Shown: positions 1 through 64,000 of the stretch, one piece after another | How the letters are laid out: each line of letters opens with the position of its first letter | Position numbering within the stretch: position 1 is the stretch's first letter | Assembly: GCF_028641065.1 (NCBI RefSeq) | Contig: NC_073388.1 | Coordinates: forward strand, 24,056,001 to 24,120,000 | Direction of reading: 5' to 3' | Source of the DNA: Leucoraja erinacea | Lineage: Eukaryota | Length of the DNA stretch: 64,000 nt | Position numbers and translations under genes: made by a program | Notes under the pieces: generated by a model | Told to the model about the DNA's origin: nothing | Database searches by the model: none | Seen by the model: the letters and a program-made list of their open reading frames with translations, nothing else

Positions 1-479
1 AATAACTTAGACAGAGGCTGGCAATGCTCCAAGCACTGTTAATGGCTGGCCATTCAGTTTGATTTATTAACATAGATCAAATTAATAGAATAATCAGAAA
101 TTGTGGCATTTTTCCAAATCAACTGTGGGAGAGTAATGGTTTCTTTGCTTTATAATCCCCATGATGCATACATCCTGTCATATTTTTGTAAGTGCAAGCG
201 AAGATGATTTAAAATAACTAAAGTCTTCTTTGCAATATCAGGCAGGAAAATTATTTGCAAAATAACTGCTTGTTCACCGATACTGACAACAATAATTTCT
301 TGGCCATAATATTCAAATTCTTGGCTTCAATTACAACAGGCAAATTAAAACACAAATGTGGTGAAATATGCACATGAAGCTAATACAGATGACTCTTCCA
401 CCTACACATATTTTTTGCAATATTAGTTCAGCACATGAGAAAAAGGCTTTAGCATAATAAGCATAGTGTAGGTGATCGA

Positions 480-1235
480 TGCATTATCAAGACCACTTTA
501 AACCGATCTGGAATAGGATCTATTTAGAATATATTTCTAAAGGTTGTTTTAAATATAGTGCAGTGGTCCATCAGACTATTGACTTTGATTTTCTGATCAG
601 TTGTGGTCATGAGACAAGAGAGATGTTGGAGAGAAGTGCAGCAAGACCTCGTTCTCAGATTCATAAGACTGAGTTACTGCACCAAATTTCAACTTTTGGC
701 CTTGCACAGTTCTGGTTGCCCCATTACAGAAAGGGTATATAGAGGCTTAGGAGAGGGTGCAAAAGATTTTTACCAGGATGGTACCTGAATTGCGGGGTAG
801 TAGCTGTAAGGAGAGGTTGGACAAGCAGATTGTTTTCTCAGCTACTTCGAAGGCTGAGTGGAGACCAAATAGAAATTTATAAAATTATAAATTGTATACA
901 TAAACAATCAGAATCTTTTCTCCAGGGTGGAAATGTCAAATTCTGGAGGGCATAGCTTTAAGGTGAGTGGGGGAAACTTTAAAGGAAATGTGTAGAATAT
1001 GTTTTTACACAGAGAGTGGTGGATGCCTGGAATGCAGTGCCAGGGATGGTGGTAAAAGCAAATATGATAGTGCTTTTTAAGAGGAGTTTAGAGAGGCACA
1101 TGAATTAGGCAGGGAGTGGATGGATACACAGAACACATGCAGGCAGAAGAGATTAGTTTGGCATCATGTTCAGCACAAACATTGTGGGATGACGGTCCTT
1201 TTTCCTGTAATCTACAGTTCAACATTTTATGTTCA
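480..1235 (+). mobile_element. Degenerate CR1-clade LINE 3' fragment
   Basis: Decayed RT C-terminal motifs (QFWLPHYRK; ttttttacacagagagtggtggatgcctggaatgc) and a CR1-like 3' tail. Boundaries approximate. Confidence 0.7.
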
Positions 1236-1377
1236 ATTGGGACAACTATAAGTAAATCAGTGAAGCATTAAATATACCCAAACTCTTAAAGTGTTGGTTT
1301 TACTTGAAAAGGTAAAATCAGAAAACCAGTACGTGGTAGTAGGGATTGGAATGTACAGAATGCTATTCTTTCTGTAG

Positions 1378-2093
1378 GGAATTGGCAACAAGTAGAGAGA
1401 ACTTTTGTGGAAAATCGAAAGCAAAACGCCAAAAATCAACCAGGAAATAGTTGGATGGGCGAGATGAATGCATTTAGATTGACCAAAGATCTTCACCATT
1501 CATTTCTATCAGTAATCTGGTAACCTTGAGGTGAAATAAAACAAGAAAACCCATCATTATTAAAGAAGCCTCAACGTCTGTGATTTATCTCAATCCTTCG
1601 CGATTAATGTATTGCCCTATTGTCTGGGTATAAAGTACTGATTCAATGCCACATGAGTTTAGAACAACTCATAAAATAATCATGCAAACAGAACCCTGGG
1701 TGCAAAAGGAGAAGCAGCAGAGCGATATGATCATTAGTGTTCATTATTCTTTAATTAAATAGACTAAATACAAAAGGTATCCAAGCTGACTCAAGACAAT
1801 CTAATGATTCTAACAGGGTCACAGTCTAACACTGGACAGTCCCAACTCTCAGTCCCCTTTATCATAATAAATGTTACTATTATTTGTCTGTCTTCTTGGA
1901 GCTTTTGGTTGGTCTGGAAAATAAAAAAGGACAATTTTTATTGAAATTAATTTGTTATTTGAGGCAAATGAACTGAATTATTTAAATAATCTGGCTGTTT
2001 AACCCTTTCACCTTTTAGGATGCAGAAAGTATTGACAATTATGTAGAACAATCAGATGGTGATGAGACTGTACTGAGTAACATGTGGTACTGA
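1378..2093 (+). CDS. Candidate last two coding exons (1378-1511, 2019-2093) of an unidentified convergent gene
   Basis: Acceptors ttctttctgtag|1378 and ctttcaccttttag|2019; donor 1511|gtaatc. Phases are compatible and give ...NWQQVERTFVENRK...HHSFLS/DAESIDNYVEQSDGDETVLSNMWY*. No recognised homology. Confidence 0.25.
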
Positions 2094-3421
2094 GGGTATG
2101 GAATAGAACAGGTAGCCACCCATGGTGCTTGGTGAGCAGTGTCTCTGCCTACCTGCTCCCTCTCCTGGAGAGGCTGCATGAAGTTCCCTGTCTCCCCTCT
2201 CTCTCACTCAGCGAATTTTGCTGTGCTGACAAAAGAGATGCTGTTTACCATTGTTTCTTTCTCACTCAGGGAACGGGTTGTGCTCTGGTTTGTAAGGTAT
2301 GTTAAGAGATGCCTGAAGAATGCTATTATCTGCAGTGAGTTGCTTAAGGTGCCAATGGTCCTGATCACCTAATCCTTAGACTCCAGCATCCCAAAAGTCC
2401 TGACATCCGATCTTCTCATGACCTGATGATCTTAACCCTCTGATTTATCCGTGGCAATATCCCATATACCCAATCATCTATCCCTGCCACCCACGTGATG
2501 GAGGGCTTGATCTCCACCTCCCCCTGGCTGGACCCGATCCTTTAATATAGCCAAATACCTACCTTTCCCAAGCTTGATCAGGCCTCTACCTTTGGTTGTG
2601 ACGTCCTGGTGCTACCTTCTGCATTGGATGGTTTAATTTTGGTGACAAATCCCAAACTGCAATGGTCACTGGTATATCGCACATTGACCTATCGCTTGAC
2701 TATAATTACAGATTATACTTTTTGAGTGCCTGGAATGTTTTAATTGATCTCACATACCTTATGTAGCACACGGCGCTTCTTGTGCTCTACTCATAGGCTT
2801 TACCTTCAGGACTTACACTTTTCAACATTGTCTCTAACTTTGGGTTCCCCAGCAAATGTTCTTAAATATTCAGGCATGGAACAGAGAGCCAACTGGGCAC
2901 CTGCCTCGCAGCTTAAGAGCAGAGAGCTTCATCACTTCACACTGTGAATATGTGCCTCCTGGTTTCACTTGAGCAAGTAGCTAGCCTCCTTTTGTTCCCA
3001 GAACAAGGTACAGGCCAGAAAACAACATTTTGCACCGTGATCACACAGTGCAGTCTCAAACAATACACTTTTCTGTTGACCCTATATTCTATTTTTGCTT
3101 TCAATTGCAGCCTTTAACCAAGATTTTTCAACATGGAATACTGTGGAAGTTGTGGATTTTTAGAGGTTTGCATATTTTACTCCAGTTTGCTGACTTTTGA
3201 AGTGAATTGTAAATTATTGCATGAATTAGCAGTTACTGAATCATATCGTACTAATCAAATTCCAATATGCAAACAGGAGCAAGGAGCTGAGAATATTTTA
3301 AGACCTAAATATTAAGGTGAAAAGGTCAAACTGAGATTTCATACGGATGGACACGACATGCAGATTAGCCCACTACACCTGTTGAGATATAAAGCTGACG
3401 GGTATCAGCGGAATGAGCTCC

Positions 3422-3564
3422 TTACTTTCTCTTGTTCTTCGACTCTGTGGTTTGAAAGACGCTGGAGGCTGACATGAGGTTTTCAATGTACTGACCGAGC
3501 ACCTGGTTCTCAGACTTGAGTTTCAGGTTCTCTTCTTTGACAGCATCAACTCTAGCGGACAGAT
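3422..3564 (-). CDS. SCOC: SCOC-family short coiled-coil protein, last coding exon
   Basis: (D)[46 protein letters not shown], nearly identical to the vertebrate SCOC C-terminus. AG acceptor 3566-3565; TAA 3424-3422. Confidence 0.95.
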
Positions 3565-3600
3565 CTGTAAACCAAACATGATGGTCGGGGTAGAGATGGG

Positions 3601-4104
3601 AAACATAGGAACATAGGAAATAGATGCAGGAGTAGGCTATTCGGCCCTTCGAGCCTGCACAACCATTCAATATGATCATGGCTGATCATCCAACTCAGTA
3701 TCCTGCCTTCTCTCCATACCTCCTGATCCCTTTAGCCACAAGGGCCACATCTAACTCCCTCTGGCCTCAACTACCTTCTGTGGCAGAGAATTCCAGAGAT
3801 TCACCACTCTCTGTGTGAAAAATGTTTTTCTCATCTCAATCCTAAAATATTTCCCCCTTATCCTTAAACTGTGATCCCTTGTTCTGGACTTCCCCAACAT
3901 CGGGAACAATCTTCCTGCATTTAGCCTGTCCAACCCCTTAAGAATTTTGTACGTTTCTATAAGATCCCCCCTCAATCTTCTAAATTCTAGCGAGTACAAG
4001 CCGAGTCTATCCAGTCTTTCTTCATATGAAAGTCCTGACAACCCTGAAATCAGTCTGGTGAACCTTCTCTGTACTCCCTCTATGGCAAGAATGCCTTTCC
4101 TCAG
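3601..4104 (-). mobile_element. CR1 LINE 3' fragment in SCOC last intron
   Basis: ORF 3751-4233 contains LAIEGVQRRFTRLI...YEERLDRLGLYSLEFRRLRGDLIE...FFTQRVVNLWNSLP. Tail of ctatgttc repeats ends about 35 bp from the exon acceptor. Confidence 0.9.
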
Positions 4105-4129
4105 AAACCAAACAAACCAGCATGAGTTA

Positions 4130-4546
4130 CAGATCCACCACCGATTTTCCAGCAACCAGTGGTCCGGCAATCCGGATAAAATTACGAGAGTGCATTTGAA
4201 ATCCGCACTGGAATTCCATCGAAAATGTGGCACCTCAGCCAGGTGAGGCAGCCAATCTCTATATCAGGACCTCCGTGCCAATCAGCTGGTCAAATGTTCC
4301 CCCCACCCTCCCTGCAGCCAGGGCCCTGGAACTCTGGCCCGACCGGAGCCGGCAGATCCATTCCCATGGCTAACTTCCAAGGCCGACACTGCAGGCCGGT
4401 ATCTTGGCTCCACACCGTTCTCAGACCGTTCAATCCCTCCCAGAGCACGTGACCTCTGTTTGTCCGGCAAAACAGATAATCCAGAAAGCTCTGGATAATC
4501 CAGTGGTTCTGGAACCAAGGATGCTGGAAAATTGGTGGTGGACCTG
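4130..4546. mobile_element. Non-autonomous Tc1/mariner (pogo/Tigger-like) MITE
   Basis: Imperfect terminal inverted repeats (TIRs) cagatccaccaccgattttccagca / tgctggaaaattggtggtggacctg, flanked by TA at 4128-29 and 4547-48. Confidence 0.75.
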
Positions 4547-4765
4547 TATTAATTAAGTTAAGGGGAATGAAAATGTTTTTTTTTTTAAACTGAGAGAATG
4601 AAAGACAAAGAAGGGGAGAGATAGAGCAGTAAATGAAAATCAAAAGGACTACAGATCAGATACTGGAAATAAAATTAAAAAAAATTATGAAAACATTCAG
4701 CAGGTCAGGCAGTATCCATGTTAAGATAAACAGTTAACCTTTCAGATCTGTAAAAACTGTAAACC

Positions 4766-5023
4766 GCTGATGCTGGTTTATAAAAAAGACGACACAAAGT
4801 GCTGGAGTAACTCAATGGGACAGGCTGCATCCCTGGTGAACATGAATAGGTGATATTTCGGGACTGATATTTCATATGTATGGACACAACATATAGATTA
4901 GCTCACTACACCTGCGGAGATATAAAGCTGACGGGTATAAAGTTGTCTGAAGAGTGGTCCCAACGTCACTTACTCATCTTCTCCAGGGATGATGCCTGAC
5001 CCACTGAGTTACTCCAGCACTTT
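4766..5023. mobile_element. Fold-back pair of Penelope-derived terminal repeats enclosing a SCOC 3'UTR copy
   Basis: Inverted arms (aaagtgctggagtaactc ... gagttactccagcacttt). The spacer 4863-4938 matches 3330-3405 at 67/76 nt. Confidence 0.8.
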
Positions 5024-5872
5024 ATGCATAATGTTTCAACACAGTTACCTTTTATTAGAACAGAATTTCTGACAAAGGTTATAGGGAGCTGAAACATTAA
5101 CCCTGTCACGTTTACCTATTCGCAGTGTGAAGTGATCAAGCCCATGAGCTACGAGGCAGGTGCTTAGATGGCCACATTCTGTTGCGTGTCTGAATATTTA
5201 AGGAAAATCTCTTTCTACAAATACTGCCTGAACTTTCTAAACATTTCCACCATCTTCATTTTATTTAATATGGGAGTTAGAGCAGACAAGATGCAGGTGA
5301 CATTTGGAATGGCGAGGAAGCAATTTGGTTATAATACAGACATGCAGTGAAGTGAGCATAAAAAGGGAATGAAGGAGTGAGAGAGAATGACTGCAGAGAA
5401 AGAGAACACAATGAGAATAAAAAAGAGAGAGAAAAAAGTAGCAGAAAACAGAGCAACATTCAAAAAAAGCAATATAAAGAGAGAAAAGGGAAACGTTAAA
5501 CTGGCAAAAGCAATCAGTACAAAAAGGGTTGTGAAAGAGTGGAGAGCAGAAACACCAGCTTACAAAAATATTATGGCACCAAAAGGCAGACAGAGAAAAA
5601 TGCAAAGATTTATAAATCAGTAAAGAAATAAAATTGAAACTAGCATTGAAAAAAGAAGAAAAAATAACTCAAATCCAGAAATAAAGATAAGTTAACAGAA
5701 GAAATAAAGGTCAACCAGCAAAGAGGTAAATATCATGAGAGAAATATGAAACTGAGAAGGCTCAATACCAAAGAATAGAGGATCCATCAGGGAAAAGGGT
5801 GAGGGGGGGGGGGCACAATGGAAGGCAAAAATCCTTATTTACTTTTAAACTGAGGTGGTAACAAATAATCAC

Positions 5873-5956
5873 CTTCGAGTGTGTGCTGCAGTTCCAAAAC
5901 CTGGTTTATTAGCCTTGTCTTCTCCTCCAGCTCCTCTTGATTTTCAAAATCTGTTC
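5873..5956 (-). CDS. SCOC: SCOC-family protein, coding exon 3
   Basis: (G)TDFENQEELEEKTRLINQVLELQHTLE; 84 nt, phase 1-1; AG at 5958-57, GT at 5872-71. Confidence 0.95.
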
Positions 5957-6304
5957 CTTTAATGATGGAAAAACAAGCAAGCAGATAACAGTGTGAAACA
6001 GTTAGCTTGAAACAATTCAAGCAGTAAGTCTCAGTGCAGGGAAACCCCTCTCTCGCCAATGTTCTCAACACAATATGAAGTAAGATGACATTAATCCACA
6101 CATGACGATGCAGATGAAACTGGAGCAATTCTTCTCTGTCATGTGATGCCCAACAGGAAGACCCACTGCTCCACCAGTGGAAGACATTAACATTCTGGGA
6201 CATGGTTCCATTTTTCAGCCCAAAAGGCCAGTAGAATCTATTTCCCAAAATAATGACATGAGTTTGAGCAACATTTTACATCTGTCGAGAAATCTGGTTC
6301 TAAG

Positions 6305-6541
6305 AAGACACAAAGTGCTGGAGTAGCTTGTGAAGTCGGGCAGCATCCCTGGAAAACATAAATAGGCAGTAGCGGACTGGCCAGGGTGTCCGATGGCAAG
6401 TGGGCCCCTGATGAAGTGGGCCCCCTATATCAAGTGGGCCCTTGATGAAGTGGGCCCCCTTTGTCTCCTGGCAACCAATATTTTTAGACCCAGTCCGCCA
6501 CTGTAAATAGGTGACGTTCAGGGCAAGATCCTTCTTCAGAC
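6305..6541 (-). mobile_element. Penelope-derived terminal repeat, interrupted by a MITE
   Basis: gacacaaagtgctggagta...ggtgacgttcagggcaagatccttcttcagac; same family as the other hammerhead-bearing copies. Confidence 0.7.
6367..6503. mobile_element. 137-bp hAT-type MITE
   Basis: 14-bp TIRs cagtagcggactgg / ccagtccgccactg with 1 mismatch. Perfect 8-bp TSD taaatagg (6359-66, 6504-11). Four internal aagtgggccc motifs. Confidence 0.85.
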
Positions 6542-6599
6542 GGGTCTTTTTTTGGTTACGTCAGCTTCTTTCTTGTCAGTTACATTGAACAGTCCTTAT

Positions 6600-6830
6600 T
6601 TTGGGCGTACACCAGCCCTATCTTCCATCTCTTTCTCAGCTGCATCAATGACTGCATCAAGGCTGCCTCCTGCACCCATGCAGGGCTCATGAATTTCATT
6701 AACATCACCATTAACTTCCACCCTGACCTCAAATTCATCTAGGCTATCTCTGACACTTGCTACCCTTCCTTGATCTTTCTATTGCTATTACTGGGACAAA
6801 CTATCAGCTGACATCTATTATAAACCTTCA
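6600..6830 (+). mobile_element. Penelope-like retroelement RT fragment (decayed)
   Basis: Translates LFLSCINDCIKAASCTHAGLMNFINITINFHPDLKF*...PFLDLSI...DIYYKP, a decayed version of the Penelope RT YIDD / FHP.LKFT / PFLD / YYKP blocks. Confidence 0.7.
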
Positions 6831-7064
6831 ATAATCTTACTACATTTTCACTGTTTCTAATCATGATTTGATCAGTGGTCTGTTTATGAAACCACACACA
6901 GCACATTATTCCAGATCATTTATGAAGCCTTGATGGTCACAATCCTCCTCCCAGTATGTTTGCCATTTCAATGCATTCCCCATTTCATGGCATCCAATCT
7001 ATCCTAACAAACTCCCACAACTGATATTTTCAGTTGCTGCCAATGGGATCCTCAGTAAAATCGA

Positions 7065-7350
7065 AACACAAGGAACTGCAAATGCTGGAATCTTGTGGAG
7101 TGCTGGAGTAACTCAGCAGATCAGACAACATTCCTGGATGACAATGGATGGATGATATGTTAGGTCTGGGCCATTCTTCAGACTCATCTGAGAGAAGAGT
7201 AGAGCTTCTTCAAAGTAGGCATACTTTGAGGAGAGTTCATCGTGGTGCAGTTAAATTTGAGATACAGGAAACTGCAGATGCTGGAATCCAACACAATGTG
7301 CTAGAAAAATTCAATGACTCTGGGGGACAATGGGTAGGTGATGTTTCAGG
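7065..7350 (-). mobile_element. Two degenerate Penelope-derived terminal-repeat copies
   Basis: ggaactgca(a/g)atgctggaatc ... ttcttcag occurs twice (about 7065-7185 and 7262-7350). Confidence 0.6.
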
Positions 7351-7734
7351 TTGGGACCCTTCTTCAGTAAATATGTAATTGAAATTTTGGTTAAGCGTTT
7401 TTTGATTGTCACTCACAGATAGGTAGAAGTGAGAGTTGTCTCTTCAGACCCTTGCGACTGTTCTACCACTCATTTAGATCAGTACCTCCTTCTACCCGAC
7501 CTCCATCTCCATCTCCCCACAGTGTTTCAGTAACATTAATTGCTTTCCATGATAAAATAAAAGACCTCCAGTCCTGAAATGTTTAATTGGCCCAGAATGT
7601 GGGAATGGGACATTTAGATGGACATTTAGACGACGTTCCTACACTTCTGTGGATCCCTATTAGCAACAACTCTCACCACACCACCACCGTGGTCATCACA
7701 ACCGCGATCACCCCCCCTACCCTCTGCTCTATCA

Positions 7735-7900
7735 CCGCAGGTTATAGAGTGATACAGTGTGGAAACAGGCCCTTCGGCTCAACTTGCCCACATCGGCCAA
7801 CACCAGCCACACTAGTCCCACCTGCCGGCGTTTGATCCATATCCTTCCAAACCTGTCCTATCCATGTACCTGCCTAACTGTTTCTTAAATGTTGAGATAG
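7735..7900 (-). mobile_element. CR1 3'-tail fragment
   Basis: Closely similar to 52670-52830 (ggaaacaggcc...cctatccatgtacctg). Confidence 0.7.
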
Positions 7901-8149
7901 TATTGGAGACGCTGGTGAAAATGTACATTTAATGTTCGTAGCACTGATTATATCGAGCCTGGTAACGAAAAGGAATAATTCATTTCCACAGTCTTTGCAT
8001 TTTATTAGCAATTTCGCCCTGCATTTGCAGTGGAAGTAATGGCTCCCTATTCCCCTCTAAGACACACGACGGCGAGAGCAGGGCTCCACCTAATGCCGTG
8101 TGTAACCACTCAATGACCACAACAACTAAACGCTGGCGTTGTCAGCTAC

Positions 8150-8236
8150 CTTCTGTATCTGCATTCATCTTGTCATCAGCCTCCTGTGGAATTTTCATTC
8201 GATGGCGTCGCCTTGAAGCTCCTCGGAATCGACAAT
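8150..8236 (-). CDS. SCOC: SCOC-family protein, exon 2 (ATGs at 8198 and 8168)
   Basis: Ends MKIPQEADDKMNADTE(G), compare human SCOC MMNADMD. Acceptor tttatttcag|8236; donor gaag|gtagct. Confidence 0.85.
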
Positions 8237-8599
8237 CTGAAATAAACAAAATAAATAAAGCGAGGAATCGGTGCGCAGGGTCCAGGTCTCATACAAAGCC
8301 TCCTTTTATGCTGCCCGTGCTTTCGCCCCACACGGCGCGGAGACAAATGGTTGTGCGAGTCCAGAGTCGCTGCCCATCCGGCCCCTGAGACACTGCAGCC
8401 CACGTCCACTCGACATTTGCAGAGATTAATGTCGGTTGAGTGAAGTAACTGCCGAGATTCACCATCAACAGCAAATTCGGGAAGATAGCGGGCAAAATGT
8501 ACACACCACCCCCAACCTCCACGTCCCATCGCCGCAATCTGTTATCAACGGAGCAGGCATCCGGCGTGATGCTGGTCCAAGCCGCGCCCTGGGTCCATG

Positions 8600-8950
8600 T
8601 CTCTGCACCTTCCCCTGCTCCTCTGTCACCCCATCTACCCCGGTCCCAGTCTGTGAATCTTCCCCAGATCCATGCTTGCACCTTACCCCGCTCATCCCCA
8701 TCTACCCCGGGCATTGCACCTGTCACCACACCTTCCCCCAGCTCTCTGTCTGTGCACCATCCCCGGCTCCATGTCTGTGCATCTTTCCGGAGACCCTGTC
8801 ACCCCACCATTCCCGACTCAATGTCTGAGCATCACCCCCGGGTCCCTTTCACCCCCGGCTCCCCCGGCTCCCTCTCTGTACATCATCCCCGGGTCCACGC
8901 CTGCACCATCCACGCCTGTGCATCATCCTCGGGTCTGCATCCAATGATGC
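8600..8950. repeat. C-rich degenerate tandem/low-complexity repeat in SCOC intron 1
   Basis: Recurrent tgcaccatccccgg / ccatgtctgtgc units. Confidence 0.55.
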
Positions 8951-8999
8951 ATTGCATGATGCTCGAATGCAGGGGTGCACGTTGTCCCGCTTACTCGGT

Positions 9000-9260
9000 C
9001 TTGCTTTCTGTTCTGCCCCATAGCTGATGGAGCGGCTTGGTCCCCCCCTGCCCGGGAAAGTGAGAGCGGAGGAGGACTTGCTTACCTTCGCTGCGCTCAG
9101 CTCCTGCCTGCTTGCTGTCTGTGGCGGCGAGCGCTGGGGACATGCGTCAGCCCGCAGTGCGGAGAGGCGGTGCAGAGGCAGAGCCGCCCTCTCGTCTACC
9201 CACACACCGCTGCCTCCTTCCGCCAGAGACACCGCCATCGGCCCCCTTACACCACTGCCA
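9000..9260 (-). promoter_or_regulatory. CpG-rich first-exon/promoter region of SCOC
   Basis: Local GC and CpG enrichment in otherwise AT-rich DNA, surrounding the putative exon 1. Confidence 0.5.
9086..9143 (-). CDS. SCOC: Putative SCOC exon 1 (N-terminal extension MSPALAATDSKQAGAERSE)
   Basis: ATG at 9143; strong donor gaag|gtaagc after 9086; phase 1 joins exon 2 in frame with no stop; GC-rich context. Confidence 0.6.
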
Positions 9261-9807
9261 CCCTCAGTATAGTCACCGCTGCAACAGTGCATCGCCCTTA
9301 CACCTCTGCAACCTCCCTGTTCTATTGGTCCATCCTTTATCACTATTGTCTGTACATCAATGTTGTCACAATTGCAGTCCTCTCGCCGCTGTTGCATACC
9401 TTGTCACCATTTCTTTCCACCAATGCAACACCACTAATCACTATAACTGCCCGTGACATGAGGGCAACCGCACCACTGCCTGCTCACTGCCTCACACCTA
9501 TAACCACCACTGCAACCACCCGAGTCTGGTCCAGCCCGGACTTATCTCCATTGATTCCCTGTATCACCAGAACTGCAGCAGCTCCCTCTTACAATCTCCG
9601 ACTTCCTTCTTCACCGCCACTATCAGTACATCCTTACATCCTGCATAAACATCATTGCACCCATAACACTGTATGTGTGTCACCAGCGTTTCTTTACACC
9701 AGTTTCATCCCTCATCCCTTCACCACTGCCACCTTATACCATCAACCTGTATGTGCATCAGTTAGCAATATTGTATCCTTATATTATTACTGCACCACCA
9801 ATCGGGT

Positions 9808-12097
9808 CTGGGTCACTCTGATCATTGCCTAGTTCACCTTATTCCGACCTACAGGCAGAAACTAAAAGCTGCTAAGCCTGTGGTCAGAACAACGAAAAGG
9901 TGGATAAGCGAGGGCATTGAGAACCTACAATCGTGCTTTGACTGCAAGGATTGGAATGTGTTCAGGGAAGCAACCACAAGCCTCGATGAGTATACGGACA
10001 CTGTATCATCATATGTCAGCTTTTGTGAGGACAGTTGCATTCCAACTAAGACCCGGACATGGTTCAACAACAACAAGCCCTGGTTCACTGCAGAACTCAG
10101 ACAGCTCCGACGGTCTAAAGAGGAGGCCTACAGGAGCGGGGATGCAGACCTCTACAGGCAGGCCAAGTACAAGCTGAGAAGAGGAATCAGAGCTGCCAAG
10201 GAAAGGTATCTGAGACGTTGAGGTACAAGTTCTCAGCTAGTGACTCTTCTTCAGTTTGGAAGGGTCTGCAAGAAATTACCAGTTACAGGAAGAAAGCCCC
10301 CCGCTCTTTGGACAATAGTCAGCTGACCAACGACCTGAATGAGTTTTACTGCAGGTTTGAAAATCAGAAACGTAACCCTGGTACCCCCCCCTCCCCCTCC
10401 CCCTCCCCAACCAACACAGCCAGACCCCAGTCTGCAAAGACTGGGCCCTTCTACACCCACCCCCCTCCAATCACCACTTCACACCCAATCACCCACACCC
10501 TCTGTGCTGCACAATATCACATCCAATATCAACAACAAATATAGAGGAGGTGGAGAGGCTTTTCAGAAGACAAAAAAGCCAGAAATCTCCAGGCCCTGAC
10601 AATGTTTCCCCCTCTATTCTTAAACTCTGTGCCAAACAGCTGGCACCGGTCTATACAGACATTTTCAATCAGTCCCTGCAAACATGTACTGTCCCTGCCT
10701 GCTTCAAAGTCTCCACTATTGTCCCTGTACCCAAAAAGGCAAGGATTACTTGTCTTAATGACCACAGGCCTGTCGCACTGACCTCTGTAGTCATGAAGAC
10801 ACTCGAAAGGCTTGTGCTGGCCAAGCTGAATAATATCACAATTCCCCTGCTGGATCCTATGCAGTTTGCATATCGGGCCAATAGATCAGTGGATGATGCA
10901 GTCAACCTGGGCCTTCATCCTACAGCACCTAGACCGCCAGGGGACCTATGCGAGGATACTGTTTGTTGATTTTAGCTCTGCATTTAACACCATTGTGCCA
11001 GAGCTACTACACCCCAAACTTTCCGAGTTGACTGTGCCTGAACCCCTCTGTCGGTGGATCACCAGCTTTCTGACAGACAGGAAGCAGTATGTGAGGCTGG
11101 GAAAGCACATCTCGGACCCGCAAACACTCAGCATGGGAGCACCGCAAGGCTGCGTACTCTCTCCTCTCCACCAAAGACTGCACCACCACAGACACCTCTG
11201 TCAAGCTTCTCAAGTTTGCGGACAACACAACCCTGATTGGACTTATCCAGGATGGGGAGGAATCTGCCTACAGACAGGAAGTGTCACAGCTGACTTCCTG
11301 GTGCCATCGCAACAACCTGGGGCTCAATGCTCTTAAGACAGTGGAATTGATTTTAGACTTTGGGAGAGCTCCCCCTCCCCCCACTCACCATCAACAACAC
11401 CACAGTCACATCTGTGGAGTCTTTTAAGTTCCTGGGAACCATCATCTCCAAGGACCTTAAGTGGGGGGCTACCATCGACTCCACAGTCAAAAAAGCATAA
11501 CAGGGAATGTATTTCCTACGGCAGCTGAGGAATCACAATCTGCCACAGGCAATGATGGTCCAATTCTACACGGCCATCGTAGAGTCTGTTCTCACCTTCT
11601 CCATCATGGTCTGGTTTGGCTCAGCCACCAAGCACGACACCTGGAGGCTGTAGCGAATTGTCCGATCAACAGAGGTTATTGGCTGCAATCTTCTCTCCAT
11701 TGATGAACTGTACACTGCAAGGGCCAGGAAGCCAGCGGGCAAGATCATCTCTGTCTCACCCTGGCCACAAACTCTTTGAATCACTTCCCTCTGGAAGGCG
11801 ACTCCGGACTGTCAAAGCTGCCACAGCCAGACATAAAAACAGTTTTTATCCACGAGTAGTTGCTCTACTCAACAGCCAAAAATCTGTAGCCTCCCTTTGA
11901 TCTGGTATTTTGTTGGTTCACATGCTTGATCAATGGTGTTTTATCATTAATGTTTTATTATTATTAATGTTTAGTGTTTTCTGAGTCATTCATAACTGTC
12001 ACTGTATGTCATGTTGTTACTTGTGGGCGGAGCACCAAGGCAAATTCTTTGTATGTGAATACTTTGCCAATAAACTTACTTACTTTACTTACTTACC
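9808..12097 (+). mobile_element. 5'-truncated Rex1/Babar-type LINE, frameshifted
   Basis: Endonuclease end GHSDH, NNKPWF, KSPGPDNV, RPVALTSVVMK, QFAYRANRSVDDA, FVDFSSAFNTI, GAPQGCVLSP, KFAD; 3' aataaa followed by a (ctta)n tail. Confidence 0.9.
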
Positions 12098-13959
12098 ACT
12101 GATCTCTTTATTTTCATCCCTGCTTCCTCACATCTTTATTCATTATCAGCTCTTCTTTACAGTACTGATGCATCTATCATCATCACCTCATCCTAACACT
12201 AAATGTTTTGGTCCATTTGTGATATATGAATTAAAAGTTTATTGCAACAATTCTTTGATTCTTTGACTGCCCAAAGTTCAGTACTAATTCTTACACATTT
12301 TGACTGAAAGTTAAGTTGCCCAGTAGAAGCATTCACATGAAGAATTTTGGCATCTAACAGCAACAACACCTTCCATACTACTGTCTATTTGTTTGCACTG
12401 AATCTTTCCATATCACCCTTTCCCATATATCCACTTTACTTGTTATTACAAAAGGATAAGGTTGGATTTAATTTGTAACGAGAAAAACACTTTTTTTTTT
12501 TTAAACACTTCTGTTTGGCAATTATGTCTTTCCATTAATGGACAACAATCACATTCTTATCTTATCAAGGGAAGTAGGGAAAAACTACCCAAAATGATGT
12601 GCCAATTATCTTTTTCATTTCCATTAACATGAATGTTTCTGAATCACATCTCAATTTTCATAATTTAACATATAAAAATTAGCTGTTTTGAAACGATAAC
12701 ATTTACTATTTTCGCAGATGCCACTTAATCTACTGAGGATTCACATCACTTTGTCCTTATTGCAGATTTCCACCCTTTGTCACGTTTACTTGCTTTTCAT
12801 ACTAAAATGGTCTTTATTTTTATGACGTTTTGGGAGAAACAAGAGACACTTTGTTAATTATGAACAACCCCTTACAATCACATACTGAAACAAAAGACAG
12901 ATTAATTTATCTGGCAGTAATTAAAGGTTTATTTAATCACTCTTCAATGAATAAATCCAATTAAAATGCTATTTTAATAACATTCATTTCCATTTAATCT
13001 AATCCAGTCAGTAACCACGACAACCAGCTAAAATTTTGAAAGCAAGATCAGCTGGTAACCACAATAGATTTACGTGATTACTTTTGAAACCCAGTATACA
13101 TTTTTTTTTACATTTTTACTCATTTGAGGGATAAGAATGCTAGCTTTTATTATCCACACCTAATTACCCCATGACCTGAATGTTTTGCTAACCCATTTCA
13201 AAGGGCAGGAAAGTCAACAATCAATGGGTCAGATCAAAGTATATACAAATTTAAAGAGTTTGAAATTTTTATACGACATCTAAATTAGATCAGCATCTTC
13301 CTGATTCAACAGTTCAGGTTCAAGAGGCTGAACATTTTACTGTTATGCCGATGTAGAACAGTTGCATCAATCTCATCTTGTAAAATGTATGCTGCAGGCA
13401 TAGAAAGTAGAGCCCAAAGAACTGTAAATCCTTAAAGCCTTGACACTATCTTGAAAGTGAAGTATCCTACATTTACTAATGTGGCATACTGATTATAGGT
13501 TTTAACACAGAGATATTATGCCTTATCCTACACTGGAAATTACAGAATTTGCTACTTTGAGCTTTTAATTTCAGAATCTGAACTCTAAAATAAGCAGTCA
13601 GCATGCCTCAAAAAACAAGTAATTGGAGGTATACTCAAGCAATGATGTGCGTTAACCTGTGATGGGATATGGTTTCATAAGCCCCTTTGAATTTCCATGA
13701 AGCTATCAGTTGCAGTTATTTGAGATTTCTGTTGAAAACACACCCAAGTTCTGCACCAAGTAGGTACATTTTGTTAATGATCTTTGTGGCTGGTGTGGGG
13801 TGAAATAATGCATGTTTAAAGTTTAATGAAAAGAGCAATTTATTAGCAAGCCGCAAAATAACTGCCGAAGGCCATTTGTCAGTGAGATACAGGCAGGAAG
13901 TGTTTATCTGTGGTGACTATAGCAAATCAACCAATTCAATATCTGGATTGTAGGGGAAA

Positions 13960-14540
13960 CAAAGAACTTCAGATGCTGGTTTACAAAAAAAAAAAAGAAA
14001 GTGCTGGAGTAACTCAGCGGGTAAAGCAGCATCTCTAGAGAACATGAATAGATATTTCGGGTCAGGGCCCTTCTTCAGACTGATTGTGATGGGGGAGAAG
14101 GCAGGAAGAGAGGAGAGGCAGTGAGAGGTGGATACAGGTGGTGGTGAGAGGGTGTGATTGGCAGATAGTTGGACAAAAAACAGATGAAAAGACAAAAGGT
14201 ATGTGAATAGGATAAAAGAGGTGTGAATTGTGAACCCAGAATAAGCAACACGTGGAAGGGGAGGGCAAGGGGAGAAATGGGTGCGAGTCCAGTTGGGGCA
14301 CAGGGAAGAGATGGGAAGGATGGAAGGGAATAAAATAAACTAAACATTGTGTTATTTGTAGGTCAGTTACCTAGAATTAGAGAATTCATTGCTCATACCC
14401 TTAGGTTGGAAGCTAGCAAAGCAGAATATGAAGTGCAGTTTGCATGTGGCCTCACTCTAGCAAGGGAGGAGGGTCGGATCAAAAATGTCAGTATGGGATG
14501 GGAAAAGGTACAACCGGGAGATCCATCAGGCCTTGGCAGG
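13960..14540 (-). mobile_element. Penelope-like element 3' end: GIY-YIG C-terminal relic followed by the hammerhead-bearing terminal repeat
   Basis: Minus strand reads C*SEATCKLHFIFCFASFQPKGMSNEFSNSR*, then a pyrimidine-rich spacer, then cagtctgaagaagggccctgacccgaaatatc and the shared repeat. Confidence 0.75.
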
Positions 14541-16009
14541 CTAAGATCTGGATTGCAGGTTATGGTCACTATCATACAATGCAAGGTCAAAGAAAAATTG
14601 GATATCTCTAAAGCTTGTTCCATCCAGCATTATATTTTATATATAGTCCATGTCTCAATATTAATAGCACCAATAGAATGCTCAGAGATGGTTTAACATA
14701 GGATATTGTATTTTCTTCTTTAGTTTCAATACAAACTTAAGAATTAGGAAACACTGTTATTTTAATTTAAACAAGTTAGTGATACACACATATATACTAT
14801 GAAACATGGCAAATCTTATAAAATGCTTTGTATTTCACGTATCCATTCTGACTTTACCTTCATCAGTCCAGAGACATTATTAGACCATTAGCAACACCTG
14901 ATAGATCTGTTCGAATGAAAGTGGTGCTTAAGCACTTGACTACATGCATTTGTTTGGCAGTATCTGGGTTAGGATGTTATAAAGTATGTGTGGTAAATTA
15001 ATTTTGAACCTATAAACATTGTTTCTGCCCCTGGTTAGTCACATGTCACAATTGTTAATGGTGCAACAACTTTAAACTAACAATTAGTGCTTAAAACTAT
15101 TGTTAAAATGTAAAGAATATACAAGTGTAACTGAGTGACAGGTTTTCACACACAGTGATCCTCACAGTAGTGCCAGTACTATGTTATCGTTTACAGATGT
15201 ACCAGATGTTGTTGGAATATCATCCACCAATAATGCTGCTTCATTTTGACTCCTCACAGAACAACTTTGGGATTCCTTTGTTCCTGGAGACTTCTTCACT
15301 ATTATATGCAAGAAGCATTGTCCTTTAAAACAAATCAGAATTTATCACCAATCTTCACAAGATAAATCTTAGAATTGTACACCTTTATTACCGTCTACGT
15401 GTCTCCCTTTAACTCCAAACTTTCTGGAGGTCATAGTAAACAAACTCCCTCAAGCAGATTAAATGACATCCTTGTGGCTTTGGAGTTTACTCTGATTAAA
15501 TTATCTTTCCACTATTTTTGTTCCCGGTTAAATTGAATGAGACTCGATTTGTCTTAAAGCAACAACAAACGCTTCCATTTGTTAAATGTAAATAAATTAG
15601 GGGTTCTCATGCTTTGCTGCAAACAATGAGATTTCCATTGTAACCGGTGTGGAAGCGAACTACTATTTTACACAATGTTTCACTCAGGTAATTGATGGGC
15701 TTTTTTTTTTTTTAATTCTTAACAAAATTTCCAGATGCTACTTTTTTTCTCCTTTGTTCTCAGGTCTGCACATCAGACCTGTCAAAATGTGTTGTGGGCT
15801 TCTCAGAGTTATCCATCAATTCAGTCACATTCTCATTCATATCCTCAATAACTTTAATTTGGCTGTGATTTCTTGCCATCCCATTCTCATCAACTGTATC
15901 ATCTGAGTATACTCAGTGGGTTTGTAATCCATAATGTCGTGCATGGCATAAATTAGATTTTCACAGGTGAGGCACTAAGAGTTTAAGACAATCTCTATTG
16001 TTTACCACC

Positions 16010-16305
16010 AGGGGCGCCGCACGACAGCCCCGCCAACAGTCTGTCTGTTTTTTTGTCTTTTTTTAATTTTTAGTGTGCGTTAAAAGTTTGTGTAAATGTT
16101 CTCCGGTTAGTTTTATGTGCGGGTAGGGGGAGGGGGGTAAAGATAATTTTTTTAGGGGGAGCGGGTAAACATAAATTTTATGTTAAAATGTAATTTGCGG
16201 TTTCCGTTTGTTTTTATTTGTATGACTGTCTTGGCAAATGAAATTCCTCATGCAAAACATACTTGGCTAATAAAGTTTTATTGTGATTGTGTGATTGTGA
16301 TTATT
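16010..16305 (+). mobile_element. Internally deleted LINE/SINE relic
   Basis: GC-rich head similar to 37570-37805 (opposite strand); tail aataaa...(ttgtga)n. Confidence 0.45.
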
Positions 16306-16490
16306 CAAGGACATTACTCAGTTTGCTTCAGGAACTTCCTATAAACAGTGACAGCCCAGATTGCAGATCATCAAGTGACATAATCTTTAAAGTGACTGTT
16401 TTTAAGTAACAATTGTTGTTCACAACCAATATTACGTATACTGCCATTGCTCTCTTTTCTGTGCTCCTAAATGATAAATAGAATGCACTT

Positions 16491-16663
16491 CAGTCCGAAG
16501 AAGGGTCTCGACCCAAAATGTCACTTATTCCATCAGTCTGAAGAAGGGTCTTGACCCGAAACGTCACCTATTCCTTCGCTCTATAGATGCTGCCTCACCA
16601 GCTGAGTTTCTCCAGCATTTTTGACTACTTTCGATTTTTCCAGCATTTGCAGTTCTTTCTTAA
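16491..16663 (+). mobile_element. Penelope-derived repeat with two tandem hammerhead motifs
   Basis: Motifs at 16495-16522 (mutated) and 16538-16565 (intact core). 17-bp flanking direct repeat with 2 mismatches (16474-90, 16664-80). Confidence 0.8.
16538..16565 (+). ncRNA. Minimal type I hammerhead ribozyme motif (Penelope type)
   Basis: CUGAAGA-A-GGGUC uu GACCC-GAAA-CG-UC. Core intact with palindromic ACGU helix III; helix I very short. Activity not shown. Confidence 0.6.
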
Positions 16664-18504
16664 ATAAATATAATGCAATTTGTGTGTCTTTATAAAGTAA
16701 TTTAATTGTGCTTCCATTGTCAGTTTTTTGACAAATAATCAAATGTTAATGTGCAAGTATGGTAGGTGAAACAATTTTATGTTATCAGATTGCTTAACAT
16801 TGCAAGTAGGAGATAGGCCCCATCTAATCGATATCTTGTATCATTATAAATACTTTTGCATTGTTACAGTATCTCTGCCACATTTGCCTCTACTGTCACT
16901 GAACTGTGATGTTATTCAAGATAATCATTGTAATCAATGGATGGGCAAATGCCCTCTCGCTCAGTATCATTGAGTGAATTAGAGACTCTCCAACACAAAG
17001 CAAGGAGATTTTCAAACCTTGACCACACCTTGTGGAAAGGACAAACTGCAGAATAGATTGTCAAAGCCATGAGTATACTTTTCAGGGAATACAAGTTAGG
17101 GGCAGTTTCTATATCTCCTCAATCTCTGTCTAACTACAGATAAAACAGGTAGAACTGGTGAAGATGGGGAGAGACTGCAAGGTGGTCAGCTTTGAATGTT
17201 AACCATGACACCTCTGAACAAGTTTGTCAGAACTGGCCTATTCTGTCGAACTGGAAAGGCTGGTTATCTGAAATTGTTAAATTCTGTGTTAAATCCTGAG
17301 AGCTGAAATAAGCCAGGTTGGAGATAGATGCTGTTTCCTGAGATGACGTTGGGCTGCATTGGAATAGTTGGAGAACATAAGCTTGGGCCCATGCAAGCTC
17401 CCACAACTGCATGCATGAGCACAAGCTATGCTTTTTACTTTGTGGGATGCATGGAGCAGTGCTTACTTCAGCATCACCACTATGTTGCCTGTATTGGTGC
17501 TCCTTCTTACTCTTGTACTGCGTCTCACAGTTCCAGCATTATTTTTTAGCCTTTTCTGCTCTCTCCTCATTCAGCTCCACCAGTTTACTCCAACTCCAGA
17601 CAGCTCCGCTATGATTAACAAGCCCTAACCACTTTCACTCAACCTACACCATCACCTTTAGGGTAACTAAATCTTCTTTGATTCTCACCATATTAAAGAC
17701 ATCTCTTTGCTCTCTCAACCTCTTCCCTTTGCAAATTAAAACATTTAAAAGGAAATATATTTGGTAATATACCATAGTTATATACGGAAGTACGTAAAAT
17801 ATTTTTAAATGATATTTATCTGGGGTAAGTGTCAATTTCAGACCAAGCACAAAGGATATGGGGTGGGAAAAGGCAGGTGGAAATAGGTCATCAATCATTG
17901 AAAGTTTGGACAAGCTTATGAGACAAAGTGACCCTTTCCTACGGCTTTCTTATATCCTTACAAAATCTATCGTCTTTTAATTAAGTTTTCAACCCTGATA
18001 ATGACATGAAAACCATGTCAGAGCTGTCAGGCATGGCTGGGAGTCAGAAAATCTATGAATAATTATTTTCCCTCATAGTCAAGCAAATTATTAGATCAAA
18101 AAAATACATTATAAAGAAAATACTTCCTTTGGGCTCTTTCTGGGGCTCATTCTTCACTTACAGCAGTATTTTGCTTTCATGTCGACTACCAAGTCATTAC
18201 GTTCAACTATTAATTCTGCCCAGAACTTTTTTTTTTTAATTCCTCAGGGAATACATTTTACAGTATCCTGCATCAGAAACCAAGTACAATTTTAATTTGA
18301 TGGTATGTTCATTTCCCCACAAATGTTGGGAAATGTGGGTTGCTTTGAAGTGAACATGGGTTTAAAAAGTAGAAGAAACCTGCACCTCAACAGAATCAAA
18401 TGGTTTTGGATTAAGCAATGGAAATATTTCCTTCACTTCCGCATTTCACTTGCTTGATATGGTTCGTAAGCATAGGCAAGTTTGAAAAGTACTTTACAGG
18501 AAAT

Positions 18505-19630
18505 CATAAAGTTATATAGCCCTTCAGACCAACTATTTCATGCTGACCAAGATGCCCCATCTAAGCTAGTACCATTTACCCACATTTGGCTCATATCCAT
18601 CTAACCTTTTTCCATCCAAGTACCTGTCCCAGTGTCTTTTAAATATTGCTATTGTACCAGCCTCAACTACCTCCTCTAGCAGCTCATTGCATACAGTATA
18701 TCCACCACCATTTGAGTGTAAAGGGGAATTCTGAATGCAGTACTTAGTTACCTGAAAATGACATCACAGGTAGATAGAGTGGTAAAGGCAGCTTTCAGTA
18801 CACTGGCCTTCATCAGCCAGTGTATTTCACATAGAAAATAGACACAAAAAGCTGGAGTAACTCCAGGACAGGCAGCATGTCTGGAGAGGAGGGAAGGGTG
18901 ACATTTCAAGTCGAGACCCATCCTCAGACGTCTGTCTTCATTTTAAACCAGCATCTGCAGTTTCTTCTTACACATATTCCGTAGACTTATCATCACCTGG
19001 TGGGGTCACAACATCGGAGGCCTGGATCGCCTCAGCACAGAGGGAGAGCAAGGAGGGAAGAGACAAGGACCTTGGGACTTTTTGTGTGTGTTTTTGTTAT
19101 TTATTCTATGTTATGACTGTAGGCTAAACCATTTTGTTGCACTGAAAAGTGCAATGACAATAAAATTGAATCTAATCTAATAAAAATTGGAATGTTATGT
19201 TACAGTTGTACAAGATGTTGAGGAGGACACATTTGGAGTAATATGTTCAGTTTTGGTCACCAAGTTATAGAACGAATGTCATTAAGCTGGAAGGAATGCA
19301 GAGAGGATTAATGAGGATGTTGCCAGGACTCATGGGCCTGAGCTGCAGGGCGAGGTTGGGCAAGGCAGGACTTTATTCCTTGGAGCACAGGAGGTGTTCT
19401 TATAGAGGTATAGCAAATCATGAGAGGAACCAGAGGGGCAACATTTTCCACAGCAGTTGGTGGGTATATAGAACGAGCCTACCAGAGGAGATAGTTGATG
19501 CAGGTACTAAAACAACATTTAAAAGACACTTGCACAGGAGAGGTTAATATGGGCCAAACATGGGCAGGTGGGATCGCCATAGATGGGGCATCTTGGTCAG
19601 TGTGGACAAATGTTTCCGTGCTGTATGACT
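18505..19630. mobile_element. Nested cluster: CR1 fragments on both strands, Penelope-derived repeat (18838-18975), SINE-like 3' fragment (18985-19180)
   Basis: CR1 motifs QRGLMRMLPGL...GLYSLE. 18985-19180 matches 51885-52085. Confidence 0.7.
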
Positions 19631-20053
19631 GGCAGTACCCAGTCTACATTGGGAAAGATAAAATCACCTACTATGACAACCCTTGCAAGTCTCGCAGCTG
19701 CCTGCAATCTTGCAGCATATTTTTGCTTTGAATTCCTGGTGACTATTTGGGGGCCTATAATACATTTCCAACAAGGTTGGAACAATTCCCTTTTTATTCC
19801 TCTGCTCCACCCATACAGCCTCATTGGAAGAACCGTGGATAATGTCATCTCAGACCACTGCAATGTTACTCTGCACAATCTCAGCCCTTTTCCTACCCGT
19901 GTCATTTGTGGCAACATGCACAATCACTTCTGGTAGCTTCCCCTTGTCCTGGAGAATGTTTTTAGTTTAGTTTATGTCACATGTATCGCTTTTGTTGCAT
20001 GCTAGGTCAGCAGAAAGAGAAAGCATGATTACAATCAAGCCATACAGTGTATA

Positions 20054-20672
20054 CAGTGGCTTGCAAAAGTATTCATACCCCTTGAACTTTTCCACATTTT
20101 GTCACGTTACAACCACAAACGTAAATGTATTTTATTGGGATTTTATGTGATAGACCAACACAAAGTGGCGCATAATTGTGAAGTGGAAGGAAAATGATAC
20201 ATGGTTTTCAAATTTTTTTTACAAATAAAAAACTGAAAAGTGTGGCGTGCAAAAGTATTCAGCCCCCCTGAGTCAATAATTTGTAGAACCACCTTTCGCT
20301 GCAATTTCAGCTGCAAGTCTTTTGGGGTATGTCTCCACCAGCTTTGCACTTCTAGAGACTGCAATTTTTGCCCATTCTTCTTTGCAAAATAGCTCAAGCT
20401 CAGTCAGATTGGATGGAGAGCGTCTGTGAACAGCAATTTTCAAGTCTTGCCAGAGATTCTCAATTGGATTTAGGTCTGGGCTTTGACTGGGCCATTCTAA
20501 CACATGAATATGCTTTGATCTAAACCATTCCATTGTAGCTCTGGCTGTATGTTTAGGGTCGTTGTCCTGGGTCGGGCCTTTATGGAAGAGTGGCAAGAAG
20601 AAAGCCATTGTTGAAAAAAAGCCATAAGAAGTCCCGTTTGCAGTTTGCCACAAGCCATGTGGGGGACACAGC
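20054..20672 (-). mobile_element. Rearranged partial Tc1 copy (right TIR, transposase C-terminus, inverted internal piece)
   Basis: TA followed by TIR at 20054; QDNDPKH...[11 protein letters not shown] on the minus strand; 20572-20671 is a plus-strand copy of 21790-21890. Confidence 0.85.
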
Positions 20673-21125
20673 TTCCAGTGAAGGTGGTGGAGGCAGGTTT
20701 GCTTTTATCATTTAAAAATAAATTGGATAGTTATATGGACAGGAAAGGAATGGAGGGTTATGGTCTGAGCGCAGGTATATGGGACTAAGGGAGAATACGT
20801 GTTCGGCTCGGACTAGAAGGGTCGAGATGGCCTGTTTCCGTGCTGTAATTGTTATATGGTTATATGGTATTCACTGGAGTTTAGAAGGATGAGCGGGATC
20901 TTATAGAAACATATAAAATTATAAAAGGACTGGACAAGCTAGATGCAGGAAACATTTTCCCAATGTTGGGCGAGTCCAGAACCAGGGGCCACAGTCTTAG
21001 CATAAAGGGGAGGTCATTTAAGACTGAGGTGAGAAAAAACTTTTCACCCAGAGAGTTGAGAATTTATGGAATTCCCTGCCACAGAGGGTAGTGGAGGTCA
21101 AGTCAGTGGATGGATTTAAGAGAGT
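20672..21125 (+). mobile_element. Two CR1 3' fragments between the Tc1 copies
   Basis: (ttatatgg)n tail near 20850 and a decayed SLEFRR...FTQRV...LWNSLPQ segment. Confidence 0.8.
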
Positions 21126-21127
21126 TA

Positions 21128-22703
21128 CAGTGGCTTGCAAAGGTATTCATACCCCTTGAACTTTTCCACATTTTGTCACGTTACAACCACAAAAGTAAAT
21201 GTATTTTATTGGGATTTTATGTGATAGACCTACACAAAGTGGCACATAATTGTGAAGTGGAAGGAAAATGATACATGGTTTTCAAATTTTTTTACAAATA
21301 AAAAACTGAAAAGTGTGGCGTGCAAAAGTATTCAGCCCCCATTACTCTGATACCCCTAAATAAAATCCAGTGCAACCAATTGCCTTCAGAAGTCACCCAA
21401 TTACTAAATAGAGTCCACTTGTGTGTAATCTAATCTCAGTATAAATACAGCTGTTCTGTGAAGGCTTCAGAGGTTTGTTAGAGAACATTAGTGAACAAAC
21501 AGCATCATGAAGCCCAAGGAACACACCAGACAGGTCAGGGATAAAGTTGTGGACAAGTTTAAAGCAGGGTTAGGTTATAAAAAAATATCCCAAGCTTTGA
21601 ACATCTCACGGAGCACTGTTCAATCCATCATCCGAAAATGGAAAGAGTATGGCACAACTGCAACCCTACCAAGACATGGCCGTCCACCTAAACTGACAGG
21701 CCAGGCATTGATCAGAGAAGCACCCAAGCGGCCCATGGTAATTCTGGAGGAGCTGCAGAGATTAGTCTATTAGTCGTGCACTTCACAAATCGGGCCTTTA
21801 TGGAAGAGTGGCAAGAAGAAAGCCATTGTTGAAAAAAAAACATAAGAAGTCCCGTTTGCAGTTTGCCACAAGCCATGTGGGGGACACAGCAAACATGTGG
21901 AGGAAGGTGCTCTGGTCAGATGAGACCAAAATGGAAGTTTTTGGTCTAAATGCAAAACACTATGTGTGGCAGAAAACTAACACTGCACATCACCCTGAAC
22001 ACACCATCCCCACTGTGAAACATGGTGGTGGCAGCATCATGCTGTGGGGATGCTTTTCTTCAGCAGGGACAGGGAAGCTGGTCAGAGTTGATGGGAAGAT
22101 GGATGGAGCCAAATACAGGGTATCTTGGAAGAAAACCTGTTCGAGTCTGTAAAAGACTTGAGACTGGGGCGGAGGTTCACCTTCCAGCAGGACAACGACC
22201 TTAAACATACAGCCAGAGCTACAATGGAATGGTTTAGATCAAAGCATATTCATGTGTTAGAATGGCCCAGTCAAAGCCCAGACCTAAATCCAATTGAGAA
22301 TCTCTGGCAAGACTTGAAAATTGCTGTTCACAGGCACTCTCCATCCAATCTGACTGAGCTTGAGCTATTTTGCAAAGAAGAATGGGCAAAAATTTCAGTC
22401 TCAAGATGTGCAAAGCTGGTAGAGACATACCCCAAAAGACTTGCAGCTGTAATTGCAGCGAAAGGTGGTTCTACAAAGTATTGACTCAGGGGGGCTGAAT
22501 ACTTTTGCACACCACACTTTTCAGTTTTTTATTTGTAAAAAAATTTTGAAAACCATGTATCATTTTCCTTCCACTTCACAATTATGCACCACTTTGTGTT
22601 GGTCTATCACATAAAATCCCAATAAAATACATTTACGTTTGTGGTTGTAACGTGACAAAATGTGGAAAAGTTCAAGGGGTATGAATACTTTTGCAAGCCA
22701 CTG
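21128..22703 (+). mobile_element. Tc1 DNA transposon, near full length, about 210-bp TIRs
   Basis: TIRs cagtggcttgcaaa...ttgcaagccactg with TA on both sides. Confidence 0.95.
21507..22484 (+). pseudogene. Tc1 DD34E transposase, frameshifted and partly deleted
   Basis: Three ORF pieces: HTH with GRPPK; WSDETK; QQDNDLKH...SPDLNPIE. Confidence 0.9.
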
Positions 22704-25699
22704 TAGATACATAGGGGAATAACGTTTAGTGCAAGGCAAAGCCAGCAAAGTCAGAATCAAGGGTCACCAATAAGGTGGATTGTCGTTCGGCACTGCTCTC
22801 CGATTGTGGTAGGATGCTACCACTGTTCTGCAGCCACTCAGAGACATACTACAACAGACAGGCAACAAGGCATCCTGGAGTAGTTCGCTGCCACAGCATC
22901 TCCTGCCTGGTCTCTTAACAAATCACTATCCCTTTTCCCAACTTCACCTTTCCCCAACTGGTGTCACATACCTCACACAGCTTGCCCCTGGTCATTCCCT
23001 CCCCCCCAACCACCACCAAAGGGGCATACCTGTTGTCAAGGGAATGGCCACAGCAAATTCCTGCACTGCTATTCCCTTTCCCAGTGGCCACCCATCTACC
23101 TCCTACCTGTAACCTTGACATGACCACCCCACTAACTCTAATGAGCAACAGTGTAGCATTCAGGGACACTGGAAGTCACCTGAATTCCTCATGCCACCAG
23201 AGAATACCACTGCCGTAGCTGCCATCTCTACTGTACTAGACAAAGGAAGATTTACAGAAGGAAAAAGCATGTTGCCATCACCCTCCTCGCCAACCTTGCA
23301 CTTACCCTCCACACAGCCTCAACCAATATGGCTGCTCCCTTAATGCCCGCTTTCCTTTTTATACACCCACTAAGTAGGAGCTGTCGCCCCGAGATGCAAC
23401 TACTTTCAGCTGCTCAACGTACTTTGGTCTCCTTCCACATTCCTCCGCACCACTAAAAACACAGAATATACTAAGAATAAAAACATTTAATTATATATTT
23501 GTAATAAATATTAAAAGGTTTGCTCTTATTGAATTTTATTGAGCTTCGGAGTAATTAGCCTGCCACATTTTTCTGATATGCAAATAAAGGATTAAAATGT
23601 AATATTTAAAAGTGGCTTTGCAAACACTCAAAAGGCTACAGTAAGCTTTTAAATACTTTGCACAAGCAAAGCTTTAAGGACTTAATGATAGAGCACATAA
23701 GACTAAACTGCATATTCTGCCGAATGTCATACCCTGACATTCAATAAGATTATGGTTGAATTCTCACATGAATTCTCACATCAACTCATTCCCATGTTCT
23801 TTGATTCACTTCAGGGCAAAAAAAAAAAATCTCTCAATTGTACTCCATCACAGCAACCACAGCCCTCTGGAGCTGTGAATTTTAAATAGTTGCATTCCAT
23901 TTAACTGAAAAATGTATTTGTCCATGTTGTAACTGGGCAGCTCATTACTGACATTATCAGCACACAGAAGAAACAGGGCATTCAACTTCTCTAGCTTTAA
24001 GAATTTAATAAATTCCAGCAAGATCAATAATAATACATTTTAAACCCCCTGAAAGAAGCTTATTCCTCACAATATTTTATCTCAGAAATCAAACTAATGA
24101 TGCTTCATTGCAGTCCTCAAAGGCTAGCTCTCATGATTGAAGACCAGAACTGCACCCGGTACGATTTGATTTAAATGCAGAAAGATCCTTTTCTAATACT
24201 CGAAGTCCCTCAAAAATCAAGACATCATTTGCCATCCTAATAAGAGGCATGGGTATTTTTCGATTTTTAGTACTATTAATTTTACCAGTCATTTTTAAAA
24301 ACTATTGTTTTAAGTTCTCCAACTTTGTTGTACTCTTGGGTTTCCTCTTTTAATTGCACTCTTTAGTATACCATTAAACAACCTTTGAACTTTTACTGAC
24401 GTAACAAGCATGTAATTTACTTCCTGCCCATTTTCTCCCCCATCCCCGGTTCAAAAAGACACCAGCCTTTGCTTTCATTATCCCTTCTCTTCTGCTTTAA
24501 TGGTTGACTTTCTGATTTACTCCCAAGGGAAGACATTCTTATTCCAACAATGAATGTAACCAAAAGAACCTGCACATCCAATACTACTTCAAGAATGGAA
24601 AGAGCTAGAATGGTTTAGATAGGTCCCAATTAGGGAAATGAAGAAAGATACTACCCACCACAACACAACTAAATATATTGCTACCAGCAGAAAAGAAGAA
24701 GAGTGCCTATAATAATGCAGCAATTAGTTCTGGCAGCAGCTCAGCTAAACCTTTGACTAACTTTTCATCCACTTAATACTTCAGGGAAACTCTGCATACT
24801 TGTTTTACCTTGCATTATTGATATACAAAGAATGCAGACATCTTTACAAAATATGAAAACTTAACGGTTTCAACAAAATAGTTCATCAAGAAATTATCTT
24901 GTAGTCCGTAGCGGAGAATGTAAACAGTCTTCCCCACTGACCCATGCAAAATAAATCAATTATTGACTGTGGATGGGTCAGGAAATGAACAAACAAAGGC
25001 TAGCAAATTAGGGCATGAGCATTGTCAGTGAATATTGTTAAAGAATAAGTAAAGCATATAAATTACCTCTGAACATACCTTGAAAGTCCCTACATGTTAC
25101 TCAAAAGTAACACCACAGAAACTTGAGGAAATTTGACCCCATAAAGAATATTCTCAGTGCATAGAATATTAATATTCTATTTAGAAATGTAAGTATTTGA
25201 TGGTGGGAAATATTTTGAGAAGTTTATGCATCTTTTAAAATTTTCCACTCTCCCCATTTTCACAGAAATGTTAAAGACTGCCCCAAAATAGCATTTTTAC
25301 AAATCTAGATTCTTTTTTCAAATAACATTGAGTAACAAGCAACAAAATTCTGTGCAAAATTTTCACTCATTCACTCTTGATGAAGTAGTTCAAATATAGT
25401 TTGTGTTTTATGTCTTCAGTTAAGCTGTAGTGGATGAGAAAGAATGAAATGGATTCCACCAGATACTAGAGGCACATGCAACTGAAAAAATCCCCGAGGC
25501 AATTACAAGCAAACTGTCTGATGCACACAAGTCGAATAATCTCCTAATGTTTAAACAATCTGCAGCAAAACATACCAAAGCCACTTACAAAAAGAAAGCA
25601 TGACAAGTCAGTAACAAACTTTAGGAAAAGCAACTGACAATACGAACACTGCCAAGTAATTATAAAATAGTTCACACACCACTGACTTGTGAAATAGAT

Positions 25700-25705
25700 T
25701 TTATT
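25700..25705 (-). promoter_or_regulatory. Candidate poly(A) signal (AATAAA) of the RagA/B gene
   Basis: tttatt on the plus strand, about 870 nt downstream of the stop codon. Confidence 0.4.
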
Positions 25706-26575
25706 AAATACCTATTAAAAAAAAAAAAACAGGAAAGGGCAGGGAATTGATGCCATTACATTGAATGCTGGGGACTGCGCAAGTGCAGCCCAGTTAGATT
25801 GGCAATATTTTCAATTATATCTGTCCTTGAAGAGGGGGAAAAAAAAGAGGAAAGTTCATCAGCTCATCCCAAACCAGCATAAAATAACTGTGGGAATACA
25901 GAGAATCCAATGATTCAACAAACAGACCACAGTTGAATTTTCACAATAACTACAACACAAAAGACATAAAAGAAACAGTGCAAACAAAATGAATGACATT
26001 TTACAAAATCACAAACCTTTTTGAAAATGTGAATTGGAGAAAGTAATTATGCTATTTGTTTCAGCACTTACATTCTATGAATACCACTGAATTGATTATC
26101 TTCATATCTCCTTAATAAATTGATATCACTTCCTTTAACATGGGAGTTTTCATCATATATACATCTAATGTGCTTAACTTCATTTTGGAGGGGTAAAGAA
26201 AAGAGCATTGGTTAGATTGTCAGGTCTGAAAGAAAAAGACAAGGCATATTTTGCATGCAGAATTGAAAGACAGATTTTGAAATTATATAAACCCCAGAGC
26301 ACTTTTCAAAAAGTTGCCGATCCTGCCTGAAGTGTCAATAAGATGGGACCAGGTGACGCTGTATCATGTGAGAGTATTGAAGCAGTGTCTGGAATGAACA
26401 GGGACTGTTGCATTCAGGAAACAAGACAAATTACATGGCAAGGTGTTCAAGGTCACAAAAAATGTGACAACTGCAGCAAATTACTCAAAAACAGACACGA
26501 TATAAAGAATTATATCAGGAAATATCAAGTTGTCGTACACCCATTTGATATCTTGTCCATAATAAAGCCGCCCAT

Positions 26576-26673
26576 TCAACGAACCAAAAGGCTGTGTTTA
26601 GGACCATCAACTCTCTCCAGCTTCTCAAAGTGTTTCCGGGCATTACGAATATTGATGAGTGTAGCTGCTGAAG
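26576..26673 (-). CDS. RRAGA: Ras-related GTP-binding protein A/B, exon 9 (last)
   Basis: (P)[31 protein letters not shown]; AG 26675-74; TGA 26578-76. Confidence 0.95.
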
Positions 26674-28039
26674 CTAAAGGGGTTTAGGAAAAAGCAGAAT
26701 TAATTCAAAATGAGAAACCGTCCCCCAAAAAAATCCACTAAAATAAATAAATCCACTTCCTGCAGTCTTTTTTTTTTTACTGTTTTGCAGAATTTGTATA
26801 CCTTATGGATATAGTGTATAATTTGTTTTTATGTGTTATCTCCGTCTATGTGCTTGTTTTGGTGTACAAGCAAGATTTTCAGTATACTTGTATCTCACCA
26901 GACTTGTGCACATGACAATAAACACACCAAACTGACTTGAGAAACATGCAATCATTGAAATCAGAAGCAGAAGTGAAAGCAGGAAGAGGCCATGTCCTTC
27001 TTTGGTCCCAAATCAGCACACTCCCAATTTCAGTCTTGCTATCACAGCAATTCCCAATGGAAACAGGGAGGGCTTTATTACCCAAGACTATTTCTACCCA
27101 CTATCAATCATTTTGAGAACAACATTTGTAAAGTGACAGAAAGAGAAAAGGTAGGTACTCATAAAATCATTAAACTATATCATGAATATATAAACAAGAA
27201 AGGAAATATGTAGATGTAAAAAACATAGAGATGGAATGTGCCCACCAAAATAAAAAAGATATAAAAAAGGCAAGATATCAAGAAATGAAAAGTTCATTCT
27301 ATAGTTTCTGAAGAAGGGTTTTGAAATAGGTTCATGAAAGATGAAGGGTTTCTGAAGAAGGGTTGTGGCCCCAAAAGATACATTTGTCCCACCTATTCGT
27401 CCTTCGCTCCATGGATTATTGCTGCTGCACCCGCTGAGTTTTCTCAGCTTCAAAAGCAAGAGCATTTTTGTGATACAACGGTGATTGGCCCTCATGAAAG
27501 ATACATTTGTCCCATTAATAATGCTCGTCCCATAAAGAATTGATGGATTATTGCAGCAATAATTTTGAACTACTCTTATGCACAATTTTCTCAGCTTCAA
27601 AAGCAAGAAGTCCATAGTGAACTTCTACCGCTTTCGAGTACCAACTGCAACAGTATGGTATTGGTCCGACCAAAGCAATTAACTTTTTCACCGTGCCATT
27701 GTAAAGCAAGTTTTTCAGCATCGCCAACTTTGAGGACTTTTACCCTCCTACCATCCGTTACAGGTGAAAAAGGGGAAAGATCATGGCGGGGTCATGACCT
27801 CGGTGACTAAGAATAATTATTTTTTTTATTCAAATCGTTTGCTATGTCGCTCTTCAAGGGAGATGCTAAATGCATTTCGTGAGTACACTGACAGGACATT
27901 AAAAAAAATAAAAAAAAAATTAACTTCTTGTTTTTAATGTTTAATATTAGTGGATTAAATTTAGATTAGAATGATAAGCACATCGTGAGCATGAAGGCAT
28001 AAAAAAAAAAAAAATTACTGTTTCAATATTAGCGGATTA

Positions 28040-28360
28040 AATTTAGAATAGAGATAAACATGGAATAGTGTTCTTCGGCTTACCCGAGTCCCCTCTGACC
28101 TTCGATCATGCATTCACACTAGCTCTATATTACACCACTTTCTCATCTACTCTCTATGCACTAGGGGCAATTTACAGTGTCTATTTACAATTCAGTAAAT
28201 TAACCTACAAATTTGCACATCCTTGGGATGGAGAGGAAGCTAGAGCACCTGAAGTAAACCCCTGCAGTCGCAAGGTGAACATGCAAACTCCGCACAGATA
28301 GCATCCGAGGTCAGGATCGAATCCAGGCAGCAACTGTACCAGTAGTGCTATTGTGCTGCC
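28040..28360 (-). mobile_element. HE1-like V-SINE, diverged
   Basis: Similar to 59953-60205; tRNA-derived head (aggatcgaa..c) and CR1-like tail. Confidence 0.65.
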
Positions 28361-28817
28361 CAGTTATCCACATATTAGCCCATTTTAAATAAATGAGATG
28401 CCAACATTTATACCCTTTTGGAAGTTGCACCTTTACCCCTGCTCTTTTGGTAACCAATACAAAACTATCCATAGAACCTCAGGACAATAAAACCTCTCTA
28501 CCATGAAGCTAAATCTCCCTTTTTCGTAGTCATTTAATTTCACTCCATTCTTCTGATACCATCACTAAAATTTGCCAGTTCCACTTCAAGAATATCAATT
28601 TATGACATTAAAAACTTGATTTAATTATCTCAGTGATGAAATACGTGGCAAGTAAACCTGGGTATCAGCAAAAATATTCATAGTAAACATTTATTGCCTT
28701 GGTGTCACATCATTTAGATCTGAATAGTAGATAGTAACGTCAAAATGTTCACTAAATATCAAAGGACTAAATTATCAGCATAATATTATAAATGGAGAAA
28801 GAGTTCTGGTTACTTAC

Positions 28818-28933
28818 GTATGGATGGATCTGACATGATTACCATCACATATGTGTTGGATGTGAAGACATCAATAAATGCTGCAAAATTGGAGTTCCTA
28901 ACTTCCATACTTTGGAAAGACGCTGCCAGTTTA
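28818..28933 (-). CDS. RRAGA: RagA/B exon 8
   Basis: (S)[38 protein letters not shown]; 116 nt; canonical AG/GT. Confidence 0.95.
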
Positions 28934-29362
28934 CTATAGAGAGAGCAATAGGAAAAACATTCAATTGTGCAAAACCAATAATAACTATAAAGTTTACCAA
29001 TTTTTGTGTCAGTAGAATCCTCAACAAAGTCCAAAAGAAGCAATGTCTGACAGTCAGTTCCAAATACAAACTAGACCAGCTTTATGGTAACACCATAGTT
29101 AAATCATATATCTTACAAATATCTTAAATTTCAAAAAGCATAAATTGGGAGATTCCTAAAGTTAATCTGGCAGATGCTGACAACAACAAAACTATTACCA
29201 ATGGGGTTAGAAATCTGACATAATGTGGCAGAGCAGGTTTCTGAGGTTTACCGCACCAAAGACACACCTTATTGAAGAATGTTCCCAACTGAAGCAAACT
29301 GTTTTTTCTTGCACATGCTCTCATTTTGATAAGCATAAACATTTAGTTCCTTAAATATTTAC

Positions 29363-29454
29363 CTGCAGCTTAGTTTGAATTGCTTAATAATGTTGCTGAT
29401 TTTTTCAAATCTATGTGCATCCCTCTGTTCTTTACATTGATAGTGAGAAATCAC
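29363..29454 (-). CDS. RRAGA: RagA/B exon 7
   Basis: [30 protein letters not shown]; 92 nt. Confidence 0.95.
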
Positions 29455-29689
29455 CTGAAAAATGAGAAAATAAGTCACTAAGAAACATTCACTGTCAAAG
29501 GACAAAGAGGTTTTATTTTAAAATATTCGATTGAAAAATCATTGTGTCAACTATATCAACAGTTTGAAGGTAGGAAACAGGGTTGTGGTATTGTGTTAAC
29601 TCAAATTTTTTTGAGAAGGGATTGTTCACTCTAGCCACGTCTTGACTTGTTCCACATACCTGCCATCCTCTGGAAATGTTCTCCCAATA

Positions 29690-30520
29690 GGTCCCTTTTC
29701 CTTTTCTCCAAAGATGCTTCCTGTCCCGCTGAGTTACTCCAGCTTTGTGTCTATCTTGTGGTGTTGGGTTGCTTTTCAGGCTGGATGCTTGCAACGTGAT
29801 GTAACCCAAGGATCAGTGCTGGGTCCACTGTTGCTCGTTGTTTATATTAATGATTGGTATGTAAATGCAAGCGTCATGGTTATGAAGTTTGTATATGACA
29901 CTAACATTTGTTGGATAATGGATGGTGAGAAAGATTATAACAGTATTTTAATCAATTTGTCCAATGGACCAATGAATGGCAGGAATTGTTTAATACATGC
30001 GAGATATTGCATTTTGCATTGTCGGACACACCAGGGAAAGACGTACAGGAAATCTTAGGGTCCTAGATAGTTAAAGAGCAGAGAGGTCTAGAGGTGCAGG
30101 TACGTAGTTCCATGAAGATAAGGACAAGGTGAAGATGACAAGGTTTGGCATGCTCGTCTTCAATCAGTTGGAACGTCATATTAAAGCTGTATAATTTGTT
30201 GGTACGCCCACTTTTCGAATGTGGTGTACAATTCTGGTTGCATTGCCTAGGATGGACGTCAATATATTGGAAGGGATGCAAAATAAATGAGGATGTTAAG
30301 AGGCCCAAAGGCTTCGCATAAGGAGGCTAGATAAGCTGGACCTTTTTTTCCCTGGAGCCTTAGAGATAGGAAAAAGCACAAGGACATAGATACGGTGAAC
30401 AGCCACAGTATTTTCCCCAGGATAGGGTAGTAAAAAACTGGAGAGCATAGGTTTAAGGCGAGATGGGAAACATCTAAAAGGGACCTGTAGGGAAAATACG
30501 TATGTGGAACAAATCATGAC
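29690..30520 (+). mobile_element. Penelope-repeat fragment (29690-29755) and decayed CR1 RT
   Basis: gctgagttactccagc; VTQGSVLGPLL..VYIND. Confidence 0.65.
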
Positions 30521-31254
30521 GTGGCCAGAGTCAACAATCCATTCGTAAAAATTGTTGAGATAGCTTAACCAATTTCTATTCTGACTGTCCCTTGTTATGT
30601 CTCACATTGTACACTGTACATGCAGTTCTGGCAGAAACACAAATTAAACAGATTTCTTCCCAAAATAATGAGTTTACACAAGTACCTCAAGTCATCTCAA
30701 CTCATAATCCAAGTGTAATCATTATCTTTCTGTAGCTCAAGTTAAACACCTGCTGAAACTTCCAGACCCAAAAATAGTAATTGCAGACAGTATTCATTGA
30801 AAATACAGAAGCTCCGACAAAAATTCTATTTTGAGAATGCAGCAATCTCCATGCTAATCTCACAACAAAGGCGCACATTCTTCAGAAATGCTAATCCTAG
30901 TGAACAATACCATCCAAACGCAGGAATCATTTAACAGCAAACCCATTTTAATCTAATTGACCATACATATTCATGAATTGTGCTTTGATATAGATCATTT
31001 AGACATTGACATTGCTTTAAATAATCAAAATTAAAATCAGGACCCGTTTGCACAAGTAGGGCAGTCAGTTAGGGGAAAAATATTTTACTGACCTAAACAG
31101 AGTTTCAATTGAATCATCACTACAAGTGCCCGAAGGGAAAGCAAGTTAACAGTTATGCATCGCACACACAGGAATAAAAAGTAATTTTACTGAAATGCAA
31201 ATGAATTTAAGCATTTGGGTTGCTGGGCTAAATATTCAAAATACTGGACTAAAT

Positions 31255-32884
31255 ATCTAATTTTTTATGGGGTAGCAAACCGGCTAGAATCCAAAAGGCG
31301 ATACTGCAGTCTCCTAAGAGTGACGGCGGTTTGGCACTTCCTGACTTTAGGCGATACTATTGGGCAGCTAACTTGCAAAAACTCCTGTACTGGATGAATG
31401 ATGATTGCGACCACCTACCGACCTGGGTACACATGGAAAAGGCGAGTTCACATCTCCCGTTGCGGTCTGTCCTATGCTCCCAACTCCCCCTTCCTATAAC
31501 ATCTGTGGGTGCAGGCCCAATTGCGTCCCTCTCGCTCAAGATATGGGGTCAACTCATGAAAAACTTTAGTTTACAAGGCCCTTCCATCTTGACCCCACTG
31601 CTTAAAAACCACATCTTTAAACCTTCAAGTACAGACCACGCATTCAAAACCTGGCATAGCAACGATATCAGTAGTATCAAAACCCTATACAAGGATGGCA
31701 TCTTTTCGTCTTTTGCGGAGCTCTCGTCCAACTATAGCCTCCCAAACTCCCACCTTTTTCGTTTTTTCCAGATTAGGGATTTTGTGAAGAAGACATTCCC
31801 CCATTTCCCAAATCGCCCCCCTGAAACCCTGACCGATACCATCTTAGCTCTAGATCCCAACCGGAAGAAATGCATCTCCGTTTTGTATAACTTGTTAGGG
31901 TCGGTTATATTGAAACCTCATACCTCATTAAAAGCTGCATGGGAGGGTGAGCTGAATACGAAACTAACAGACCAGCAATGGGACTCTGCCTTGGACTTGA
32001 CCCATTCTTCCTCCATATGTGCCCGTCATGGCCTAATCCAATGCAAAGTCCTTCACAAAGTCCACTACACAAATGCAAGATTATCTAGAATTTACCCCAC
32101 TGTTAGGGACACCTGCAACAGATGTAATCAATCTCCTGCCAACCATAGCCATATGTTTTGGTCTTGCCCTAAGCTAGCAGCCTTTTGGAGGAGTGCTTTC
32201 GACTTGATAAGCAGAGCCTATGGCCAGACTATTCCTCAAAACCCACTGTCAGCCATTTTCAGTACCCCTCCCAACACCAACCTCTCTGTTGCGGTGAAAC
32301 GGGTTCTAGCTTTTACAACCTTGTTAGCCCGGAGACTGATCTTGCTTAACTGGAGGCTCACCTGTCCCCCGACACACACCCGCTGGATTAAGGAAGTGCT
32401 TTACAATTTAAAGCATGAAAAACTTAGGTTCTCTCTCAAAGGCTCTACCAAGACATTCCTAGATACATGGAACCCTTTCTTGGAACTTGTTAACTCTCTC
32501 AACTTGTCCCCAGACTCGTAAGAGGACTGAGTGCTCTCCACCATTGTTCTGCTCTACTGCAGCTGCTCTCCCCTTAACCCCCCCCCCCTCCCCACACATT
32601 ATTTATTTAATTACTTACTTATTTACTGTTATTAGTGACCGCCTTTTTTTTTTTTTTTTTAGTACTTTTTGTTTCGTTTATCTTACCATATTTATGTGGC
32701 TGTGTATGTATGTGAGTGTTGTTTGTCCCCGTTTGGTTCCAACCCGATTCGGGTGGGTTGAAGGTGGGTTAGGGTAAGGGCTTTGAGGGTCGCTTACATA
32801 CTGTTGCACAATTATGCCTTGACTGTCACTGTCTGTTATTGTATGTATGCAAATTGCTGTGAAATTCAAATAAAAAGATTTAAA
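31255..32884 (+). mobile_element. 5'-truncated L1-clade LINE in RagA/B intron 6 (antisense); ORF2 C-terminus open 31256-32521
   Basis: FLWGSKPARI...GGLALPDFRRYYWAA and the CNRC...HSHMFWSC zinc knuckle; aataaa at 32869; 19-bp TSD tcaaaata(c/t)tggactaaat at 31236-54 and 32885-903. Confidence 0.92.
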
Positions 32885-33155
32885 TCAAAATATTGGACTA
32901 AATCAGCTCAAATCCAACTTCAGCTGCTTTTCATAGTCAAGAAAGTGGCCCACAGAAACTTTTCAATTAGGCTCTCATCTTTAGAATAATCACCTAGGCA
33001 GGATGTCAAGTAGCAACCATCCCATGTGGATAGAGCCATACAGCATGAAAAAAAGCTCTTTGGCCCAACTCATCACACCGACCAATAGGCCCCATGTACA
33101 CGTCCCATCTGCCACTTGGCCAATAACCCTACCTCCTCGCAGCCCACCCCATATA

Positions 33156-33248
33156 TCTGAAGAAGGGTCTCGACCCAAAACGTCACCTATTCCTTCCCTC
33201 CATAGATGCTGCCTCACCCACTGAGTTTCTCCAGCATTTTTGTCTACG
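33156..33248 (+). mobile_element. Penelope-derived repeat with hammerhead motif (G12 to A)
   Basis: ctgaagaagggtctcgacccaaaacgtc...ctgagtttctccagcatttttgtctac. Confidence 0.8.
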
Positions 33249-33599
33249 CACCATATACCCACCACACTTTGTGTAAAATGTTACCCCTCAGTAGTAGAGC
33301 TAATAGGACTTGATGTTTCAATCCCTGTAATAAGTCGTCACTCTTGCTATTTGCAGTGGGATTGGAGTGGTGAAAGGTAGGGTAGGTACATCATCGGGGT
33401 CATCAGGTGGGCACCCTCCTTCTTTGACGTTTCATTGATAAGCCCACAACATCTCCAGAGGGCTCAACGGTGATACCTGGCGTCTCTGTAACACCCCCAT
33501 TTCCATACCCTCCCGTCTTCATCTTGCAGCCCAATTGTTGTCTCTCCTTTTGATCCAAATCCAATTGCTGCTTTTTTCTGCAGAGTTTGATAATGATTT

Positions 33600-34770
33600 G
33601 ATTGCTTGTTGGAGGGATCCTATTAAATCGTACACCTCAGCTTAAACCCATGTTCTCCAGTTGTTGCTTTTTCTACTCTGGGCAAAAAAACATTTACCCA
33701 ATATGTTCCTCTCATAATTTTGTACACCTCTATAAGTGCTCCTACAAGTCCTGCGCTCCAAGGAATAAAGTCATAGTCTGCTCAACCTCTCCTTATAGCT
33801 CAGGCCCTTGAGTCCTGGCAACATTCTTGTAAATCTCCTCAGCACACTTTCCAGCTCGACACCATCTTTCCTATAACTGTGATCAAAAGTGAACACAATA
33901 CTCTAAATGTGGCCTCGCCAATCTTATGCAGCTGTAACATGACCACCCAACTTCTATACTCTGACTGAAGACCAGTGTGCCAAAAGCATTTCTGACCACC
34001 CTACCTGTGATGCCATTTTCAAGAAACTATGCTCCAGCACTCCAAGATCTCCCTGTCATACCACTCGCCAGAGCCCTACCATTCACTGTGTAGGTTCTGC
34101 CCTTGTTAGACTATCCAAAGTGCGACACCTAACATTTCTCTGTATTAAATTCTATCAACCATTCCTCGACCCAACCAATTTAGATCCTGCTGCAATTTTT
34201 GACAACCATCTTCACCATCTACAACACCACCCACTTTCATATATCCTGCAAACTTGCTCATCGTGCCTTGTATGTTCTCATCCAAATTTTTGATATGGAT
34301 GAAAAACAGCACCAAACGATGAGGCACTCCACTAGTCCCATGACTCCAGTCCGAAAAACACTTCCATCATCACCGTTTCCTTCCAAGAAACAAATTTTCC
34401 TATGCATTCAGCTATCTTTCCTTGGATCACATGTGATTTGCTATGCAAATCAACAAAGCAGGTTTACCATGCAGAACCTTGTCAAATATTTTGCTGAAAT
34501 CTATACATATACATCTGCACCGCTGCCCTCAACCATCTTTTTGGTCACATCTTCAAAAAAATTCTGATTCGTGAGACACGACCTCCCACGTACAAAACAC
34601 TGTTGACTAACCCCGATCAGCCTTTGTCCACCTAAATGCATGAATGTCCCAAAGAATACTCTCTACTAACTTTCTGACCACAGATGTTAGGTTCACTGGC
34701 CTATAGTTCCCAGGCATTTCCTGCCAGTCTTCTGACACTTCGCATGTATTTAATGGCAACTCTTGAACAC
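33600..34770 (-). mobile_element. Decayed CR1 LINE
   Basis: PGNYRPVNLTSVVRKLVESI; SKFA...KLQQDL on the minus strand. Confidence 0.8.
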
Positions 34771-34848
34771 CTAGGGCACCTGCAATTTCCAAAATCTATA
34801 AGACAAGCATAAATCACCATCACAAGAAAATAAATTGATTGCACTTAC

Positions 34849-34971
34849 TAGGAATGTAGCCCTTTCAAACAGTAGTACCTCATCAGCTTCAATAATCTGA
34901 GCAAAGTTCCTCAGGTTGGTTTCCAGTTGTTGTACATTAGGGATCAGTTGGTACACAATGCTTGACCATGC
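34849..34971 (-). CDS. RRAGA: RagA/B exon 6
   Basis: [41 protein letters not shown]; 123 nt. Confidence 0.95.
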
Positions 34972-36140
34972 CTAAGAGAAGCAAATCTCAAAAGTATTGA
35001 AAATAGCAAAGGAAGATTTATAGAAACATCAGAAAAGCATTTGTAAAATATTACATTCACCAAAAGAAATTTTAACAGTATACAATTAAAACTTATTTAC
35101 CTTCCTGCTAGAACAGAAACTTCAAACATAAGAATATATTTTTTGGATGAAGCTATGCAGTTATGAAAGGCCCATTTTAAGAGTGTTATCCAAACTGGCG
35201 CTGTTTCAGAAGATGCTGAAATTGGCAGGATAACTGTCACCAGCATATGCCAAACCTAATCCCAACAGCCTTCCACATAGGTGCATTTCCACAGGAGATC
35301 AAGCCAAAGATAATTTCTCTTCCTAGACAGGAACTCAGGGGCAAAACATGGAACCACTCTGGTTAATTGCTAGTCTGATTTTTTTTTTTTAATGTATTAT
35401 CAGGAGATTACAATTTTCTGATGCAAACTTTCACTTCCTCTTCAATGAAACATAATTCTCATGCCTAGATTTCTTCCAAGCAGCCAAGTATTTATTTATT
35501 TATTTATTTGTTTGTTTATTTATTAAATAAACATGATTCCAGTTACATAACTGGCAAATTTTCATAATACAATGACGTCTAAACATATGGGGATGCATCC
35601 AAGATATTTTACAAGAGGTCATCTACCCAATGTTGTTTCACTATTATAGAGATGTGAACTAAACACTTAATGCAAGTATGATTCAATATTTCCAGTAGGT
35701 CAAAATGTCAGTCTTTTTTCCAAAGAGGCATGCTGCAAATTTTATGCCCTACACAGACTTTGTAACAGTCTCTTTTGCTCAATTGGTCTTGTATCTATGC
35801 ACACTTATTATTTTCCATTCCATGTGCATATTCAATTCCCTTTCACTGAATCAATTTATCTCACACATGATATAAATATAATAATGGGAAGTTGAGTAAT
35901 AAAAATCTATTTATGCTAAATTTAATTTTAACGGAACTCCATCAGATCACCTCTGAACCAGCTGTTGTTTCTAAGGCTTTGAAAATCTCATTGCATAAAA
36001 TAAAATTGACCTAAATTTCAAGAAATTCTCTGGGGGAATCACGCACAAATGGAAGATGAAAATTATAAAGAACACACATATTCATGTTTTTGCATAACCT
36101 GTCACTCAAGAGCTGCTATCATCACTTCAAACAATCTTAC

Positions 36141-36236
36141 TTTGTACAAGGTCTCATCCCAGATGGAGGTCCGAAAGCACGTGCACTCTAGAGGACGGGA
36201 CAAGCGCCGCAGATCATCTTCACGCTCCTTAAAAAT
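36141..36236 (-). CDS. RRAGA: RagA/B exon 5
   Basis: [32 protein letters not shown]; 96 nt. Confidence 0.95.
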
Positions 36237-36309
36237 CTACAAAATATATTCAAAGAAATTAACGAGGAAAAAAATGCAGTCTTTATATAGAAGTCAACCA
36301 TTAGCCCTA

Positions 36310-37205
36310 CTAATAATAATAATAATAATAATAATACTACATTTTATTGTCATTGCACATAGGTGCAACGAGATTTGGTATGCAGCTTCCATCCAATGCC
36401 ATAACTTAAACAACTAAAATGTAGATACCCAGAGAAACACTAATTATAAAAAAAGTAAAACCGTAAAACAGTTTAAAGTGCAAATAGGTCTGTGCAGGGT
36501 CGATGAGCAACGTGACCATCCGAGGGAGACAGTTCAGGGGGTGGGGGGCACTCAGCAGGGCCGGTTCAGAGCAGCTATAGCTCTGGGAATGAAGCTGTTC
36601 CCGAGTGGAGGTGCGGGTGTAAAAGGCCTTGTAACGTCTGCCGGAAGGTAGAAGTTCGAACAGACTATTACAAGGATGTGAGGAGTCTTTTGTGAAAGCT
36701 GACAACCTTCCTGAGGCACCGTGTATAGTAGATGCCCTCCAAGGCTGGTAGCCGTGTCCCAATTATCTTCTGCGCTCTGTGGCCAACGCGCTGAAGAGCT
36801 CTCCTCTCCGCCTCCATGCAGCTGAGATATCACACAGAGATGCCATATGTTAGTATGCTCTCTGTGGTGCAGCGGTAGAAGGTTGTCAGTAGCTGTTGGG
36901 GCAGACCAGTCTTTTTCAGTGTTCTCAGGAAGAACAGTCGTTGCTGTGCCTTCTCGACCAGCACAGCGGTGTTGGTGGACCATGTGAGGTCCTCCAAAAT
37001 ATGTGTGCCCAGAAACCTAAAGCTGGACACTCTCTCCACACTGTCACCATTGATAGAGATTGGAGCGTAGTCCCCATTATGTGTCCTTCTGAAGTTAATA
37101 ATCAGCTCCTTGGTCTTAGAGGTGGTTAGGGACAAGTTGTTACCCGAGCACCAGTCCGCCAGGTTCTGCACCTCCGCTCTGTAGTTTGTTTCATCACCGT
37201 TGGTG
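36310..37205 (-). mobile_element. Rex/Babar-type LINE 3' fragment with (TTA)n tail
   Basis: WCSGNNLSL..SKTKELII, FRFLGTHI, KAQQRLFFLR, FELLPSGRRY. Confidence 0.85.
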
Positions 37206-38001
37206 ATGCTATATCTGTATTGGATTGTAAACTGAACTGTTCCATTCTAAATCTCATCTGTGTCAAGAGAATTATATAATCATTGTACTCACCTAGAATC
37301 TGGAATGACAAAACCACAGGTCTGTACTTAAATATATTTACCGATTACAAATACAAAAATTTAAGAATGAGTGGGTGTAAATTGGGCTGAAGGGCCTGTT
37401 TCCACATTATATCACTCTATGACTGAGCAGTTTAGAGCTATTTCATTACATTTTCTTCATATAAACTTTTCTTTTTGTTCTTAAAGCCAAAGATAACCAT
37501 GAAAGAATTCAAAAAAACATTTAATATATTTCCAGATCAAGTGCAATACTATATATTCAGGGTATTTTTTAGATTTTTTTTTTTTTTTTAAATAGTTAAA
37601 CGTAGCATAATTGTAGATCAGCAACAACATCGGGATAACTTTTAAAACTACATGGAAAAAGTCCCTCTCTGTCGAGGAGGCGACCAAAAGCGGTTTCCCC
37701 CTTTTCCCCCGACACAAGACACACCGAGACGCACCAAAACAAAACACTTGGACACACAAAAAAAAACAACACGCTGCTGGCAGGGCAGCCGACTCACAGC
37801 ACCCCCTAACCTAATTGCATTGGGCTACTGAACATTGTACCATGAGAGCACACCCACTAAAAACATTGGACACACAACCATGAGAAAATTGAAACCCAAG
37901 TTCAAAGATGCTAGCTTTTGAGCTACTCAGTGTTGAGATTACCCTAATTTCCAAAAGTGTTCCACTGTAACAAAATGTTAAAAGCTAGCCAGCTAGCTTA
38001 C

Positions 38002-38224
38002 CAAGTCACGCTGATCCTCCTGCACAAGATCCATCTTGTGAACAAGACAAAATATTTTGGCATCAGGCGAGTTTTGAAGAATTGCTTCCAGGCACGACTG
38101 GTAGTAGTGCATATCTTTTTCCAATTCACGACTTTCCACATCAAAGACATAAATAAGAACTTCCACATTACGGAATATGTTGTCCCGTTGACTTGTAAAG
38201 TAGTTTTCCATGAAAGTATCTTGG
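38002..38224 (-). CDS. RRAGA: RagA/B exon 4
   Basis: (G)[31 protein letters not shown]...[13 protein letters not shown]; 223 nt; contains the G4 HKMD motif. Confidence 0.96.
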
Positions 38225-38322
38225 CTGGGATTTAAATAACATGATGATTAGCCCAAAAAACAGACACTGTTACAGCCCAAGAAAAAAAATAGATTAATTC
38301 CTTTATCCACCCTTCCTAAGTA

Positions 38323-39324
38323 CAGGGCCCTGCATAATGTTTGGGACAAAGACCCACCATTTATTTATTTACCTCTGTACTCCACAATTTGATAGAAAAA
38401 AAAAACCATGTGGTTAAAGTACACATTGCCAAATTTTATTAAAGGGTATGTTTATACATTTTGGTTTCACCATGTAGAAATTACAGCAGTGTTTATACCT
38501 AATCCCCCCCCCCCCCCCCCCATTTCAGGGCACCATAATGTTTGGGACACAGCAATGTAATGTAAATGAAAGTTGTCATGTTTAGTATTTTGTTGCATAT
38601 CCTTTGCATGCAATAACCAGTGGTGCAGTGTAGCCTCTGTATTTCTGTTCATAAAGAGTGACCATTGACAAATCCACACCCGACTCCTGAAGTGTTTCTG
38701 ATCTGCCGGACAGGTGTTTGGGGAATTTTCTTTATTATAGAGAGAATCTCTATATGTCATCAGCTGTGGAGGTCTTCCTTGGCCTGCAGTCCCATTGCGA
38801 TTAGTCAGCTCACCAGTGCACTCTTTCTTCTTAATGATGTTCCAAATAGTTGATTTTGCTAAACCTAAGGTTTGGCTGATGTCTCTAACAATTTTATTCT
38901 TGTTTCTCAGTCTCATAATGGCTCCTTTGACTTTCATTGACACGCCTTTGGTCCTCAATTTGATAAATTGCAATAAAGGTTTCCAAAGGTGATGGAAAGA
39001 CTGGAGGAAAAACTAGGTGCCGAGAGCTCTTATACCTGGAGGCAATTAAACACACCTGAGCAATTACAAACGCCTGTGAAGCCATGTGCCCCAAACATTA
39101 TGGTGCCCTGAAATTGGGGGGGGGGGGGGGGGGGGGGCTATGTATAAACACAGCTGTAATTTCTACATGGTGAAACCAAAATGTATAAAAATGGCCTTTA
39201 ATAAAATCTGACTGTGCAATTTAACCATGTGTGATTTTTTTTCTATTACAAATCTCAAATTGTGGAGTACAGAGGCAAACAAATAAATGATGAGTCTTTG
39301 TCCCAAACATCATGGAGGGCACTG
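38323..39324 (-). mobile_element. Internally deleted Tc1 element (second family) in RagA/B intron 3
   Basis: Long TIRs cagggccctgcataatgtttgggacaaagac / gtctttgtcccaaacatcatggagggcactg with TA flanks; HTH remnant RDISQTLGLAKSTIWNIIKK. Confidence 0.88.
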
Positions 39325-39604
39325 TAGCTATGCAGGAAACCCAGTTGAAGGGCCCTCCAAATATCTAGACAGATTACAAGACCTTGTATAATTAGAAGCA
39401 CCTCACAATTATTTTGCCAACACTTTCATGCCAATTGTTATCACTATAATTCCATATCAGTCAAGTGGTACAAAAAAGGGAGAAAGATCATACCTTGCAA
39501 GCACTGGTACATAAAAAGTAATATGCAGGGGCTCCCCTTGGTTACAGATGATGACCTAACTTACTTAAATACAATTTGATAAAAATTATCTCATATATAT
39601 TTAA

Positions 39605-39696
39605 GGTAGACATAAATGCAAGGGAAACTCAGCGGGTGAGGCAGCATCTATGGAGCAAAGGAATAGGTGACATTTCGGGTTGAGACCCTTCTTCAG
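39605..39696 (-). mobile_element. Penelope-derived repeat with 12-bp flanking duplication
   Basis: Ends at gacccttcttcag; atatatatttaa at 39593-604 and 39697-708. Confidence 0.8.
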
Positions 39697-40190
39697 ATAT
39701 ATATTTAAAGTTATTTCCAACATAGTAACAATAAAATATTTTATGATGTTCATTAATGACTGGATACAATATATATTCCATTAGTTTAATTATGGTGGTG
39801 GTAGGGTGAACATTTGATGAAAGTAAAGGACTACAGCGAGTGTATGATGAACAAAATAATAGTTTACTAAACAGATGAATGTTTCTGATTTACAGCAAAA
39901 CCAATTTACAGTAAGCTATCGGGAACAGAACCTTATGTAACCCAGGGTTTGCTTCTACTTTGGCCAGAATGCAATATTACAGAATGTAGTATAATTGGAG
40001 ATTAAAATTAAAAATCAATCCCAAATGAATCGTTAATTGAGTGAGGACTAAACAAAAATAAATGAGCATGGTTTTGCACTTTCACAATAAGAGGAAAATA
40101 AAACACAGAAAAGATAAATCAGATCCCATATTCATCATAAATACCACAACAGGAAGATCAGAAGAAATTATTCTGGAATATGACACCTAC

Positions 40191-40257
40191 CCACCACAGT
40201 CCCATAGATTCAGGACCAGGTTTCCCAGAAATCGGACATGCGAATGTTCCACGTCAA
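40191..40257 (-). CDS. RRAGA: RagA/B exon 3
   Basis: (I)[21 protein letters not shown](G); 67 nt; G3 WDCGG motif. Confidence 0.96.
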
Positions 40258-40504
40258 CTGTGAAGAGAATAAATATGTACTTCAGATTCTACGACGAGGT
40301 ACCAATGTACCAATTATCTAAGATACTCTTAACATGTAGTGCTTCATGGCTTAACCATGCCTGAAAAAGGCATTCCTTACTTTCAAGTACTCAATGGCGT
40401 TTGCACCATGTTTTTACATTACTGTTGTAAAAAATATCAAACCCAGATTATGTCAAATACCACACCAATCTATATTTTCTGGGGTATAACTTATTTTATA
40501 TCTA

Positions 40505-40654
<150 letters not shown>

Positions 40655-41682
40655 CTAGTGAAACAACAGCAATTTAATGGTAAAATTAACGAGCATAACA
40701 TGATACCGAACAGCACACGCATTTGAGTCATATCACCATTGAACAAATCTTGGAGGAAGTAACAAGGTCAGCAGGAGCACAGACTTCAATTCAATGATCA
40801 TGGCCAAGACTGATTCAGTTGCACAACCACTGACCACATTTGCCAACTCTTGGATGCATTGTTCCATTTTAGGACACATGACAAAACTGTCTTGACTCTT
40901 GCGATACCCGACTGGAATGGCAATAGTGACAAAAGCACAAACACAACGGTGAAATCTATTTTTAACATCTGCTCACTGTTTTACATGTTCCAAATAACCT
41001 GCATAGAACAGTTGACATTATTCTGTCATTACACTGAAGACTCTTCCTAGTGCTTCCTTGACCCATCATCAACAGTGACTAACTGCTTTAAATCAGAAAC
41101 ATGGGCTGAGCTGCTTGTCTATTACCAGTTTTCCAAATGTCCAATCATCTACCCCGTGCCTCACCACTGAGAGCGAGGAATCTCCCCAGACATCTGCATG
41201 CACCTCTACCTAGATTATTCATTAAAAATCCCAGAAAAGAACAAATTCTCTGGCAGTCTGGGATTTGAGGTACAGAATAGAGAAACTATACCAGATGGAT
41301 TGGTATATTAATTACATTAACCCAAGAACAAAAGTATTTGTTAATAAAGTGTAACTTGCTATTTTCTTCTGACAGAAAACTCAATTACTTCCCAAAGCAA
41401 AGATGATTACTTTTATACAGGCTCAAAACAAAAATAAATTTGTATCCAAGTAACACTGCTTTAACCTCCCTTCTCTTCTACATCCTAACCAATTACAAAC
41501 CTACAGTCTTCATGGCTGTACTCAACACCCCCCCGCTTGCTGAACTTCCTCATTTATCCCAAACGAATTTATTGTTTTAGGAAATTTAATGTCAATTATA
41601 TATCTATATTATCGTACAAATGGAAAGTGAGCGGACACTGGGAGGGGAGAGGGAGTGAGTTGCCCACTACCTTCATTCTGTT

Positions 41683-42105
41683 GTGTAGGAAGGAACTGTA
41701 GATGCTGGTTTACACCGAAGATAGACACAAAATGCTGGAGTAACTCAGTGGGTCGGGCACCATATCTGGAGAGAAGAAATGAGAAGGAATGAGTGACGTT
41801 TCGGGTCGAGACTCTTCTTCAGACTGTCTACATCCTAGTTCTTAACCAGTAGTGTTTCAGGTTACAATAAGTATCTAGATAGTCGCAAAATACTGGAACA
41901 ACTCAGCGGAACAGACAGCATCTCCCGAGAGAAGGAATGGGCGACGAATGGGTTCGAGACCCTTCTTGAAACTGTCTGAAGGGTCTTGACCCGAAACGTC
42001 GCCCATTCCTTCTCTCCAGAGATGCTGCCTGTCCTGCTGAGTTACTCCAGCTTGTTTGCGCCTATGTTCGGTGTGTTAACCAGCATCTACAGTTCCTTCC
42101 TGCAT
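41683..42105. mobile_element. Cluster of three Penelope-derived repeats (two minus, one plus) forming a fold-back in RagA/B intron 1
   Basis: Arms about 41683-41826(-), 41878-41974(-) and 41975-42105(+); hammerhead motif 41795-41822(-). Confidence 0.8.
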
Positions 42106-42199
42106 ATAATAAAGTGTCTACCTTCATTCTGTTGTCCTGGTAACCCCGCTTTAACCTCCCTTCCCTGCCCTTCCCTTCCCCCAAGCTGCTGGGTCGTAC

Positions 42200-42226
42200 C
42201 TTTTTCTTCATGGCTGTGCTCGGCAT
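42200..42226 (-). CDS. RRAGA: RagA/B exon 1, coding part
   Basis: ATG at 42226, MPSTAMKKK|gtacga. The nine exons sum to 942 nt = 313 aa + stop, the length of RagA. Confidence 0.93.
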
Positions 42227-42530
42227 CCCCCGCCTGCTGAGATTCCCGATGTGTGCCAAGCTTTGCCGGTGCGGCGACCACCTCCTTCACTCACTCACTC
42301 ACTCGCTGCTTGCTGCTGCTGCTGCCGCGGGGCTGCTGGAGCACAACAGGCCGCGGTCACGCGCTTCACTCGCGTCAGTCACATGGCGACCGCTTTACGG
42401 CAGCGCCCATCCCCCCCCCGCCGCCGCCGCCGCTCGCTCGGGATCCCTTTGCGACACCGCTGCAAAGCACTTTACGGTAGCGCCTTCAACGCTGACCAAA
42501 GATGCTCGAAGTTTCGTTAGTGCTGACGAC
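42227..42530 (-). promoter_or_regulatory. CpG-rich 5'UTR/promoter of RagA/B
   Basis: GC/CpG-rich with (GCC)n and (CAG)n runs immediately upstream of the ATG. Confidence 0.65.
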
Positions 42531-42769
42531 CAAAGATCCTATAGCAGAGCAAAAAGAAATGATTTAAAAAACATTGAAAAAGACAACTACTGAGGTGGGA
42601 TTAGAATTGTGCAAATTGGTTCAAGAACCATATGATTTTACAAAAGTTACTGTTCCTGAGCTTACATGATTTGGGGTCGGTGAGCTGCGGGACTTTGTAC
42701 CTCTTCGCCTGAGCATAGCTATTTTTGCCTCCACCACAGTGCCATGGTTTTGATAGTGGTGGATGTTAA

Positions 42770-45700
42770 TTTGATTTTAGATGCTTGTATGTATGACTGC
42801 AGGCCTTTCTTGATGGTCAGACAATAAAGGAAATTCCCCAAGTATGTGGGTCTTGAGGCCTTTGTACTGCCTGATTATAGCTATGTGAAGTAGCCATGGT
42901 TTTGATAGTGGAGTTCCTTGATAGATGCTGCCTTCTTGATGCAGTCCCCCAAGTAGATACTGTTGATGGTTGGGAGGACTTTGCCTGTGATGGACTGGGC
43001 TGAGTCCACCACTCTGCAGACTTTTGTGTTCCTCTGTGTTGGAATTGTTGTACCAAGCCATAATGCAATCAGTCACAGTACTTTCTACTGGGCATCTGTA
43101 AAGGTTTATTAGAATAAACATTGACATTCCGAATCTCTTTAAACGTCTCTGAAAGTTGAGATGCTAGCTCACCTTCTTCATGATTACATCTATGTACTGG
43201 GTCAGGGACAGGTCATCCGAGATGTTATCGTCCAAGAATTTGAAGCAACTATGATGCCCAATGCTGGTTCCCCAGTAAAAACTGCCATTTGGTCTCGCAG
43301 CCCCTTTCTGGAGTCGACAGTTAGTTTCATAGTGCTGTTGACATTGAGCAAGAGTGTTGTTATGGTATCACTCAACCAGCTGTTTTATCCCTCGTGTATG
43401 CTGACTCATCACCACTGTGATTCAGCAAATGGCAGCAGTGCCATCACCAAATTAATCACACCCCAAGGCAAAATCATTGAACTTAAAAATGCAAGGGACT
43501 TTGAGCTGAGTTCTGTTGGGACCCCCTTCAAACAGCCTTCCAGTTCCTAATCACACATTAACTGTTACTGTTTACTTTCTGCCCTACCTGTCCTGGAAAG
43601 ATAGATACAATGTAATCAATTAGTAACATATGCATATCTTTCATCTCCACGCAGGGATTATGGTTTTGGTTTATTTGAGTTCCTATTTTCTGTGTTACTA
43701 TCATGCTATTTCTGTTTTTGTAATACATTTTTGGGCTTTCCTTGATTTTATTTGTCAATATATTTTCAATTCCTCTTTGTTTCCCTAATTTCTTTTATCT
43801 ATTTTTTTTTTAATCTATGGGGCCTTTTAGACCACCTACACTAGTAAGCTTTTAGGTTCTGAATATATTTCCTTTTATTGTCTCCTAAACTGTCTGCTTT
43901 TGACATCTTGGCCTGTGTAGCTTTGGGAACACTATCCTTTTTGTTATGGGAGAATAAAAGCTGCAAGTGCAGGAATTGTCCTGTCGGTTCCTTGACTCTG
44001 CTCTGCCATTCAAAAGATCTCTTTCATATACCTTGAATCATCTGTAGCTTGCTTGAAGTACAGCAGTGGAGAACATTGGTGAGACTGCATCTGGAGACTA
44101 TTTCCCATTTCCTAGTTCCCATAGGAAAGGCTATGGGAGAGTCTATAACCAGAGGGTGTAGGTTTGTGGCAGAGTTGAGATGTTCAAGAATTCATCAGCG
44201 GACCTGAATGAAAATGCCACAGCCGTCACTGAGTTCATAAAGAAATACATGGATGAGTGTGTACCAACAAATGCATTTGGCATTTTCACCAGCCAGAAGC
44301 CCTGGTTGAACCAGGAGATTCGTAATCCACTGAAGGCTAGATTCATGGCGTTTTGGGCTGGCGATCCAGATACAAGATGTCCAGGTATGACCTCAAGAAG
44401 TTAGACAGACAGACACTCGTCAGGTGTGGCAGAGCTTACACACTGCAAGGCAAAACATGGAGGCATAAATGGCAACGATGCATCATCTTCAGATGAGCTC
44501 AACACATTTTTACACACTTTGAAATGGACAACACAGCACTTGTACAAAAACTCCTGACATCCCTGTGGCCTCTGTTTCTAAGGCCGACATCAGAGCATTT
44601 TATAAGAGGGTGAAAACATGCAAAGCATCTGGTCCTGGAGGCATACATGCATGAGTGCTGAAGACGTACGCAGACCAACCAGCTGGATTGTGCAAGGACA
44701 TCTTCAACCTTCCGCAGTTGTAGTCTGAGATTCCAACCTTCACCAAAAGGGCAAGTATCGTACATGCCCAAGTGGAGCATGGCGACCTGCCTCAATGGCT
44801 ACAGTCCAGTAGCATTTACATCCACCGTAATTAAGTGCTTGAAGTAGTTGATTAATGTGTGAAACAACTCAAGCCTCAAATGACCTCAATCTGCTTCAAT
44901 TTGCCAGAACAGGTCAACAGCAGCTGATATCTCACTGCCTGCCTTTCCACTCTGCTCTGGACCATCTGGATAACAGGAACACATATGTCAGGCTGCAGTT
45001 CATTGGCTCTAGCTCGGTTTTCAACACTCATAAATTTGCTGATTACACTTACTTTTGTTGTCCGAATCACGGGCAGTGATATGTCAGGGTATAGGAGTGA
45101 GATTGTAATACAGGAGTTGAGTGGTGCTGCAACAACAAACTTTCAATCAATGTCAACAGAGTCAAGGAACTAATCTTTGACTTTAGAAAGGAATGTCCGG
45201 AGATTACGTGCCAGATTGCATTGGTGGGTCAGTGATGGGAGAGATAGCAGTTTCAAATTCCTGGGTGTTAACATCTCGGATGCCTTGTCCTGGTCGCAGC
45301 ACATAGATGTCATTATGAAGAAGGTGGCTAGTGCCTCTACTTTCTTTGAGATTTAACGAGATTCGGCATATCACTGAATACAATAACAAATGTTTACAGA
45401 TGCCGTGAAGAAAGTATCCTAACTAGAATCATGGCCTGTAATAGCAATTTCAATGCACAGTAACGCAAGAGATTGCAATGTGTGACGGACACAACACCTT
45501 CCATCATGGGCAAAGCCCTCTCCACCCTCTAAAGTATCTACATGAGATGCTGCTTCAAGAAGGTGGTATCCATCATCAAGAATCCTCTATAATTGGGCCA
45601 TGCCCTCTTCTCACTGTCATCAGGCAGGAGTTACAGAAGTTTTAAGTCCCACATCAGCAGGTTCTGGAACAGCTAATTTCATATAACCATCAGGTTCTTA

Positions 45701-45850
45701 TCTGATGTGTACAACCCTCGGCAATGAACGCCACAAATCATCTCTTACCTACCAAGAACTGGGTTCTGTGTTTTTGCACTAATTTCTTGTTTTTGTTTTT
45801 GTTGCATGTATAACGTGTGTGAGTCTTCCTGTCATTGATGCTGCTGTAAG
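42770..45850. mobile_element. Decayed LINE relics between RagA/B and TMLHE (Rex-like minus about 42770-43450; CR1 about 43540-43800; Rex-like plus about 44165-45850)
   Basis: NLYRCPVES; SQKPWLNQEI; HSALDHLDNRNTYVRLQF. Many stops. Confidence 0.7.
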
Positions 45851-46409
45851 CCTACTCCGCCCTCCCCAATTGCCATTACACTGAATTGTCTTCCAGTTTA
45901 TTTTTGCTCAAAACTAGCAACAACAAAAAACGTTTTTCCTCACCTAACAATATTTATTTGTGAGCTATCTTCAACCACCTCCAAAATGATGTCAGACTTA
46001 ATCACCAAAATGCCCCCCGCCTCCCCTAGTAACAATCCATCTCCATTCCCTGCAACTCAGTTTATTCAGTGCCATCTGCTCTTTTGTTGAACTTGCAGCA
46101 TAATTATTTTTTAAGTCTTCCTGGATGCATTTGAAGAACTCTGTGGCATCTGTAACTTTGGCACCAATTCTATCCCAATTAATTTCAAGTTGTTGAAATG
46201 AACCATTATTGTTTTCTTTATTTGGAACATCTCTGAAAGTTACCCACATATTTACAATCAGGCAGGTCTACAGTGTTACCCCTTATAATATGCATGGATT
46301 TTTTTTAATTGTTTTACAGTTCAATTTAATGGTTTGTACATTCTAATTCATGTTGTGATGTTTCTTTCCCATCTTTATTTACCTGTTGCCCTTTTCTCCT
46401 CTGTGTGGA

Positions 46410-46660
46410 GTTTGTACATTCTACTGGTGTCCTTGTGGGTTTCCTCTAGAGGCTTTGCATTCTTCCCACATCCCATAGGCCGGTAGGTTAATTTTCCATT
46501 GTAAATTACACCTAATTTGTATGACTATGGGTGGAATCTGAGGGAGTAGATGAGAATGTGGTGAAATAAAAAAAAGGATTAATTCGATGAGTGATTGATC
46601 TTTGGCAAGGATTTGGTGGGCTGAGGAACCAGTTTCTCTACTGCGTCTCTGTATGACTGT
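46410..46660 (+). mobile_element. HE1-like SINE fragment
   Basis: ctgtgtggagtttgtacattct...gtgggtttcctc...tcccacatccc V-SINE core. Confidence 0.55.
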
Positions 46661-47379
46661 CTTGATTTTTAATATTTGTTATTATTAAGTATTGCCAAGT
46701 TTCCTCGTTGCCTGCAAAAATCTGGTATTCATTCCCTAACTTTTGTTGGCAACTTTTCATCTGACTCGCTCTGCTTTCTTCTCCCTACTGAGCCAGTTTA
46801 ATCCTTGCACCAAAGCACACAAACATTATCTGAAAATATTACTTCCAATGGTATTATGGGCCATCCGGCTAATACTCCCCCAGGTCTTTCCAAAACAGTC
46901 CTAGGAAACTTAAAGGTTTCCCTCGTTACCATCTCTTTAGTCACAAAAATGTAGAGACCATATCATTAACAACAAATATAACAGACCAGGAAGTGAAAAT
47001 AAATTGCTGCTTGCCAGAAATAGATGATTTGGGACCTGGCGGTGAGATTATTTTTCATAAAACAGAAAATGTTTGAAACACTCTGTATGTCAGCAGCATC
47101 TGCGAGGGAGTAACAAAGGTAATGAATGTCTCAGGTAGAAGACCATTGGAAAGATTTTGTCAGAATTCTAGCATCTGCAGTTTTTGATTTCCATTGACAG
47201 TGTTTTTTTTATTCATTATTTTTATTTGATTCATTACTTATAGTTCGCACTTTTACAATTGCACGGAGTGGAGAATCGTATTCTAATTCCTGTGATCGAA
47301 TTACGGCAAACTGGCATATGAACTCCCCAGCCAAAATAAATACCGCTGCAAGGGAATCTTTCTGCCACATGGACAGACT

Positions 47380-47900
47380 CTATGGAGTGATCGTGTTTGA
47401 CTGACAGAAGGGCAGGGCAAGCATGTGCACTAACCGCGGCGATGGCTGTATATAATGGTGGGGGAAGGTTGCTGCTCGTCCTGTTTATGTCAGTTGCTGC
47501 GGAGTGTTGAGCGCAGGGGGAATATTGCTGACGGTAAGCGTGCGCAATGGAGATGACTGTATTACAATTGTTCAAAGATAGTTTTTCTTAATATAAAATG
47601 TCGACGGTCGCGGTACATAGGAACGCGCGATGAGCTGCGGGAGGATCAGGCTGCCGCTGCAGACACAGTCCCCACTCCCCGGTATAGGTCTCTACATTGT
47701 AGTTGTGCTTCTCTCCATTAGCAGAGCGCTATCAGACAGTCCCGGGACGGACGGGAGACCCAAGTTAGAGTTTTGTTTTTCCTGTAGTTCCGAGTTAAAG
47801 GCGCTGTTTGAGAAAGGAGTAAATATCACCGCGTTGGGAATACAATTTGGTCCGCGGGAAAATCAATCCCCAAATCGACTTTGCAGCTGTCTTCGTACGT
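47380..47900 (+). promoter_or_regulatory. CpG-rich putative TMLHE promoter and non-coding exon 1 (donor after 47533)
   Basis: CpG enrichment and gacg|gtaagc donor. The first coding exon begins with an acceptor, so an upstream exon is required. Confidence 0.5.
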
Positions 47901-48207
47901 AAGGCCAATATGAAAACATAATTGTACTCATGGCAACACAGCCCTATGGTATTATTAATGTACAGAATAAGGTTTCATTTTTTAATTACAATTTCAAAAA
48001 TACAATGCATTTCGAAACACTAAAAAGTGGACGTTGCCGCGTTTAAATTGTTCAAAACTTGTGCTGCAAGTGCAGAAAATCTGTCGTGTCTGCTCGACTG
48101 CTGAAATTTGTCAATCAAAACAAAATTCCGTCATTTAAATTGTGTTGAAATTAAGCTATGATAGACCAAGTGGCACAGATACGTGGGAATCGTGTGTTTA
48201 GTTATTC

Positions 48208-48433
48208 TCTGAAGAAGGGTTTCGACCCGAAACGTCGCCCATTCCTTCCCTCCAGAGATGCTGCCTATCCCGCTTTTTGTTTCTATTCTTATTTGCAAAC
48301 CTGTTGTACCTGTGTTCCTTAACAGCAAGTGACTTATTATGAAGATAGACACAAAAAGCTGGAGTAACTCAGCGGGGCAGGCAGCATCTCTGGAGAGAAG
48401 GAATGGGTGACGTTTCGGGTCGAGACCCCTCAA
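48208..48433. mobile_element. Two convergent Penelope-derived repeats
   Basis: 48208-48275(+) and 48342-48433(-); the second is flanked by acttattatg (48332-41, 48434-43). Confidence 0.8.
48209..48236 (+). ncRNA. Minimal hammerhead ribozyme motif with UUCG-capped helix II
   Basis: CUGAAGA-A-GGGU-UUCG-ACCC-GAAA-CG-UC. Confidence 0.6.
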
Positions 48434-48864
48434 ACTTATTATGTCAGGTCTTCTTTGTTATCTGTACTTTTAATGGGCTGCAGATTACTGAATGTGCTGG
48501 CACATTGAAGAAACGTTTCAACAATGACTTTTTTTGTGCCTTTCCTACCTGGTTCTATATATTAACGAGCTGAGCAAAGTCTTATTGCATCTATTTTGGG
48601 TTGTTCATTTGGTAGAGGAGCCAAATTAGTTGGAATGCCTGCCTAATATGAATAAAATACACTCTTCACAAGTTGAGGGACATTTTGTTGCTGAGGATTT
48701 TGTAATACAGTGCACTCCTCCGAGAACTAGAAAATTTAAAGCTTCCTATCTTTTACCATTGTTCTCCAAGCTTGATAATTTAACCTAGTTGGAATAAAAG
48801 TTTCCAGAAATTAATTTGACTCTGGGAGTGCTGGTGATGGACTCCTAAAAAGTTAATTTGCAAG

Positions 48865-50610
48865 TCAATGTAACTGAAGGCTGATAAATCCCCAGGGCCT
48901 GTTGATTTGCATCCTAGGGTACTTAAGAAGATGGCTCTAGAAATTGTGGATGCATTGGTGATATTTTTTTCCAATGTTCTATAGATTCAGGATCAGTTCC
49001 TGTGGATTGGAGGGTAGCTAATGAGAGAGAGAGAAAACAGGGACTTATAGACCAGTTAGCCTGACATCGGTGGTGGGGAAGATGCTGGAGTCGATTATAA
49101 AAGATGAAATAGCGGCACACTTGGATAGCAGTAACAGGATCGGTCCGAGTCAGAATGGATTTACGAAGGGGAAATCATGCTTGACTAATCTTCTGGTTTT
49201 TTTTTTGTGGATGTAAAAGGAGAGCAAGTGGATGTAGTGTACCTGGAGTTTCAGAAGGCCTTTGATAAGGTCCCACTTGGGAGATTAGTGGGGCAAAATT
49301 AGAATGCATGGTATTGGGGGTAGGGTACTGACATGGATAGAAAATTGGTTGGCAGACAAGAAACAAAGAGTAGGGATTAACAGGTCCCTTTCAGAATGGC
49401 AGGCAGTGACTAGTGGGGTACTGCAAGGCTCGGTGCTGGGACCGCAGCAATTTACAATATACATCAATGATTTGGATGAAGGGATTCAAAGTAACATTAG
49501 CAAATTTGCAGATGACACAAAGCTGGGTGGCAGTGTGAACTGTGAGGAGGATGCTATGAGGATGTAGGGTGACTTGGACAGGTTGGGTGAGTGGGCAGAT
49601 GCAGTTTAATGTAGATAAATGTAAGGTTACCCACTTTGGTGGCAAGAACAGGAAGGCATATTATCTGAATGGTGTCAAGTTAGGAAAAGGGGAAGTACAA
49701 TGAGATCTGGGTGTCTTTGTACATCAGTCACTGAAAGTAAGCATGCAGGTACAACAGGCAGTGAAGAAAGCTAATGTCATGTTGGCCTTCAAAACAAGAG
49801 GGGTTGAGTATAGGAGCAAAGCGGTCCTTCTGCAGTTGTACAGAGCCCTAGTGAGACCACATCTGGAGTATTGTGTGCAGTTTTGGTCTAAAATCTGAAT
49901 CTGAATCTTGCTATTGACGGAGTGCAGCGTAGGTTCACGGGGTTAACTCCCGGGATGGCTGGACTGTCATATGTTGAAAGAATGGAGCTTGTATACACTG
50001 GAATTTAAAAGGATGAAAGGGGATCATGTGACTATTAAGGGATTGGACATGCTAGAGGCAGGAAACATGATCCCGATGTTGGGGGATGCAGAAACAGAGG
50101 CCACAGTTTAAGAATAAAAGGTAGGCCATTTAGAATGGAGATGAGGAAAAAAATTTCACCCAGAGAGTTGTGAATCTGTGGAATAGATCTGTAGATAGAG
50201 CTCTTAAAGATACTGGCGTTTATAAGGTTCAGGGGGGACCTCATTAAAATGTACAGAATAATGAAAGGCATAGAGTGGATGTGGAAAGGATGTTTCCACT
50301 GATGGGGGCATCTAGGACCAGAGGTCATAACCTCAGAATTCAAGAGTGCTCTTTTAGAAAGGAGGTAAGGAGGAACTTCTTTAGTCAGAGGGTAGTTAAT
50401 CTGTGGAACTCATTGCCACAGAGGAAAGTGGAGGCCAAGATGGTGGATATTTTTAAGGCAGAGATAGACAAATTCTTGATTAGAACGGGTGTCAAGGGTT
50501 GTGGGGAGAAGGCAGGAAAATGGGATTAGGAGGCAGAGATCAGCCATGATTGAATGGCGAGTAGACTCAATGGGCCGAATGGCCTAATTCTACTATAACA
50601 TGTGAAATGA
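48865..50610 (+). mobile_element. CR1 LINE RT region and 3' end, decayed
   Basis: DKSPGP, YRPVSLTSVVGK, SGVLQGSVLGP, SKFADDTKLGG, FFSQRVVNLWNSLP. Confidence 0.9.
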
Positions 50611-50830
50611 AGCTTGCATTTTCTTTGCCTTCAGGTGCTATACGGTACCACTACAATCAGCAAGGAACTTTAACATTTATAAATTCTGCAAGACAGTGAA
50701 AAGGAAATAGTTATACAAAAAACAATTGGGAAACAAGTCTATCCATGGTCGATCAAGAGATGGTACATTGTGTTCCAGGTGGATTGGGGTTGGACAGGTC
50801 AGTTCAATAACCTGATAGCTAACCTGATAG

Positions 50831-50872
50831 GGGTTCAGGAACAGCTATAGGAATATAGCTGTTCCTGAACCC
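50831..50872. repeat. Perfect 19-bp inverted repeat with GGAA loop
   Basis: gggttcaggaacagctata-ggaa-tatagctgttcctgaaccc. Confidence 0.9.
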
Positions 50873-51564
50873 AGTTCTTCAGTTCTGTCTCTTTTAATAC
50901 GTGCTATGTTATGAAAGCATAAATGAAGTGTGTGCGGGGACTTTTGAAAGTAATAAATGGAGCATGGCAAAGATTGGAGAGCATGTTCCTGTGGTGACTA
51001 ATATTAGCTGAAGATTCTGCTCCCCTTCTAGAACAAGGGAGAGTGCGAATACAAGTAGACCAAAGATTGAAAAAAGTGGAGGATGCAACTCTTGCAATCT
51101 TGAAAAAATAACTTGGCATTGAATGATCAGAATTAATTTTGGCATGGTTTTCTATATGGACTCTAGCAATAGGTTTCAATATTTATTGGTGATTAATTCA
51201 TTTGCATTAAAAACATGTAAACTAAAATTATTATTATTGTCTTCTGAACTATGCATCGGAAAATAAACGTGTGTTCATGCACAAAGGAAATAAAGGCATT
51301 AGTGTATGGAACATTAAACTATACATTTATTTTAAACAACTATGTTCTTGGTTTATACAAATATAGATGCTGTCATCTGTTGCCGAAACATTTTTGTGGC
51401 TACTTTGCTTGTGTGGCTGGTAGATCCAACTCAAATTTCCTTTTTGTGAAAATAAACTGTTCTTGGCTAATTTTCATGTCATTTTTTGATAACGTTTTGT
51501 TATGCTGGGGAATTGTTGGGCACTCGTGTATTAAAACATACTACTCTTGTAAATAATTGGATAT

Positions 51565-52565
51565 CTAAGCATAATTTCCACAGATGTGCAGTGGAAAGCA
51601 TTTTATCGGGATGCATCATCCCTTCCTTCGGGGGGGATGCAACCTTTCCTGCCGTATCCCCGTCTCCGTGTCCGTCTGCGGTGCGACCCAACTTCCGACC
51701 CGACTTTGGAGCCTCGGAGGCTCGGCCGCGGGCCAGTGGACGACATCATCGGGAGCTCGAGTTCTGTTTTCCGGAGCTCCCGCAACTACAGCTGCGTCCG
51801 CTGGACTGGAGGACGGCAGCTTCGACCGCCCCAGGCCGCGGAGTTTGAACCGGCCCGTTTGCGGAGCACGGATTCAGCCGCGGGACTTACCTACCATCAC
51901 CCGGCGGGGTCACAACATCGGAGGCTTGGATTGCCTCAGCGCAGAGGGAGAGCAAGGAGGGAAGAGACAATGACTTTGGGACTTTAAACTGTGTTGAGTG
52001 TTTGTTATTTATTCTATGTTATGACTGCAGGCTAAACCATTTTGTTGCACTGAAAAGTGCAATGACAATAAATTGAATCAAATCAAATAGCATGGTTTGA
52101 GAACAGCTCATCCAAGACTGCTTGAAATTGCAGATAATTGTGGAAGCAACCCAGGCCATCATACAAACCAACGTCGCTTCCATTGATTCCATTTACACCA
52201 TGTTGCCTCTGAAAGGCCACCCGCATAATTAAGGATGAATCTCAGCCGAGACACTCCCTTTTCTCCCCTCTCCAAATTGGTCCAATTAGGCAAGAGGTAC
52301 AGAGTGTGAAAATGCATACCTCCAAATTTAGGGGCAATTTCTTCATAGTTATCAACTGAATTGTACTCTCACCAGCTAGGGTGCGGGCCTAACCTCCCAT
52401 CAACCTCATTGGAGATCTTTGAACCATCTTTAATCAGACTTCATTTTGCACTAAATGATATACCCCTTATCCTGCACCTGTACACTCTGAACAGCTTCAT
52501 TGTAATCATGCATAGTCTTGATGTTCATTGTACCTTGGCACACATGACAATGAATGAAACTAAAA
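51565..52565 (+). mobile_element. Rex-like LINE relic interrupted by a GC-rich SINE-like element (about 51625-52088)
   Basis: NFHRCAVESILSGCI before the insert and its continuation after. The insert 3' part matches 18985-19180 and ends aataaa...(aatca)n. Confidence 0.65.
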
Positions 52566-52667
52566 AAAGCAAAGGAGAAGCTGGTTTCCTTCAAGTGCAA
52601 AATTATCCCTTACGGCCTAAGCTGCAGACCTTTGGAAAATGTTGGTAATGCAATCTTAAATACACTT

Positions 52668-53222
52668 AGAGTCATTGAGTGATACAGGGAAACAGGCCTC
52701 TCGGCCCAACTTGCCCACACCGGCCAACATGTCCAGCTACACTGTCCACCTGCCTGCGCCTGGTCCATATCCCTCCAAACCTGTCCTATCCATGTACCTG
52801 TCTAACTGTTTCTTAAACGTTGGGATAGTCCCAGCCTCAACTACCTAATCTGGCAGCTTATTCCATACACCCACCACCCTTTGTGTGAAAAAGTTATCTC
52901 TCAGATTCCTATTAAATCTTTTCCCCTTCACCTTGAACCTATGTCCTCTGGTCCTCGAATCCCCTTCTCTGGGCAAGAGACTGTGCATCTACCCGATCTA
53001 TTCCTCTCATGATTTTATACACTTCTATAAGATCACCCCTCCTGCACTCCAAGGAATAGAGACCCAGCCTACTCAACTTCTCCCAAAAGCTCAGACCCTC
53101 TAGTCCTGGCAACATCATCATAAATCTTCTCTGAACCCTTTCAAGCTTGACAATATCTTTCCTATAACATGGTGCCCAGAACTGAACACAATATTCTAAA
53201 TAAGGTTTCACCAACGTCTTAT
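52668..53222 (-). mobile_element. CR1 LINE 3' fragment
   Basis: LEYCVQFWAPCYRKDIVKLERVQRRF...GDLIEVYKIMRG. Confidence 0.9.
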
Positions 53223-54405
53223 ATTTGATGAAGATTTATGTAAACCACAGCACAAAAGGGGAATTGAGAGCGCTGCTGGTTAAGTCTCCCTTATTGAGGT
53301 ATGCTTGAGAGCTGGTTGAAGCCTAGTGCTGAGAATCAAACCCAACAATATGTTGCTTCAGCAATATGTTTTCAGACTTTTTTCTGAAATCTAATTATAT
53401 AAAAGGCAGGCTTACATTAGTGTGTGATGTCATTCAAACCCTCAAATAATTGAAAGACTGTTTAGTTGCACCAAAAAGCATCAATTTATACGCAGCAATT
53501 CCATGAACAGATTTGTTGATCAGATTATCTGTTTAAGTAATACTGTGAATCTGAAAGTAAATCCTGGCAAAGACTGAAAATAAAAATCTGTCACAAAATG
53601 AGGGTTTCAATCTGACTATGCAATAAACTGCACACTTAACCATTCAAAGCAAATATTTAATCAGCTTAGCAAAATTGTTTCAAACAATACAAATCCAATT
53701 TCTTCCTGAAAACATTTATTTTCGCTCTAGTCTCTTGAGGAGAAAAAAATGTTTTGTATTTGAATGCTGAATGACTGAAAGCTGGTCATCATGGTACATT
53801 CATAGATGTCAGCTGCAAATGAGCCTTCTTTAATTGACATTTTTCATGTGACTGTTTCATGTTTAAATTTTACATTACTGTATTACTTCAATACAAGCAG
53901 CAGCCCAAAAAATCTAAGATATCCTTTAGAAATGTTCTTTTGACTTAGTTCTTACGGTTGTGAAGAAAATATGCGAAGAAAGAAGGCCATTTACTTCCAA
54001 TACCTTATACTGGCATTTAATAAAGATGAAAGATATTCTGTGACATGAGTTTATCTAATCACCCTTGTGTTCCTTTTGACTTCAAAAGGATGTGACGACC
54101 AAAATTAGTCATGGCTGTGGCAGAATTCAAACTATTGTATACTAACATGAACTTTCCTTAATGACCTGGTATGAATTTTAGCCTGTCACTTGTTCGTACA
54201 CTTTCAAACCAATGGGATTAGTTTACCTATACACCCTATAATATTTGAATAAATCATCCCTCGAGCACCTATGTTTTGTGGTCTATTTTAGAAAACCTGT
54301 TAATTAACATGCTAATGCCAGTGTACTTTTTGAATAGTAAATTTCAAATTCTAATGCAAGATACGTTTTTTTTCCCTTTCTACAATCTCATCCCCACCTC
54401 AGAAA

Positions 54406-54589
54406 ATGTATTTGAACCGCTTACTACGTTTTGGTGTCGGTGTACAGCATTTGAAGACAGATGTTCAAGGAATGAGGCAATGGCATTGTCGCATAAAACA
54501 GCTTTTACCTGCAGTAAACACACTACGGTGTCAACATGGTGCTCCAGATTCTATGAACTGTTCGTGGTTGATTCATGACAATCACTTGG
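54406..54589 (+). CDS. TMLHE: Trimethyllysine dioxygenase, first coding exon (mitochondrial presequence-like)
   Basis: Acceptor ctcag|54403; ATG 54406; ends SMNCSWLIHDNHL (human SLTCAWQQHEDHF); phase 1 donor g|gtaagg. Confidence 0.85.
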
Positions 54590-55194
54590 GTAAGGTGATA
54601 AGATCCTCACTTATTTCAAATTGTTTAAAAGAAAAAGTATGGATTTTCATTAACCCTACGTTTTTTTTCAAAATGCCACATTTGGAAATGCAGTTCCATC
54701 TTGCGGTCTAACAATTCCATTTATTTTGTTCTGTTCCTTTGTTCTTTTTACAGAACTCTAAAAATTAATTTCCGTTTTTAAAAACCCCAATTTAATTATG
54801 TTTCTTCCAGATAGTGAGTTCCAGACCATCGCCACTGCATTTTGTTTTTGGGAGGAAAGTGGAATGATCCCATGCAGTACTATCCTTTTCCTATCTCTCA
54901 TAACTGCCATTAGGTTTTTTTTTTTAACCTGGCTACTTTTCCTTTCCACCCCCTTACCTTCTCACCAGGTTTTACTTGTCAATCCTTGTTCAACTTCACT
55001 ATGGCCAGATCAATCATGGTACTTTCCATTGAATTACTCACACCAATTACATTCCACATTTAGATTGCTCATTACACAAGCCCATTATTATTCTAAACTG
55101 TGTGACGCAATGATTCCCGTTCTCAAAGTAGGCCCTCTGACATTTGGTCCACCTCCATCCAATGTCACATTTGTGTTCCCCCTATGATCATACA

Positions 55195-55405
55195 TGTTTC
55201 CTCCAGGTATTCTAGTTTTACCGAACAGCCCAAAGATGTGTGGGTCGGTAGATCAATTGGCCAAAGTTAATTACCTGTGGGAAGTAAAGAATAAAATCTA
55301 AGGGGTAAAGGATGAGAAAATAAAATTGGTGTGGGTAGGATTGGTATAAAAGTTGCAGTGTACAGTTAGCATGGGCAGAAGGGCCTATTTCTATGCTGTG
55401 ACTCC
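55195..55405 (+). mobile_element. HE1-like SINE fragment
   Basis: tttcctccagg...ccaaagatgtgtggg...aagggcctatttctatgctgtgact. Confidence 0.5.
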
Positions 55406-56781
55406 ATGACATTAGATTCTGCTTGACCTGAATTTTCCCTGCATTTTCTGTTTTAATTCTTACGTGATTGTTCTTCTGCCGCAACACACTAGTATCCATC
55501 TCTCTGAAAATTTCGTAACAATGATCCTCAACTGATCCCTGGCAGGACACTTCACGGCACCAGAACTGATTTCAGTTCACCAACAAAAAAGCCATGCTTG
55601 TGCACCATGTTTCTAGCTGCACATCAATTAGCCTTGCCTTTGCATTTCTACATACCATCACTGGTCTCTAGTTACTGAAGCCTGAGAATAGGATCTCAAA
55701 CTCCTGTTCCCTGTATGTCACTGATATATGACATCACATTCCACCACCTTGCACCAAACACCACACAGTAGAAATTAACATGTTCCATGTTAAATTATTT
55801 TGATCTGCGTCCTAAATTTCAATGATATAATTGGCGATCTATGCAAAGGTCTGAGAGTATCCGACCTTATGAGCTAGTGTGTGTGATAACGTCAATTGCT
55901 AGGACTGACATATTTTCTGGCCCAACATGCAGTGGAAACTCTAGGTTGTAGATGTCCTATTCATCTTCAATTTTAGAGCCTTACAGTACAGACACAGGAC
56001 CTTTGGTCCCTATCTATACTAATCCCATTTACCAGCTTCCTTGTCCAAATGCTTCCTTGGCAATTTGAGTATTTGATCCAGATACTATTTAATTGGTGTG
56101 AGAGTGCCGATCAATATCATCCAGCCATACAGTGTGTTTCAGATATCAACCGCCGTCAGGTTTGAGACGCCCTCTAAATCTCCTACCCGTTGACCTAAAC
56201 CTATACCTTCTAGTTTTAGACTGGTTGGAATCTGGAATGCACTTCCTGAGTGGAACTCTTGCTATATTAACTTAGTATTTGGATGGGCACTCTAGAGAAA
56301 AAGTTTGCTATTATCCAGCCTACCTGTGCTTCTCATAACTTTGTACAACTCGATTAGTTCCCGCCCTCGGCTTTCTTCCTTCATTCCAAGAAGAACAAAG
56401 CCAGCCAATCCAATCTCTTCTCACTGAAACACTGCTTCCTGGGAACATCATGGCTGTGATAGAGTTCAAACTATTGTGTAGTATTTTCCAAACATCAACT
56501 GGTGGATCTTCCCTGCACCCTCTCCAGTGCAGTCATATCCTTCCTAAAGTGTTGTTCCATTATATTATGTACAAACTGAAGGTAACATCATTACGTTGCC
56601 GAATTAGTTAATTTTAGTTTATTAGTACACAAATTCATAAATGGCTCCAAAGATCCTTTTTTTAAAATGCAGAACTTGTTGGTCAGTGCCAATTTTCGGA
56701 CCTGTTTGGATATAAAGTCTGCATAGGAAATGTTTGATAGGAATTCAATGGTGATGGTTCCAAATTCCTCGCCATTGTTCC

Positions 56782-56809
56782 CAAAGATCTTATAGCTATA
56801 AGATCTTTG
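56782..56809. mobile_element. 28-bp palindromic TIR-only DNA-transposon remnant with 8-bp TSD
   Basis: caaagatcttatag|ctataagatctttg flanked by attgttcc at 56774-81 and 56810-17. Confidence 0.75.
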
Positions 56810-57271
56810 ATTGTTCCAGTATTAACTAATAAATCTTTACATCTTTCCTATTCTTACCACTTTGAAGAGGTAATTGCACGTATTTGTTTACTGAATGAAC
56901 TCCCATTTTCCATGTTCCTAAACCCCATTTTACTTTCTGAAAAAGCAAAGAGAATAATTATTTAGTTTCATGATGGATACAGGCTCAGTGTGGCAAGACC
57001 AAGTGTGTGGAAACTATCTTATAACACTAAAGTCTTGCTTTAATTGTGAAGTGAAGCAAATGTGCACAACAATGACTTATTCACTTTGGATAATTCCTGA
57101 TGCTTAGATGTTCCAAATCTTCATTTGTAGTTACTAACAAATGTTTTCTTGTACTTCTGTTTAGCCTCTTCCCCCTCTCTCCCCTAGAATATCTGTATTT
57201 GTTTAACTGATATCTGAATATGTCTGGTGCAGACAGGTTATTGAAGGCAAACCCTATCGTTACTATTCCAG

Positions 57272-57448
57272 AATTAACGTATTCTGATTTGGTGATGCGT
57301 TTTGATTATGTTTGGCTACGGGATCATTGTCGCTCTGCATCATGTTTCAACTCAAAAACTAATCAACGGAGCTTAGATACTGCCCAAGTGGATTTGGCCA
57401 TCAAGCCAGCAAACATACGTTCAGATAATGATGCAATCTACATAACTT
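57272..57448 (+). CDS. TMLHE: TMLHE coding exon 2
   Basis: (E)LTYSDLVMRFDYVWLRDHCRSASCFNSKTNQRSLDTA...; 177 nt. Confidence 0.96.
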
Positions 57449-57632
57449 GTGAGTTGTTCTTTCAATCTACATTATAATTGTTTTCAGCTCTATTTTTCCA
57501 TTACTGGAAAGGCTTCATCCTCTCTCCGGAATGAAATAAAACTGAAATTCGTACATAATTAGTACTTTGATTTGTAATACTAGGTCTTCATGCTTTTAAC
57601 TTAATTTGGTATCTTTTCTGTCTCATTTGCAG

Positions 57633-57909
57633 GGCCAGATAATCATATGACTAAGTTTGGCTTGTCATGGTTGGCAAAACATTCTTTTGAAGGCCAGAAC
57701 CAGACTGTTCAAAAGCGCATCCTGTGGAATGCTGCTGTTTATAACAAAGCAAAAATGCCTTATGTTACTTATAATGCTGTAATGGAATCAGACAAGGAAC
57801 TAAAAACATTCTTGGAGGCCTTCCTTCTATATGGAGTCTCTTTTATTGAAGAAGTTCCTGCGAGCATTGAGGCAACAGAAGCCATAGCATTGCGTATTGG
57901 CTTGATCAG
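57633..57909 (+). CDS. TMLHE: TMLHE coding exon 3
   Basis: (W)PDNHMTKFGLSWL...RILWNA...FLLYG...RIGLI(R); 277 nt. Confidence 0.96.
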
Positions 57910-58969
57910 GTGAAGTTTTTGAAGGATTTTAATTATTTGTTGAAGTTGCCTTTGAAGATTTAAGTCCCAAGATGATCATCATACAAACAATAGCCAGTTG
58001 TGGCATATTTAATACTGTAACTCAGAAGGCATATGCAGTTGCTATAGTATTAAGTTTGGTTTTATTCCCACAATTATGTCGATATTCAGTAATATATACT
58101 ATAATAATATCTATTATGTAGATATTCCATTTGTTAATGTATGAAGACACTATTTGCTACTTGCCAAGTATTGTGGGAGAAATTAGATATGAAGTCAATA
58201 AATCACAATTTCAAGCACTTGTGAATTAGCCCTTTGAGTTATAAATTTCCACTGTTCTGCACCTTTTTTTTTAAATTCATTGTGCCCTTGCCTGTTCTTT
58301 AAAACTTTCCAAGTAAACCAACTCCACTGCTGTTTAACCATGTTCCCATTAATACACTTATGTCTTTATATGGTTTTCTTGTACATCACTTTGAATCAGA
58401 ATCTCAAATCCTTTTGTGCATTGTATCCAGATTGCATCCACTTGCTAACATTGTTTTAATTCCTTGACTTGCTGGGTCCTTTTCCCACCCTTTTCTGGAT
58501 CTGTGTCTCCAGCTTTGGGATAGTCTACCTCCAAATATCCATTTTGTGTCCAAAATTCCATAATTATAATAACTATACGTCTCTCACCATGAGTCCTGTA
58601 AGAATTCCATTCTATTCTCCCAATTCTTGTCTCTCATAACGGCTCTCCTGGCATGACTTTCTGCAGAGTTGCCTCTGAGGGGTCTTCCTTAACTGTGGCT
58701 TCCTTCTACCATAATTCCGAACCATTGACCACATCTCGTCTATTTCCTACATCTCATCACACCCCTTCAGAGCAAGGACAGGGTCTTCAGTTTGTTGCCA
58801 TCTACTCTATAATTGTCTGTATTCAACAAACTTAAAATTACTGCTGTTCTATTTTTGTTCTTTGTCATGTCCTTTATCCATAAGTATGCTCCAAATCCGA
58901 GGAATATCACCTGTTTGCCCTACTGCCCCTCTGCACCATTCTCCAACAATGGGTTTGAATACCTGAATA

Positions 58970-59142
58970 CAGTCAACCCTTGCAACAACAGAGAACAGTG
59001 GGAGGAATGGTGTCCATTATTGCTGATTGCCTGCTATAACCGAGTGTTGGGGGGTTGTGTAATGTTTAACCCAAGGCCAGGAGGGAAGAAGCGTGGCATT
59101 GGGGGGGGATAAACAAGCGTGAATTCTTACGAGGGTTTACTG
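58970..59142. mobile_element. Tigger/pogo-like MITE
   Basis: TA-cagtcaaccct...agggtttactg-TA. Confidence 0.6.
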
Positions 59143-59350
59143 TATGCACAAGCATCTTCCTGTACAAATTTTACTTGGTGGTTGGGAGAAAATATATCAC
59201 TGCCTTGCCTTTGTTTATTTTATTATTTTCCAGTTTACTTTAAGAATCATTTGAAGTTTCCGACTCCATCCTTGATTCTATAATTTACCTATGATTTTAC
59301 TTTGCAACAATAGCTTCTGACTTTTTTTAAATACAAGTTTTTCTGAATTG

Positions 59351-59519
59351 TTTAAGAAGGAACTGCAGATGCTGCAAAATCGAAGGTAGACAAAAATGCT
59401 GGAGAAACTCAGCGGGTGAGGCAGTCTGAAGAAGGGTCTCGACCCGAAACGTTGCCTATTTCCTTCGCTCCATAGATGCTGCCTCACCCGCTGAGTTTCT
59501 CCAGCATTTTTATCTACCT
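59351..59519. mobile_element. Fold-back Penelope-derived insertion, hammerhead motif in the loop, 15-bp TSD
   Basis: 41-bp inverted arms (59384-424 and 59479-519, 1 mismatch); motif 59426-59453; agtttttctgaattg at 59336-50 and 59520-34. Confidence 0.88.
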
Positions 59520-59952
59520 AGTTTTTCTGAATTGCTAATTTTCTAACCAAATGCTGTGCGGGTCCTTAAATTACACAATTCCTCGCCAGTGCTACTATAT
59601 GTTATCAATACTGCAGCTTTTCTTGTTGTGGGCACAGTATCATACTTCCCCTGGTATTTTGTGCTGGCATCTCCTCCATGCATTTCAAATCTCCCTTTGT
59701 AACAGCATTTGTTTCTCCAATCCTATTTCTAAAACCTGTTTCTTTTTTAAAAACAGATTTCTATTTCTTACTGGTTACAATAACCAGCCCTTCCCTATCC
59801 ACCTCCTGCGAAATAATTTAAACACTCCGAACAGAACTCTGAGGTGCAACTTATCCAAATGAACAAATCCCTCTCACTTCAAAATTTGGTTCTATGTATC
59901 CCTGGAATTTGAAGCTCTTTATTTTATCTATCCACACATTAATCTGTTTTTT

Positions 59953-60205
59953 GTTTAGTTTAGAGATACAGTGCGGAAACAGGCCCTTCGGCCCACCAGC
60001 GATCCCCGCACAATAACACACACTAGGGACAATTTTACACATACACCAAGCCACTTGGACTGTGGGAGGAAACCCAAAATCTCGGAGAAAAATCACGTGG
60101 GCACGGGGAGAACGTACAAACAGCACCCATAGTTGGGATCGAACCCGGATCTCTGGCGTTGCAAGTGCTGTCAGGCAGCAACTCTACCGTTGCACCACCG
60201 TAGCC
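59953..60205 (-). mobile_element. HE1-like V-SINE
   Basis: (gttta)n tail, tgtgggaggaaacc core, gggatcgaacccg B-box-like head. Confidence 0.75.
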
Positions 60206-61619
60206 ACTCCTGTGCCACCTGTTCTAACATTTATATTCCTATATACCAAATGCCACAGCATTCGGATTTCTTAAGCGTTCTTGCATGATCAAGGATGAGT
60301 TGTGACTAATTTTATGGGTTCTGAGGACACAAATGAGGCAATTTTGGAACCACTGACTTCTAAAGATGTGGCAGGATGGGTGGGTGATTTGTAAGATTAT
60401 CTCCCCCTTCAGACAATGGTCCTAATACTAGGCATCCCATTTCTTTATCATCCTGAATGCTCCTCCTTTGCTTTGAGCTGCTGTGAACCAGACTCCCAGA
60501 AAATGATAGGATTGTTGAATTTATTTAAGAAAGCCTTAAGCACATCCTTGAAACTTGTCCCCACACACCTGATAATGTGATCCCATGTACAATGTTTACA
60601 TATTCTATTGTGCTGCTGCAAGTAAGAATTTCATTGTTCTTTCTGGGACGTATGGCCATAAAACACTCTTTGTGTACACTTGTCACTGGGGAAGCAACAC
60701 ATCAGATACAGAAGGGTGCTTATCTTTCTGACTTGGATTCCCTGAGACAACTACAATTACAAAACTATATTTCTACACTTTACAGTTCAGTCACTTGACC
60801 TGCTATGCTGTGTATACTTTTTAGATTACTTTCATTGCAAGGTCCAATTGCCCTTGAAGGAATGTTAAGATTGTTTGTGGGTCATAATGTTGAAGGATTC
60901 CTACACCCTGCTTCTTCGTAATCTATTTGTCAGAAGGGTCTGTTTCTGTACTGTATGACCGACTCCAAGGTTCTAATATTGGATGGCCACAGAGATACAA
61001 ACCTAATGTACTTTTTTCATATTGAGCGCTATCTGAAACAAGAAATTCTCAGACCTGCAATGACTCGAGCTGTTTCGCACTGCAAAATTTGAATTTGAGT
61101 AATTGGAAGCACAGCCTGTAAACGTGGTTAACTAGGAAATGTTGATGAATCATTGTATTCTGATATGACTCAAATTGCATGAAGTAAGACTTGGCTGCAC
61201 AATTATTTTTTGAATACCATTTGCTTTAATTATTTACATGATGTAAATATCTCCAGCTACTAATTTTTTTTCTCTGTGGCCTCATTATGTTGTTGGACTA
61301 CTTCTCTTTTCTTTTAATATATTATTTGCTCTCTGGCCTATAGACTGAACCAAACTGCCTGATGGAGCCGGGGAGGAGTTGCACAATCAGGCAGAGGGGA
61401 AATCGTGAAGCAGGTAGCAAAATAAAAAGTGCTGGGTCATTGATCTCAAACAATTATAATGCATCGTGGGTATTTCCAGCAATTCATGCCTTTTAGTGCA
61501 AGCGTTAGAAAATTGAAATATTTTTATTTTGTAGTTCTTGCAATTTAAAAAGGTACATTAACTTAATTTTCCTTTGGATGTTTTGAGGATGGTTTTAAGT
61601 TTTAACTTTGTTGCTCTAG

Positions 61620-61739
61620 GGAGTCCATTTATGGCCGAATGTGGGATTTTACTTCCGACTTCTCGCGTGGTGATACCGCTTACACAAAAGTGGCACTTGA
61701 TCGGCATATAGATACAACTTACTTTCAGGAACCTTGTGG
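61620..61739 (+). CDS. TMLHE: TMLHE coding exon 4 (Fe-binding HxD)
   Basis: (R)ESIYGRMWDFTSDFSRGDTAYTKVALDRHIDTTYFQEPC(G); 120 nt. Confidence 0.96.
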
Positions 61740-62060
61740 GTATGTGTATTACTAGATAGGTTGTAACATTTAGAGATGCTCTCCATTCATTGCTCACTAT
61801 TCTGCTATGATTTGAGGTAGATGATTTGGTAGGTTTTTTTTCAGTTATTAATCTAACCATTAATGTTCCTATAGATCTTCATTTATTCCCTCAAGACAAA
61901 CTGGGTATATTTTAAATATGATTCCTCTCTGTACTTTACTGATCTTGAATGGTTTTCAAGAGTAGAAAAGTAAAATAAATATATCCAGCATTTGGACATC
62001 CTGATCGTTTCATAGTGAGTTTGTTAAAAAAATTTGAGACACTTAATTGTTGAATACTAT

Positions 62061-62241
62061 TCAAGATTCTTTGTCAGGGTTTGCCATATAATAAATAATT
62101 GGAGAACATGTCATGGGAAATGTATACTCTTTAACGAATAAAGGTTAACGGGTCAAGATTCTTTGTCAGAGTTTGCCGTATAATAAATAATTGGAGAACA
62201 ACATGTCATGGGAAATGTATACTCTCTAACAAATAAAGGTT
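62061..62241. repeat. Two-copy tandem duplication, period 92 bp
   Basis: tcaagattctttgtcag...aataaaggtt at 62061 and 62153. Confidence 0.9.
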
Positions 62242-62489
62242 TGTGGGTTTATTGAATGATCTGATCCATTTGGAATCTAAATTTAAAATAGTGGATTTGC
62301 AGACTGCAATGCCTGGGATATTGAATTAAGGGTTTTGTTTTTTCCTAATACAGATTGGTCTGGTTGGTGCACTGCTGCAAACTGAGGGATTTATAGTTAA
62401 TCATCTGCCAATGAACGCAACCTAAACAAATGTGTTTATCTAATGTCATCTACCCTGTTCATTTTTCCTCTTTTTTTTTTAAATACAAG

Positions 62490-62726
62490 AGTTCAGTTAT
62501 TTCATTGCCTGAAGCATGATGGAACTGGTGGAAGAACTCTGTTGGAAGATGGGTTTAACGCTGCAGAAAATGTACGAAAACAAAGCCCTGATAACTTTGA
62601 TTTACTCACTAAGGTGCCAATCAAGCATGAATACATAGAGAATGTAGGAGAATGTCACAATCACATGATTGGAATTGGCCCAGTTCTGAATGCTTATCCA
62701 TGGAATAACGAATTATATTTAATAAG
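62490..62726 (+). CDS. TMLHE: TMLHE coding exon 5 (GC donor; gene continues beyond the window)
   Basis: (G)VQLFHCLKHDGTGGRTLLEDGF...HNHMIGIGPVLNAYPWNNELYLI(R); 237 nt; ends ag|gcaagc. Confidence 0.93.
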
Positions 62727-64000
62727 GCAAGCAACTTTTTTTAATTTGTCTATAATCTTTGAAGGAATAAACAGACAGCCCAAACATATTCCTCGTGGTG
62801 TCAATGCTATCGACAGAGTTGGGGAACTGAGACTTTGTTATTCAAGTGTTTTTTTTTAGACTGGTAACTGACATCATTTTGCATTCCTATGGCTACATTA
62901 ACCTTATTGGGACTGCTGTAGATTGAGCTAAAATTAGTTAAAAACTGGTTTGTAATTTTAAACCAACTGACACAAGAAGACTTTTATTCAAACAAATTCC
63001 CTTTTTCCAGCTGTATATAATTGGTGAAATCTACCCACATATTTGGCTGATTTTATAATACTGTTTTAACAAAACTAAATATTGTTTTCAAATCATGATC
63101 ACCAAGAGCATCTTCTTTTGTGTTCCCATTCCGACACTTCCTTCACCCCTATCCCCCATCCTGGAGACCTTTTTATTGGAATTACTGTGGTTTTGACCAG
63201 CTGTGACTGGGGTTGGCGCCATTTGCTAAAACAACTGCAATTTGTCATGGCTGCTTTAAAGAATGTCACGTCTCCCCAAACCCATGATCTTGCACGGAAG
63301 GGAAAAGGCAGCTGGCGGATAAAAACACCACATCTCCCAATATGCACTGCATCAATTCATGGTTACTGGGTCAAAACCTAGATGGAATGCCAATGTAATG
63401 CTACACACACGCAGCAAGCTGAAGGTGGCCATAATCAATAGTGATAATTGATTGCTTGTTTTGCTGTTGATGTTTCAGCCTGTATTTAAATAGTTTAAAA
63501 TATCTCCACTAAGATTGGCTGAATGGTATATTAATGGAACGTTATATTTTTGATCGGTGCTTTAGTGTGTTAGTAGATTTTAGTTTTGGAGAAATCGCAG
63601 CAAGGAAATTGACTGCCATCCCCAAGGTAACGTCTCTGCTTATCCTTGAGCAATAACCCCAATTTATCCTTGAGCAGTAACCCCAGTAACCTCCTAGATT
63701 CTCTGTCACGTCGGTCCGCGGTTCTAATACTCTTAAATCCTTTTGTGATCTGTGTTGGTTGGAAATTCTTGTTAAGTGACTTCACACCCTCTTGCTTTAT
63801 TCTTTCTGAGAAAGTTTTCCCTGCAGTTTCAGATCCTATGCATATAATGTTGTTCTTGCTTTTCTCAAATTTTCTCCAGAGGCAACTGTTTGTAGTCCAC
63901 TGTAATTCATCTAATTTTAAAATTATTCCAAATTTTGTGAAACCCTTTTATTCCTCAATACTGGGAACATTATTCTTACCTACTGTTTTTTTTTTCTACA

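Follow-up and report, generated by a model that had tools for sequence, protein, structure and literature searches.

Short hammerhead-bearing repeats in Leucoraja erinacea as probable by-products of a probably Neptune-type Penelope-like retrotransposon

Penelope-like elements (PLEs) of the Neptune clade have a zinc-finger-like motif between the reverse transcriptase (RT) and the endonuclease (PMC8557442). Minimal type I hammerheads occur in metazoan PLEs, and thousands of dispersed single motifs, described as "probably related to truncated PLEs," as well as opposite-strand pairs have been reported (PMC4209133). In PAc, a Poseidon element of Anolis, the two internal starts of reverse transcription define the tail, product length tracks the template's 5′ end, and uncut RNA is the substrate (PMC11167929). 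That study does not settle how end repeats and full-length copies arise when reverse transcription starts inside the RNA (PMC11167929). Earlier publications already cover the hammerheads of Penelope end repeats as well as tails and inverted copies, and the element described here is in itself ordinary; its value lies in the record of mechanism that it leaves.

In this work, we analyzed a window of 64 kb (positions 24,056,001 to 24,120,000 of contig NC_073388.1), the whole stretch of DNA under study. A profile built from seven window copies was searched against the window, with the reversed window as control, and gave 22 matches at E ≤ 0.0055; the best match on the reversed window had E 3.6. The dispersed 90–170 bp repeat of the preliminary description is present at every site named there, and additional copies were found at 27353 and 29683 (Table 1). 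About 16 of 20 tabulated matches start within ~5 nt of the CTGA, based on program-called values and flanks inspected by eye. Flanking duplications, previously given as four of 10–17 bp, were found around five inserts as exact repeats of 18, 15, 12, 10, and 10 bp. The joining of the repeat to a GIY-YIG end also holds, with a broken GIY-YIG C-terminus on the minus strand at 14330–14540 that reads in the hammerhead's own direction. As for the claim that the repeats seed introns of all three genes, Pfam detects exons of three host genes, and intronic placement stands for the 59.4 kb insert only. By extrapolation, the genome has about a million fragments, at a density of ~0.47 per kb.

Table 1. Copies and fragments of the element in the window. 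Copy ends are numbered from the C of CUGA (0).
Position	Strand	Feature	Evidence or flanking duplication
4766..4863	-	Short pLTR copy with tail, start inside hammerhead (~+17)	Profile match
4945..5029	+	Diverged short pLTR copy, start at GTCTGA	Profile match
6305..6541	-	Short copy from GTCTGA, split by ~140 bp of other DNA (6368-6505)	
6555..6830	+	Broken piece of this element's RT, facing the 6305-6541 copy head-to-head	tblastn E 1e-14
7062..7367	-	Insert with two repeats, a candidate product of run-off and jump: pLTR, tail, and ORF start (to ~+193), then an extra G and another tailed pLTR that begins at AGTCTGA	
13951..14545	-	5′-truncated copy that retains a broken GIY-YIG end, a 3′ UTR rich in pyrimidines, the hammerhead (C3 at 14078), and the tail	10 bp (13941 and 14546)
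16492..16666	+	Tandem: partial copy (-5..+39), then copy from -5 to tail end	
18835..18929	-	Short copy, GTCTGA to first 3′ site	
27351..27450	+	Diverged short copy, absent from the preliminary description	
29683..29756	+	Short copy starting inside hammerhead, absent from the preliminary description	
33156..33248	+	Young short copy (C3 of the hammerhead at 33157) that stops at the first 3′ site	Exact flank repeat of 7 bp only
39605..39696	-	Young short copy	12 bp
41685..42117		Composite insert of three short copies, two on the minus and one on the plus strand in head-to-head arrangement, enclosing ~55 bp of other sequence	18 bp (41667, 42118)
48208..48274	+	Short copy without its 3′ part	
48342..48433	-	Short copy	10 bp (48332, 48434)
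59351..59519		Two copies head-to-head (minus: tailed, from ~+50; plus: -4 to first 3′ site), lying in a TauD/GBBH-family gene between two of its exons	15 bp around the pair

These short repeats are the hammerhead-bearing end repeats (pLTRs) of an abundant autonomous, probably Neptune-type PLE, and the Penelope origin proposed earlier was borne out by near-complete parents recovered from the genome. The parents consist of an RT, a CxxC linker, and a GIY-YIG end, with the hammerhead 115–130 nt past the stop and the ORF start after the tail, which ~40% of copies carry. One of them (L118) has a 727-aa open frame with a YIDD motif (Pfam RVT_1 E 9e-7; score 29.2 bits, where the cut-off is 29.6). The parent C-terminus has a LIYCIRC...LIYIGE motif (Pfam GIY-YIG E 0.0095, under the curated cut-off), and the CxxC motifs between RT and endonuclease, read by eye in the translation, are a Neptune feature common also to Nematis. 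Partial-tandem pLTRs were seen in three loci (L182, L184, and L189), and inverted partners are present.

The motif in the repeat is a known RNA motif that is possibly self-cutting. The minimal type I core noted previously (CUGANGA, GAAA, and UH, with a palindromic helix III) was found in the majority sequence of 6/6 copy groups. Because an Rfam scan gave no match to hammerhead families at E ≤ 10, this call rests on core nucleotides recognized by eye. Helix I has 2 bp, possibly with 2 bp more beyond an internal loop. Helix II (G10.1-C11.1, with a bulged base) can pair in 87% of cells, and subfamily changes preserve its pairs by wobble; it has no two-sided change and no excess over shuffles. The hammerhead is not favored in predicted folds (stability z −1.2 to +0.9). 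The preliminary description had held that a core conserved no better than its flanks would speak against its reading; this is what we found within individual copies, as insertions under neutral decay should show.

Regarding copy ends, the pattern had been described as the reverse of LINE 5′ truncation. This does not hold, as the 3′ ends are bimodal and not scattered, and long copies are truncated at the 5′ end as usual. In 27/30 long copies, the 3′ end is at +90..+96 or +124..+129, two sites ~35 nt apart, and the 5′ ends are widely spread from −804 to −2410. By analogy with PAc, the two 3′ sites may be the limits of the published "tail," that is, two starts of reverse transcription. A Pol III transcript was rejected, since a T4-5 run precedes both sites in the sequence. 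The 5′ clustering at the motif was confirmed, as 177 of the 267 copies that reach the front of the hammerhead stop within 13 nt. Among 463 copies in 1.2 Mb, the stop rate at +4..−8 is 0.084 per nt compared with 0.003–0.028 in nine other bins, which is about tenfold, with a method bias of 1.24-fold at this pile-up. The boundary is graded over −2..−7 with no single base, and the ~17% of copies that pass it would need another template, namely, tandem or circular RNA. Of 31 copies that have the region after the tail and reach +4, 20 stop at −12..+4. No dependence was found between the tail and the 5′ boundary (74/184 vs. 33/83, P = 1.0). Target duplications flank 23/67 solo copies, compared with 0.8% of controls.

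The repeats had been regarded as a non-autonomous, ribozyme-bearing family, which would propagate itself through transcription and mobilization of the short copies. The very high copy number, discrete length classes, and target duplications are consistent with this view. However, short and long copies are mixed in every subfamily, the nearest neighbor of a short copy is also short at a frequency of 0.66 compared with 0.67 by chance, and no short-only lineage or diagnostic variant was found among 132 short and 64 long copies. Short copies also lack the region downstream of the tail, past the start of reverse transcription, which the anole element requires (PMC11167929), and this region is kept only in a minority of multi-unit inserts (L227 and L245). 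A self-propagating family is thus largely refuted and very improbable; because the short copies have no lineage of their own, they are by-products.

We propose that these pLTR copies were probably made by an RT that started 90–130 nt inside the element RNA and ran off its 5′ end, which would probably lie 2–7 nt upstream of the hammerhead core. Reverse transcription would start at the internal 3′ sites, and the RNA 5′ end, judging from the pile-up, is most likely a capped start at an initiator-like TCAGTC. The run-off cDNA would usually be joined to the target at once, leaving a dead-end short copy. Priming of both DNA strands would sometimes produce a head-to-head pair, and a jump of the enzyme to an RNA 3′ end, followed by further copying, would sometimes produce a two-repeat insert. 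The hammerhead would be carried along uncut and would not set the copy ends.

Among head-to-head pairs, neither partner extends beyond −12 in 66/73, and in the long inserts L108, L119, and L129 the partner also passes the boundary. The two repeats of two-repeat inserts start ≤5 nt apart in 13/19 cases, of which 10 are at the hotspot, where agreement is expected under any model, and three are away from it; 2/19 break this rule. Junction linkers, mostly A/G-rich, are found at 12/23 hotspot junctions compared with 6/31 upstream (P = 0.019). A G precedes the GTCTGA start in 30/46 copies (background 37%) and in 61/100 of the genome matches listed, compared with 28/100 at an internal control site, the two hand tallies leaving out different first letters. 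AGTCTGA starts have no such excess (15/42 vs. 29%). A template could also account for the extra G or GG, either through realignment onto the helix II GGGT or from an inverted partner. A physical 5′ end of the RNA at the boundary is suggested by the inserts with two repeats, the A-rich linkers, and the additional Gs. In four RNA runs from related or same-label organisms, we found no spot where many molecules begin; read depth mirrors the DNA contigs, indicating that the reads come from passively transcribed copies. In D. virilis, the start is ~120 nt upstream of the point where an intron ends next to the hammerhead (PMC2377424; PMC4209133), which counts against the start proposed here.

The boundary could also be a roadblock, such that the RNA extends upstream and RT stalls just before the hammerhead, where a pyrimidine tract with a terminal CAG would be occupied by splicing factors, poly(C)-binding factors, or the protein that the element encodes. 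This tract lies directly upstream in all subfamilies, the boundary is graded and leaky, and the D. virilis intron ends at helix I (PMC4209133). Nevertheless, random stalling should hit pair partners separately, whereas passing appears correlated in the few, partly selected loci; several two-repeat inserts (L266, L261, and L291) run past the site in their 3′ repeat but halt there in their 5′ repeat, and the A-rich linkers and additional Gs are consistent with template ends. We consider a roadblock unlikely. Exonuclease trimming to a folded or protein-protected core, from helix I to ~+260, would explain why the boundary coincides with the 5′ strand of helix I, why 51/61 junctions leave the internal region at +170..+300, and why A-rich linkers resemble oligoadenylated decay ends. 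Yet folding predictions do not show a stable hammerhead, the G excess is unexpected from uncapped ends, and the +170..+300 cluster is partly a product of selecting loci on a motif at +143..+169; trimming in place of a transcription start is comparably doubtful.

Splicing would use the CAG before TCTGA as acceptor and AAG/GTATG at the ORF start as donor, giving a (back-)spliced hammerhead exon of ~153 nt, and both signals are conserved in diverged copies. Genome-wide, however, there are one exact junction and three with GT overlap against 424 exact unspliced motifs, the donor-acceptor joint is absent among the best-supported RNA joints listed, and target duplications adjoin the start with no exon between. 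Splicing as the main route is largely refuted and highly improbable. Likewise, splicing of the ORF end to the hammerhead gave no genome match, and when the matches for 97 solo copies were inspected by eye, no parent ORF end was seen immediately before any of them. Joining of host exons to the motif by splicing was rejected, as target duplications abut the start. Ribozyme cleavage hardly deserves credence as the main route: 9/463 5′ ends were called at the cleavage position (six clean by eye), slightly above its neighbors, but the end caller is biased 1.3-fold there, and the main pile-up is 30 nt upstream with the whole core retained.

Under the run-off reading, the common start of short copies likely marks where the element RNA begins and may show how end repeats are rebuilt. 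The insertions point to a testable answer, namely, run-off at a defined 5′ end followed by a jump. If true, which we hold only tentatively, this could explain pLTR rebuilding and the rise of retrozyme-like tandem units, and the start site would be documented by about a million abortive products. Such fragments should be classified neither as members of a SINE family nor as ribozymes that are active. Neither the 5′ boundary nor the jump was described in the literature searched, but subscription papers, Repbase/Dfam, or supplementary figures may show them.

Compared with the minimal type I hammerheads of metazoan PLEs (PMC4209133), the motif here has the same core, unpaired base before helix II, and palindromic helix III, and its helix I is likewise very short. 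The text of that study does not include cartilaginous fish or mapping of copy ends, and its 4,000–9,000 motifs per genome, which are counts of intact motifs, are far below the fragment density found here. As in EN+ Neptune-clade PLEs (PMC8557442; PMC3846280), the element has an RT, a zinc-finger-like linker, and a GIY-YIG at the C-terminus, together with partial tandems, an inverted 5′ copy, solo pLTRs, target duplications, and an optional tail of 30–40 bp. In that work, self-priming on an antisense template accounted for head-to-head pairs, and recombination for some of the solo pLTRs (PMC3846280); in contrast, the pairs found here have two separate start points and one common target duplication. 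Non-LTR retrozymes (bioRxiv 10.64898/2026.07.22.740005) are likewise pLTR-derived with type I hammerheads, and the few multi-unit inserts (L227 and L245) would fit, but tandem units define retrozymes, whereas copies here are mostly solo or head-to-head; multi-unit inserts are a minority, and direct repeats lie upstream of 4/111 short copies. PAc belongs to a different clade, its ORF starts inside the hammerhead and not ~154 nt after C3 as here, and the text on it describes neither a genomic 5′ boundary nor an end-to-end jump (PMC11167929). With PAc, the picture proposed here shares the two internal starts that delimit the tail, the use of uncut RNA, and the nicking and extension of both DNA strands (PMC11167929).

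We found that a profile built from seven copies of the repeat matched the window 22 times at E ≤ 0.0055, whereas the reversed window used as a control gave a best E of 3.6 and nothing below. The dispersed repeat of the preliminary description is thus real, and its flanking duplications, reported there at four inserts and as 10–17 bp long, are exact, occur at five inserts and span 10–18 bp. Two of these inserts enclose composites (41685-42117 and 59351-59519), each of which is a single insertion because it lies inside one duplication. About 55 bp of non-element DNA are caught between two short copies within one target duplication (41823-41875). Across 120 stretches of 10 kb sampled at round coordinates, 559 profile matches were found, or about one million fragments when extrapolated to 2.19 Gb. 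By the resemblance of its repeats, the host is probably a cartilaginous fish. Host exons identified by Pfam in the window (283 of 393 open stretches scanned) encode a short coiled-coil protein, a RagA-type GTPase, and a TauD/GBBH dioxygenase.

Other mobile elements in the window
Element	Position in window	Remarks
Tc1/mariner (Sleeping Beauty-like) remains	20047-22710	523 bp inverted arms, 97%
Element with inverted arms	38311-39336	87-91%
Element with inverted arms	43079-45416	~72%
LINE-type reverse-transcriptase fragment, distinct from the Penelope-like element	10830-11333	
LINE-type reverse-transcriptase fragment, distinct from the Penelope-like element	31253-32518	422-aa open frame, weak zf-RVT match
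LINE-type reverse-transcriptase fragment, distinct from the Penelope-like element	49025-49564	

The proposed Penelope origin holds. A GIY-YIG-like end at 14330-14540 has the same sense as the hammerhead, and at three loci elsewhere in the genome (L182, L184, and L189) the 5' side runs from the repeat through the tail to an ATG at about +154, counting the C of CUGA as position 0. Judged from sequence, this layout is that of an EN+ Penelope-like element, putatively of Neptune type on the basis of the linker (reference layout and linker from PMC8557442); the repeat is therefore its pLTR, the hammerhead-bearing end repeat. A protein search returned 59,299 candidates, and the 150 scored all had at least 93% identity. 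The N-terminal region of the ORF carries proline-rich tandem repeats whose number differs among copies (L179, L182, and L184). A strong splice-donor-like AAG/GTATG, well kept across diverged subfamilies, overlaps the start ATG (L184:487-520; window 7190-7234, minus strand), and with a pyrimidine tract plus CAG ahead of the hammerhead the whole ORF is framed like an intron.

The motif matches the minimal hammerhead for which PMC4209133 describes weak cleavage, only as a multimer, and is here a predicted ribozyme with its cut between +27 and +28. All groups of copies have every core base in their majority sequence. In helices I and II the changes between subfamilies are one-sided wobbles, with no two-sided covariation; Rfam gave no match to the motif, and folding predictions do not favour it. 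Core and flanks, between which better conservation of the core had been proposed as a check, decay alike in single copies, with CpG sites worst. Both CCTTCTT, at the end of the tail, and the +35..+40 stretch are complementary to AAGAAGG at the start of the core (L182:313-455), and alternative folds are possible.

Among long young copies, 3' ends fall at +90..96 (14 of 30) or +124..129 (13 of 30); unselected copies gave 109/329 and 95/329 in the matching bins and 62/329 between them, and loose read ends accumulate at both sites. The two sites reflect an optional tail, for which PMC11167929 gives a basis in two internal starts of reverse transcription. In long copies, which carry target duplications, the 5' ends are scattered, so the polarity is ordinary and not the reverse of LINE 5' truncation. 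Nor did a separate non-autonomous family emerge: when 132 short copies were compared with 64 long ones, both classes occurred in every subfamily, and whether a copy's nearest neighbour was short or long was random. Short copies lack the region from +130 onward. In an anole element, according to PMC11167929, the RNA must reach about 55 nt beyond the reverse-transcription starts, and by analogy short copies would be dead ends.

The clustering of 5' ends at the motif was borne out. The unselected set comprised 481 copies, of which 18 were removed because they did not align to the 3' part. Of the remaining 463, 267 extend to +4, and 177 of the 267 end by -8, a rate of 0.084 per nt at this hotspot versus 0.003-0.028 in nine other bins. 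Uniform truncation simulated on real copies (1,889 trials) produced only a 1.24-fold excess there. Retention declines between G(-2) and about -6, and the boundary is independent of tail presence; 5' ends called at the cleavage position number 9/463. Upstream of the short class, composition is at background beyond -6, which rules out short copies being decayed long ones.

Junctions offer clues to the origin of this boundary. Of the 73 head-to-head pairs, 66 have no partner that passes -12, four have one, and three have two. Among loci selected because they hold long copies, three (L108, L119, and L129, L119 being also among the 73) have partners that reach -176 to -201; these small, partly selected numbers suggest that both cDNAs of a pair come from one template class. 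Of 93 loci that retain sequence downstream of the tail, 61 return to a second pLTR through a close junction, and the window insert 7062-7367 has this two-repeat form. At 19 loci the start of the second repeat lies at the hammerhead or inside it, and in 13 of them the two repeats begin within 5 nt of each other. These 13 include pairs off the hotspot (L222, +41/+38; L224, +49/+47), and L207 and L231 are exceptions to the pattern. Linkers occur at 12 of 23 hotspot junctions, where they are mostly A-rich or G-ending, and at 6 of 31 upstream junctions, the remainder of the latter overlapping by microhomology. A G precedes GTCTGA starts in 30/46 local copies versus a 37% background, and in 61/100 of the genome matches listed versus 28/100 at a control site; no G excess was seen before AGTCTGA starts. 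The extra G may derive from copying of a cap, from untemplated addition, or from realignment onto helix II, and each of these places an enzyme at a boundary of its template. At some 5' junctions (L039:430 and L094:1013, both minus strand; window 27290-27352), the first bases of the repeat are reiterated over short runs and target DNA is present in fold-back form, which suggests slippage at a template end or repair-type joining. Multi-pass inserts (L227, L245, L250, and L233), with units of about 150-320 nt, cross the same junction repeatedly and look like nascent retrozyme-type tandem units.

The structure of the copies and their end statistics are the observed part of the model that we propose. 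RNA would start 2-7 nt before CUGA, at TCAGTC, which we take to resemble the initiator consensus. A similar motif is described for a rotifer pLTR in PMC3846280. Copying from a reverse-transcription start near the 5' end of this RNA would yield a run-off cDNA that may integrate alone, form a head-to-head pair via priming on both strands, or transfer to an RNA 3' end. The 17% of copies extending beyond the boundary would need tandem or circular templates. RNA read depth mirrors DNA depth with no sharp start, which points to reads from passively transcribed copies. The boundary may instead be set by a roadblock in the pyrimidine-CAG tract or by trimming with an exonuclease; it is unlikely that splicing mainly accounts for it, since spliced forms joining the ORF-start donor and CAG acceptor are rare in the genome.

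Our literature search found nothing published on either the 5' boundary or the jump to an RNA 3' end, although the supplementary figures of PMC11167929 and PMC4209133 may bear on this. The repeat belongs to a known kind of element, and the family-level inference is unsupported. Published systems already cover the type of element, its motif, the tail, and the inverted pairs, and the end statistics provide a testable, moderately supported clue to mechanism.
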